In this document: positions 1 to 32,000 of the stretch, piece after piece
Layout: every line of letters begins with the position of its first letter
How positions within the stretch are numbered: position 1 is the first letter of the stretch
Assembly: GCA_030149205.1 (NCBI GenBank)
Contig: JASBSB010000001.1
Coordinates: 390,001 to 422,000 of the forward strand
Reading direction: 5' to 3'
DNA: 32,000 nt
Source of the DNA: Candidatus Heimdallarchaeota archaeon
GTDB taxonomy: Archaea; Asgardarchaeota; Heimdallarchaeia; Heimdallarchaeales; Kariarchaeaceae
Notes under the pieces: model-generated
What the model was told of the DNA's origin: nothing
The model's database searches: none
Seen by the model: the letters and a program-made list of their open reading frames with translations, nothing else
Position numbers and translations under genes: made by a program

Positions 1-196
1 GTTCATATTCTCTAGGACCTCCGAATCTCTGAATCAGAAATAAGGCTTGAAGTTCTTTTCCTTCTTCTAAATCTTCTGGGAACAATGGTCTTAAAACCTG
101 ATCATTTTCGACCTTTCCATAAAAAACTTCAACAAGTTCGTAAAATTTTCCAGAACCTCCAATAAGGGAATATATCTCTTTATCTGATGCTAGCAT
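1..196 (-). CDS. Group II truncated haemoglobin (trHbO/GlbO-like 2/2 globin); 3' part runs off the window
   Basis: Not in the ORF track. Manual translation from ATG at 196 (in-frame TGA just upstream) gives MLASDKEIYSLIGGSGKFYELVEVFYGKVENDQVLRPLFPEDLEEGKELQALFLIQRFGGPREYE. This has the trHb hallmarks Y-x-x-IGG, FY (B9/B10), LRPLFP (CD1 region) and FLxQxFGGPxxY. The proximal His F8 would lie outside the window. Confidence 0.88.
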   Translation of the reverse strand, partial: MLASDKEIYSLIGGSGKFYELVEVFYGKVENDQVLRPLFPEDLEEGKELQALFLIQRFGGPREYE

Positions 197-818
197 TATA
201 TATCAAAATTTGATTTATTCTATTTCAATCTTAGGATACCTCTATTTGAGTTACAATTAAACAAGAGCACACAAATTTTTATAAAAGAAATTGAGAAGCT
301 GGATAAAAAAATTGTAGTTTTAAATAGAAGCAATATTTTTTAACTCTGCTTTCCGAGTATTTTCATCATTTTGAGTCTCTGATTGTTCGATGCACATTGA
401 GAAAAATCAAAATCAAAGAAACCAACATTGTTCTTACCTTAAATCACAGATAAGTATACGTTCAAACTAAGCTTACGTTTGTTGAATTATTGAAATTATG
501 TATGGGTATAATGTATATGGGAGACCCACTTTCCGCAGGTATGTTACCCTCTTAGAAATAGAAGTTTGTTTTTTCTGAAAATCTCTAAAAATAACAATAG
601 AATACAAATTTATTATTTTGGTGGAAAATGATATTACTCATATGAGGAATCCCAAAATTCCAAAGGTGCAAAAACAACAAAGAAATCTAAGTTGAATTTT
701 AGATTGAGTGAATATTTTTGAGAGTAAGAGAATATTTGAAGAATATCAAAATAGTTTGTTTTTAGGTAAATTGTGTTATTCAATCAAATGATACTTCTAA
801 ATTTATCTATAATAATCC

Positions 819-1730
819 TTATTTTATCAGTGAGAGGGCATTTTCTTTGAAAATCTGTGATATCGACTGGTCAGATAGATTCATCGATTGGAAGATCCTG
901 TAGAATGAAATTGCATTCTGAAGAATACTGGGGACTCCCGGGGAAGGAAAGTCAGAACCAAAGATACAGCGATCAATAAATCTATCTATTCTAGGGAAAT
1001 ATTCAATAAGTTTTGTTGGCGGTACACCTGATAAATCAAAGTGTATTTTTGGAAACTTTCTCATGAGATATTCAAACTCTTTTGTCCAAAAGGGACGACC
1101 TCCATGTGCCAATACAACTTTAATAGTTGGATAATCTATTAATACATCCTCGATGTCAAGAGGATTGCCATACCTGCTTCTTGCTTTTGGAAAAATACTA
1201 CTTCCGGTATGAAATAATATTGGAGTTTTCGTAGCCTCACATATCTCATAGAGGGATGCTAAACTATTGTTACCCTTTGTATATTCGTTTGGACTTAACA
1301 ACTGATGAGGCCCATGAACTTTTACCATTTTAATCTGTGATGTTTCAAGATAATCTTTGATTAAGCTGCCTGAATTGTTATGATTGAATGGCTCTACTCC
1401 TCCCACTGGAATCAGAAAACCATCAGATTGTTCACAAAAATTGACAGACCAATTATTTATTTCAAAACCGTATCCCATTACCCTTGTCGACTCATAATTA
1501 ATTAAGAAAGCATGTTTTACCCCTTGGTCCTTAAGCAACTCAACTAGTGGATTCGGGTCATTCACATCAAAATTAGATTTATTTTCTTCAAAAAGGAATG
1601 GAAACTCCTTTTGTATCATTTTTAGTACACCTTGATCTAAATGTCCTGGCCCCATCCAATGTAAATGGGCATCAACATAATTTGAGAATAGGGTAAAGCT
1701 TGTTTCCACAAGGGTAATTTCATAAAACAA
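819..1730 (-). CDS. Amidohydrolase family 2 (TIM-barrel metal-dependent hydrolase)
   Basis: Motifs YVDAHLH, ILFHTG, VVLAHGGRP, FDLSG and FGSDFP. Confidence 0.88.
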   Translation of the reverse strand: MFYEITLVETSFTLFSNYVDAHLHWMGPGHLDQGVLKMIQKEFPFLFEENKSNFDVNDPNPLVELLKDQGVKHAFLINYESTRVMGYGFEINNWSVNFCEQSDGFLIPVGGVEPFNHNNSGSLIKDYLETSQIKMVKVHGPHQLLSPNEYTKGNNSLASLYEICEATKTPILFHTGSSIFPKARSRYGNPLDIEDVLIDYPTIKVVLAHGGRPFWTKEFEYLMRKFPKIHFDLSGVPPTKLIEYFPRIDRFIDRCIFGSDFPSPGVPSILQNAISFYRIFQSMNLSDQSISQIFKENALSLIK

Positions 1731-1830
1731 CTATTAACCTTAGTAAAGAGGAAATTACATCACTGCTTTTTTCTGATTTCAAATTGGTTTGAAGTAAAGC
1801 TTAAAATTAAATTGCAAGTATTTTACCCTA

Positions 1831-2541
1831 ATGATTCCTGGACTTATCTTTGATCTGGATGGAACTACTGTTGTTAATGAAGAGGGGATGCTAAATGCAT
1901 TTAAAAGAACTTTTTCAGATTTAAATATAACTGAGCCTAAAAATGAAGATATTCTAAACTACATGGGGACACCCTTAGAGAATGTATTAGAAAATTTGAA
2001 TGTTGACCCTACAGAATACCCCACACTTAAAGACCTATTTTGGAACTATTTATCCAAGGATGTAAACTCACATCTCGTGAATGGGCTTGAAGAATTATTG
2101 AAAGAATTAAAGAGTAAGGGGAACAGGTTAGTAATTGTAACCTCTAAAACTCAAAAATTGGTGGATTTAGATAGGAAAAACTTTGAATTAGATAAACTAT
2201 TTGACTATTACGTAACCTCTGATATGACTGAAAAACATAAACCAGATCCTGAACCTCTAATTGCTGCAATGAACAAATATCAAAATGACACAAATTTTCT
2301 AACCTACGTGGGAGATTCTATTTTTGATATGAAAGCAGCAACTGATGCGGGATTAAAACCCATTGGGGTCACATGGGGTGTTCATGGTTCATTATTCACC
2401 ACAATTAAAGAGCACCTCTTGAAAGGCAGTGATAAATTACCTCATCTTCCTGTTTCTTTTTCGCTTGAAGAGTTCAGAAACATATCAATAGTTTCAACCA
2501 TTGCTGAACTAAAGATGGAAATAAATAAATTATTAAGTTAG
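1831..2541 (+). CDS. HAD-superfamily phosphatase (PpaX/phosphoglycolate-phosphatase-like)
   Basis: Motif I FDLDGT, motif II VTSK, motif III HKPDPEP, motif IV YVGDSxxD. Confidence 0.9.
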   Translation: MIPGLIFDLDGTTVVNEEGMLNAFKRTFSDLNITEPKNEDILNYMGTPLENVLENLNVDPTEYPTLKDLFWNYLSKDVNSHLVNGLEELLKELKSKGNRLVIVTSKTQKLVDLDRKNFELDKLFDYYVTSDMTEKHKPDPEPLIAAMNKYQNDTNFLTYVGDSIFDMKAATDAGLKPIGVTWGVHGSLFTTIKEHLLKGSDKLPHLPVSFSLEEFRNISIVSTIAELKMEINKLLS

Positions 2542-2649
2542 CCTCACTCATAAATTAGAAAAGTTTGGATCTAAAAAATACTATAAAATCAAAAATGTTA
2601 AAATTACGTAGAGAAGAATCTTAATATACCTTTCTAACTTAATTAACTC

Positions 2650-3327
2650 ATGAGAAACCCTCTTAAGAAGATACAACCTGTTTCCCCTCCAGCAGAGGAG
2701 TACGGTCCCTTATCTGAAAAAACCAAGAGAGTACGAGTCCCACCCGGACAAAGATTAGCTAAAAGGTGGCCAGTATTGTCTGCTGAGAGAACCCCAAAGT
2801 TTAACGGGAAGGATTGGGATGTGACAGTAGACGGTTTGGTCAAAAACCCACAAAAATGGACATGGGATGAATTTAAGAACCTTGCCAAGACGGAACAGGT
2901 TTCTGATTTACACTGTGTGACAACTTGGAGTCTATTAGATCAGAAATTTGGTGGCTTATCATTCAAAAGACTATTAGAAATTGTCCAGCCTTTGCCAGAG
3001 GCAGAGTATGTCACCTTTGAAGCAGAATCTGGATATACTACAGCAATACCATTAAAGGAGGGATATCTTCTTGAAAATGATGTTCTATTAGCATATGAAC
3101 ATGAAAACGAACCTCTAGAAGCAGACCATGGTGGCCCATTGAGGTTGTTGGTTCCACAGTTATATCTCTGGAAATCTGTGAAATGGTTAAAAAAAATAAG
3201 CTTCAAAAGTGAGTGGGAACGAGGTTTTTGGGAAGTACGAGGGTATCACCAAAGAGCTGATCCTTGGCTGGAAGAGAGATACTCATCAGAAGAGAAACCT
3301 ATAAGGCGAAATCATAAAATTGATTGA
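2650..3327 (+). CDS. Sulfite-oxidase-like molybdopterin-dependent oxidoreductase (YuiH/MsrP-like, no export signal)
   Basis: DLHCVTTWS (Mo-ligand Cys), HGGPLRLLVPQLYLWKSVKWL, GFWExRGYH and ADPWLEERY. Confidence 0.9.
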   Translation: MRNPLKKIQPVSPPAEEYGPLSEKTKRVRVPPGQRLAKRWPVLSAERTPKFNGKDWDVTVDGLVKNPQKWTWDEFKNLAKTEQVSDLHCVTTWSLLDQKFGGLSFKRLLEIVQPLPEAEYVTFEAESGYTTAIPLKEGYLLENDVLLAYEHENEPLEADHGGPLRLLVPQLYLWKSVKWLKKISFKSEWERGFWEVRGYHQRADPWLEERYSSEEKPIRRNHKID

Positions 3328-4027
3328 AGAGAATTCATTATTTTTGGATACTACATCAGGTTCAACTGAAATTTTGTTAAGGTTTATCCATTTCTGGATG
3401 CAAAGAGATGACTCATCTGGTGTCATTGCTAGTTTAATGAAATTAGAAGAATCTTACAAAGATATGTACCTAATTAAAAATTTTGTTGATAAGTTCTCCA
3501 AATACAGTGAGAATAAGATTTTAGGAGAGTTTGAAGAATTATATAAATCCACTAACAAGTTTATTGAAAATTACAAATGGAAAGTTATGAGTATTATAGG
3601 TTCAAACAGACGCTGTTTAACATTTTCAAACAGCTTTTTTTTACAGGAAACTCTACCTGTGTTACAGCCTGAAAAAGTCTATGTAACTAAGTCTAAACCA
3701 GGAGAGGAAGGGATCATTTTGAACAAAAAATTACTTGATTATTCACTCAACTCAGTCATGATCGATGACGTAGACCTCAGCCATTATTGTAAAAAGAACC
3801 TAATTGACTTTGTAATTGTTTCATGCGATGGTTATATTAAATCTCAAGGCTTTATCAACAAAATTGGAACGGCAAAACTTTTGAACCTAGCAGAAACTAA
3901 CAATGTTGAGAGCTATGTCTTAACTCACCCATTAAAACTATTAAACACAAAGCCAAACAAACTAACTAACAGTCTAATGGAATGGGTTGATACATCGGAT
4001 CTGAGATTGCTACGTTATATTGAATAA
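3320..4027 (+). CDS. eIF-2B alpha/beta/delta family protein (aIF-2B-like)
   Basis: TTSGS near the N-terminus, LTFSNS, KSKPGEEG (ESRP..EG-like), IVSCDG and INKIGT (NKIGT signature). TTG start overlaps the upstream CDS by 8 nt. Confidence 0.75.
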   Translation: MIEENSLFLDTTSGSTEILLRFIHFWMQRDDSSGVIASLMKLEESYKDMYLIKNFVDKFSKYSENKILGEFEELYKSTNKFIENYKWKVMSIIGSNRRCLTFSNSFFLQETLPVLQPEKVYVTKSKPGEEGIILNKKLLDYSLNSVMIDDVDLSHYCKKNLIDFVIVSCDGYIKSQGFINKIGTAKLLNLAETNNVESYVLTHPLKLLNTKPNKLTNSLMEWVDTSDLRLLRYIE

Positions 4028-4106
4028 CTGAAAAGTATTTTTACATTGTATAAACAATTCGTGGAGCAAATTAGAGTATGTATTAAGGCATATGAGTTAA
4101 GCCATA

Positions 4107-5282
4107 TCAATTATAGACTGAAGCTAAGACAGCAAGTAGTAACAAATTCCTCTTGATTGGAATAAGCGAATCAGGTCCTACATCAATCCATTCATCAAGT
4201 GCATGAGCATTCCCTGCTCTTTCAGATCCTGCTAAAGAAACTGCGTCGATCCCCATTGATTGTGGGATATTAGCATCAGTACTACTTACTGTTTCATTTA
4301 CCTTAAGGTTTAGAAATGAGTGCACTTCCTGTATATTTTTCAGAAGTTGAGAGTTTGGAGATAAAGACCCACAAGGTCTATCCCCAATTTTTTTGATTTC
4401 TACTTGAATTGTTCCTAATCTTAATTCGTTTTCATTAGAAACCGCTTTTTCGAGCAGCTGATTCATTTTCTCTGATAAAGTTTCAATCTGTTCCATGGAT
4501 TCAGACCTCAAGTCAATTTGACATTTAACCTCAAATGGGATAGAATTTACAGAGGTCCCCCCATTTATCACGCCAACTGAAAATGTTGTTTTAGGATTTT
4601 CAGGGACTGAAAGCTTACTGAAGTCAGTTAAAAACTGACCGAGTGCATACATCGGATTAACAGTGCCAAAAGCACCAAAACTATGTCCTCCAGGCCCTGT
4701 AAAAGAGATCTCAAATCTCTTGCTCCCTAATGATTTTGAAACAACTCTTGATGAATCCGAACCATCAATTGTAATGAAGGTTCTTATATTCGAGGCTAAA
4801 TTCTTATGTTCTTCAGATCTGAACAAATGCTTTACGCCCCTTAAATCTCCGATTCCTTCCTCCCCCACGTTTGCTAATAATAATATTGATTTTTTAGTTT
4901 TCAAGCTAAACAGTTGTTTTGCGAGAAATATTAAATTCGTCAACCCTCTTGAGTCATCACCTACTCCTGGTCCAATTAGTAGGTTCTCAGATCGTTTTAT
5001 TTCAATTTTAACTTCTTTTGGAAAAACGGTGTCCAGGTGTGCTGCAACTACTATAGAGGGATTATTCTCTTCGGATCCTTCCTTAATCACATACACATTC
5101 CCTATTGAGTCCTTTAAAGGTAGATATCCTATTTCTTTAAACATCTCATAAATTAGATTGCCTCGCTCTTCTTCTAAAAAAGGTGGTGCTGGAACAGAAG
5201 CAATTTCTGTTGTTAATCTTGCAAAATATTCAAAGTCAGTAATGTTGTCCAATTGTACAATTTTTGAAACTTCTTTAATCAC
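4107..5282 (-). CDS. M20/M25/M40 family metallopeptidase (peptidase-T-like)
   Basis: AAHLDTVFP, GPGVGDDSRG, NVGEEGIGDLRG, TGPGGHS, SSTDAN and NAHALDEW. GTG start is preceded by AAGGA. Confidence 0.9.
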   Translation of the reverse strand: MIKEVSKIVQLDNITDFEYFARLTTEIASVPAPPFLEEERGNLIYEMFKEIGYLPLKDSIGNVYVIKEGSEENNPSIVVAAHLDTVFPKEVKIEIKRSENLLIGPGVGDDSRGLTNLIFLAKQLFSLKTKKSILLLANVGEEGIGDLRGVKHLFRSEEHKNLASNIRTFITIDGSDSSRVVSKSLGSKRFEISFTGPGGHSFGAFGTVNPMYALGQFLTDFSKLSVPENPKTTFSVGVINGGTSVNSIPFEVKCQIDLRSESMEQIETLSEKMNQLLEKAVSNENELRLGTIQVEIKKIGDRPCGSLSPNSQLLKNIQEVHSFLNLKVNETVSSTDANIPQSMGIDAVSLAGSERAGNAHALDEWIDVGPDSLIPIKRNLLLLAVLASVYN

Positions 5283-5347
5283 GAACTATTTCCTTTTATC
5301 CATATTGAAAAACGTTTGCTGTTTCTCCATTTGGATAATCAACTCTC

Positions 5348-6403
5348 TTATCCAAAAAATGAATCCAATGATGTTTGACTCCTTAAAATTTCGATTTCTC
5401 TTGCTGTTTTAAAAATTAAAGGTTTATGTCTTGCTTCAGAAAACCCTCGTTCCTCTACAAGAAACTTAAGGATTTTTTCTGGATCATATTCATGAAATTC
5501 CACACTCACACCTTTCTTAACATTCGGATTTAAAAAAATTTCTCGAATCTCTTCATAGGGAACCTCTACCTCTTTAATTCTATCCACATTTTTCTGAATA
5601 GATTCAAAGCTTCCATACTCTTTGATATATTTAAATGCAGTTTTAGGGCCAACCTTTTTAAAACCCCCTGGGTTAAAATCAGAACCAAGAAGAACCCCTA
5701 AATCTATCAGCTGTTCCTTGGTAATTTGCAATCCATCCAATAAATCTCTTAGATTAATTTCCTCAGGGCTAATTGTTATAACTTTCCCCCCAGGAAGATT
5801 TCGTTTCCCACTCAAATTTAGATTTCTTACCAAAGTCGGAGCTCCAAATAATAATGCGTCATAGTCCTGAGATGCTGTTGCATGAGCTATTCCCTCTATT
5901 GTTAACATTGCTGCTTGAGCTTCACCCTCTCCCGGGGCTTGTACAACTGGAATACCCATTGCTTCTAACAATTTTTTTGAATCATCAACCATTTCGGGAG
6001 TAAGTCTGGAGAGTCTCTGTCCCATTTTTTTTGCTCTTATCAGGTCACCCTCTTTCATTGCCTTTTCGTACTCTTTTTCAGCTATTTTTTTTTGTTTTGA
6101 CCTATTTTCAATCTCCTGATGTTTTAAGGGATGAGATTCACCATCAAATACATAAACTGGTTTTATACCTTTTTGAAGAAGTTGTGAATTTCTTGTAAGT
6201 AAGCCTATTAAATGTGAAGTGACTCTTCCTTCGTGGTCTGTCAATGTTTGACCTGTCTGATCCCTTATAGTTGAGAGAAATTGATATAGAACATTAAATG
6301 CATCAAAGGCCATAATTCTATCTTTAAACTCTTCCAAATTCCTTTCTTTCTTGAATGGAATATTTGACTCATCCAAGAGAGCGGAAAGATTCTTTACACC
6401 CAC
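5348..6403 (-). CDS. fen: Flap endonuclease 1 (archaeal FEN1) with C-terminal PCNA-binding PIP box
   Basis: MGVK start, AFDAFNVLYQFL, TSHLIGL, PVYVFDG, QAPGEGEAQAA, SQDYDALLFGAP, LGSDFNPGG and terminal QTSLDSFFG (5354..5377). Confidence 0.97.
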   Translation of the reverse strand: MGVKNLSALLDESNIPFKKERNLEEFKDRIMAFDAFNVLYQFLSTIRDQTGQTLTDHEGRVTSHLIGLLTRNSQLLQKGIKPVYVFDGESHPLKHQEIENRSKQKKIAEKEYEKAMKEGDLIRAKKMGQRLSRLTPEMVDDSKKLLEAMGIPVVQAPGEGEAQAAMLTIEGIAHATASQDYDALLFGAPTLVRNLNLSGKRNLPGGKVITISPEEINLRDLLDGLQITKEQLIDLGVLLGSDFNPGGFKKVGPKTAFKYIKEYGSFESIQKNVDRIKEVEVPYEEIREIFLNPNVKKGVSVEFHEYDPEKILKFLVEERGFSEARHKPLIFKTAREIEILRSQTSLDSFFG

Positions 6404-6491
6404 ACCATAAGATTTTTCCCTTAGTTAATAACTTATCAATGGACGATTGAACTCTTGTTACTGCAGTTGAACTGCTCTTTGACTTTTAATG

Positions 6492-7433
6492 TTAATCTGA
6501 AATTACATCAACTTGAATCCCATTTTGCTCCGATTTTATTGTTAATGTGGGAAGTACCCAGTTTGTGTACCAGTTCTCAATACGTTTTACACGTTTTTCA
6601 ATTTCATCAACAGTTGGTTGGTTTAGAACACATTTAACAGTACATAAACTACATGCAAAATGTTTTTCAAAATATTTGAAACATCTGTCAAAATCAATTT
6701 TATAATCAACTGATGGAATGACTTGCAATGGGAATGGATAATCTCTATTTGTTATTGCTGAGACTGGGCAATTACCAACACAATATTTACACCGAGCACA
6801 AAAAGCAGAAATACCACGATCTATTGGTTGGTCTATTTCTATTTCTGCATTTATTGAAATTGCTGATAACCTTACCAGTGAACCAAATTTAAAGTCGATA
6901 AACAACCCTGTTCTACCCTTCTCTCCCAACCCAGCCTTATATGCTAAAGGACTAAAAAGCAAAAAGTGATTATCGAACCTATCACCTAACGGATGATGTC
7001 CCCATACATCATATCCTAAAGATTTCAATTTAGAAGTTAATTTAAGAGTTTTATCTCCAGCCTCAGCATAGGCATGTAAAATTTCTGTTGCTGATTCTAA
7101 AGAAGGAGCAGAGTTCATCCTAGAATAATCTTGCTTTGTTACCAAAACTATCACTTTCGAATTCACAAATCTATCAGACTCAGAAACTAAAAATACTTCT
7201 TCTTTAGATATCTCAGTCACTCCAAATCTTTTAACTCCTACTTCTTCTAGTAGTTCATTTAATTCTTGTCGTTCAAGAACTCGCTTGAGTCTTCTTGGGT
7301 TTTCAAGATTAAGTAAATCTAAGTTTTTTTGTTGATTTATCAATCGAGCCCTTAGCCTTTTTTGCTCGTCTGTTACAGTAGTCCCACGTGGTTTTATTTT
7401 AGAAAGTCGTTCCTGATTAGCGGGATTTAACAT
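6492..7433 (-). CDS. QueG/reductive-dehalogenase-like 2x[4Fe-4S] protein (putative cobalamin-dependent reductase)
   Basis: AYKAGLGEKGRTGL, FGSLVRLSAI, CxxCxxCxxxCP (CARCKYCVGNCP) and a second Cx9CxxCxxxC cluster. No Tat RRxFLK signal is visible. Confidence 0.75.
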   Translation of the reverse strand: MLNPANQERLSKIKPRGTTVTDEQKRLRARLINQQKNLDLLNLENPRRLKRVLERQELNELLEEVGVKRFGVTEISKEEVFLVSESDRFVNSKVIVLVTKQDYSRMNSAPSLESATEILHAYAEAGDKTLKLTSKLKSLGYDVWGHHPLGDRFDNHFLLFSPLAYKAGLGEKGRTGLFIDFKFGSLVRLSAISINAEIEIDQPIDRGISAFCARCKYCVGNCPVSAITNRDYPFPLQVIPSVDYKIDFDRCFKYFEKHFACSLCTVKCVLNQPTVDEIEKRVKRIENWYTNWVLPTLTIKSEQNGIQVDVISD

Positions 7434-7748
7434 AGCTTATCATAGATATTCTTGCAAGTTATACCTTTTGGAATGAGTCAGAGAAATTTGTAAATTTATC
7501 AGCTTTGATCAGATTTTTTATACACAGTAATATGTGACCTTAGCTCCTAAAACCTCAAAAATATGTGTGGAACGAACTTCGTAAAATTCTTAAATAACAT
7601 TGCGTATTTCAGGAAACTATATCCCAGGGGATCGATTTTCGTAACACTTTGCACAATTTAGCCGAATAAATTTCGAAATAATTCAGCAATCACAAATTTT
7701 TTTAGATTAATGAGCTAAAAAATTATAAATAATTAACAAATCAGATAG

Positions 7749-7756
7749 TTTATATA
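7749..7756 (+). promoter_or_regulatory. Putative archaeal TATA box for the 7779 ORF (probably a leaderless transcript)
   Basis: TTTATATA ends about 22 nt upstream of ATG 7779, and there is no Shine-Dalgarno-like sequence. Confidence 0.45.
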
Positions 7757-7778
7757 GTAGATTTGTGTATAATTTATC

Positions 7779-8045
7779 ATGAGCACAGTAATAATTGACA
7801 AGCAGAAAGAAAACATTGGCTTTGCTCCTATGTCCACTAAGTTCAATGAGTTTTGTAAAGTAAATGTTGGAAATTGGGAGACTATTTCAAAATCTAAAAC
7901 CTATAAGATAATCACTGAAGAACTGATCAATAAGCATGGAGACCTTGCCTTTAGTGAATTTGTAAAATTCGTTGGGAGAGAAACCAACACACCTATTAGT
8001 GAAGTTCTACAAATTTTCGGAAATTACCTTCAAAATGGAAATTAA
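7779..8045 (+). CDS. Small hypothetical protein, possibly resembling the N-terminal half of an H-NOX (HNOB) domain
   Basis: 88-aa ORF with a plausible TATA box. NxGxWETIxK and PISEVLQIFGNYL resemble H-NOX helices, judged by eye only. Confidence 0.55.
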   Translation: MSTVIIDKQKENIGFAPMSTKFNEFCKVNVGNWETISKSKTYKIITEELINKHGDLAFSEFVKFVGRETNTPISEVLQIFGNYLQNGN

Positions 8046-8127
8046 ATACAAAAAAAAGTTTCAATTTTGAATTTCAGATAATTTTTATAGACTAATTTAG
8101 ATCAATTTTAGCGTATAAGATAAATGA

Positions 8128-8217
8128 TGGACTGAGCGGGATTTTCGAGATTTATCTTTTCGAACCCGCGGCTGCTAGTATGCGAAACTAGCACTCTACC
8201 AACTGAGTTATCAGCCC
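8128..8217 (-). tRNA. tRNA-Ala (anticodon CGC) with a 17-nt intron at 59/60; CCA not encoded
   Basis: Full cloverleaf: acceptor GGGCTGA/TCAGTCC with G3:U70 and A73 (Ala identity), D stem ACTC/GAGT, anticodon stem CTAGT/ACTAG with loop TTCGCAT, T stem GCGGG/CCCGC. Mature length is 73 nt after intron removal. Confidence 0.96.
8142..8158 (-). other. BHB tRNA intron in the T-loop (59/60)
   Basis: GCGGG-TTCG-AAA-AGA-TAAA-TCT-CGAA-AAT-CCCGC forms a 4-bp central helix TTCG/CGAA with two 3-nt bulges. Canonical cleavage restores the T-loop TTCGAAT. Confidence 0.93.
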
Positions 8218-8361
8218 ATTAATCTACCTCTTTTGTGTCTATTTTGAACATTCCCATAACAATCGAAATTCTCAGTGAATTGAGATAAATTATTTTCAAA
8301 ATCAATGATTCATTATTTAGAGATTGGTGAGATTTAAAATCAATGAAACACGGTGTGGAGT

Positions 8362-9408
8362 ATGGTAACTCAAGCTGAGATGAACCTAATCACAGGAGTT
8401 TCATTCATTGTTATAGGTGCGTTATTCAAACTTAAATCAAGGAACAATTTATTCAATAAAGGAGATTCTTGGGCATATTTCGCAATTTTTCATGGGATTG
8501 ATGAAGCTTTTGATTCTTTGAAAAATTATTCTATTTTTTCATCTGTTAAACTCTGGTTTGAAAAGGGCGAAATAATTTTCTTTGCTCTTTCAGCAATTTT
8601 TCTAATAATTGGAACATTGATAGTATTCGACATAATCCCACCAAAGCATGAGCTTGAGCTCGGGTTGATATTTCAAAGTCCATTTGTCTTGTTGGTCTTA
8701 ATTGCTAATGAAACAACAATAGACGTAATTGAAACAGCAAGAGTTTCAATAGGTGGATTTGAGTTTAGTTTAATTGCTCTTAGTTTTGGAGTGATCCCGA
8801 CAATTCCTTTGATAATTGCTCTGCTAATAAATTTCCTCCAAACTAGACGCAAATTCAAAACTATTGGGAACACAAAAATAATTGGATATGTGATAGTTTC
8901 GATGATGCTTACAGCTTATGCGTTTTCTGAACTCTATGCAAGTACCAATAATAATTTTCTGCTTTTAGAAATATTTGCAATTGCAGTAGTTCTTCTTTTC
9001 CCTGTTGAGTATAATCTTTCTGGAGAGAGTGGGGTACAACTATTTGTCCTTTATCACAAAAGTGGAATTCCTGTAACTTCCATACACTTTAATACGAGTA
9101 TAGACAGAGATACTGTTAATCTTGTGACCTCATTTTTGTCAGCAATAAAAACCTTAGTTGAAAATGAACTTGAGCTAGGGGAATTACAAGATATTCAGAC
9201 TGATAAGGGAACTTTGGTGTTAGTTCAATTAGGGGAGTTCATTTTAGCAACTCTCACATCAAGTTCTCCGAAAAAAATCAAAGAAAAATTGTTTCAAATC
9301 TCTGACACTCTTTCTTTAACTCTCAAAGACATTAGACCTGAAATAGTTGATTCAGCCAAAATTGATCAAATTGATACAATGATAATAAAACAACTAGAAC
9401 TACAATGA
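8362..9408 (+). CDS. Seven-TM membrane protein fused to a C-terminal longin/roadblock-like domain
   Basis: About seven hydrophobic segments lie in the first ~220 aa. The region from ~9031 (VQLFVLYHKSGIPV...LVTSFLSAIKTL...LGELQDI...FILA) matches the typical Asgard longin pattern. ATG 8362 is preferred over the track's GTG 8353 because GGTG/GGAG lies just upstream. Confidence 0.72.
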   Translation: MVTQAEMNLITGVSFIVIGALFKLKSRNNLFNKGDSWAYFAIFHGIDEAFDSLKNYSIFSSVKLWFEKGEIIFFALSAIFLIIGTLIVFDIIPPKHELELGLIFQSPFVLLVLIANETTIDVIETARVSIGGFEFSLIALSFGVIPTIPLIIALLINFLQTRRKFKTIGNTKIIGYVIVSMMLTAYAFSELYASTNNNFLLLEIFAIAVVLLFPVEYNLSGESGVQLFVLYHKSGIPVTSIHFNTSIDRDTVNLVTSFLSAIKTLVENELELGELQDIQTDKGTLVLVQLGEFILATLTSSSPKKIKEKLFQISDTLSLTLKDIRPEIVDSAKIDQIDTMIIKQLELQ

Positions 9409-9474
9409 AGAGAACCAAACTTTACATTTGATTTATTTTTTATCGAATTGAATTATTTTCATGAGATGTTAGAT

Positions 9475-10107
9475 CTATCTTGCACCTTCTGCAGCATCAA
9501 AGAGAATTGAAGCAGCTAAAATTAGTCTACGATCCAATTTTGCATCTGGTGATACTGTCATTGTATAATTGTCTCTAAGTTTCGCAAGTCGGTTGTATTC
9601 CCCTATCTTGTTTCCGTTAATATCAAATATCTCAAAATGCAGTCTCATAAATATTTGAAGTATTGGTCCAATAATTGGTATTACGGATAGGATTCCGAAT
9701 TTTCGAACAATGGTCTTGAACATAGATTTAGCGCTTGCCCATCCAATAACTTCACCTGATTCTGTCTGAAACTCCCATCTTTCTCTTAACAAACTATGCC
9801 AAAACCTTCTTTTGAGGACTCCAACCATTTCATTATTTTCTAAATCATGAACCCTAAATCTAGCCCAGGCATCTAAGAAGGTCTCATCATAAAGAATAAT
9901 TATTGGATGAGATTTCGTATCTGGATCATCAAAGATAACTACATCCTTATGGAAAAAGAATCTAGCTCTTTTTGCCCAGAATAGTTTTTGATCAGTAGCT
10001 CTATCCTTGATATCATATGCTTCTTGAAACGTAAATAACCTCCTTATACTTTGGGTTACTAACAGTTCATTGAATACTAGTTTTTCTTCTGTTGTTTTTT
10101 CCAACAT
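9475..10107 (-). CDS. LURP-one/phospholipid-scramblase (tubby C-terminal-like) family protein
   Basis: Repeated beta-hairpin pattern (YDIKD...LFWAK; FRVHD...VGVLKRRF; FEIFD..GNKIGEY) and a terminal hydrophobic helix DRRLILAASILFD. Confidence 0.72.
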   Translation of the reverse strand: MLEKTTEEKLVFNELLVTQSIRRLFTFQEAYDIKDRATDQKLFWAKRARFFFHKDVVIFDDPDTKSHPIIILYDETFLDAWARFRVHDLENNEMVGVLKRRFWHSLLRERWEFQTESGEVIGWASAKSMFKTIVRKFGILSVIPIIGPILQIFMRLHFEIFDINGNKIGEYNRLAKLRDNYTMTVSPDAKLDRRLILAASILFDAAEGAR

Positions 10108-10245
10108 TAATCAAATTTCTATTTTTTCAGTTCTTAAATTTTTCCACCACCAAAAATTAGGATGGGTGCTTTCTCAATTTAATTTTACGTTACTTTTTGG
10201 TATATTATAATAAGATATTAATTCTAAGGAGTTTAGATATAATTA

Positions 10246-11091
10246 ATGCCTGAGGGCCCAGAAGTTGAAATTGTTAAAAGAGGGTTGTTAGCAATAAAAA
10301 ACCAGCAAATTTCACAAATAATTGTATCAAACCACCCGAAATACAACCTTATTCAAGATAGACTTTCTCACATCTCAAGGGTTTTAGATATACATAGAAT
10401 TGGAAAATTTTTGATTTGGGAATTTGATTCAAACGTTTTTGCAATTAACCATCTTGGAATGACCGGTATTTGGTCTATTCAGAATACAAAAGAAGAGAGT
10501 AATTTACAAGAACTTGTTTTAAAGAAACATTTCAAACTAGGCTTTCACTGTGATTCTGGGGATTTTTTCATGTTTGAGGATATTCGAACATTTGGTAGAT
10601 TTGAAATTTATAATGATGACCCTAGAAAATTTCATCCAACGTTAGTAAATATGGGACCTGATATCCTTGATAAAAATTTTAGCAATGTTGAATTTTCAAA
10701 ACGTTTGAAAGGAAAGGGGTCAAGGGGGAGATCCGCTGAAATTGGAAATGCTTTGCTCAACCAATCAATAATTGCAGGATGTGGAAATATTTACAAATCA
10801 GAATCATTATTTTTAAGTAACATAGATCCAAGAAGAAAGGTAAACACATTATCTGACACAGAGATGAACAAATTAGGAGAATCACTTCAAATTGTTGCAA
10901 AGAAAGCCTTAGAAGCAGGGGGATCTACAATACGTGATTTTGTTACAGTAGATGGGTATGATGGATTAATGCAGAATGAGTTTAAAATTTACGGGAAAGA
11001 AAATGAGCCTTGCCCAAACTGCCAATCAACTATTATAAAGATTAAGCAAGGAGGGAGATCAACATATTTATGCGCAAAATGTCAAAAATAA
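10246..11091 (+). CDS. mutM: Formamidopyrimidine-DNA glycosylase/AP lyase (Fpg)
   Basis: N-terminal catalytic MPEGPEV, HLGMTG, FEDIRTFG, H2TH motif LLNQSIIAGCGNIYKSESLF, GGSTIRDF loop, and C4 zinc finger CPNC...GGRSTYLCAKCQ. Confidence 0.93.
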   Translation: MPEGPEVEIVKRGLLAIKNQQISQIIVSNHPKYNLIQDRLSHISRVLDIHRIGKFLIWEFDSNVFAINHLGMTGIWSIQNTKEESNLQELVLKKHFKLGFHCDSGDFFMFEDIRTFGRFEIYNDDPRKFHPTLVNMGPDILDKNFSNVEFSKRLKGKGSRGRSAEIGNALLNQSIIAGCGNIYKSESLFLSNIDPRRKVNTLSDTEMNKLGESLQIVAKKALEAGGSTIRDFVTVDGYDGLMQNEFKIYGKENEPCPNCQSTIIKIKQGGRSTYLCAKCQK

Positions 11092-11152
11092 ATCATTTAA
11101 AATCAAGATTAATAAAAATTTATATATTCAAGGTCTCCTCGAAGAATTTTAG

Positions 11153-11587
11153 ATGGTTTTAGATAGTCGATCCATTTATCCCATTTTTTTGGGTATTTCT
11201 GTAATTGCCATTATTAACCATTGGCCACTTTTATTTTACCCATTAACTCTTCTTGTTTTTATCCCCATGCTAGTCAATGTATTTACAATGAAGTCTAATT
11301 ACAGGTACAACCTTAAAATTATAATTTATATTATACTGACTGATGGTGCTTTAATGCTTTATCTAACTTTGACACTCCCGGCATTCGGTCTGTTTTTTGT
11401 TGTAATACCTGTATTCTATTGGATAGTGTTAATAATATTTTATTACACGATTAAGAGGGAGGTTAAGATAATTTCAAGACCCATATTTACTATGAATGAT
11501 GATGATGCTTACAGAGCAAGAAAAGCGATGATAACCAGACATCCTGAGGACATTATAAACATCCAAAAATACAAAAAATTCAGCTAA
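11153..11587 (+). CDS. Hypothetical membrane protein (about 3-4 TM)
   Basis: 144-aa ORF with hydrophobic segments. It overlaps the convergent ORF by 4 nt. Confidence 0.65.
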   Translation: MVLDSRSIYPIFLGISVIAIINHWPLLFYPLTLLVFIPMLVNVFTMKSNYRYNLKIIIYIILTDGALMLYLTLTLPAFGLFFVVIPVFYWIVLIIFYYTIKREVKIISRPIFTMNDDDAYRARKAMITRHPEDIINIQKYKKFS

Positions 11588-12912
11588 AACCACGGGTGCA
11601 AAATCTGTTGGTTTAACTCATTTACGTAACGAACAGCATATGGGATAAATTGGAGCATCCGCAATTCTATTGACCATATTTTACCCTTCTCTTTTATATA
11701 AAATATATTTTTTTGATCTGGATAAGTGTTGACCAATTTATGTATCCATCCAATAAAACTAAAACTTCCATCTGAATACCTCGGTTGATTTATCAGTCTA
11801 CCCTGAGCATCTCTTTCTTCTAAGATTAATTCATCATCAAGTTCTTTTGAAATTTGTATTAGGATTGCATCGAGCCTATTTATAACTGCAAGGTCCCTAT
11901 ACAATAGAGAATATTGGAACAGTGAATTGAGGCTGTTTAAGCTATTCTCTACCCATTTTTTATATCCGTATCTTGGTCCATCAGGTTTGTTGTTGCTGCG
12001 TTTTAAAATGGTTCCAAAATGTTTAATCTGGTAATTAATGAATCCGTCCAATGTCATTTCTTCTTGTGTGATTCCTCCAAATCTATATCTAGCCCAGGGG
12101 GTTAGATTGTATGCAGTCTTTTTCGGGTTGAAGGTGAAATTTGGAACATTGAAATATGTCAAATAGATCTCTAAGTTCTTGTATAGTTCATATGCAAATT
12201 TTAATTCAATTCCCAAAACCCGTCGAAAGATTCGGGTGTCACTTAATAAATGAACAACAACATCATCGAAAGGTGAATTAGTCACACGTTTGAGCTCTTC
12301 AGTTTGATCATATCGTAAACACACATAGCCTACAAACATGAAAATCCAAATTGACATTTTACTTTCGATTTGTTTATCATTTATAGATTTGAGATAGTTG
12401 GTGAAAATTTGTTTGTAGTCAATTGTATCCCTCAACAAGAGGTATTCACTTTCTAGTGCTGTGACTTTAGCTACCATTTTTTCAAATTGAAAGGTTGGTA
12501 CTCTTACATCACCTCGACCATCTGCTTGTAAGGCTAAAGAAAGTTCATCTTCACCCATGTTAATTTCTTTGATCATTTTGTTTAAAAACCATAATTGACC
12601 GTTGAATCCCTCGGAAATTACATCTTTGACAAAATCATTAAAACTAATCAATGGGAAAGGTATTGAAAAAAAAGAACCAAATAAGACTGGTAGAGAATCT
12701 ATTAGTGAATTAATGGTTGGATAAAACTTGGTCTTCGTTCGTCTAATATTAAGCTTAACTTTTTGTCTTTTCTCCCGGATTTTTTTATTCTTCTGAATCT
12801 CCCTCAATTCATCCTCTCCAATCTCATCAATGGCATTAGACTCAGGTTTCAAATCATTATCATTTGACTCTTCTGAACTTGAGTTAAAGTTTAGATTGGG
12901 AGGATTAGACAA
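11584..12912 (-). CDS. Hypothetical protein (442 aa, acidic then basic N-terminus), probably co-transcribed with the upstream Hsp70-like gene
   Basis: Long ORF. The TTG start is preceded by AGGTG at SD spacing and lies 10 nt from the upstream stop. No family was recognised. Confidence 0.75.
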   Translation of the reverse strand: MSNPPNLNFNSSSEESNDNDLKPESNAIDEIGEDELREIQKNKKIREKRQKVKLNIRRTKTKFYPTINSLIDSLPVLFGSFFSIPFPLISFNDFVKDVISEGFNGQLWFLNKMIKEINMGEDELSLALQADGRGDVRVPTFQFEKMVAKVTALESEYLLLRDTIDYKQIFTNYLKSINDKQIESKMSIWIFMFVGYVCLRYDQTEELKRVTNSPFDDVVVHLLSDTRIFRRVLGIELKFAYELYKNLEIYLTYFNVPNFTFNPKKTAYNLTPWARYRFGGITQEEMTLDGFINYQIKHFGTILKRSNNKPDGPRYGYKKWVENSLNSLNSLFQYSLLYRDLAVINRLDAILIQISKELDDELILEERDAQGRLINQPRYSDGSFSFIGWIHKLVNTYPDQKNIFYIKEKGKIWSIELRMLQFIPYAVRYVNELNQQILHPWF

Positions 12913-12922
12913 GTTTATGCAC

Positions 12923-15715
12923 CTAAATTATAGGGAAAAGTTCAATGTAATCATTCTGAGATGGACTAACATCCTTTTCTGAGACTGTAATACAAAGCCA
13001 ACCGTTATCACGAACACCTATTCTAATTACCGGGTTCTCTAAATCTTTGGTGTCTACAATTAAAGGAAAGTCAAGGACTGGTTCGAAATCAAAAAACTCT
13101 GTTGTTAACAACTCAGTCTTTAATATATTTATATCATTTTCTTGAATTTTTGAGTAGTTTAACCTCTTGATCCATAAGTCCAAAATTAAGCTATGAAACT
13201 CAAAATTCTTTTTAACCTCAATTTTCTTTACTTCATTGTAAATCCCTTCTTTCTCGTCAATTAACGGAAGAAGACTTAGCATTCCCGAAGATGCTGTGTT
13301 TGTTTGAATGGAATCTCCAGGATTTGAGATTATATTTTGGCCATTCCCAAAGATTCCAGCTCCAAGAGAAAGGTGGTTCTTGTTATCCTCAACAATTAAT
13401 TTCACTTTTTTATCTAATAAATTGTAAATATATTCTTGAAACAATGGCCAGTTTGCGCCTCCTCCAGAGAGAATAACTTGATTTAGCTTTTCGAGTTCAA
13501 AATTTTCTTCAGAAATTATCGCAAGTAAATCTCGCATTAAGAATTGTAATGCTATAAAAACTGAATTCTCTTCATCAATGATCACTTCTGATTTGTCTTT
13601 GGGTTCCCCAAGGATTTTAATTTTTAAAGGGCTTTCTGTGTATTTTTCTTCAGTTAGTTCAAATTCTTTAGATAAGGTCTGTTTAATTTCTGAAAACACC
13701 TTGTAGTCGCAGTATGATCTATTTATGTTTAATTTTGAAAGATGTGTCGAAATTTCATTGTCGTAAGAATTCATTCCTTTTCCTAATGAAAGAGACACGG
13801 AACTTATTGGAGCCTCTTCTACCCCTTCTAACAAACTATCAATTTTTCTCTTTCTACTTTTATTGCTAGGAATATCAACCAATGAACCAGTAATATGAGT
13901 GTCTCCGAGGTCTAACACTATTGATTTGCCTTCCTCCTTGTATGCACGAAAGGATGCCAAAGTTGAAGCTAAACTAGCTTCCAATCCATAGATTTGATTA
14001 AACCCAAATTCAGTGAGGAAGTTATGAAACCATCGTCTGTATTCTACAGTGGTATGTTTCTCAAAGGTAAAAGTTGCAACTTGAACTGAATATTTTAACT
14101 CGGCTAAGATCCTTTTGATCACCTTTCTAAGAAAATCCTCAGTAGCCTTTCTTGGAGTTATTGTTAAATTTCTTACTCTAATACTATCTAAGGAGTCTTC
14201 TTGTATTAGTTGTTTTAAATTAAACATAGTTAGGTCACTGTTAACCACTTCAGAATTTTCCATTGAAATTTCGTCTCCAACTAAAAATTGGTCAGGGGTT
14301 ATGTAGGATACTACAGTGGGTTGAACAATATGTAAAAGTTCATGACCACAATCAGAGGGGACAATGGAAATTTTGGTTTCTGTATTCCCAAAATCTATCC
14401 CCAATGTGCAACACCCATGGGGTGTTCTTCCTTGGAGAGGTTCACTTTCCTTTATATCAAATACGTTAAAAGACCTACCGTGATGTAGATCTGTTAATAG
14501 TTTTAGTGTTTCTAGGATTCGTTTTTGAAGTCCAGATAGTGAACTTATCAGAGTCTGGAGTGAGTCATCAATTAAATGCGTATGTTGATTTAGTGGAATC
14601 AAAAACATCGCCAGGGTATCCATATCAACAGAATAATTTTGCCCCTTGCTTTTGATTGTTATATACAGACCATCCTCATCCATTAAGAACGAGGATACTG
14701 AATTTGCATGTGCAACAATTTCTGCAAGAAGGATTCCATTTGTGGAATAAACTGGGATATGAAGCTTTCCTGTGAAATTTGAATATCTAACTCTTTCATC
14801 ATAAATTGCTAGATTTAGCTCCCTATCAACTAAATTAAACCTACCACGATCTACAAACTCCATATCAGGAATTCGATCAGGCCTTGTATATACTATTTGA
14901 GTGACATTTATTTCAACAAACTTTGATTGACGGTCAGCTTCTGATAAAAATTCAAACTCTCCGGTCTTTTTATCCTCTTTTGTTATTGCCAAATTTAGAA
15001 TCCAAGAGACACCATCCCACCCATTTTCTCCTAGGTATTCACTTAAAAGTTCGAAGAAGTAACGACTCTCTTTTGATTCTGGTCTCCAATCCTCTTTGTT
15101 GAGAATTTTCATTAATTCACTGACAAAGGGGAAAGGGTATTCTAAGACACTCTTCCAGAGAGTATTAAAATCTTTCTTACTCAGTAATTCAGCAATTGTT
15201 GGTTTTGAGACTCCAACATATCTTAATCTTTTTTTCTTAAATAATTTTTCTGACAGTTTACCTGCCCTTTCGAATATCAAACTTCCCAGTGATGGGTCAA
15301 GAGTCTGTAAATAATGTTCAAGCTCTACAAGATCAGGATCAATCTCCAGGAGTAAATCAATTTCATCAAGCATGACTAATGTCGCTGACAACGTTGATCG
15401 TTTGATCTTATCCCAGTTTGCTTCTATCGTTTCCTTTACAAACGATTTGAGACTAGGGAGAGGGTGACTTATCCATAGGTCCAATACCTGTTCTCTTTTA
15501 AAAGATGGCAAAAATCTCTGTACGTGATCTAAAGCCAGCTTTCGCACTTCATCAGACTCATGATGATCAATTATTTCAAATATTTGTACTAAAGTTGTCT
15601 CATTTTTGGATCTCAGCCAATCTTTAAAGAGGTCAGAGAATGCGATTAATTCCTCTTCAGTTGGGTTCTCGATATATCTGGAGTTTAATAGTTCATAGGT
15701 TTCTGTTTGTTCTAT
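12923..15715 (-). CDS. Large multidomain protein: helical/HEAT-like N-terminus, degenerate WD40-like segment, atypical Hsp70/actin-fold ATPase domain
   Basis: Hsp70-like motifs LGIDFGNTETK, LEASLA (EPTAAA position), IVLDLGDT, VILSGGGANWP and LSLGAG. The frame stays open 56 codons upstream of the track's GTG (15547) to ATA 15715, which sits 7 nt behind GAGAGGAG. The start codon is uncertain. Confidence 0.75.
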   Translation of the reverse strand: MEQTETYELLNSRYIENPTEEELIAFSDLFKDWLRSKNETTLVQIFEIIDHHESDEVRKLALDHVQRFLPSFKREQVLDLWISHPLPSLKSFVKETIEANWDKIKRSTLSATLVMLDEIDLLLEIDPDLVELEHYLQTLDPSLGSLIFERAGKLSEKLFKKKRLRYVGVSKPTIAELLSKKDFNTLWKSVLEYPFPFVSELMKILNKEDWRPESKESRYFFELLSEYLGENGWDGVSWILNLAITKEDKKTGEFEFLSEADRQSKFVEINVTQIVYTRPDRIPDMEFVDRGRFNLVDRELNLAIYDERVRYSNFTGKLHIPVYSTNGILLAEIVAHANSVSSFLMDEDGLYITIKSKGQNYSVDMDTLAMFLIPLNQHTHLIDDSLQTLISSLSGLQKRILETLKLLTDLHHGRSFNVFDIKESEPLQGRTPHGCCTLGIDFGNTETKISIVPSDCGHELLHIVQPTVVSYITPDQFLVGDEISMENSEVVNSDLTMFNLKQLIQEDSLDSIRVRNLTITPRKATEDFLRKVIKRILAELKYSVQVATFTFEKHTTVEYRRWFHNFLTEFGFNQIYGLEASLASTLASFRAYKEEGKSIVLDLGDTHITGSLVDIPSNKSRKRKIDSLLEGVEEAPISSVSLSLGKGMNSYDNEISTHLSKLNINRSYCDYKVFSEIKQTLSKEFELTEEKYTESPLKIKILGEPKDKSEVIIDEENSVFIALQFLMRDLLAIISEENFELEKLNQVILSGGGANWPLFQEYIYNLLDKKVKLIVEDNKNHLSLGAGIFGNGQNIISNPGDSIQTNTASSGMLSLLPLIDEKEGIYNEVKKIEVKKNFEFHSLILDLWIKRLNYSKIQENDINILKTELLTTEFFDFEPVLDFPLIVDTKDLENPVIRIGVRDNGWLCITVSEKDVSPSQNDYIELFPII

Positions 15716-15834
15716 CTTGCATCTCCTCTCTTATTTTGAATAAATCAACAAAGACTCTTCTATCTAAATTTTAATTTGAGTTTAGAAAATAAAAACCCTT
15801 TTATGAACTGCAATACATTAGAGTACATCTAATA

Positions 15835-16632
15835 ATGATCAATATTGGAACTACTGGATGGTCATACAATTTTTGGCGAAAGGACTTTTACCCTCGAGGA
15901 ACTAAGGATTTATTGGAATACTATAGTAAGAACTCAAGCATCACAGAGGTGAATTCAACTTTTTATCAAATTCCTTCTGAAAAAACGATTGAAAGATGGA
16001 AAAAAGTAACCCCTGATAAATTTAAATTTACGATTAAAATGTTAAAAGATTTAACTCACAGTAGGGCTGAAGAGGTTAATATCTCTTTACTTAGGAATTT
16101 TTGCCAACCTTTATTAAAATTAGATGAAAAATTAGACGGGATTCTTATTCAATTTCCCTATTCCTTCGATTTTAATGATCAAAATGGGAAATATCTTAAT
16201 GAACTAATAATGAGTATTGAGGACTTAATTCCCACAAATTTGTTTATTGAGATTCGTAATCCTACATGGACTAAGAACCTAATTTCAACTCAAAATTCAT
16301 CGAAGAACTTATACTATGTTTTGACTTCAAAACTTCAGTACCTTAATTTAAAGCCAGAACAAGATATTAATTATGTGAGAATCCTTGGATCTCATAAGGA
16401 ATTTCCTGATAGATTACTTGGAACAAAACGGATAATTAGAGATGATAAATTATTAGATTTTGCCAAGAATCTAATTCTTACCTTGAAAAACAAAGAGACA
16501 AGGATTTATGTAAACAACAGATTCTCAGGCAATGGGGCGATAGATGCAAGAACATTGCATAAAATCTTTTCTAACATGGGATTGGAAGTCTCTGGGTTTG
16601 CCCCTGAGAAGACACTTGAAGATTTTTTTTAG
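15835..16632 (+). CDS. DUF72 family protein (YecE/YunF-like TIM barrel) with a terminal PIP-like motif
   Basis: IGTTGWSYxxW, EVNSTFYQIP, FKFTIK, ILIQFP, EIRNPTW, YVRILG and IYVNN, ending EKTLEDFF. Confidence 0.88.
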   Translation: MINIGTTGWSYNFWRKDFYPRGTKDLLEYYSKNSSITEVNSTFYQIPSEKTIERWKKVTPDKFKFTIKMLKDLTHSRAEEVNISLLRNFCQPLLKLDEKLDGILIQFPYSFDFNDQNGKYLNELIMSIEDLIPTNLFIEIRNPTWTKNLISTQNSSKNLYYVLTSKLQYLNLKPEQDINYVRILGSHKEFPDRLLGTKRIIRDDKLLDFAKNLILTLKNKETRIYVNNRFSGNGAIDARTLHKIFSNMGLEVSGFAPEKTLEDFF

Positions 16633-16673
16633 ATTGCTAAATTCATCTGAAAATTAAAGAATGGTCAGTTTTC

Positions 16674-17408
16674 ATGTATACTATGAATGAAATTGTGGTT
16701 ATATTGAGTGGAGGAATAGACTCTACAACATTGCTTTGGTATTTACAGGCTCAGGGATACATACTCAAAGAGGCATTAACATTTAACTATGGTCAACGAC
16801 ATTCTAAGGAACTTGTTTCAGCTAAATCTGTAGTGAAACAGTTTAATGACTCATTCGAACAAAATCTAATACATAGGATTATTGATATCTCTACTATAAA
16901 GGATCTGATAAGTGCGGGATCATTAACAGGTGATAAAAGTGTCCCGAAGGATTTTTATGACAAAGAATCGCAGAAAACCACAATAGTTCCAAATCGTAAT
17001 GCAATTATGTTGTCTATTGCAGTGGGAAGAGCCGTAACAATAAATGCAAGATATGTTGCTTATGCGGCTCATGCGAGTGATTATAGTGTTTACCCAGATT
17101 GTAGACCAGAATTTATAGATAAGTTTGATGAAGCAATGTATCTTGGAAATCTGTGGACCCCCGTTAACATTCTTGCACCTTTCAAAACAATGAGCAAAAC
17201 TCAGGTCGTAACAGAGGGATTAAAACTGAATATCCCCTATGAACTTACATGGAGCTGTTACGAAGGAAAAGAAAGCCCTTGCCTAGAATGTGGAACTTGT
17301 CTAGAAAGAACAGAGGCATTTTTGGAAAACCAGAAATCAGACCCCTCTCTCACATCAGAACAGTGGGATAAGGCTCAAAAGTTATACAGAAAACATAAAT
17401 CAGAATAA
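16674..17408 (+). CDS. queC: 7-cyano-7-deazaguanine (preQ0) synthase; archaeosine pathway in archaea
   Basis: SGGIDSTT PP-loop, FNYGQRH, VPNRNAIMLS, YPDCRPEF, TWSCY and CxxCxxC (CLECGTC). Confidence 0.96.
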   Translation: MYTMNEIVVILSGGIDSTTLLWYLQAQGYILKEALTFNYGQRHSKELVSAKSVVKQFNDSFEQNLIHRIIDISTIKDLISAGSLTGDKSVPKDFYDKESQKTTIVPNRNAIMLSIAVGRAVTINARYVAYAAHASDYSVYPDCRPEFIDKFDEAMYLGNLWTPVNILAPFKTMSKTQVVTEGLKLNIPYELTWSCYEGKESPCLECGTCLERTEAFLENQKSDPSLTSEQWDKAQKLYRKHKSE

Positions 17409-17492
17409 CCAAGAAATTTAACGAATTGTACTCCTTTTGGGGGTAACAATTCACAATTATTTATATAACATCTTGATGTTCAATAGTTAGAG

Positions 17493-18278
17493 ATGGTAAG
17501 TACTGAAGAAACACCTAAGCTTCATTGGACAATATCGGTATACCCCTTCTATCTATTCATTATATTAGTTTCAATAGGTTTGAGATGGGTGATTGGATCA
17601 GCAGGAGTCAGTGGTGAACATGTTGCTCCAAATGTTCAAGGGATAGGATTTGGAGTAAGTCTTCTATTTCTTGGATTGAGCTCGTTTATTATTGGGATAG
17701 CCCTGACTGTTATCAACACAATTAAACCTCCTAAACAGCTAATTTTTTTAAATGATTTTAAGGGAAATCTACAGAAATCCAGATTTAATCAGGAACTAAT
17801 ACGATTCGATGAAGAATCAACCAGCTTTGAGAAATATTTATTTTTAGGAGGGTTAATCCTATTTCCTTTCACATTTTTAACAATCTCTTGGTTTCAGATT
17901 GCACTCGCAATTGTAGCGATTCTTTATTCCTTATACCATTTCAAGGAACGAAGATTATTAAGAGAAAAATTAAAGGCTTTTTTACCACAATATACCACAC
18001 CAATCTCACTAAAATCACTTGCAAAACATTTCAAAACTAACAGGGAAAAGCTGTATAACGAAATAATGAGCTTAGTTATTGATGAAAATTTTCCTGTATT
18101 TTTTGATTTGGAGCGAAAAGAAGTTAGCTATTCAGGAGTTGCAAACAACTCCCAGACAGTGATAGTTTCAGAGACTCAGGTCAAAGAAGTAGTCTGTGAA
18201 TATTGTGGTGAAGTAAATAATATCCCCGGGGCTAAATTTTGCATCTCATGCGGAGTATCCCTTTATCCAGCAAAGTAG
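17493..18278 (+). CDS. Membrane protein with PCI-like winged-helix segment and C-terminal double zinc ribbon
   Basis: About 4 TM segments, ISLKSLAKHF...LVIDENFPVFFDLERKEVSY (18003..18131), and CEYCG...AKFCISCG. Confidence 0.7.
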   Translation: MVSTEETPKLHWTISVYPFYLFIILVSIGLRWVIGSAGVSGEHVAPNVQGIGFGVSLLFLGLSSFIIGIALTVINTIKPPKQLIFLNDFKGNLQKSRFNQELIRFDEESTSFEKYLFLGGLILFPFTFLTISWFQIALAIVAILYSLYHFKERRLLREKLKAFLPQYTTPISLKSLAKHFKTNREKLYNEIMSLVIDENFPVFFDLERKEVSYSGVANNSQTVIVSETQVKEVVCEYCGEVNNIPGAKFCISCGVSLYPAK

Positions 18279-18289
18279 TGGGGAATTGT

Positions 18290-19303
18290 ATGAGTAGTCA
18301 AAAATTTGATGATGTGATTGACCTTCTAACGAGGATATCCAGTACTGGATTCACCCAGTTACAAGCAAAAGCTTACATCGCACTCCTTAAACTTGGTGAA
18401 GCATCTGGGTCTTCAGTTGCAAGTGAGTCCGGAATTAACAGATCTAAGATTTATGATGTATTAAGTGATCTAGAGCATTTAAAAGCTGTTAAGAGAGTTT
18501 CACGTGATGGAAAAACTTACTACATCCCAACTCATCCCAAAGAAGTACTAGATGAGATTTTAAAAGATTTTAAGGCAAACATAGACAGGAGTGAAGAATC
18601 TCTCCTTAAACTTATGCAATCAGTCGAAGTAATTAACACTGAGATTGCTTACCTTACCCAAATTAACCTCAAAGACTTTAACATCAATGATTATAAAATC
18701 CTAATTTCTTCAAATACTCAATCACGTGGTGATTTTTTCAATCAGCTAAGTAGAGATTTACGCCCATCAAAGGATGTTTTATTGATTGATTTAGGTTTAT
18801 CTAAGGATAACAATTTGCTGATACTAATAAGTGAAGACAGGGGAATCATTTTTGATTCTCCTTTCGATTCTAAGATAAATAATGCACTTGTGTTAAATCA
18901 TGAGAATTTTTCTCAGCTCCTCAGTGCTCTGGTAGTAGGTGATTCAATACCGGACTTTCCAACAAAAGTTGTTGAAGAATTTGAAACAGGAAAACGTAAG
19001 ATTCTGTATGCTGGAAAAAGCTCATTTATGTATTTTAAAAACAGTGGAAATGTACTTCAAAGTGCATATGAAAGACCAATTCAATTTATAATATCAGATG
19101 AACATATTTCCTTTTTCTTTGAAGGATTAGAAGACCCCAAAATCCCAATTAAAAATATTAACCATGTCAAACGTTCAAATGATGGAGAACTTACTTTCAC
19201 GTTAAGAGGAATCTCAGATAAGTTTTTGGGGGAAGTCAGATTCCGACCTTTACATTCATCCCTTCAAATTTATAATTTTTTGACTTTTGCATCCAAAATG
19301 TAG
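18290..19303 (+). CDS. TrmB-family transcriptional regulator
   Basis: GFTQLQAKAYIALLKLGEASGSSVASESGINRSKIYDVLSDL is a TrmB wHTH. The likely start is ATG 18290 (after GTGGGG), not 18239, which overlaps the upstream CDS. Confidence 0.88.
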   Translation: MSSQKFDDVIDLLTRISSTGFTQLQAKAYIALLKLGEASGSSVASESGINRSKIYDVLSDLEHLKAVKRVSRDGKTYYIPTHPKEVLDEILKDFKANIDRSEESLLKLMQSVEVINTEIAYLTQINLKDFNINDYKILISSNTQSRGDFFNQLSRDLRPSKDVLLIDLGLSKDNNLLILISEDRGIIFDSPFDSKINNALVLNHENFSQLLSALVVGDSIPDFPTKVVEEFETGKRKILYAGKSSFMYFKNSGNVLQSAYERPIQFIISDEHISFFFEGLEDPKIPIKNINHVKRSNDGELTFTLRGISDKFLGEVRFRPLHSSLQIYNFLTFASKM

Positions 19304-19304
19304 T

Positions 19305-19592
19305 CTATCCACCGTGGAGTATAGGAACAATTTTTACAAAGATTTCAGTATTTTCATCTACTAGCTCTGACATTAGTCCGAGACTTTTTAATTCTCGATC
19401 ATTGGATATATAAAGGATACCTGGAACCAGAGAGTTTTCTCTGATGCAGGTTTTCAATAGGCTAGGATATTTGGTTAATCCTAATTTAAGATATTCCAAT
19501 AATGGTTTACTATTAACAATTTCCACAGAAATCTCTTCTGGATCATTGATACCCCGAATAGATTTATGTATTTGTAAAATTAGTTTGCCCAC
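19305..19592 (-). CDS. Ubiquitin-like sulfur carrier, Urm1/SAMP (MoaD/ThiS beta-grasp) type
   Basis: 95 aa, ending VPILHGG, with an internal PGILYISNDxE resembling Urm1 PGIxxLINDxDW. Confidence 0.88.
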   Translation of the reverse strand: MGKLILQIHKSIRGINDPEEISVEIVNSKPLLEYLKLGLTKYPSLLKTCIRENSLVPGILYISNDRELKSLGLMSELVDENTEIFVKIVPILHGG

Positions 19593-19624
19593 AATATTCC
19601 TTTGATTACCATAATCAAAAATAT

Positions 19625-20125
19625 TTATGTTGAGAACTGAGGTATAAGGAGTTTAACTTGTTCAAGTTGAATTTGGGGATAATCTTCTGTAAGACTCTCT
19701 TGGGTTATCCATCTCACTCCTCGACCAGGTATTTTTTGTTTTATTAGATAAGACATTTCGCTTAATCTTGTAAGATACTGTGTCAGATGTGACTTTTCAA
19801 TATATAAATCGTAATTATCTTTTGCAAAGGTTTCGATCCAATCCCTATGGATATCAGTAGTATCTAAAATTGTATTTGGGGCATATTGGTTTGCTAAGAA
19901 CAGACCAACTCTTTCCCTCTTAGAAGAATTCCAAATTTCTTCCATAGTCCTCTTTTTCAGATGATTAATTTTCGCTTTGTCTTCCTTTACTGGCTCTTTT
20001 AATTTTTCAGTTTGTGTCAGAGACCCAACTAAAGCTGAAAGTTGCTCAGGTGAAAGAGATTTTAACATGGCTTTATCTATCTCTACTATTGTACCATCAG
20101 GTTTGGTTACCTTCATACCCGCCAT
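19625..20125 (-). CDS. Hypothetical protein, possible C-terminal winged helix
   Basis: TTDIHRDW...IEKSHLTQYLTRLSEMSYLIKQK...GVRW resembles a wHTH recognition helix plus wing. Confidence 0.6.
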   Translation of the reverse strand: MAGMKVTKPDGTIVEIDKAMLKSLSPEQLSALVGSLTQTEKLKEPVKEDKAKINHLKKRTMEEIWNSSKRERVGLFLANQYAPNTILDTTDIHRDWIETFAKDNYDLYIEKSHLTQYLTRLSEMSYLIKQKIPGRGVRWITQESLTEDYPQIQLEQVKLLIPQFST

Positions 20126-20185
20126 GTGTAATATTCATTAAGTAAATTGATTAATAAACTTACATATTACATGGTGAATTACATA

Positions 20186-21742
20186 TCACATTGGAATGTT
20201 TGAGTGCTTTCTTGGCGGTAAATGTTCTCGCTTTGTTAAGGTTAGTTCAAGAGCTTTAATTAAAGTGTCTCTGGTTTGGGAAGGATCAATAACCCCGTCA
20301 ATCAAGCCTAATTTTGCCGCGATGTAGGGATTTGCAAATTGTTCCTCATATTTTTTAATTAACTCTTCACGTTTTTTATCTGGCTTTGAAGCATCTTTTA
20401 TCTCCTTCTTAAAAATGATATTTGCTGCTCCTGATGCCCCCATAACTGCTATTTCAGCTGTAGGCCAAGCAAAGACCTGATCAGCCCCAGAGTGTCTGCT
20501 TCCTAAAACATCATAAGCTCCTCCATAATCTTTTCTCACAATTACTGTAAGTTTGGGTACTGTTGCCTCACAATAGGCAAACAGGAGTTTGGCTCCATGC
20601 CGGATTATCCCTCTAAACTCTTGATCTGAACCTGGAAGGAATCCTGGAACATCAACTAAAGTTATAACAGGGATATTAAACGAATCACAGAATCTTATGA
20701 ATCTACCCGCTTTATCAGATGCATCGATATCAAGAGTACCAGCCATTACTTGAGGTTGGTTAGCTATTATTCCAACTGAATATCCATCTAAACGGGCAAA
20801 TCCAATAATGATGTTTTTTGCAAATTCTCTGTGAACCTCAAAGAATGAATTTTCGTCTACAATCCCTTTTATTATATCATGCATATCGTAAGTTTTGTTG
20901 GATTCCTCTGGTAGGAGATTTACTAAATAATCATCTGAAATTTTTGGAGGAATTGAAAATACACGTTTGACTGTTGAGAGATTATTAGATGGGATATAGC
21001 TTAACAACTTTTTAAGTATAAGAAAAGCTTCTTCTTCGTCTTTCGCTCTAAAATGCGCTACCCCACTAGTTTCAGTGTGAGTATGGGATCCTCCAAGCTT
21101 TTCAAAACTAATTGATTCACCAGTAACAGATTTCACAACGTCTGGACCTGTGATAAACATATAACTCGTTTTGTCAACCATTATAACAAAGTCAGTAAGG
21201 GCTGGTGAGTACACTGCTCCACCTGCACACGGACCCATAATTACCGAAATTTGGGGTACTACACCAGATGCAATAACATTAGCCCTGAAGATTTTTCCAT
21301 ATCCCGCAAGTGATGCAACACCTTCTTGAATCCTAGCTCCACCAGAGTCGTTTAATCCAATGATAGGGACACCGTTCTGTAATCCTAATTTCATTACCTT
21401 TAAAATTTTCTCAGCATGCATTTCTCCCAGTGCTCCTCCAAAAACTGTGAAATCTTGGGCAAATATTACAATGTTATTATTAGCAATCTTACCGTATCCA
21501 GTTAATACCCCATCTCCAAGAATTTTCTTTTTTGATAAGCCAAAACTCTCAGTTCTATGAACCACAAATTTATCATTCTCAACAAATGAATCTTTATCCA
21601 GTAATCCCAACACTCTCTCTCTAGCCGTCATTTTTCCCTTATTATGTTGATTATTGACTTTTATCTCTCCTCCAGCAATCTCTGCTTTATCATTGTATTC
21701 TTGAAACTTATGAAATTTGTCTATCTTTGTCATTAAAACCAT
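20186..21742 (-). CDS. pccB: Acyl-CoA carboxylase carboxyltransferase subunit (PccB/MmdA-like)
   Basis: KMTARERV, FAQDFTVFGGALGE, DSGGARIQEG, GPCAGGAVYSPA, LVDVPGFLPG, AWPTAEIAVMG and KHSNIPM. Confidence 0.93.
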   Translation of the reverse strand: MVLMTKIDKFHKFQEYNDKAEIAGGEIKVNNQHNKGKMTARERVLGLLDKDSFVENDKFVVHRTESFGLSKKKILGDGVLTGYGKIANNNIVIFAQDFTVFGGALGEMHAEKILKVMKLGLQNGVPIIGLNDSGGARIQEGVASLAGYGKIFRANVIASGVVPQISVIMGPCAGGAVYSPALTDFVIMVDKTSYMFITGPDVVKSVTGESISFEKLGGSHTHTETSGVAHFRAKDEEEAFLILKKLLSYIPSNNLSTVKRVFSIPPKISDDYLVNLLPEESNKTYDMHDIIKGIVDENSFFEVHREFAKNIIIGFARLDGYSVGIIANQPQVMAGTLDIDASDKAGRFIRFCDSFNIPVITLVDVPGFLPGSDQEFRGIIRHGAKLLFAYCEATVPKLTVIVRKDYGGAYDVLGSRHSGADQVFAWPTAEIAVMGASGAANIIFKKEIKDASKPDKKREELIKKYEEQFANPYIAAKLGLIDGVIDPSQTRDTLIKALELTLTKREHLPPRKHSNIPM

Positions 21743-21828
21743 AAATAGGATAAATTATTTAATATAATCAATTGATACTAATTTTATTTTATAGATTTAA
21801 TTTGTAACTTCTGCTTTGGTCAATTAAT

Positions 21829-22995
21829 TTAGAATTTTCTCTTCTTGATTACTAAGACTAACATACCTACTCCAAACGCTGCCAAAATTGACAGAATTGA
21901 AAGTGGTGATCTTGCTACCGTAGTGGTATAGTCAATGTAAGTTCCAGCTAAAGTGAACTCTAGACCTTGTAAGCTTGCTCCTACACCTGAGAAGTAAGCC
22001 ACATTTGAGGATTGACCTGCATCTGAATTAACTAAAGATGAGGTTTGGAATCCTTGAGGATCTAGGGTTAATATTCCAAAGTAATTTGAACCAGTTCCTT
22101 TGCTAAATTTGAAATGGGATGTAAATGAAGTTCCAGTCATTGCATGTACTCCTAGATCATCGACATACATATTGAAACCGGGAGCTGAAGTTGTTCCATT
22201 CAAAAATGTAGCATTAAAGGCTAAAGTTCCAGAAGTGTTAAAGGCACCTCCAACTTCGATTCCTTTTGCATTTTGAATATCACTTGGATTTACAGTGTCA
22301 CCAGCTCCAATAGAAGTCTTACCGTATCCAAAAGTTAAGTTTTGATAAGGAGCATTAAAATTAGTTGCAGCAAAATCCAACGGATACTTTGCAGATGAAT
22401 TATATGTGTCAACTGCTTTCAAATTTGTTGGAATCCCAATTAAGTTTGGAGCAAATTCAAAACCAGTAATTGATGTCCTCACACGCACATAGATGGTATC
22501 ATATGCCAGAGTGTAGGATCCAGTTCCATTAAAGGCCACATAAAGGACGCTAATAAAGCTATCCCCTTGACTTAAAGGTACTGTAACACCACTTGAGCCA
22601 TATTCTGAACCAGAATTGACATACTTGATCAGGTTATTTGTAATAACAAAAATTTGACCAGCTGTGTCCTTTCCTTTTACCTTTACGACACCAGAGTAAT
22701 CGAATTTAACTACACCAATGGTGACATCTTGAGTGGCAATAATGTCATAAGTTGTCAATCCATTTACTTTTATTGGGGCTGGGTGATAAGCTCCTTCCGT
22801 AACGGAAGAATTTCCAAAAAAGTAAATCGAAACACCAAAACTTCTTGTGGTGTTCACAAACGAATTGGGACGTAAATCAACAGGGCTTGTCTTTGCCTGT
22901 TCAGCCACTGTCAAATTAACAGTTGCTGACAAAGAAATTGAGACTATTAACGTCACAATCATTAACCAGGTTATACTTTTCTTGCGGATGTTCAT
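21829..22995 (-). CDS. Secreted/cell-surface beta-rich protein with N-terminal signal peptide and C-terminal membrane anchor
   Basis: MNIRKK plus a hydrophobic leader, a Ser/Thr/Gly/Asn-rich body with several N-x-S/T sequons, and a terminal TTTVARSP, TM helix and KKRKF. Confidence 0.8.
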   Translation of the reverse strand: MNIRKKSITWLMIVTLIVSISLSATVNLTVAEQAKTSPVDLRPNSFVNTTRSFGVSIYFFGNSSVTEGAYHPAPIKVNGLTTYDIIATQDVTIGVVKFDYSGVVKVKGKDTAGQIFVITNNLIKYVNSGSEYGSSGVTVPLSQGDSFISVLYVAFNGTGSYTLAYDTIYVRVRTSITGFEFAPNLIGIPTNLKAVDTYNSSAKYPLDFAATNFNAPYQNLTFGYGKTSIGAGDTVNPSDIQNAKGIEVGGAFNTSGTLAFNATFLNGTTSAPGFNMYVDDLGVHAMTGTSFTSHFKFSKGTGSNYFGILTLDPQGFQTSSLVNSDAGQSSNVAYFSGVGASLQGLEFTLAGTYIDYTTTVARSPLSILSILAAFGVGMLVLVIKKRKF

Positions 22996-23123
22996 GTTAT
23001 CCTAATTCGATTGCTCATCTAGAAGTATTTATACCTATGGCAATTTAATGAATAATTGTGAACTTTATTTTAGGAAATTCCGTAAGTTGGTGCTAGTTTA
23101 GTATAAAAAATTACGATATTTAC

Positions 23124-23642
23124 TCAAAGTCGTGGGAAAATTTTTACCTCGTTATTAACGAATGAAAAAGTATGAAGGTTTGAGAAATCATACTTTCCCT
23201 CATAAGTTGATCGGTGAGATTCGTAACGATCATTGGTTATAATGAAAAGTTTCTCTGGAATAGCGTGTTCAATTACTGAGTTGTCATCATCTCTTGATGA
23301 GTCAGCAAGAATTACCCATCCAATATTGATAAGTCTTTGCAATTCATCTTTGTCATCTATATTGTGGATCAGTGCTTCACTGATAATAATCACTGGAAAA
23401 TATTCATTCTTTTTTAGATAGATACGTATTTTCTTTATCAGATGTACTTTTGGTGACCCAAAATAATATGCTACATTGTTACCATCCACCACAATTTTTC
23501 TCATTTTGGGTTTATGAATTTGGTTGATCTTAATTTGATTGAGTTTTCCTGCTTCCATTAACTCAGGATGATATTTGGACAAATGATAGTTCATTTCATG
23601 GTTGTCAACAGATCGACCACAGAAATCACATTTGTATTTCAT
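23124..23642 (-). CDS. C2H2 zinc finger plus Zc3h12a/Regnase-like NYN (PIN) ribonuclease
   Basis: YKCDFCG...HLSKYHP finger; IVVDGNNVA, RDDDNSVIEHA and IITNDRY carry the acidic catalytic residues. Confidence 0.82.
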   Translation of the reverse strand: MKYKCDFCGRSVDNHEMNYHLSKYHPELMEAGKLNQIKINQIHKPKMRKIVVDGNNVAYYFGSPKVHLIKKIRIYLKKNEYFPVIIISEALIHNIDDKDELQRLINIGWVILADSSRDDDNSVIEHAIPEKLFIITNDRYESHRSTYEGKYDFSNLHTFSFVNNEVKIFPRL

Positions 23643-23720
23643 TGAAATATTTCTCTAAAAATACTTAATGTAATTTGTGTTTTCTTCCCTTTGAATTGAT
23701 AAATACCTTCTTAATGATGA

Positions 23721-24740
23721 TCAAGTTCCTGATCCTTTGAAAGCACTTTTTAATTTGTCTTGAAGAGCTTTTTTCATATCTTCCGCAGACATTTCCTCTA
23801 GGTTTATCTCTTCCTTTGCCTCTTGTTTGTTGGCTTCTTTACCTTTGGTTTTAACACTCTTTAGCCCTTTTAAAGCACTCTGTATAGAATCTTGGGTTAT
23901 TCCACCACCACCAGAAGAAATTGGGGATGGTTTTTTAATCTCATCCTCAGGAACGCTTTGAAGACCTTTTAATGCACTTTGAATCGAATCTTGAGTGATC
24001 CCACCAGAATTTACTGAAGCAGAGGGAGCACCTTCAGTCGATTTGTTCATTTCATCCTGTGGAACTGATTTTAATGCACCCAATGCAGACTGAAGTTCAT
24101 TGTTATTTGGACTACCACTTAGATTTGGCATTGCAGGACTGGCGTTTGGTGCCACTCCTCCTAGGTTTGGAGCACCAGGGCTGGAAGAAGGAGTTCCTCC
24201 GCCAAGGTTAGGGGTATTTGAACCAGATATAGGTGCCCCTCCACTGAGGTTAGGGGGTGATACTGGGTTGGAAGGAGGTGAGCTCGCTAGATTAGGTGCA
24301 ATTGGACTATTTACCGGTGCGCCGCTACTAGCACCAGGAGATACGGGGTTAGATACTGCTGCACTACTACCGAGGTTGGTGCTCGTGGGAATTGAAGGTT
24401 GGCTTACCTGCATTTGGGGAGTTGCAACTGTTTGTTGTATGTGTTTTGTATTCACAGTATTTGATGAGGGAGTTGGAATAAACTCGTCCTTAAAGATATT
24501 CAGGGAACTTAAATTTAAAGATGTTTGAGGTAACCCCGCTAATTCTTCAACAAGATCATCAAACTCCTCTTCTACAAAGGTGAGTTTACTGTTTATACGT
24601 TTCAATTTAGGGGTTGTGTCTGCAATAAAATCTGCTATCTTACCTCCCAATGTATTAATCTTTAGTGCAACTTTCTTCAGTTGCTTTGTATCCTGAGAAG
24701 TTTCTAATATCGTGTCAATGTAATTCTCTAGGTCACTCAT
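23721..24740 (-). CDS. Helical N-terminus, Pro/Gly/Ser-rich linker and three tandem (L/I)QSALxxL(K/Q)SV repeats; candidate WH2-like actin regulator
   Basis: 339-aa ORF with a low-complexity centre and internal repeats that are directly visible. The function is inferred. Confidence 0.75.
   Translation of the reverse strand: MSDLENYIDTILETSQDTKQLKKVALKINTLGGKIADFIADTTPKLKRINSKLTFVEEEFDDLVEELAGLPQTSLNLSSLNIFKDEFIPTPSSNTVNTKHIQQTVATPQMQVSQPSIPTSTNLGSSAAVSNPVSPGASSGAPVNSPIAPNLASSPPSNPVSPPNLSGGAPISGSNTPNLGGGTPSSSPGAPNLGGVAPNASPAMPNLSGSPNNNELQSALGALKSVPQDEMNKSTEGAPSASVNSGGITQDSIQSALKGLQSVPEDEIKKPSPISSGGGGITQDSIQSALKGLKSVKTKGKEANKQEAKEEINLEEMSAEDMKKALQDKLKSAFKGSGT
23853..24107 (-). repeat. Three intragenic peptide repeats: NNNELQSALGALKSV, ITQDSIQSALKGLQSV, ITQDSIQSALKGLKSV
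   Basis: Repeats lie at 24063..24107, 23952..23999 and 23853..23900, spaced 37 and 33 aa. Repeats 2 and 3 are 15/16 identical in protein but differ at many synonymous positions. Confidence 0.92.
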
Positions 24741-24884
24741 TCTATAGCAAATTTATTTGGACTTCGTTCTATAAAAAAGTACATACATTGATACCTTCAA
24801 AGATGAAAAACATTTTTAATTTTCACTTAGAACTAAAATCTTCTACAAATGCATTTAATAAGAGTATTCTGTAGTGTGATTAAC

Positions 24885-25982
24885 ATGATTGATATTCCAA
24901 AAACTGAAATTAAAAGAAGATGGACAGCAGTCCAAAAGGCAATGGATGACTTTGACGCACTCATCCTACCATTGGGTGTGAACTTTCAATACTTTTTTGG
25001 AAAACCCGGTATGCCTTCTGAAAGAATTATACTTGGGATAATCCCCAAATCAAAAGACCCCTTCATATTGGCGCCAAGCTTTGAAATATCAAACTTTGAA
25101 GCTGCAACGCAAATTGATGATATTGTAGGATGGGAAGAAACGGAATCTCCATACAAAATTTTTGAGCAGGAGCTCAATGATAGGGAGATAGGGACAAACA
25201 TAGGAGTTGATCCGAAACTCTGGATTGTTGAATATGAAAGATTGTCAAATACAAGCAAAAGACACAATTTCACAAGTGCTGGGAACCTCATAGACAGTAT
25301 TCGAGAGGTTAAATCTAGTTGGGAGATTGAACAATTGTCATTAGCTTCCCAATATTCATCAGAAGGTATCTTAACCGCATTTGATAGATTCTATGATGGA
25401 ATGATGGAAATAGAGGCAGTTCCCATACTTGCTGAGGAGCTTGGTAATTTATCAGGCAATCCTCTTAGCTTTGCCTTAGTACAATTCGGTGAAAACTCCG
25501 CCCTACCACATGGGTCGCCATCTCGAAAAAAATTGGGGTCAAATGATGTTGTTTTGTTAGATGTGGGTACCTCAGTAAATGGTTATCAAGGCGATATCAC
25601 GATTACTCTCCACATGGGAAAGCCCAATCAAAAATTTTTGGAAGTATATGAAACTGTGTTTGAGGCAAATAGAGCCGCATTTTCAAAAGAACTAGAGGGT
25701 ATAAGCGGAGGTTCTCTTGATGAAGTTGCAAGAAAGCATATTGTCGACGCAGGATATGGCAAATACTTTACACATAGACTCGGGCATGGGATAGGGCTTG
25801 AAGTTCATGAAAAACCTTATCTTGTGGGAACGAACAGCAGTCCGATGAAGATAAATCAAACACACACAATCGAACCAGGGATCTATTTACCTGGAGAATT
25901 TGGGGTGAGGATTGAAGATGATGTTGTCCTCCAAGAAAAAGGTGCAAGAAGACTTTACAATACATCAAGACACAATTGGTAG
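24885..25982 (+). CDS. Xaa-Pro peptidase (M24B, PepQ/prolidase-like)
   Basis: NSALPHG, LLDVG, YQGDITIT, FTHRLGHGIGLEVHE and TIEPGIY...GVRIEDDV. The likely start is ATG 24885. Confidence 0.93.
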   Translation: MIDIPKTEIKRRWTAVQKAMDDFDALILPLGVNFQYFFGKPGMPSERIILGIIPKSKDPFILAPSFEISNFEAATQIDDIVGWEETESPYKIFEQELNDREIGTNIGVDPKLWIVEYERLSNTSKRHNFTSAGNLIDSIREVKSSWEIEQLSLASQYSSEGILTAFDRFYDGMMEIEAVPILAEELGNLSGNPLSFALVQFGENSALPHGSPSRKKLGSNDVVLLDVGTSVNGYQGDITITLHMGKPNQKFLEVYETVFEANRAAFSKELEGISGGSLDEVARKHIVDAGYGKYFTHRLGHGIGLEVHEKPYLVGTNSSPMKINQTHTIEPGIYLPGEFGVRIEDDVVLQEKGARRLYNTSRHNW

Positions 25983-27128
25983 TTAAACAGAGAGTAATAC
26001 ATCAAAACTAATTAGTTGAATAATCACAATACATACTCCTTCGAAAAGATCTAGTTTTAAATCATCCTTCATCAACATGTTCACAAATAAAAGGATAGCA
26101 CCTGACATAACTATCTGAACAATGGCAAAGGTATCAAAATAGATATGACCACCCATAGTGTAAACAATAATAGTTACTAATCCAATCATAAATAGAATAA
26201 CAGCAGAAATTGATGAAAGTACACTTCCGAATATCAGTTCTGGATCATCACGGGCATTGTATGCAACTGCCCATTCGGGTAATGACCCTAACAGACCAAT
26301 AGCTAAAGCTATAATACTAAGACTGAGATGAAAACCACTTACCTCAGCTTCATGAATTAACATTTCTGCACCCGAAGCTAATAGTTCACCAGCAAAAACA
26401 ATTCCGACAATGCCGAAAATCAAAAACTTAGCTATGTTTTGATTTGAAAAAGCGGGATGGCTCTTAACTAATTTTTTTTGTTCCTCAGACAGTGGGGGGT
26501 TGATCTCTTTATCAGTTGCGACGAAAACAATATAAAATACGTAAATTAATACTGTACCAACTGAAAACAACACTGGTATCTCCACACCCTGATGTAGGAT
26601 CCCTAATCTGATATTCTCTGCAAAATTGAACACAAAGAGAAAAATAGAAGTAATGAATGCGATCATCATTAATTCTGATTCATACCTGAGAGTTGTTAGG
26701 GGAACTTTAATTGATCCTTTTTTAAGAGTCTTAATAATAATTACTATTCCAAATAGAAGAGTATTAGCCCCAGTCACAACCAAAACAGAAAGTATGGCTA
26801 ATTCCGTGTTTCCACCAATAATCAACAGCAATGCGAGAACTAATTCGGGTAGATTTGCCATAATTGAGCCTATCACACCTGCTGCATATGTACCCACCCC
26901 TATTCTTTTTGCAAGTAGGGTTAAACCTTCCACAGCCCATTCACTTGGTTTAATAATTGCCCAGAGAGCAATCCCAAAACCTGTAATTGCGATTATGATT
27001 GGACGAATACCTAAATGTCCAGGGGTAAGCCTTACAATAAAATAGGCAACAATTGCAATTGCAGCAACAAATAATTCAATTTTTCCCAGATGAAGGGAGG
27101 TTGGATATTCACTATCATCCATACTCAA
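25983..27128 (-). CDS. CaCA-family cation exchanger (Na+/Ca2+ or Ca2+/H+)
   Basis: About 10 TM segments, with alpha-1 repeat GSIMANLPEL and alpha-2 repeat GLLGSLPEW. The start could be ATG 27122. Confidence 0.88.
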   Translation of the reverse strand: MSMDDSEYPTSLHLGKIELFVAAIAIVAYFIVRLTPGHLGIRPIIIAITGFGIALWAIIKPSEWAVEGLTLLAKRIGVGTYAAGVIGSIMANLPELVLALLLIIGGNTELAILSVLVVTGANTLLFGIVIIIKTLKKGSIKVPLTTLRYESELMMIAFITSIFLFVFNFAENIRLGILHQGVEIPVLFSVGTVLIYVFYIVFVATDKEINPPLSEEQKKLVKSHPAFSNQNIAKFLIFGIVGIVFAGELLASGAEMLIHEAEVSGFHLSLSIIALAIGLLGSLPEWAVAYNARDDPELIFGSVLSSISAVILFMIGLVTIIVYTMGGHIYFDTFAIVQIVMSGAILLFVNMLMKDDLKLDLFEGVCIVIIQLISFDVLLSV

Positions 27129-27223
27129 GCAACTTTATTGTATTCAAAGAGTTTTCGAGAGAATATTAAATGAAAGCAACAAATAATATATAGGTGAAAG
27201 GAAGAAGTAGTTAGAAATTAAAG

Positions 27224-28831
27224 ATGAGATACCAAAGAATTCAGGTTGTATTAGTATTTTTCACGGTACTGGCACTCATGTTTTATGATGAATCCTTGAT
27301 ACGAATAATTTATGATATTACTAATGTTTCATTGATTTTTTATGTAATATGTGGGAATTATTTCCTTATTGAGCGCTTGACCAGACAAAGATTGCAACCC
27401 GTGCTCATTTCCCAAATATTAATGATTCTTCTAGGTCAACTTTCGCTTGGATTTTTGACGGTCACAGGTGTTCAACTCTTCTACAAAATATCTCCTTTTC
27501 TTACGACAGTTATTGAGCTTGTGGTATTGTTTTTTATAACCTATGAAATAGTCATTCAGTTTACAAAAAGAAATCTGATAAATAAGTCCAGCTTACTATT
27601 TTTCAACAAACCACACTATAGCCTTAAGAAAATGCACCTCACCATCTCTGGCCTGTTCCTCTTTATTTTATTGTTCTATGTAGGTAGCTCAGTCAATGAT
27701 ATTAGGGAAATTCTTGTGCTAATGGGAATCTTTGTGGCTGTAAACTTACTCTCTTATAGAATATTATTCTCTTATTTTTGGTCAAATCAAGATGGAGTTG
27801 CTATCCCGAAAATTTTCACAGGAAATTCAACTGAGAGTTTCCTGGCTGTAATTAAATCAGCTGGGTTACACTGTTTAGAAAATTCCTCAATGGTAGACTC
27901 TCTACAATGTCTAGACAAGTTGACCATCAAAATTAAAGAACAACTCAACATTCCAAAAAATTACCAAGAAAACACTCAAGAATTCACCTACAAGGAACTC
28001 TTCCAGATGTTTGAATCAGCAAAGAACTTTGAATTGACAGCAGACACATTTTGGAACCTTTTATCAGAAAAGCAACTATTCATTCTGTTAAATTATCAAA
28101 GAGCTCAATCCCTAAGAATTATTTCTGAACTAAATTACCTATTAAGGTTGTGGGGAGAAAAAAATATGGTTGGAGTCAGTTTATTAAAATCATTGTTAAT
28201 ATACAGATTACATAAATGGAAGCTCTATGGGAGGTTACCACCATATCTACATACCTTACTTATTGAATCAATTCTAACATTATCTTTGCTTAAAGACTCA
28301 TCTTCGGAGTTAACTAACATGATTGAATATGAAATTCAACACAGAAAGCAAGGTTTTAGGAGGCTAATTCTATTGTCAAAAGGACCTTATTCGAGATATA
28401 ATCAACTTATTGAACCAATTTATTTTAATTATCTTTGCTTTTATGGAGAAAAAGGAGCACGATACCTAAACCATTTATGCACTCAAGACACACCAAATAC
28501 GAGTATAATAGGCTCAAAAGCCCACCAAAGGTTAGATAACTATTTTGATAATATGGTCAAGATATACATCGGTTCTGAAAGCAGGAAAATATTGGGAGAA
28601 GCACCAAATTTCCCATTAGTAGAATTTGAAGGTTATATTTTTAACATAGAAGAACCAATTACACCTGAGAAAATTAGATCCTTCAGAGATGATTTCACTC
28701 ACCTTATTATAAAAGAAAAAAAGCATATAGCTTCAAAACCAAATTGGGTAAAGGATTTAAATGACAAATCAAAGATAATGACAAAGGAACAAAAAAAACT
28801 TTACTTAGAAAAATGGTTGAAAACAGAATAA
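27224..28831 (+). CDS. Hypothetical membrane protein (about 5-6 N-terminal TM, large helical C-terminal domain)
   Basis: 535-aa ORF with a hydrophobic first ~190 aa. No family was recognised. Confidence 0.75.
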   Translation: MRYQRIQVVLVFFTVLALMFYDESLIRIIYDITNVSLIFYVICGNYFLIERLTRQRLQPVLISQILMILLGQLSLGFLTVTGVQLFYKISPFLTTVIELVVLFFITYEIVIQFTKRNLINKSSLLFFNKPHYSLKKMHLTISGLFLFILLFYVGSSVNDIREILVLMGIFVAVNLLSYRILFSYFWSNQDGVAIPKIFTGNSTESFLAVIKSAGLHCLENSSMVDSLQCLDKLTIKIKEQLNIPKNYQENTQEFTYKELFQMFESAKNFELTADTFWNLLSEKQLFILLNYQRAQSLRIISELNYLLRLWGEKNMVGVSLLKSLLIYRLHKWKLYGRLPPYLHTLLIESILTLSLLKDSSSELTNMIEYEIQHRKQGFRRLILLSKGPYSRYNQLIEPIYFNYLCFYGEKGARYLNHLCTQDTPNTSIIGSKAHQRLDNYFDNMVKIYIGSESRKILGEAPNFPLVEFEGYIFNIEEPITPEKIRSFRDDFTHLIIKEKKHIASKPNWVKDLNDKSKIMTKEQKKLYLEKWLKTE

Positions 28832-28834
28832 TAA

Positions 28835-28931
28835 TGGACGGTTGGGGAATTTCATCTGGTTTTAACCAAATTTTGAACCCCAGGCCTCTTCCACGCCAAG
28901 GAAGCGATCTACCGGTCTGATCTAACCGCCC
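28835..28931 (-). tRNA. tRNA-Ala (anticodon GGC) with a 23-nt intron at 59/60; CCA not encoded
   Basis: Acceptor GGGCGGT/ACCGTCC with G3:U70 and A73, D stem GATC/GATC, anticodon stem CTTCC/GGAAG with loop TTGGCGT, T stem TGGGG/CCCCA. Mature length is 74 nt. Confidence 0.96.
28849..28871 (-). other. BHB tRNA intron in the T-loop (59/60)
   Basis: TGGGG-TTCA-AAA-TTTGGT-TAAA-ACCAGA-TGAA-ATT-CCCCA forms a 4-bp central helix TTCA/TGAA with two 3-nt bulges. Splicing restores TTCAAAT. Confidence 0.93.
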
Positions 28932-29410
28932 AAATAAGTATTCTCATCTCAATTTCTGTTTATTTATTATTTCCGAAAGATAACATCAATATTCTATGTT
29001 GTGAAACTATCTAATTTTTTATTTTTGTTGTTCGATCTTTGCTATAGTTGTTGAGTAGTGAAATTTACTAAATTTGTTGCTCAATTTTTTTTTGTTAGAG
29101 ATAAATTTTGAGTAACCTTAGCCATTTAATATATAATAATTTTAAATTTTAATCCTGTTGAATCTGGTCATCAAACATTTCAATAATTTTATAATTTTGT
29201 TAGACTAATACTTAAGTAAAATACAAAATGCGATTTTGACAAAAAGAGTTCAATTTGCCTTAAATCAATGTTGTTATAACCAAATTTCTATGTTGAAACA
29301 TAAAGTGAATTGCTTTAAGAGTAAACAAGCCCTATTATGTCGAAATAAATTTATAATCAGATAATAACTCATTCAAATTTATTCATCCATCAATATTCTG
29401 GAAATAAAAT

Positions 29411-30022
29411 TTAAATTTTAACAGTTTCTATACAAACTATAATTTTTTCGAACTCTTTGTAAATTTTATGACTTGAAGTTACAAATTCTAATAGTTCCTT
29501 GGATTTTTGTTCTAATTGAAATTCTGACGGATTGCCTTGAGCAAGGTGAAAATAATCTGTAACTAATTCATTAGCAGACGTAGTAGTTTGCTCTACAGCA
29601 TCAATGACTGATGTTATCTTCCCAAGGCTAATTTTGCTGTAATTTTTAATTCTGTCCATAAAAAGGTTAAACTTAAACCTATACTCATTAATCTTGGTAT
29701 TAGCATTCAAATACTCTCTTTTAGACATTTTCATATTTTCCACTACAAAATTTGATAACACCAGCTCATGGAATTGTGAAATTAACTTATACACCTCTAT
29801 TAGCAAATCATTTTTTATTTCTTTTTCAGATTTTATTAATTGGAAATTTGAAATACCTAATTTTGCAAATTCCCATGTTAGATATATCAATAAAATATTG
29901 ATATATAACCTCAATAAAAGTTCAATCATCATTCTATCAAGTATTTTCCAAATATAATAATCTAGTAAGATTGGGGTTATTGTAAAAATACTAAATACAG
30001 CAAAATACAATTTACTTTTCAT
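29411..30022 (-). CDS. Hypothetical protein with N-terminal TM segments and a helical C-terminus (AT-rich)
   Basis: 203-aa ORF. No family was recognised. Confidence 0.6.
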   Translation of the reverse strand: MKSKLYFAVFSIFTITPILLDYYIWKILDRMMIELLLRLYINILLIYLTWEFAKLGISNFQLIKSEKEIKNDLLIEVYKLISQFHELVLSNFVVENMKMSKREYLNANTKINEYRFKFNLFMDRIKNYSKISLGKITSVIDAVEQTTTSANELVTDYFHLAQGNPSEFQLEQKSKELLEFVTSSHKIYKEFEKIIVCIETVKI

Positions 30023-30412
30023 AATTTAATTTTTTTTTATTAAGCTTATAAACTTACATTGTTAAAAAAAAATTGCTCTACCCGATCATTCGTAATTGAA
30101 TTAATAATGTTTACATTTTTATATTATTATTCAGCAATTACAAAGGAAAATTAATTTAGCTCTTGATTTTATCCTCTTTTCCTCTGTTTATAATACCCTT
30201 CAATTAATGGAGGGTTAACTAGAATTGTAAAACTCATACTAAGGTATAGGTCAAATCTATATCTAAAACAATTTATGTTGCGTTCATCGAAACTCAAAAA
30301 TTATATTAATCAACCTTTAAAATATAAATTTTAGTTTAAATTGAAAGAAGAGACTACATCAATGAAGGGCAACAACATCGTTAATATCCAGACATAAATT
30401 ATTATCTGCATT

Positions 30413-31360
30413 TTATATCAAACTTTTACATTTATTTCCAAATTTCTTTTTATTAAATTCCAAATAACCCCTCGTTTCTGGTTCTTCTAAAGATAATTTT
30501 GTTGTCGCTAAAACTTTAACTTGACTTGGTATTTTTGGAATTCTGTAATCTATACCTTCAATCTTATCAATGTTAAATTTAGTTCCGGTACTAGTAATTT
30601 CTAAGAAATTCTTAAAACTATCGCTATCAAAAATATTTACTAACTGTTCAAAAAGCTCAGGAAAATTAATTTGTTTATTTAGTTTCTGAATTTTTATTCC
30701 AGCTCCTATTAAGGAAGATCTTTGGATACTTGGTTTATTAATAGCTACTTCAAGTTGATTTCTAGCTTTAATTAGTTGAACTAATTCATCAGGAATAGAT
30801 GTGAAAAACAAACGATCTATTCCAATATTTAAATCGAACACTACATCATCCACTTCAAATTTCGAATAAGTTTGTTCCATTAACTTTACATCACGAATAG
30901 AACACATTAACCAATGTGATTCTATTTGATCGTTGGTTTTATCTTTATCAATTGAACTCTGAACTTTAACTAATTCATCCAAGTATGTTGGAGATAATTT
31001 TTGACCAAAAGTAATACGGTATTTGCTTGCTTCTGGTATCATTGAAACTGGAAATTCCCAAGTTTCATTTTTATCAATCCATTGATTATTATCTATGTCC
31101 TTAAAATTACCTGCTTCTAGTTTTGGTTTGACTGAAAAAATATCTTTCGACACAGCTAGTGTCCTTCCTTTGATTGTTGAATCATAAATAGGCCCCTCTA
31201 GTAAGTATGAGTAAATTGCTTGTTGATTTTTGTAATTAATTTGCATTGATTTGGCTTGTGGGTCTAATTTTTTTAAGTCATTCTGGAATTTTGGGGGAAG
31301 AGAGCTTAACCTTTTAGCTTCATCCCTAGCTTCCTTCCTTTTTTGTTGTCTACTTTTCAT
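30413..31360 (-). CDS. Hypothetical protein
   Basis: 315-aa ORF with a basic N-terminus, directly abutting the upstream ORF. Confidence 0.7.
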   Translation of the reverse strand: MKSRQQKRKEARDEAKRLSSLPPKFQNDLKKLDPQAKSMQINYKNQQAIYSYLLEGPIYDSTIKGRTLAVSKDIFSVKPKLEAGNFKDIDNNQWIDKNETWEFPVSMIPEASKYRITFGQKLSPTYLDELVKVQSSIDKDKTNDQIESHWLMCSIRDVKLMEQTYSKFEVDDVVFDLNIGIDRLFFTSIPDELVQLIKARNQLEVAINKPSIQRSSLIGAGIKIQKLNKQINFPELFEQLVNIFDSDSFKNFLEITSTGTKFNIDKIEGIDYRIPKIPSQVKVLATTKLSLEEPETRGYLEFNKKKFGNKCKSLI

Positions 31361-31987
31361 TTAAATTCCTCTTATATTCATTATCAGATCTTTATCTTCG
31401 AATTTGGGATTTTTAACCAAAAATTTTACCATCCCCGTTTTGTTTCTTCGATTATCTTGGACATCAACTGCAAACTCAATTGGCTCATACACATTTCCAA
31501 GGAGATCTTTATAGGTGAATTCGTAAATTAATTTATTAAGTGGGGTTTCCAGATCATTAGGTATAGTTGCGTAGGTTTCTCGAAGTGAAATGCGATCTGT
31601 GGGGTTTGTACTTGTGATTTCATTCATTACATTTGCTAACATAACTCCTAACCTTTTGAGAAATTCACTTGATGGGATGTTAGCTATCCATTTATTAATC
31701 GTTATTTTCATTAATTCTTCATTTTCATCTTTAAATTTATTTCCAACCGCTATTTCGCCTATCTTTTTTGATACTCTTTTAAGGGTTTCTTCAAAATCTA
31801 CTAACCGAGCACCGGAAATATCTTTTTCGTCTAATTTGTCATCATTAGATTTACTTTGAAAATACCCTAAGTTATACATCTCTCTTATTAACGATTCTTC
31901 AACAGAATATGATTTGGAGATCAGTTGGCCAAGATGTGTTTTGACCTTGATTTCAGGTTTAACATCACCAAATCCACTATACTGCAT
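31361..31987 (-). CDS. Hypothetical protein
   Basis: 208-aa ORF whose stop is directly adjacent to the next ATG, suggesting translational coupling. Confidence 0.65.
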   Translation of the reverse strand: MQYSGFGDVKPEIKVKTHLGQLISKSYSVEESLIREMYNLGYFQSKSNDDKLDEKDISGARLVDFEETLKRVSKKIGEIAVGNKFKDENEELMKITINKWIANIPSSEFLKRLGVMLANVMNEITSTNPTDRISLRETYATIPNDLETPLNKLIYEFTYKDLLGNVYEPIEFAVDVQDNRRNKTGMVKFLVKNPKFEDKDLIMNIRGI

Positions 31988-32000
31988 TATAACAAAGAAA

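Follow-up and report, generated by a model that had tools for sequence, protein, structure and literature searches.

Non-canonical BHB introns of archaeal tRNA genes were reportedly described by Marck and Grosjean in 2003 and by Sugahara in 2008 from Crenarchaeota, especially Thermoproteales. Position 59/60 is among the listed non-canonical tRNA intron positions in Archaea, in Crenarchaeota (PMC4090602). Asgard archaea also have such introns. In Atabeyarchaeia and Freyarchaeia 92-95% of the tRNA genes contain introns, which are often non-canonical and multiple (Valentin-Alvarado et al. 2024; PMC11291895). A 2026 preprint on 90 Asgard genomes reports introns concentrated at the anticodon loop and the T-arm, with canonical BHB motifs and repeated gains (bioRxiv 10.64898/2026.10.13.758758). 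With an additional paper (PMC5829648), these reports answer a question left open in a preliminary description of the present locus, whether T-arm or other non-canonical tRNA introns had been described in Asgard archaea. The locus is a real tRNA-Ala gene of a Heimdall-type Asgard archaeon with its T-loop split by a 17-nt intron, and it is an unexceptional example of the heavy and often T-arm interruption of Asgard tRNA genes known from publications of 2018, 2024, and 2026.

The gene is found on the minus strand of the window, which is the whole 32,000-nt stretch of DNA that was analyzed, and its extent is exactly as first described (Table 1). The parse gives a class I tRNA with an alanine anticodon and stems of 7, 4, 5, and 5 bp. 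These are the acceptor stem (GGGCTGA/TCAGTCC), the D stem (ACTC/GAGT), the anticodon stem (CTAGT/ACTAG, with the 7-nt loop TTCGCAT), and the T stem (GCGGG/CCCGC), and the variable region is CAGCC. The acceptor stem includes a G3:U70 wobble (G3:T70 in the DNA), which is the alanine identity pair, and the discriminator A73 is also present. The sole anomaly is that the T-stem halves are 24 nt apart and not 7, the sequence between them being TTCG AA|A AGATAAATCT CGAA AA|T. The two halves of the gene are contiguous and collinear, so a split or permuted tRNA was dismissed. Once the 17 nt are taken out ARAGORN calls tRNA-Ala(cgc), and the identity and anticodon assigned earlier are thus borne out by both the parse and the spliced form.

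Flanking the tRNA, a FEN1/XPG-type flap endonuclease (window 5348-6403, minus strand) and a Fpg/Nei-type glycosylase (10246-11091, plus strand) are ordinary DNA-repair enzymes, while the three ORFs adjoining the tRNA (6492-7433, 8353-9408, and 9475-10107) have no Pfam match. The FEN1 is 61-73% identical to those of MAGs labelled Candidatus Heimdallarchaeota, which bears out an Asgard host.

Table 1. Features of the tRNA-Ala(CGC) gene and its intron, in window coordinates.
Feature	Coordinates	Strand	Evidence
tRNA-Ala(CGC) gene, 90 nt with intron, read 8217→8128 (G1 = 8217, discriminator A73 = 8128); no encoded CCA	8128..8217	-	Parse; ARAGORN call after 17-nt removal; orthologue pairing
5' exon, tRNA positions 1-59	8159..8217	-	Parse and alignment
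Anticodon CGC, positions 34-36	8182..8184	-	Parse and ARAGORN on spliced form
17-nt intron at 59/60 (A-AGATAAATCT-CGAA-AA)	8142..8158	-	Missing in 4 intron-less orthologues; excision gives 7-nt T-loop
5' bulge AAA, predicted cut after second A (59|intron)	8158..8160	-	Sequence and BHB rule (literature)
Central BHB helix, exon strand T54-T55-C56-G57	8161..8164	-	Pairs with 8144-8147, probability 0.89-0.98
Inner hairpin h' (AGA-TAAA-TCT), weak	8148..8157	-	3 bp; shuffle P = 0.055 alone; probability 0.14-0.36
Central BHB helix, intron strand CGAA	8144..8147	-	Pair probabilities 0.89-0.98
3' bulge AAT, predicted cut before T60	8141..8143	-	Unpaired in MFE and centroid folds
3' exon, positions 60-73 (T60, CCCGC, TCAGTCC, A73)	8128..8141	-	Parse and alignment

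The sequence between the T-stem halves contains the elements of an archaeal splice motif. The TTCG of the T-loop pairs with CGAA of the insert to form a 4-bp central helix, a 3-nt bulge lies 3' of each strand, and the T stem serves as the outer helix h (probability 0.997). The predicted intron begins with AAGAUAAAUC and ends with CGAAAA. Removing it leaves TTCGAAT with the predicted spliced junction GGGUUCGAAUCCCGC, and excision at the bulges gives a standard tRNA of 73 nt. The preliminary description had the helix and both bulges in the correct register and had noted that cutting past the second bulge nucleotide regenerates TTCGAAT, as the sequence confirms; its placement of the 17-nt insertion at 59/60 agrees with the parse, the alignment, and removal in silico. 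Its word "perfect" for the BHB was its one overstatement, and a slight one, because the inner helix h' is marginal. This helix consists of just AGA/UCU, and it has a rival in an A58-U70 pair with a probability of 0.80.

The predicted folds show the same division between a strong and a weak half of the motif. The unspliced RNA forms a cloverleaf with a lengthened T arm (-33.1 kcal/mol, z = -4.39 versus shuffles), and the spliced 73-mer is a clean cloverleaf (-30.4 kcal/mol). Pairing of A58 with U70 stretches the central helix to 5 bp and leaves a loop of 11 nt in the dominant predicted fold. Because the helix is extended in this way, the 5' cut site would fall within the loop in isolated RNA, similar to a bulge-helix-loop. 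Only a minority of the precursor is predicted to adopt the strict hBHBh' fold. In these models the h-B-H half of the motif is robust, while the 5' site is nearer to bulge-helix-loop.

The dominant fold has no clean 5' bulge, and this would suit excision of the insert in another register (57/58 or 58/59) or by another route, as a bulge-helix-loop with a 5-bp helix. The A runs make the registers 57/58, 58/59, and 59/60 equivalent in their mature product, and 59/60 is singled out among them by the BHB rule alone. Bulge-helix-loop substrates are cut by the loop-bearing EndA of A. pernix (PMC3241643). However, the strict register of 4 bp and 3 nt with a real h' is possible in 22 of the 24 paralogous introns of this genome, and the ruler of the enzyme is set by the 3' bulge. 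Excision at a site other than 59/60 or by another route is thus very improbable, and it would leave the mature product unchanged.

BHB-like motifs are so common that such a motif is uninformative by itself. With a relaxed rule 121,977 are detected in the 16% of the genome that does not belong to long ORFs. Removal of the motif gives a tRNA detected by ARAGORN in 32 cases, and the Ala(CGC) locus is among these.

The geometry is identical to that of canonical introns at 37/38. In both there is a 5-bp stem, the first four bases of the loop are paired to the 3' part of the intron, and the cuts come after loop base 6 and before loop base 7, so that positions 54-57 correspond to 32-35 and 59/60 corresponds to 37/38. 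The difference is that the Ala(CGC) intron is on the T arm, so that the elbow of the T-loop is masked and not the anticodon.

Orthologues from related organisms support the position of the intron. Intron-less tRNA-Ala(CGC) genes are present in four genomes of this family, which belong to three other genera, and in one of these genes, from a related genus (L003), the last 27 nt match the predicted spliced product without a difference. In the alignment of the orthologues the insert falls cleanly within the T-loop. At this site a fifth orthologue, from another genus (G008), contains an intron of 31 nt, with the TTCG/CGAA helix and the AAA/AAT bulges found here and an unrelated interior. Pairing in the four stems is 100% across the six Ala(CGC) orthologues, compensatory changes are seen at nine pairs, and G3:U70 is invariant. 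At the G008 locus (G008:C59:10433-10790) a tRNA-Ser(GCT) gene lies about 200 nt from the Ala(CGC) gene on the opposite strand, and each of the two has a 31-nt T-loop intron. The normal 7-nt T-loop of the intron-less orthologues argues against a mature tRNA-Ala(CGC) that keeps the 17 nt in an enlarged T-arm. The elbow between T-loop and D-loop requires U54-U55-C56-G57, and in the unspliced RNA these bases are locked in a helix; retention of the insert is extremely unlikely.

Some of the data would fit a decaying pseudogene in which the insertion is not removed and GCG is read by tRNA-Ala(UGC). The genome has a tRNA-Ala(UGC) gene (G000:C8:124991-125082) with a 37/38 intron and an intact T-loop, and it could decode GCG by wobble, so that Ala(CGC) is not strictly required. 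An Ala(CGC) orthologue was not found by BLAST in three genomes of the same genus, which are 82-89% complete. A degenerate pattern also gave no match in the same genus, but it was too strict and missed the known G008 gene, and absence from the genus is therefore not implied. Gene neighborhood was of no help: there is no Ala tRNA near five FEN1 loci of named Heimdall-type MAGs, and homologues of a neighboring 351-aa protein are present in two same-genus genomes with no tRNA beside either. A promoter is not evident, as no clear archaeal TATA box was found upstream of the gene and the region about 24-33 nt before +1 is merely A-rich (TTCAAAATAG). The unspliced gene scores 20.7 bits with Rfam RF00005, below the cut-off of 29. 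Against decay, all stems are intact with compensatory changes relative to the orthologues that preserve pairing, G3:U70 and A73 are retained, and the insert has exactly the register needed to regenerate TTCGAAT and to form a splice motif. The same design is found in 23 other genes, including the sole genes found for several anticodons. These observations make a pseudogene very unlikely.

The tRNA genes were surveyed across the whole genome, whose 12 contigs total 3.31 Mb at 35% GC. In the census one or two BHB candidates were removed from the sequence, which was then rescanned; miscalls were corrected by hand, and BLAST was used for absent isoacceptors. The total is 45 tRNA genes, and 24 of these have a 59/60 intron of the Ala(CGC) design. 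Seven genes are intron-less, 14 have an intron at 37/38 only, 12 at 59/60 only, and 12 at both sites, giving 50 introns or about 1.1 per gene. Positions 37/38 and 59/60 are the only sites used, and no D-arm inserts were found. BLAST with the 5' halves of Leu and Arg genes recovered the 24th T-loop-intron gene, Leu(TAA); Arg(CCG) is the sole isoacceptor that was found neither in the census nor by this search. A loose regular expression for the T stem and acceptor stem, run for further T-loop introns, was swamped by chance matches.

All 24 T-loop introns have the order T stem, TTCR, 3-nt bulge, hairpin, YGAA, 3-nt bulge, T stem. The inner helix averages 4.25 bp, compared to 0.65 bp in shuffles, and the hairpin sequences differ from one another. 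The intron partner is TGAA in all 15 TTCA genes, while among the nine TTCG genes it is CGAA in seven and AGAA in two; base 57 therefore covaries with the opposing intron base in 22 of the 24. Pro(TGG) (G000:C2:480733 region) and Leu(TAA) (G000:C4:455845-455960) have 30-nt T-loop introns with a common 3' end (TTGAGAAA), and with AGAA opposite TTCG the central helix contains a G57·A mismatch, which sets this relaxed motif apart from the other 22. Ala(CGC) and Glu(CTC) both have 17-nt introns, with AAATCT in common; the idea that these are copies of one another was rejected since the similarity is indistinguishable from chance in AT-rich 10-mers. A second T-loop-intron gene is present in the window itself (28835-28931, minus strand), tRNA-Ala(GGC), with a 23-nt intron at 59/60 (TTCA AA|A tttggttaaaaccaga TGAA AT|T) whose inner helix has 6 bp.

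The sole genes found for the anticodon of Trp, of Asn, and of Asp, for both Gln anticodons, and for both Glu anticodons contain 59/60 introns, as does one of the three CAU (Met/Ile2) genes. Processing of such precursors must therefore take place in the cell, and no other indirect argument for splicing of the Ala(CGC) intron is as strong. Alignment at +1 of the regions upstream of the 24 genes gave no positioned TATA-like signal. The 45 tRNA genes were also scanned for hairpins in the 26 nt before the mature +1. A hairpin of -4 kcal/mol or lower that ends 0-5 nt before the mature 5' end is present in 19 of the 45, versus one of 45 control windows further upstream. The stem sequences differ, and the Ala(CGC) gene is without such a hairpin. 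These hairpins may be a 5'-leader structure tied to processing.

The genome encodes the enzymes expected for splicing of these precursors. There are two EndA paralogues (C4:500350-500844 and C2:623316-623762) and an RtcB ligase. The alpha paralogue is closest to A. pernix EndA alpha (E value 3e-31), and the alignment runs end to end without gaps through the loop. Its residues at the aligned catalytic positions are Tyr, His, and Lys, the His being placed where the crystallized mutant 3AJV has Ala. When it is aligned to 3P1Z_B, K72 and K74 are opposite K44 and R46 of the Crenarchaea-specific loop. Cleavage of non-standard motifs and at non-standard sites by A. pernix EndA depends on K44 (PMC3241643). 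In the second paralogue a Ser aligns with the catalytic His in KEHSVY of M. jannaschii EndA, which fits a putative structural subunit. Compared to the alpha2-beta2 enzyme of A. pernix (PDB 3P1Z/3AJV), the alpha subunit is similar in its loop lysine and catalytic residues, whereas the second paralogue, known here from sequence, is nearer to the EndA of M. jannaschii and M. kandleri than to the crenarchaeal beta subunit. Asgard archaea, including a Heimdallarchaeote, are reported to have an alpha-beta EndA with an L1 loop (PMC5829648), and the findings here agree with that report.

These findings lead to a probable pathway for tRNA-Ala(CGC). Its primary transcript would carry the 17-nt T-loop intron, and in the precursor U54-U55-C56-G57 would pair with the intron CGAA in a 4-bp helix stacked on the T stem. 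A58-A59-A(intron) and A-A(intron)-U60 would be the 3-nt bulges, one on either side of this helix. A two-subunit EndA, composed of the catalytic alpha with its crenarchaeal-type loop and the second paralogue, would cut past the second base of each bulge, and RtcB would then ligate the exons and rebuild the T-loop UUCGAAU. We infer transcription, cleavage at exactly the 59/60 bonds, and ligation from the sequence. Overall tRNA-Ala(CGC) is very probably a functional single-copy gene with a BHB precursor that is cut by the two-subunit EndA and joined by RtcB.

Standard annotation tools do not recognize many of these genes, as the preliminary description had anticipated for Ala(CGC). ARAGORN makes no call at the Ala(CGC) locus, either on the window or genome-wide with the -i option, and Rfam has no match there at the gathering score. 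The -i option of ARAGORN looks for introns in the anticodon loop only. About 22 tRNA genes of the genome are recovered by standard tools. Several real tRNA genes receive the wrong anticodon from ARAGORN -i because the intron is misplaced: Lys(UUU) is called "Stop", Pro(CGG) "Phe aaa", Ala(UGC) "Ser tga", and Arg(UCG) "SeC". In addition, a "tRNA-SeC" and a "tRNA-Lys" with introns of 69 and 138 nt (G000:C4:656008-656167 and C2:550767-550995) look like false positives in AT-rich sequence. Half of the tRNA genes in the genome, Ala(CGC) included, escape both ARAGORN and Rfam at its cut-off, and automatic annotation would therefore give an impossible tRNA set.

The genome can be compared with both groups of known systems. 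It resembles the crenarchaeal examples in the 59/60 position, the hBHBh' logic, the shortness of the introns, and the co-occurrence of 37/38 introns in other genes. It differs in that the host is a Heimdall-type Asgard archaeon and in that two sites are used, compared to many in Thermoproteales. The published Asgard tRNA introns are similar in host, in their location at anticodon-loop and T-arm sites, and in their canonical BHB motifs. That work focuses on Atabeyarchaeia, Freyarchaeia, and Jordiarchaeia, where there are about two introns per gene and many D-arm inserts. Several lineages of Heimdallarchaeia are reported there to have fewer than one intron per gene, compared to about 1.1 in this genome, where no D-arm inserts were found.

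The presence of T-loop introns varies among close relatives, in line with the published repeated gains. A simple T-loop-intron pattern, which misses longer introns, has 25 matches in this genome (control 3) and 0-10 in each of 60 relatives; with gaps of up to 41 allowed, matches in the controls became too numerous for genomes to be compared. Thr(GGT) has a T-loop intron here and is intron-less in two genomes of the same genus. It is possible, though unlikely, that in this lineage T-loop introns are under selection and not neutral. On that view a recent burst, specific to the lineage and directed to one preferred site, would account for the unusual density (24 in 45 genes, and the excess of pattern matches over the 60 relatives) together with the presence and absence differences between genera and even within the genus. 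Selection might act on the order of maturation, since U54-U55-C56-R57 would be locked in the splice helix and the elbow would stay unfolded until EndA acts. Alternatively, the introns might interrupt sequence of the T-arm and 3' end that archaeal integrases use as attachment sites.

The Ala(CGC) gene alone alters nothing in the published account of repeated tRNA-intron gain in Asgard archaea. What is added to that account, and bears on it, is a data point from a Heimdall-type genome in which the tRNA genes have on average about 1.1 introns, at two sites only.

Follow-up and report, generated by a model that had tools for sequence, protein, structure and literature searches.

Two tRNA-Ala genes encoded by a Heimdallarchaeial MAG, both located in the 32,000-nt stretch of DNA that was analysed (hereafter, the window), are interrupted in the T-loop between nucleotides 59 and 60. 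These are very probably ordinary, functional genes whose introns are spliced by protein enzymes. Their introns are two of 24 in the T-loops of this genome's tRNA genes, all unrelated to one another, which would have been gained after this lineage split from its genus mates.

The two genes were read by hand, each on the minus strand. The gene for tRNA-Ala(CGC) spans window positions 8128..8217 (90 nt including the intron) and consists of a 5' exon (8159-8217), a 17-nt intron at site 59/60 (8142..8158; AAGATAAATCTCGAAAA) and a 3' exon (8128-8141). The gene for tRNA-Ala(GGC) spans positions 28835..28931 (97 nt including the intron), with its 5' exon at 28872-28931, a 23-nt intron at site 59/60 (28849..28871; ATTTGGTTAAAACCAGATGAAAT) and its 3' exon at 28835-28848. 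Each intron forms a strict hBHBh' motif, in which two 3-nt bulges on opposed strands are separated by a 4-bp helix and flanked by helices on both sides. In both genes the 5-bp T-stem serves as the outer helix, and the central helix pairs nucleotides 54-57 with the intron, as TTCG with CGAA in Ala(CGC) and as TTCA with TGAA in Ala(GGC). The 5' bulge is AAA in each, composed of A58, A59 and the first base of the intron, and the 3' bulges are aaT in Ala(CGC) and atT in Ala(GGC), where T is T60. A TAAA loop closes the 3-bp inner helix of Ala(CGC) (AGA-TAAA-TCT) as well as the 6-7-bp inner hairpin of Ala(GGC) (TTTGGT-TAAA-ACCAGA). Both genes lack a 37/38 intron. A preliminary description of the window had noted the same site, lengths, AAA bulge and TAAA cap, and the same lack of an intron at 37/38, and our reading confirms it.

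Strict motifs are so rare in the genome, at ∼2×10−4 of position/length pairs (182,534 candidates), that the two Ala motifs are not chance occurrences. In the minimum-energy fold of Ala(CGC), the T-stem and the 3' bulge are present and the 4-bp central helix is extended by a fifth pair, and the AU-rich 4-bp central helix of Ala(GGC) is missing from the nearest-neighbour folding prediction. Misses and extensions of this kind are probably usual for such motifs, though they do not amount to proof of them.

Neither unspliced gene is reported in a search of the window by ARAGORN or by Rfam at the gathering threshold, although Ala(CGC) gives a weak RF00005 match of 20.7 bits. Such invisibility to standard finders is what might be expected if the inserts were marks of pseudogenes or assembly artefacts, but we consider this scarcely credible. 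Each gene is the only one recovered for its anticodon in the genome census, and splicing in silico yields perfect cloverleaves that ARAGORN calls as Ala(cgc) and Ala(ggc), with G3:U70 kept in both and T-loops of TTCGAAT and TTCAAAT, respectively. The locus sequence is contained in a 373-kb contig with a depth of 74 and zero differences in a DNA run of the probable source sample, and the same precise architecture recurs in 22 other genes. In two other DNA runs, the matching contigs are only short pieces from other organisms. The lack of tRNA calls in the window by ARAGORN and Rfam is a failure of detection rather than an absence of genes.

In the precursor RNA, a bulge-helix-bulge motif would be built from the T-stem, the pairing of nucleotides 54-57 with the YGAA at the 3' end of the intron, and the small inner hairpin. 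An (alpha-beta)2 endonuclease would then cut within both 3-nt bulges, after nucleotide 59 and before nucleotide 60, and ligation of the exons by RtcB would allow the 7-nt T-loop TTCRAAT to form. Position 59/60 in the T-loop is exactly equivalent to 37/38 in the anticodon loop, as both lie between bases 6 and 7 of a 7-nt loop that a 5-bp stem closes. The conserved nucleotides T54-T55-C56-R57-A58 set the 3' end of the intron (YGAA plus 2 nt) and give a 5' bulge of the form A-A-N.

The genome encodes an RtcB ligase (555 bits) and two EndA paralogues (PF01974 at 77.6 and 50.3 bits). The alpha subunit is most similar to that of A. pernix (3P1Z_B, E = 2.6×10−31), carries a Y/H/K motif, and aligns gap-free, with K50 and K52 at the positions of K44 and R46 in the A. 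pernix specificity loop (for residue roles, see PMC3241643). In the beta-like paralogue, Ser takes the place of the catalytic His of M. jannaschii; this paralogue is closest to the EndA proteins of M. kandleri and M. jannaschii, not to the crenarchaeal beta subunit. The preliminary description had proposed that EndA be typed, and the two paralogues point to a predicted two-subunit (alpha-beta)2 enzyme with a broad-specificity loop; (alpha-beta)2 EndA carrying the L1 loop has been described from Asgard genomes (PMC5829648). As in A. pernix (PDB 3P1Z; PMC3241643, PMC5829648), there are two paralogues, the alpha subunit is gap-free through the Crenarchaea-specific loop with Lys at K44, and the catalytic Tyr, His and Lys are found in alpha, with His missing from the second paralogue. 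Unlike the A. pernix enzyme, the EndA of this genome is known from sequence alone, such that its assembly and substrate range are predictions.

It had also been proposed that tRNA introns be catalogued throughout the genome, including that of Ala(UGC). Our own catalogue comprises 45 tRNA genes, and 59/60 introns are widespread among them: 24 genes representing 15 amino-acid types carry one of the same build, including 22 non-Ala tRNAs from 14 other amino-acid types. These introns are 17-30 nt long and 70% A+T. Nucleotides 54-57 are TTCR in every one of the 24 genes, and the intron segment that pairs with them is YGAA in 22, the exceptions being Pro(UGG) and Leu(UAA), where it is AGAA. The strict motif is likewise present in 22 of the 24; Pro(UGG) and Leu(UAA), which have a G57-A mismatch in the central helix, lie beyond the strict scan and were found by a relaxed one. 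A scan of the genome for paired strict motifs uncovered no further real genes. Half of the genes with a 59/60 intron (12/24) have a 37/38 intron in addition, 14 more have a 37/38 intron only, and seven are intron-free, giving ∼1.1 introns per tRNA gene with only these two positions found in use. The third alanine gene, Ala(UGC) (gene Ala(TGC), C8:124991-125082), is among those split only at 37/38, by an 18-nt intron, and its T-loop is intact. Since all three Ala genes bear introns, Ala decoding would be expected to rely on the splicing endonuclease, as had been suggested, and the same would hold for the 38 of 45 tRNA genes that are interrupted.

The likeness of the two Ala introns is due to constraint rather than common descent. 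All 59/60 introns share one build, which is dictated by the conserved T-loop nucleotides together with the geometry that splicing requires of the motif, and the occurrence of the same split in 24 of the 45 genes means that the trait is unconnected with alanine. The TAAA cap shared by the two Ala introns appears to be a weak coincidence; the remaining 22 T-loop introns have other loops. One of two origins put forward in the preliminary description was an ancestral Ala-specific T-loop intron. Taken to mean that the introns of both isoacceptors descend from a single Ala tRNA gene, this origin is refuted by the census and by the orthologues and is in our judgement very improbable. It would account for a site common to two of the three Ala genes and for the identical caps, and isoacceptors throughout the genome do tend toward the same 59/60 state (29 of 43 pairs versus 21 expected, p = 0.02), so that within an isoacceptor family the state may in part have been inherited or spread by co-conversion. 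However, Ala(UGC) has no T-loop intron, the same design is found in 22 tRNAs for other amino acids, and the two Ala introns are alike only in the parts that the motif enforces.

Ala genes from related genomes also argue against such an ancestry: of those recovered, every one from the genus, and nearly every one from the family and order, is unsplit at 59/60. Among genus mates, Ala(GGC) is intron-free in two genomes (G001 and G003) and has only a 37/38 intron in a third (G002). This gene is likewise without a 59/60 intron in five further family members and almost throughout the order, the sole exception in the order being G015, which has a different 59/60 intron of ∼35 nt. Ala(CGC) is intron-free in G001, G006, G009, G010 and G011, and the one exception among same-genus and same-family Ala genes is the Ala(CGC) of the family member G008, whose 59/60 intron is different and 31 nt long. 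Every Ala orthologue obtained from G001, G002, G003, G005, G006, G009, G010 and G011 is without a 59/60 intron, and one same-genus genome yielded all three Ala genes, each uninterrupted at this position. Because Ala(UGC) is split only at 37/38 and the Ala genes recovered from relatives are uninterrupted at 59/60, the Ala introns are probably recent gains in a lineage-specific burst, where gain is favored over loss by parsimony over draft genomes.

The other origin put forward, a genome-wide wave of T-loop intron gain, agrees well with these data. The relatives are draft genomes that are 63-95% complete, and the gene-by-gene comparison was made with G001, in which 17 orthologues of this genome's 59/60-intron genes are without an intron at that position. 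A pattern that demanded GG at positions 52-53 matches 26 times here, versus 9, 10 and 4 times in the genus mates and 0-9 times elsewhere; RF00005 matches number 22 here versus 37, 35 and 24 in the genus mates. Genus mates have only a few T-loop introns each, partly in other tRNAs, in comparison with the 24 found here. This contrast within the genus fits repeated recent gain and loss.

It could also be proposed that the introns were copied, together with flanking sequence, from donor tRNA genes within the genome, in the manner of the transposed intron families of Thermoproteales. The involvement of one lineage, one position and many genes would suit this proposal. So would the T-stems, since G52-G53 is found in all 24 that bear an intron versus A52 in 8 of the 21 others (Fisher p = 0.0009), and since three of the five T-stem pairs of Ala(GGC) differ from those of genus-mate orthologues, with the remaining gene ∼92% identical. 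However, the G52 rule, which was drawn from this genome, could equally reflect a requirement for stability of the outer helix. Moreover, the varied lengths of the introns and their inner sequences speak against copying. The most similar pair of inner sequences has an identity of 0.73 over 10-11 nt, the same value as the 95th percentile for shuffled sequences, and no near-identical introns were found in different tRNA genes of this genome. Judged by their sequences, the 59/60 introns are mutually unrelated and no more alike than shuffled controls. Families shared between different tRNAs hold 1.5% of Asgard intervening sequences, versus 28% in Thermoproteales (bioRxiv 10.64898/2026.10.13.758758). 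We regard copying between tRNA genes as improbable, and favor the gain of unrelated introns.

As for why such introns persist, Randau and Soll have hypothesized for archaeal tRNA introns at large that they act as a shield against integration (reviewed in PMC4090602). Applied here, as the preliminary description proposed, T-loop introns would be kept because they break the attB sequence, lying in the T-arm and 3' end of the gene, at which viral and plasmid integrases act. An insert at 59/60 indeed splits the T-arm, and integrated elements are found at none of the 24 genes with a T-loop intron, but they are also found at none of the 21 genes without one. The genome has only three PF00589 matches, each either on a tRNA-free contig or separated from any tRNA gene by more than 112 kb, and no tyrosine integrase occurs within 100 kb of the 45 tRNA genes. 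No partial copies of tRNA-Ala were found in the genome. Evidence of mobile elements is rare near all tRNA genes in an Asgard census and is unassociated with intron gains (bioRxiv 10.64898/2026.10.13.758758). Furthermore, the burst affected position 37/38 in addition to 59/60. Protection from integration draws no support from this genome and is, in our view, a quite improbable reason for these introns.

Non-canonical archaeal BHB tRNA introns at 59/60 were reportedly noted by Marck and Grosjean in 2003 and by Sugahara in 2008. Introns at this site include ARMAN-2 examples, and one has been cleaved in vitro (PMC3239211). The introns of the present genome resemble these known archaeal cases in their site, 3-4-3 bulge-helix-bulge, T-stem outer helix and short hairpin form, and its predicted endonuclease of broad specificity matches those of other genomes with 59/60 introns. 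Unlike Thermoproteales and ARMAN-2, where non-canonical introns occupy many positions and are often relaxed, a single non-canonical site is used here in more than half of the genes, and nearly always with a strict motif. Introns are known to be abundant in Asgard tRNA genes, where they have been gained repeatedly and form many strict motifs in the T-arm (PMC11291895; bioRxiv 10.64898/2026.10.13.758758). The present genome is like those published cases in that most of its tRNA genes bear introns, strict T-arm introns are common, gains appear lineage-specific, the introns are unrelated, and EndA is of the predicted (alpha-beta)2 type. However, the published studies focus on the Atabeyarchaeia and the Jordiarchaeia (Freyr), where ∼2.2 inserts per gene are spread over many positions, some of them in the D-arm. 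Several Heimdallarchaeia in those studies have fewer than one per gene, compared with ∼1.1 in the present Heimdallarchaeial genome.

Both T-loop introns and the heavy interruption of Asgard tRNA genes were thus already known, and the genome described here is a dense local case. It provides an instance, from the Heimdallarchaeia, of an Asgard trait described before and, as found, matters little beyond this. A modest extra is the contrast within the genus between 24 T-loop introns and the handful in genus mates, and comparison with closed genomes from the genus could help to date the gains and to seek their mechanism. A more specific reading, which we consider doubtful, is that a recent, position-specific burst in one species gave unrelated 59/60 introns to about half of the tRNA genes, always with G52:C62, and 37/38 introns to many others, through a structure-aimed insertion process that is still active. 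Such insertion might, for example, involve the endonuclease and ligase working in reverse on stem-loops, with the product then copied back into DNA. If this were true, the genus would be a natural system in which to observe tRNA intron gain in the act.

Several candidate genes proved to be false on reading the sequence, namely ARAGORN calls at C2:550767 and C4:656008, a weak RF00005 match at C4:56640, and minus-strand scan matches on C4 at offsets 642689 and 124734. ARAGORN also gives the wrong label to Ala(UGC), Gln(UUG), Lys(UUU), Arg(UCG) and Pro(CGG). The catalogue presented here corrects the annotation of a genome from which standard tools recover only about half of the tRNA genes.

Both alanine tRNA genes in the window lie on the minus strand and are interrupted in the T-loop, between nucleotides 59 and 60 (59/60). 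The tRNA-Ala(CGC) gene (8128-8217) has, on the minus-strand reading, a 59-nt 5′ exon and a 14-nt 3′ exon separated by a 17-nt insert (8142-8158, minus), and the tRNA-Ala(GGC) gene (28835-28931) has exons of 60 and 14 nt separated by a 23-nt insert (28849-28871, minus). Both carry G3:U70 and normal D and anticodon arms, and neither has an intron at the anticodon-loop site 37/38. In each, nucleotides 54-57 (TTCG or TTCA) come directly after the 5′ strand of a 5-bp T-stem and match perfectly the four intron bases preceding the last two (CGAA or TGAA). A58 and A59 together with the first base of the intron make up one 3-nt bulge, the last two intron bases and T60 make up the other, and the remaining intron forms a small hairpin (AGA-TAAA-TCT or TTTGGT-TAAA-ACCAGA). 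As judged from sequence, both inserts conform to the strict bulge-helix-bulge (BHB) motif hBHBh′, with cleavage predicted between the second and third bases of either bulge and with the same geometry as at 37/38. The preliminary description of these genes, including intron lengths, AAA bulge, TAAA cap and lack of a 37/38 intron, was correct in every detail.

The in silico spliced products are recognized by ARAGORN as Ala(cgc) and Ala(ggc), and the unspliced genes are detected by neither ARAGORN nor Rfam. Minimum-energy folds of the two genes yield a cloverleaf whose T-arm is extended (z = -4.4 and -2.8) and in which the AU-rich 4-bp helix is not cleanly resolved. A 535-amino-acid open reading frame (ORF) (27224-28831, plus strand) that lacks a Pfam match is convergent with the tRNA-Ala(GGC) gene and ends 4 nt from its 3′ end. 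A Pfam match is absent for seven of the ten window ORFs scanned, among them an 874-amino-acid ORF at 12923-15547 (minus).

Standard detection in this genome (3.31 Mb in 12 contigs, about 35% G+C, 93.5% complete) recovers 22 tRNA genes above cut-off with the Rfam tRNA model and 23 with ARAGORN. The window corresponds to C4:390001-422000 of the assembly, whose FEN1 protein finds its closest counterparts among named genomes in “Candidatus Heimdallarchaeota” MAGs (61-72% identity), which bears out the Asgard affiliation assumed in the preliminary description. We catalogued tRNA introns by position and isotype, enumerating all strict BHB candidates genome-wide (182,534), splicing each in silico and submitting the products to ARAGORN; in a second round the central helix was relaxed, and odd calls were curated by eye. 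The resulting total is 45 tRNA genes. In 24 of them an intron of 17-30 nt occupies 59/60: Ala GGC and CGC; Arg UCU; Asn; Asp; Gln CUG and UUG; Glu CUC and UUC; Gly GCC, CCC and UCC; Leu CAG, GAG, UAG, CAA and UAA; one CAU tRNA; Pro UGG; Ser GCU, GGA and CGA; Thr GGU; and Trp. Half of these (12 of 24) also have a 37/38 intron, which is the sole intron in 14 further genes; seven genes have none, and only these two sites were found in use across the genome. The tRNA-Arg(CCG) gene was not found by any scan of the 93.5% complete genome, and could fall within the absent 6% or carry an interruption of a kind that these scans overlook. ARAGORN mislabels several intron-bearing genes, calling Lys(UUU) a ‘Stop’ tRNA, Arg(UCG) SeC and Pro(CGG) Phe(aaa), and it calls Gln(UUG) Lys(ttt) once the 59/60 intron is removed in silico. 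Two of its ‘tRNAs’, with 69- and 138-nt introns, are false.

The third alanine isoacceptor, tRNA-Ala(UGC), lies outside the window (contig C8:124991-125082, plus strand), where ARAGORN wrongly reports Ser(tga). Its 18-nt intron sits at 37/38 and its T-loop is intact, with no 59/60 intron, so the window genes represent two of the three alanine genes and two of the 24 genes with a 59/60 intron genome-wide. The proposal of an Ala-specific T-loop intron is thus refuted, as Ala(UGC) lacks one and 22 non-alanine genes share the same build. The T-stem of Ala(UGC) is GCGAG/CTCGC (with A52), and its acceptor stem is identical to that of Ala(CGC).

On the 5′ side, the common build of the 24 genes is a T-stem ending in GG, then TTCR, then a bulge in which A58 and N59 are joined by the first base of the intron (mostly AAa); on the 3′ side, YGAA follows the inner hairpin and precedes a bulge a[at]T. 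The AAA bulge amounts to the conserved T-loop A58-A59 joined to an A-rich intron start, and T54-T55-C56-R57 dictates the YGAA. Only the TAAA cap sets the two Ala introns apart; because the introns contain 70% A+T and different loops occur in the other 22, we regard it as coincidental. Across the 24 introns, the variable inner parts resemble one another no more closely than shuffled sequences do, the best pair (0.73) falling at the 95th percentile of shuffles. Sites 37/38 and 59/60 are structural twins, both separating the sixth from the seventh base of a 7-nt loop closed by a 5-bp stem. AGAA replaces CGAA in Pro UGG (C2:480740-480769) and Leu UAA (C4:455919-455948), giving a G57-A mismatch; these are the only T-loop introns with a central-helix mismatch, and such relaxed motifs would need a broad-specificity endonuclease.

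All 24 T-stems of 59/60-intron genes have G52-G53 and none has A52, versus A52:U62 in 8 of the 21 others (Fisher p = 0.0009, post hoc), a pattern that may arise because the outer helix has to be strong or because these genes share a T-arm type. Isoacceptors of one amino acid share their 59/60 state beyond chance (p = 0.02), an effect due to Leu (5/5), Gly (3/3) and Val (0/3).

To place the introns among relatives, each Ala gene was compared by BLAST with 40 related genomes and the loci were then read. Alignments break off at query nucleotide 60, because the relatives' Ala loci mostly lack the 59/60 intron. Ala(GGC) has no intron in two genus mates (G001, G003) and four members of the family (G005, G006, G009, G010); in genus mate G002 and family member G008 its sole intron is at 37/38. 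Across the order, almost every genome lacks a 59/60 intron in this gene, the exception being G015 alone, with a different intron of ~35 nt. Ala(CGC) is intron-free in G006, G009, G010 and G011, and in G008 has a different 59/60 intron of 31 nt. In two neighbouring families (f2 and f4; loci L097-L117) the Ala(GGC) genes encode the 3′ CCA, which is not encoded in the family studied here.

The contrast extends beyond alanine. We fetched and read all 39 RF00005 (tRNA model) matches in G001, whose three Ala genes lack any intron. Seventeen orthologues of the 59/60-intron genes have no 59/60 intron there, and many of these also lack the 37/38 intron present in the genome under study. Together with the 59/60 introns in 24 of the 45 genes, these orthologues support the alternative reading, a genome-wide gain of T-loop introns. 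A search for the design pattern gave 26 matches versus 9, 10 and 4 in the genus mates and 0-9 elsewhere (controls, 0-5), and standard-detectable tRNAs number 22 versus 37, 35 and 24. The genus mates have 59/60 introns of their own, partly in other tRNAs: His in G001; His, Arg UCG and Glu CUC in G003 (L160, L163, L169 and L175 for these two genomes); and Leu CAG, Leu UAA, Arg CCG, Gln UUG, Gln CUG and CAU in G002 (L161, L164, L174, L176, L180 and L182). Unlike in genus mates, His and Arg UCG lack the 59/60 intron in the genome under study. Where a genus mate shares the position with this genome (five tRNAs for G002), intron length and sequence differ. Parsimony suggests that the 59/60 trait is gained and lost quickly, that this genome carries the heaviest load, and that its two Ala introns are recent gains.

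The three Ala isoacceptors of G001 (L132, L138, L143) are almost the same except in the anticodon arm, a pattern suggestive of concerted evolution; those of the genome under study have diverged from one another in acceptor, D-arm and T-arm. G013, of another family in the order, has only 13 tRNA-model matches (genome 85% complete), fewer than here, and may be even more heavily interrupted.

Protection of tRNA genes from integration by introns was proposed by Randau and Söll (reviewed in PMC4090602), and the preliminary description extended this idea to T-loop introns. Three tyrosine-recombinase matches occur in the genome, two on tRNA-free contigs and one separated by 112 kb from the closest tRNA. 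The genome showed neither partial copies of the two Ala genes, which would indicate an attL/attR pair, nor any integrated element at a tRNA gene, with or without a T-loop intron. In an Asgard census, evidence of mobile elements was rare near tRNA genes and unlinked to intron gains (bioRxiv 10.64898/2026.10.13.758758).

This kind of feature is already known. T-loop BHB introns have long been recognized in archaea (PMC3241643); site 59/60 is documented, with one such intron cleaved in vitro (PMC3239211); and Asgard archaea with most tRNA genes interrupted have been published (PMC11291895). The Asgard census further describes repeated lineage-specific gains, introns that are unrelated in sequence, strict motifs, above all in the T-arm, and a widespread (αβ)2 splicing endonuclease (EndA) (bioRxiv 10.64898/2026.10.13.758758). 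What is added here is local: a Heimdallarchaeial genome in which only 37/38 and 59/60 were found in use, and a sharp contrast in 59/60 introns with its genus mates.

The genome encodes two EndA paralogues. The first has the A. pernix catalytic α subunit as its closest match (3P1Z_B, E 2.6e-31); their alignment runs gap-free through the Crenarchaea-specific loop, placing K50 and K52 opposite K44 and R46 (residue roles from PMC3241643), and Tyr, His and Lys of the catalytic site are retained. The second, closest to the M. kandleri and M. jannaschii enzymes, has Ser in place of the catalytic His and is therefore read as a structural β subunit. On these alignments the pair is assigned to the (αβ)2 type with an L1 loop, the same type as that reported in Asgard archaea (PMC5829648). 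The ligase RtcB is also encoded. With introns in 38 of 45 tRNA genes, including all three for alanine, these tRNAs would depend on the splicing pathway, and alanine decoding would require the endonuclease, as had been anticipated.

Follow-up and report, generated by a model that had tools for sequence, protein, structure and literature searches.

A single gene of a Heimdallarchaeal genome fuses a seven-helix (7TM) membrane domain, likely a remote homolog of a sensor found in bacterial kinases and cyclases, with a cytoplasmic longin domain, a fold on which small GTPases dock in eukaryotes. The combination has the look of a receptor of bacterial type that was given an output of eukaryotic type. 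The gene lies in a window of 32,000 nucleotides (the whole stretch of DNA analyzed, G000:C4:390001-422000) from a genome of 3.3 Mb that is 93.5% complete, and its features are collected in Table 1. The reading frame opens with the ATG at 8362, which has a GGTG 7–10 nt upstream; an alternative GTG at 8353 would add three residues, and the homologs begin at the equivalent ATG. The gene stands alone, between a divergent tRNA-like gene upstream and a convergent gene downstream, and scans for promoters and terminators around it stayed at chance level.

Table 1 Features of the 7TM-longin gene and its product. Nucleotides are numbered in the window and residues in the 348-residue protein.
Feature	Window position (nt)	Strand	Residues	Remark
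Whole gene	8362..9408	+	348 aa (P0001)	7TM sensor-type domain and cytoplasmic longin domain
Seven-helix membrane domain	8371..8997	+	4-212	N terminus out, C terminus in
Membrane helices (AlphaFold2)			4-26, 35-54, 57-88, 94-114, 137-164, 170-192, 198-212	
TM2 motif F40-x3-H44-G45-x-D47-E48	8479..8505	+		F, H, G and E common to bacterial sensors
TM3 E67 and E70	8560..8571	+		part of the His/acidic set
E190, end of TM6	8929-8931	+		part of the His/acidic set
E203, TM7	8968-8970	+		part of the His/acidic set
Longin domain	9031..9405	+	224-348	

The tRNA-like gene (window 8128-8217, minus strand, 145 bp upstream) carries the anticodon CGC (Ala) and a T-loop insertion; it is missed by ARAGORN, and Rfam matches its 5' part weakly (20.7 bits). 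The neighboring stretches, 5348-7433 (minus strand) and 9475-11091, encode a FEN1-like nuclease and an Fpg/MutM-like glycosylase, both named from sequence, together with a 4Fe-4S protein and a LURP/scramblase-like protein, which have weak Pfam matches. Farther along, 11584-15547 (minus strand) holds two unannotated open reading frames of 442 and 874 residues, the longer one with a weak HSP70-type match at residues 382–467 (E 0.008).

Pfam returns one sub-threshold match on the 348-residue protein, to Roadblock/LC7 (PF03259, residues 221–298, 12.9 bits for a cut-off of 23), NCBIfam has no family for it, and sequence and profile searches of the PDB gave nothing significant, the best profile match having an E value of 0.24. 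The 7TM domain found no match by tblastn against plasmids, and word-based protein searches, a method too insensitive here, recovered the query and one homolog only, with none among longer proteins.

The preliminary description of this gene had proposed about seven transmembrane helices, and the AlphaFold2 model contains exactly seven, with a pLDDT of 81 for the whole protein and of 90 (pTM 0.87) for the membrane domain alone. Six peaks stand out in the hydropathy plot, to which the polar helix bearing FAIFHGIDE is added, and an outer short helix and a β-hairpin are inserted between TM4 and TM5 (residues 117–136). Among 23 homologs, loops 1 and 5 carry 2.2 and 4.2 Lys/Arg and loop 4 carries 3.2 Asp/Glu; the charges thus place loops 1 and 5 inside and loop 4 outside, with the N terminus out and the C terminus in. 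This topology puts the longin domain on the cytoplasmic side and the conserved His/acidic residues in the outer half of the bundle.

When compared with known structures by VIA, the membrane domain superimposes over about 200 of 214 residues onto GPCRs of several classes (Z 10.6–12.5, r.m.s. deviation of about 4 Å, 4–14% identity); SID-1 (Z 11.3, 14% identity) and the alkaline ceramidase ACER3 (Z 11.2) tie with them, so that GPCR classes A, adhesion, F and T and the CREST proteins all rank alike, and such scores for helical bundles reflect a shared arrangement and not family membership. All the top Foldseek matches are GPCRs, none below an E value of 0.001, as are nearly all the top VIA matches; no microbial rhodopsin is present among the best 50 structural matches, which is compatible with a shared fold. 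The seven-helix fold and its handedness are those of eukaryotic GPCRs over the whole domain, as they are for ACER3 and SID-1, and the N-out orientation is the same. GPCRs differ in having class motifs, a disulfide bond and a heterotrimeric G protein, whereas the Asgard protein lacks these and carries a fused longin output: it has no DRY, no NPxxY and no cysteine (hence no TM3–ECL2 disulfide), and no PF00503 (G-alpha) match above cut-off is found in the 93.5% complete host genome. There is also no conserved lysine in the middle of TM7, where retinal would be bound, and an identity as a microbial rhodopsin or heliorhodopsin was rejected on this ground. Because class motifs, retinal lysine and G-alpha are all missing, the modeled domain is best described as GPCR-shaped, N out, but not a GPCR.

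That the protein is directly and orthologously ancestral to a class of eukaryotic GPCRs is accordingly a most improbable reading. The coverage of the whole domain, the orientation and the leading place of GPCRs in both structural searches speak for it; the low identity, the deviation of about 4 Å, the tie between several GPCR classes and CREST proteins, the missing motifs and G-alpha, the insignificant PDB profile matches and the fact that the nearest detectable relatives are bacterial speak against it. The earlier statement that there is no evidence of GPCR homology needs refining as regards the fold, which is of the GPCR type, at fold level only; the nearest relatives are bacterial sensors.

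Seven polar residues of the domain form a His/acidic set. H44, D47, E48, E67, E70, E190 and E203 are invariant in the closest subfamily (E67 in eight of nine sequences), where seven buried polar residues are kept at about 30% identity, and all are located in the outer half of the bundle. Judging from topology rather than from coordinates, these seven residues would line one candidate pocket. Such a His and carboxylate cluster could also hold a catalytic metal, and, together with the structural tie of SID-1 and ACER3 with GPCRs, it calls for considering a CREST-like intramembrane metalloenzyme, or an ion or proton conduit, regulated by the longin. The zinc triad of CREST hydrolases consists of one His in TM2 and two His in TM7. 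No member of the family has a His in TM7, so the triad cannot form and a CREST enzyme was rejected; moreover, the polar residues occupy the outer half only and trace no path across the membrane, and the bacterial homologs are inputs of kinases and cyclases. The enzyme-or-conduit reading is, on this evidence, quite improbable.

The ancestry of the membrane domain was approached through its TM2 motif. The preliminary description had mentioned an FxxxHGxxE motif in membrane sensor domains of some bacterial kinases and cyclases; the motif is real and marks a likely homology. Scanning GTDB genomes for A-x-F-G-x-x-H-G-x-x-E-W yielded at least 120 loci (L118-L196 among them), and in 73 of the 80 examined the motif lies in TM2 of an N-terminal multi-helix domain. 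The carriers come from Chloroflexota, Planctomycetota, Pseudomonadota, Bacillota and other taxa and include histidine kinases of the HisKA_3, HisKA, PAS and hybrid types as well as GGDEF proteins: by signature, 41 of the 73 are HisKA_3 and six HisKA kinases and three are GGDEF proteins, the remainder being cut off or unclassified. Pfam confirms the kinase in ten of ten carriers tested and has no model over the membrane part. A response regulator gene is found beside 41–43 of these 73. In 27 of them, the neighbors include genes for multiheme cytochromes, NrfC/NrfD or cytochrome b; a tie of the bacterial domain to anaerobic respiration is only a lead, since the loci come mostly from related Chloroflexota and the count has no background rate.

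Profile alignment by hhalign of two of the three groups of the Asgard family, A and B (see below), with the bacterial domain aligns 191 columns collinearly, between TM1 and TM6, with a probability of 95.9% and an E value of 5.5e-9, and the full Asgard alignment performs similarly (95.8%, E 6.9e-9). As the bacterial set had been picked by the motif, the comparison was repeated with the motif masked, which returned the same alignment and register at E 2.5e-4; the region after TM2 alone also kept the register (E 0.0076). The controls reached 0.023 for the reversed profile, 0.05–0.56 for block shuffles and 0.12 for HisKA_7TM. Since the register holds without the motif and the controls range from 0.02 to 0.56, homology of the Asgard membrane domain to the bacterial kinase/cyclase sensor domain is likely, though remote, and on these profile comparisons the bacterial sensors are its nearest detectable relatives. 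A sensor role, as first suggested from the sequence, therefore becomes likely for the Asgard domain as well.

The two domains share the collinear order of the seven helices, a Gly in TM1, the F/H/G/E set in TM2 and S/L in TM3, and the output follows TM7 directly in both; the R-x-x-x-G of the bacterial TM5 is also present in Asgard group B. They differ in their output, a kinase or cyclase in bacteria and a longin in the Asgard proteins, and in their pocket, which is acidic in the latter (E70, E190, E203), whereas in most bacterial proteins an Arg stands at the E70 position and in TM5. For this reason the bacterial ligands probably differ from the Asgard one. In the tree, Asgard and bacterial sequences form separate clades parted by a long branch, from which the direction of transfer is not deducible. 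The bacterial profile gave no match in 400 Asgard genomes, a negative that excludes close members only, because about six candidates per genome were scored and the 348-residue protein's own gene was missed too. HisKA_7TM (PF16927) matches two of 16 family members weakly (best E 1.7e-5), shows up in Atlas features at 0.86–0.87 and has no match in the host genome. A direct derivation from HisKA_7TM is not supported, given the E value of 0.12 noted above and the lack of PF16927 in the host.

The 7TM-longin architecture is conserved. A full HMMER search recovered 15 homologs at 22–38% identity, all with both domains and all but one of 320–360 residues, and the nearest ESM Atlas clusters are Promethearchaeota (Asgard) proteins of 351–383 residues. 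One Logan homolog of 477 residues (P0011), with an unrelated N-terminal part, is probably an assembly chimera. Of 301 Asgard genomes, 38 contain a match to the membrane-part profile, with 34 others of the host's order, two more of its class and one outside; the matched frame is almost always 350–400 residues long, that is, fused to a longin. Every full-length Asgard member examined has a longin output and none a kinase or cyclase.

Three groups appear in the family tree. Group A, which includes the 348-residue protein, has invariant G12, W37, F40, H44, G45, D47, E48, E70, L81, E190 and E203. In group B, H44, E48, E70 and E190 are retained, and TM5 and TM7 contain Arg. Group C, present as one copy per genome in a sister family (the Heimdallarchaeaceae-like subfamily), has lost H44, E70 and E190. 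The group C loci (L009, L011, L014, L019, L023, L026, L029) have a conserved gene order, with a secreted-type protein usually upstream, a UDP-GlcNAc 2-epimerase-like gene (named from a motif) usually downstream and often a TauE-like membrane gene after the latter. Of two other homologs, L239:10222-11358 has an actin gene nearby and L242:9064-10026 adjoins cheR; these are single cases, and neither link is conserved. Within the host genome, F-x3-HG-x2-E near the N terminus is confined to the gene of the 348-residue protein. The host has one divergent paralog (C2:357852-358916); it is devoid of the His motif and is paired in tandem with another 7TM-longin gene, which belongs to a different family (L075:6856-9171 = G000:C2:357852-360170).

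The C-terminal domain has the secondary structure order β-β-α-β-β-β-α-α by DSSP, which is that of a longin, as had been proposed from its sequence pattern. The order is different in the roadblock/LC7 fold (an N-terminal helix, then β-β-α-β-β-β-α), which was rejected because the domain begins with a strand and ends with two helices. It superimposes onto the longins of delta-COP, Ccz1, Trs23, CPLANE and AP mu with Z values of 12–13.4 and an r.m.s. deviation of 2.7–3.0 Å over about 120 residues, and onto the Lokiarchaeal longin 8yqg with a Z of 10.9. G235 in the β1–β2 loop is invariant, and helix 1 carries the motif LV(T/S)(G/S)FLSAI.

Prediction of a homodimer of the longin alone scored 0.61, against 0.00 for the best of three controls; the runs agree on at least 97% of contacts with a pLDDT of at least 83. 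The score passes a mark reached by 20 of 30 solved pairs and one of 23 solved single chains, and this pass may reflect likeness, since similar dimers are already solved. The longin is thus predicted to homodimerize through helix 1 and strand 3 (residues 246–283), with the two helices 1 antiparallel and the sheet continuous, and the conservation of L254, F258, A261 and I262 would be explained by their place in this interface. Mon1-Ccz1 and Trs23-Bet5 form dimers of this kind, with the Rab bound on the paired face of the two helices 1; in Mon1-Ccz1 this face is the main GTPase site (PMC5216073). More broadly, the domain shares with the longin-dimer platforms Mon1-Ccz1, TRAPP Trs23-Bet5, Fuzzy-Inturned, BLOC-3 and Asgard 8yqg the longin fold (Z 10.9–13.0), the predicted pairing through helix 1 and a continuous sheet (compare PMC5216073) and the invariant β1–β2 Gly. 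It differs from them in that each chain carries a single longin, which is attached to a 7TM domain and predicted to pair with its own kind, and an elbow motif like that of Mon1 is not apparent. Conservation of the longin surface is weak (25–34% identity within the subfamily), the conserved residues being mostly fold or dimer positions. In GAP longins such as FLCN, NPRL2 and SMCR8, a GP motif precedes strand 2 and an arginine finger is conserved (PMC12290439). The family has instead a G-x-P with the Pro in only 11 of 25 rows and no alignment column with more than seven Arg in 25; a GAP-type longin was rejected for lack of both features, and the domain is probably not a self-sufficient GAP.

The host encodes about 25 Ras-like small GTPases and 45 longin/roadblock domains, many of the latter fused to TPR-like or membrane domains, including 16 fusions of 6–8 helices with a C-terminal longin. 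Apart from the paralog, the membrane domains of the other host longin fusions do not match this 7TM family. No class I histidine kinase was found in the host; the search recovered two CheA only, plus a few CheY/CheB-like receivers. No GTPase gene adjoins the 348-residue protein's gene, the nearest being about 19 kb and 34 kb off, and none is linked across some 20 homologous loci. As the neighbors vary among homologs, an operon with a GTPase was rejected. Asgard GTPase genes seldom share operons with their regulators, and small GTPases are acted on by longin and roadblock dimers in bacteria through to eukaryotes (PMC10933270).

From the computed folds, topology, conservation and ancestry, and from the predicted dimer, we infer a ligand, a conformational coupling and a GTPase partner. 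The model that we favor, tentatively and at somewhat below an even chance, is a dimeric receptor in which a cationic ligand or proton at the outer site causes TM7 to move the longin, whose dimer recruits or activates a small GTPase. The outer pocket would bind a divalent metal ion, an amine or another basic metabolite, or sense protons, and two copies are predicted to pair through their longins in the core geometry of Mon1-Ccz1 and Trs23-Bet5. Ligand binding would then shift TM7, from which about ten residues lead into strand 1 of the longin, and the altered helix-1 face may recruit one of the roughly 25 GTPases or promote nucleotide exchange. A more specific version, a ligand-gated receptor-GEF in one chain, made of a bacterial-type sensor of GPCR fold whose kinase was replaced by a longin and used by Heimdall-group archaea in place of two-component kinases, to turn on small GTPases at the membrane, is possible though rather unlikely. 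Counting against a receptor-GTPase model are the missing linkage to GTPase genes, the weak conservation of the longin surface, the lack of GAP and elbow motifs and the loss of H44, E70 and E190 in group C. In addition, Asgard longins may be general docking modules, as they are fused to many domains.

A rival reading is a sensor whose longin talks to other longin/roadblock proteins (free longins, TPR-longin proteins or other 7TM-longins) or to CheA/CheY, a GTPase coming in only further downstream or not at all. The 45 longin/roadblock domains of the genome offer many such partners, and the conserved residues on the dimer face would be equally able to heterodimerize. Asgard longins are often fused to two-component domains (Liu et al., 10.1101/2020.10.19.343400). 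CheA is the only kinase type found in the host, and one homolog, a single case, adjoins cheR. The established action of longin/roadblock dimers on small GTPases (PMC10933270), in a host with about 25 of them, weighs on the other side, and we regard this output as rather unlikely. A further reading has the 7TM domain no longer sensing and serving as the membrane anchor of a longin platform, or taking part in membrane remodeling, be it as cargo receptor or as coat adaptor. It fits the best longin matches, which include the coat subunits delta-COP, AP mu and AP sigma, and the loss of the pocket residues in one large subfamily. It does not account for seven buried polar residues kept invariant across a subfamily of about 30% identity, nor for relatives that are signaling inputs, and one or two helices would suffice for an anchor; we hold it to be improbable.

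Prokaryotic 7TM sensors with fused outputs are already known (PMC10760455, PMC5847659). HisKA_7TM and the E. coli proteins DgcT and CdgI (PMC10760455) likewise combine a 7TM input with a fused cytoplasmic output, and the profile comparison of HisKA_7TM with the Asgard domain is not significant. The favored receptor-GTPase model also resembles the actinobacterial conservons, which comprise a sensor kinase, a roadblock protein and a small GTPase (PMC13621833, PMC13343842), and MglA/MglB, in the prokaryotic logic of a membrane sensor, a roadblock/longin platform and a small GTPase. In those systems a kinase-like sensor and a roadblock are encoded by separate genes of an operon, whereas the Asgard sensor and longin form one chain with no linked GTPase. 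The Asgard NPRL2-like longin fusions of Liu et al. (10.1101/2020.10.19.343400) also join longins to prokaryotic signal-transduction domains; the text of that article describes no 7TM-longin fusion. We found no published description of such a fusion or of the motif family, although the architecture may be listed in the Nature article of Liu et al. (2021) or its tables; a 2026 preprint counts '7TM proteins' with the families that Eme or Liu had reported. New at this locus are the likely homology of the 7TM domain to a bacterial sensor that has no Pfam model, the candidate pocket, and a host in which no classical sensor kinases were found.

The family bears on two open questions, the control of the dozens of small GTPases in Asgard archaea and the origin of receptor-to-GTPase signaling, for which it provides a concrete and testable candidate whose origin can be traced: a sensor domain that drives kinases and cyclases in bacteria and is joined to a longin in Heimdall-group archaea. 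With a single chain of 348 residues, a candidate pocket and a small soluble output domain, both ligand and partner are directly testable. If the receptor-GEF reading is true, prokaryotes would have a functioning forerunner or counterpart of receptor-to-G-protein signaling in this protein.

Follow-up and report, generated by a model that had tools for sequence, protein, structure and literature searches.

A conserved, mostly disordered Heimdall-group protein with repeated, putative docking peptides as a tentative actin-monomer recruiter

The open reading frame P0001, located in a 32,000-nucleotide stretch of a Candidatus Heimdallarchaeota genome (that whole stretch being here called the window), is a genuine, conserved and unannotated gene of the Heimdall group, and it encodes a mostly disordered protein. 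Tentatively, this protein is proposed to be a multivalent recruiter of actin monomers, a link to actin that is put forward as a hypothesis resting on the layout of its parts. Inspection of the letters alone had listed N-terminal helices, a linker, three repeats and a final helix, and every one of these elements is present in the reading frame (Table 1).

Table 1. Position of P0001 and of its parts in the window, with residue numbers (aa) of the encoded protein
Feature	Position	Strand	Sequence	Remarks
P0001, whole CDS, 339 aa	23721..24740	minus		ATG start, TGA stop
N-terminal domain, aa 1-75	24516..24740	minus		helix 2-14 and long helix 18-69, ~7 unbroken heptads
Pro/Ser/Asn/Ala/Gly linker, aa 89-207	24120..24476	minus		disordered; 14-residue tandem repeat in its C-terminal half
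Repeat 1, aa 208-235	24036..24119	minus	NNELQSALGALKSVPQDE	predicted helix 213-223
Repeat 2, aa 245-272	23925..24008	minus	GGITQDSIQSALKGLQSVPEDE	predicted helix 250-261
Repeat 3, aa 278-305	23826..23909	minus	GGITQDSIQSALKGLKSVKTKGKE	predicted helix 283-294
C-terminal amphipathic helix, aa 315-336	23733..23798	minus	SAEDMKKALQDKLKSAF	conserved

Both N-terminal helices are modeled by AF2 with pLDDT values of 88-95, and the hydrophobic residues at positions 21, 24, 28, 31, 35, 42, 46, 49, 53, 56, 60, 63/64 and 67 are conserved and form an unbroken 3-4 heptad, with G32 and E57 being invariant. This domain is a coiled coil and presumably serves as an oligomerization module. The "QLKKV" to which the first-pass annotation had drawn attention is not an independent LKKV motif, since it sits within the coiled coil and its L21 and V24 occupy heptad positions. 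When the P0001 model was used in a fold search, only generic long coiled coils were retrieved, the best Z of 6.0 being below the meaningful level for helices. A Pfam match to Pex19 (E = 0.4, 10.8 bits) was set aside as background, and that of one of the 14 aligned members to CCDC53, a subunit of the WASH complex (E = 0.086), as a chance coiled-coil match.

The linker is indeed rich in Pro, Gly and Ser, its 119 residues including 23 P, 23 S, 13 N, 12 A and 12 G. It is modeled with pLDDT <50, and PNL recurs in it at positions 149, 163, 177, 191 and 205, in an exact 14-residue period. Beyond it, the repeats follow each other with a period of 33-37 residues, each of them having one predicted 11-12-residue helix with flanks of pLDDT <50. 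The putative docking peptide of each repeat consists of an I-x-x-A-L-x-x-L helix followed by K/Q-S-V-P and acidic residues, the motifs reading LKSV, LQSV and LKSV, with one basic residue each. The array, noted beforehand as three helix plus L(K/Q)SV repeats, goes far past what chance would produce: within the genome, P0001 is the sole ORF among 14,274 with more than one motif match (three), and it scores E = 4e-29 with the repeat profile versus E = 1.7 for the next ORF. Between repeats 2 and 3, 17 residues are identical even though 10 of their codons differ synonymously, which indicates that the copies are old and have been maintained by selection on the protein and not on the DNA. A UIM identity was rejected for the repeats, the conserved Ser of the UIM consensus falling on a position that is an invariant Leu in them.

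The C-terminal helix is modeled with a pLDDT of 86 over residues 319-336, ranks next after the coiled coil in conservation among the elements of P0001, and contains L326, L330 and A333, all three invariant throughout the family; the protein ends in ...KSAFKGSGT. A membrane-targeting role for this helix was also rejected, because the f7 helix is net acidic and acidic tails trail the helix in f2 and f4.

The family is single-copy and present in 41/46 genomes searched of the order of the window, as well as in 8-11/12 genomes of another family in the class to which this order belongs, while it was not found among ~340 other Asgard genomes searched. A profile of the end helix (A5) run against 400 Asgard genomes gave a distribution identical to that of profile A4, plus 4 weak scattered matches with E from 5e-5 to 6e-3, at about chance level. 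Since the family was not found in most Asgard genomes searched, although Asgard archaea at large have actin and its regulators, their actin system does not generally require it. In wider searches, a word-based homologue search with P0001 returned the query alone, and a profile of the C-terminal region against 1.84 billion representatives gave 16 matches, of which one was a diatom protein and the others belonged to the family, as members or as fragments; none was annotated as WH2. A protein atlas searched by features with residues 205-339 and with residues 1-90 yielded nothing usable. None of the genes neighboring P0001 in the window, among them an NYN RNase and an M24 peptidase, is conserved beside its orthologues, whose neighbors are housekeeping or variable genes (a tRNA-splicing endonuclease upstream in f1; BacA, a methylase or a KaiC-like gene downstream), and these neighborhoods show no link to actin genes.

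A co-linear layout is kept family-wide, comprising the coiled coil, a Pro-rich arm and 1-4 motifs of the type helix plus L-K-K-[AV]-P, followed in most lineages by a basic ELKxxLxxRR helix with an acidic or aromatic patch, and then by the end helix. In the survey of orthologues that had been suggested as a check, the repeat motif is conserved, each short helix leading into L-K-K-[AV]-P, and the number of copies per orthologue varies. Orthologue linkers are built of 9-10-residue GPNLGGAPSG units in variable number. The lack of long polyproline runs and of an acidic Trp tail, noted beforehand as a weakness of the actin reading, is in part a feature of P0001 itself, its relatives having true polyproline (PPPPPP runs in f7) and acidic tails after the end helix (f2 and f4); the point about Trp stands, as these tails have none. 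An internal DEDF/DDFD patch is additionally found in f2 and f7 orthologues.

WH2 is a short helix inside a disordered region (PMC5792643), and short amphipathic helices within disordered segments are predicted by AF2 in all three repeats of P0001, the length expected of WH2 being ~10 residues. As in WH2 and beta-thymosin motifs, the helix is followed in the family by Leu, basic residues and Val/Ala; as in the tandem-WH2 proteins Spire, Cobl and VopL/VopF, copies are arranged in tandem past a Pro-rich arm and accompanied by a presumed oligomerization module. The family spacing [IL]-[KRQ]-x5-L-K-K-[AV] also resembles the C-terminal half of the WH2 pattern. This half, written as [IL][KRQ]x4-5 L[KR][KR][VTA], gives 9 matches in 7/42 members versus 0.11 expected from the ORFs of this genome; in P0001 there are 0 strict matches, and 3 with a relaxation picked after the data had been seen. 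The earlier reservation that the stretch between helix and LKxV is shorter than canonical is eased in part, because counting from the conserved I/L four residues ahead of "AL" as the final helix hydrophobic makes [IL]-[KRQ]-x5-L agree with the published 4-5-residue linker.

Membership in the WH2 family, as proposed in the first-pass annotation, finds no support in the Pfam model, the published pattern or PDB sequence searches. Pfam WH2 (PF02205, with a cut-off of 23.1 bits) gives nothing at E<=10 on P0001, and WH2 is absent among the 25 of 34 families listed in a scan of all 14 aligned members. When the genome was scanned in six frames, the sole match (9.8 bits) lay elsewhere and none at P0001. 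The full published pattern matches 0/42 family members, P0001 included, since the family has no [VILM]-[LM]-x-x-[IL] helix core, and PDB sequence searches, whether run with profile A2 (repeats), profile A4 (tail) or single sequences, returned no WH2, thymosin, WASP, WAVE or VASP chain at E<=10. P0001 further departs from WH2 in having K/Q-S in place of two basic residues, a conserved Pro after the motif and a Leu that is predicted to be intrahelical. With the Leu of LKSV placed inside the helix by AF2, the motif may be a single i, i+3, i+4, i+7 amphipathic helix.

How generic such a pattern is becomes apparent from the best PDB matches of P0001, which are designed Armadillo repeats (phmmer with residues 200-339 against PDB sequences, whole-sequence E = 2.5e-6). 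Taken at face value, this match, in which SPNNNELQSALGALKSVP aligns to the consensus SPNEQILQEALWALSNIA, together with the 33-37-residue period, would make the C-terminal region an Armadillo/HEAT-like helical repeat fold instead of a set of linear motifs. Nonetheless, single matches score just 2-9 bits each, the E-value being due to one query segment summed across 6 target repeats. Armadillo repeats are units of ~42 residues with three helices that stack into a solenoid; P0001 has one helix of 11-12 residues per unit with pLDDT <50 between, its Pro/Gly/Ser/charged spacers lack the hydrophobic residues required for helices H1 and H2, and orthologues have anywhere from 1 to 4 repeats. Such a fold is considered highly improbable.

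The polyproline, ELKxxLxxRR helix and acidic tails of the relatives make the layout of the family similar to that of WASP or VASP. The Ena/VASP EVH2 region is composed of a Pro-rich stretch, a G-actin-binding block, an F-actin-binding block and a tetramerizing coiled coil. The family has comparable parts, namely a Pro-rich arm, a GLxxxIAxA..L-K/R-K-[AV]-type block, a Gly run, an E-[LM]-x-x-[LM]-L-A-R-R-R-type block and a coiled coil, the likeness being greatest in the tail of the recombinase-like family described below. It differs in that its coiled coil is N-terminal and not C-terminal, that EVH1 is lacking and that P0001 is without the ARRR block; neither EVH1 nor any other Pfam domain was found in P0001 or the 14 aligned members among the 25 of 34 families listed.

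WASP-family proteins, for their part, run from a Pro-rich region through V and C to A (Kollmar et al. 2012, PMC3298513), and it is the orthologues, not P0001, that resemble this order: a Pro-rich arm and LKK[AV] are followed in them by a helix with three hydrophobics three apart plus RR/RRR, and then by acidic residues, either as a patch that includes Phe (f2, f7) or as a tail (f2, f4), the N-terminal helical domain being specific to the family, as is the case in WASP proteins. Differences are the lack of Trp, the extra conserved end helix, and the absence of a C-like helix from P0001; moreover, no Arp2 or Arp3 paralogue, which an Arp2/3 complex to be activated would require, was found in this genome. 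The C-domain pattern (three large hydrophobics three apart, an R/K doublet or triplet and a hydrophobic residue) gives 0 matches in P0001 and 7 strict matches in the family versus 7.1 expected from background; the position of the C-like segment is conserved in f2, f4 and f7, the pattern itself being too information-poor to count. Nor does P0001 end in the acidic stretch, with Trp or some other aromatic, that closes WASP-family proteins.

Identification of the host as an Asgard archaeon is supported by an actin (445 bits with Pfam Actin), by a Vps4/ESCRT-III cluster and by the source of one orthologue, "Candidatus Kariarchaeaceae" (NCBI). For comparison, the structure of an actin from the Heimdall group has been solved (PDB 9wc4). 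The host actin is close to the eukaryotic ones (~540 bits versus PDB actins) and retains LSLYASGRTTG, the acidic pair in GFAGEDQP and SILASLKTF, stretches that we take, from established knowledge of actin-WH2 structures, to be the WH2 contact surface. A Pfam Actin scan of the genome (93.5% complete) found this one gene and no Arp2/Arp3 paralogue, while some f2 genomes carry actin relatives of 35-39% identity.

As to ESCRT, the first-pass annotation had offered MIM1/MIM2-like motifs as its alternative for the repeats. Under an ESCRT reading, the repeats and/or the C-terminal helix would be of MIM1 type, bind the MIT domain of Vps4 and recruit or regulate ESCRT. MIM1 has the spacing L-x-x-R-L-x-x-L-(K/R), which the I-x-x-A-L-x-x-L-K of the repeats equals. 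The family has a hydrophobic-x-x-x-L-x-x-L-K spacing, and its conserved helix lies at the extreme C-terminus, where MIMs sit. In addition, a MIT-bearing Vps4 is encoded in this genome (MIT domain at G000:C8:42616-42807), and the f7 end helix (DLEDELRSAFSKL) can be set beside the tails of the genome's own ESCRT-III proteins (DLENEIEQLRK and DLENELESLKKEL). Against this, (i) the end-helix profile, run on the 14,274 ORFs with 1,160 matches up to E = 1000, recovers neither of these tails, (ii) the repeats carry Ala where MIM1 has its key Arg, and the end helix carries an invariant Ala in place of the third Leu, (iii) no ESCRT-III (Snf7) core occurs in P0001 or the 14 aligned members among the 25 of 34 families listed, (iv) PDB sequence searches returned no ESCRT chain, and (v) P0001 is unlinked to the ESCRT cluster, which lies on contig 8. 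Moreover, we know of no design with tandem MIM1 arrays. An ESCRT adaptor is thus improbable.

In a second conserved family (f1, 9/11; f4, 3/3), a Phage_integrase-like domain (PF00589, 5e-13) is fused with a tail of P0001-family elements, the copy of this genome being at G000:C4:284651-286240. The tail has GPNL/GPSL repeats, small polyPro patches and a G-G-x-x-hydrophobic-x-x-ELKxxLxxRR helix, and that of genome G008 has one GIADALKGLSKAP repeat. A search with the G008 tail among 5.8 billion proteins, insensitive to a likeness of ~13 residues, returned the query only, and no Ena/VASP protein was found with it among PDB sequences. The presence of the motif set on this recombinase-like protein suggests that the docking peptides are portable. 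The shared set fits a non-cytoskeletal hub equally well.

P0001 could be a multivalent docking scaffold whose short helices and end helix recruit a lineage-specific hub other than actin, perhaps in chromosome handling or cell division, given that a recombinase-like DNA-binding protein bears the same peptides. The negative outcome of every test against known motif families is in line with this reading, and restriction to one class would be expected under co-evolution with a lineage-specific partner. Nevertheless, no candidate hub was found, the genes next to the family vary, and a DNA-bound protein with actin-docking peptides is conceivable: ParR couples plasmids to ParM, and a comparable arrangement would render the shared recombinase tail compatible with actin. 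A non-actin hub is, in our estimation, somewhat unlikely.

Returning to the recruitment of actin monomers, P0001 would be a cytoplasmic, mostly disordered and oligomeric scaffold in which the N-terminal coiled coil joins several chains, each extending a flexible arm of PNL repeats with three docking peptides and the conserved helix at its end. The likeliest client of these peptides would be the eukaryote-like actin of the host, and the oligomer, by gathering several monomers, might help filaments to nucleate or to elongate at their barbed ends, on the principle used by VASP, VopL or Spire. Of this picture, the analysis establishes the anatomy with its conservation, the heptads of the coiled coil and the disorder; oligomerization, actin as the partner, the way in which it would be bound and any influence on polymerization are inferred. 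A further-reaching version, which we regard as unlikely, would have the family as a pre-eukaryotic VASP/WASP-like assembly factor whose docking module is also carried by the recombinase-like protein, coupling DNA to actin as ParR-ParM does. Its parts would then be an oligomerizing coil, a Pro-rich arm, G-actin-docking helices, a basic helix of filament or Arp type and an acidic tail, an assignment held with equally low confidence.

Asgard cells make actin-filled protrusions, and the Heimdall group is the lineage placed nearest to eukaryotes. Asgard archaea generally have Lokiactin, profilins and gelsolins (PMC13716822), and profilins and gelsolins are the only Asgard actin regulators in the literature searched (PMC13716822, PMC9433394). 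No Asgard protein that brings monomers together for the start or growth of filaments is described there, which leaves the known set without an assembly factor of the monomer-recruiting kind. The P0001 family, being conserved, single-copy and of VASP/WASP-type layout, provides a concrete candidate for this activity, and if the VASP/WASP-like reading is true, the WH2/VASP design principle would be older than eukaryotes. If the partner is not actin, the family would represent a novel archaeal set of portable docking peptides, a kind of protein wiring usually regarded as eukaryotic.

Translation of the P0001 gene and an AlphaFold2 model based on 14 orthologues displayed every element that the first-pass annotation had listed, from the N-terminal helical region through the linker and the three repeats to the final helix. 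An unbroken 3-4 heptad runs through the N-terminal domain (conserved hydrophobics at 21, 24, 28, 31, 35, 42, 46, 49, 53, 56, 60, 63/64 and 67), with a hydrophobic periodicity peaking at 3.5-3.6, which makes this domain a coiled coil some seven heptads long. QLKKV, earlier pointed out in this region, is not a separate motif and belongs to the coiled coil; a fold search with the model retrieved generic coiled coils only (best Z 6.0). The 119-residue linker contains 23 Pro, 23 Ser, 13 Asn, 12 Ala and 12 Gly, PNL recurring along it at an exact 14-residue period.

Coordinates of P0001, its structural elements and related genes
Feature	Position	Strand	Details
P0001 CDS	23721-24740	minus	339-aa ORF
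P0001 N-terminal short helix	aa 2-14		AlphaFold2 model
P0001 long helix	aa 18-69		AlphaFold2, pLDDT 88-95
P0001 linker	aa 89-207		AlphaFold2, pLDDT <50
P0001 three short helices	aa 213-223, 250-261, 283-294		AlphaFold2 model
P0001 C-terminal helix	aa 319-336		AlphaFold2, pLDDT 86, confident
NYN RNase neighbour	23124-23642	minus	172 aa; 80 nt downstream of P0001 gene, same strand
388-aa protein	21829-22995	minus	
Actin	L001 1495-2628 (G000:C2)	minus	
Recombinase-like gene, window genome's copy	G000:C4:284651-286240 (L102 1483-3072)		outside window, ~104 kb upstream, same contig; orthologues in L094-L106
ESCRT cluster	G000:C8:42616-45822 (L052)		outside window; Vps4 (MIT plus AAA), 229-aa unknown protein, two ESCRT-III genes

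Among the 14,274 ORFs of the genome, only P0001 matches the repeat pattern more than once, with three matches, and a repeat profile finds it at E = 4e-29, the next ORF standing at E = 1.7. Repeats 2 and 3 agree at 17 residues, and at 10 of these the codons differ synonymously; the copies are therefore old and kept by selection on the peptide. The top PDB sequence matches of residues 200-339 were designed Armadillo repeats (SPNEQILQEALWALSNIA vs SPNNNELQSALGALKSVP), in pieces of 2-9 bits each summed across six target repeats, which indicates that the helix pattern is generic and that a mere resemblance carries little weight. Both the model and the spacer composition exclude an Armadillo fold for this region.

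The genome (3.3 Mb, 12 contigs, completeness 93.5%) encodes a eukaryote-like actin (445 bits) and a Vps4/ESCRT-III cluster. Across 400 genomes of the phylum, a profile of the C-terminal region detected single-copy genes in four families of the window's order (f1 10/11, f2 27/31, f3 1/1, f4 3/3) and in f7 of the same class (8 of 12 genomes), with 0/22 in f5 and no match in the remaining families. A profile of the end helix only left this distribution unchanged except for f7 (11/12), its four weak, scattered matches elsewhere being at chance level. Just 16 matches were returned when 1.84 billion representatives were searched exhaustively. Two orthologues, labelled at NCBI as from 'Candidatus Kariarchaeaceae archaeon', are named hypothetical, and no description of the family was found in the literature searched.

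Family layout is constant: coiled coil, Pro/Gly arm with a varying number of PNLG-type units, motifs, charged spacer and end helix ([ST]-x-x-[ML]-K-x-x-L-[QE]-x-x-L-[KR]-x-A-[FL]). The orthologue survey suggested by the first-pass annotation found the repeat motif throughout, G-G-[ILVMF]-S-x-x-x-[IL]-x-x-A-L-x-x-L-K-K-[AV]-P-x-x-E occurring one to four times per protein. Relatives additionally exhibit true polyproline (TPPPPPPKP, f7), a basic helix (SEFASILEKRR, VLSELSQVLQRRR, EVKDALAKRK and GELAEKLANRRQKV in f1, f2, f4 and f7 members), acidic residues after it (Phe among these in f2 and f7) and acidic C-terminal tails (f2 and f4), whereas polyproline, basic helix and acidic tail are all absent from P0001.

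In f1, a tRNA-splicing endonuclease gene (PF01974 + PF02778) usually lies upstream on the same strand (L004, L006, L007; judged from ORF size at L009, L011 and L019). The window's genome is without this linkage, the P0001 gene lying between the NYN RNase gene and a divergently transcribed M24 peptidase gene, and the gene neighbourhood of P0001 and its orthologues is uninformative. The RNase combines a Zc3h12a-like NYN domain (PF11977, 1.6e-12) with an N-terminal Cys/His-rich stretch and is not conserved beside P0001 orthologues. The 388-residue protein looks, from its sequence, like a glycosylated surface protein, being Asn/Thr/Ser-rich, with many N-x-[ST] sites, an N-terminal hydrophobic segment, a C-terminal one followed by KKRKF, and no Pfam match. 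Several orthologues (L008-L011, L016) have ATT, ATC or ATA where others start with ATG/GTG, with no in-frame ATG/GTG/TTG nearby and a conserved start 'M/I/V-S-...', and these genomes may use non-canonical start codons.

P0001 had been proposed as a candidate tandem-WH2-like actin nucleator or regulator; membership of the WH2 family itself is not borne out. With WH2 defined after Kollmar et al. 2012 (PMC3298513) and PMC5792643, the full published pattern occurs in 0 of 42 family members because its [VILM]-[LM]-x-x-[IL] core is absent. Pfam WH2 gave no match to P0001 at E<=10, did not appear in the list of families obtained from a scan of 14 members, and in a six-frame genome scan matched once, at 9.8 bits, elsewhere than P0001. 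Searched against PDB sequences, neither the repeat and tail profiles nor single members retrieved a WH2, thymosin, WASP, WAVE or VASP chain. The C-terminal half of the pattern is enriched in the family (9 matches in 7 of 42 members vs 0.11 expected), with no match in P0001 (LKSV, LQSV, LKSV). The earlier caveat of a short helix-to-Leu linker is softened, the spacing being the canonical 5 residues when read by this half-pattern. AlphaFold2, however, places the Leu of the motif inside the helix, and a single amphipathic helix of i, i+3, i+4, i+7 type may be all that the motif amounts to. In the papers searched, Asgard WH2-like motifs comprise only an LKKT-like linker inside gelsolins (PMC9433394).

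The family order of Pro-rich stretch, LKK[AV], basic helix and acidic patch is reminiscent of WASP-family VCA regions. The published C-domain pattern shows no excess in the family over the genome background (7 vs 7.1) and is absent from P0001. With a single actin-family gene found in the genome, Arp2/3 is not evident. Among relatives of solved structure, 'HC1 actin' (PDB 9wc4, 625 bits) is nearest to this actin, ahead of eukaryotic actins (~540 bits), and a Heimdall-group actin is therefore producible for binding assays.

In a second conserved family (f1 9/11, f4 3/3), a tyrosine-recombinase/Phage_integrase-like domain (PF00589, 5e-13), whose catalytic motifs appear degenerate by eye, is followed by a long disordered tail. 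Like the P0001 family, the tails bear GPNL/GPSL repeats, small polyPro patches and a G-G-x-x-hydrophobic-x-x-ELKxxLxxRR helix; several end acidic and aromatic (DIPDIPDFSE), one ALKGLSKAP repeat occurs in genome G008, and the window genome's only basic helix lies in its recombinase-like ORF. A putative likeness to Ena/VASP is strongest in the G008 tail (GLGGIADALKGLSKAP, a Gly run, then ELKALLARRRKMA). Searches with that tail retrieved no Ena/VASP protein from 5.8 billion sequences or from the PDB; this does not refute the lead, as the first search is insensitive at such length.

Occurring on both coiled-coil and recombinase-like proteins, the motif set would thus consist of portable, putative docking peptides on unrelated domains. 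This sharing fits a common hub partner and weakens a purely cytoskeletal reading, though it is still compatible with actin as the client; a hub partner other than actin, while doubtful, is nearly as likely as actin. The sole non-family match of the exhaustive C-terminal profile search was Nitzschia inconspicua KAG7374342.1 (P0014; 2,389 aa, E = 1.5e-5), whose residues ~1650-2010 form 11 tandem 33-residue units of PPP, Gly run, short helix, ALKKA and charged tail, and which Pfam WH2 does not match; the units may be convergent or may represent a eukaryotic counterpart of such docking repeats.

The alternative raised in the first-pass annotation, that the peptides are MIM-like and bind the Vps4 MIT domain, appears improbable. 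The C-termini of the genome's two ESCRT-III proteins, DLENEIEQLRKDE and DLENELESLKKELEGK, have the hydrophobic spacing seen in the P0001 repeats, and DLEDELRSAFSKL, the end helix of f7, resembles them. However, neither tail is among the 1,160 matches (E up to 1000) of the end-helix profile to all genome ORFs, the Arg and third Leu of MIM1 are replaced by conserved Ala in the family, and no Snf7 core was found in P0001 or aligned members.

P0001 is a conserved single-copy cytoplasmic protein whose N-terminal coiled coil is followed by a disordered arm, by three short helices under selection and by a conserved end helix. Its coiled coil would oligomerise and thereby display many copies of the docking peptides on flexible arms. 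Actin is the client tentatively preferred here, with a WH2/GAB-like mode of binding, and P0001 would then act as a monomer-gathering nucleation or elongation factor.
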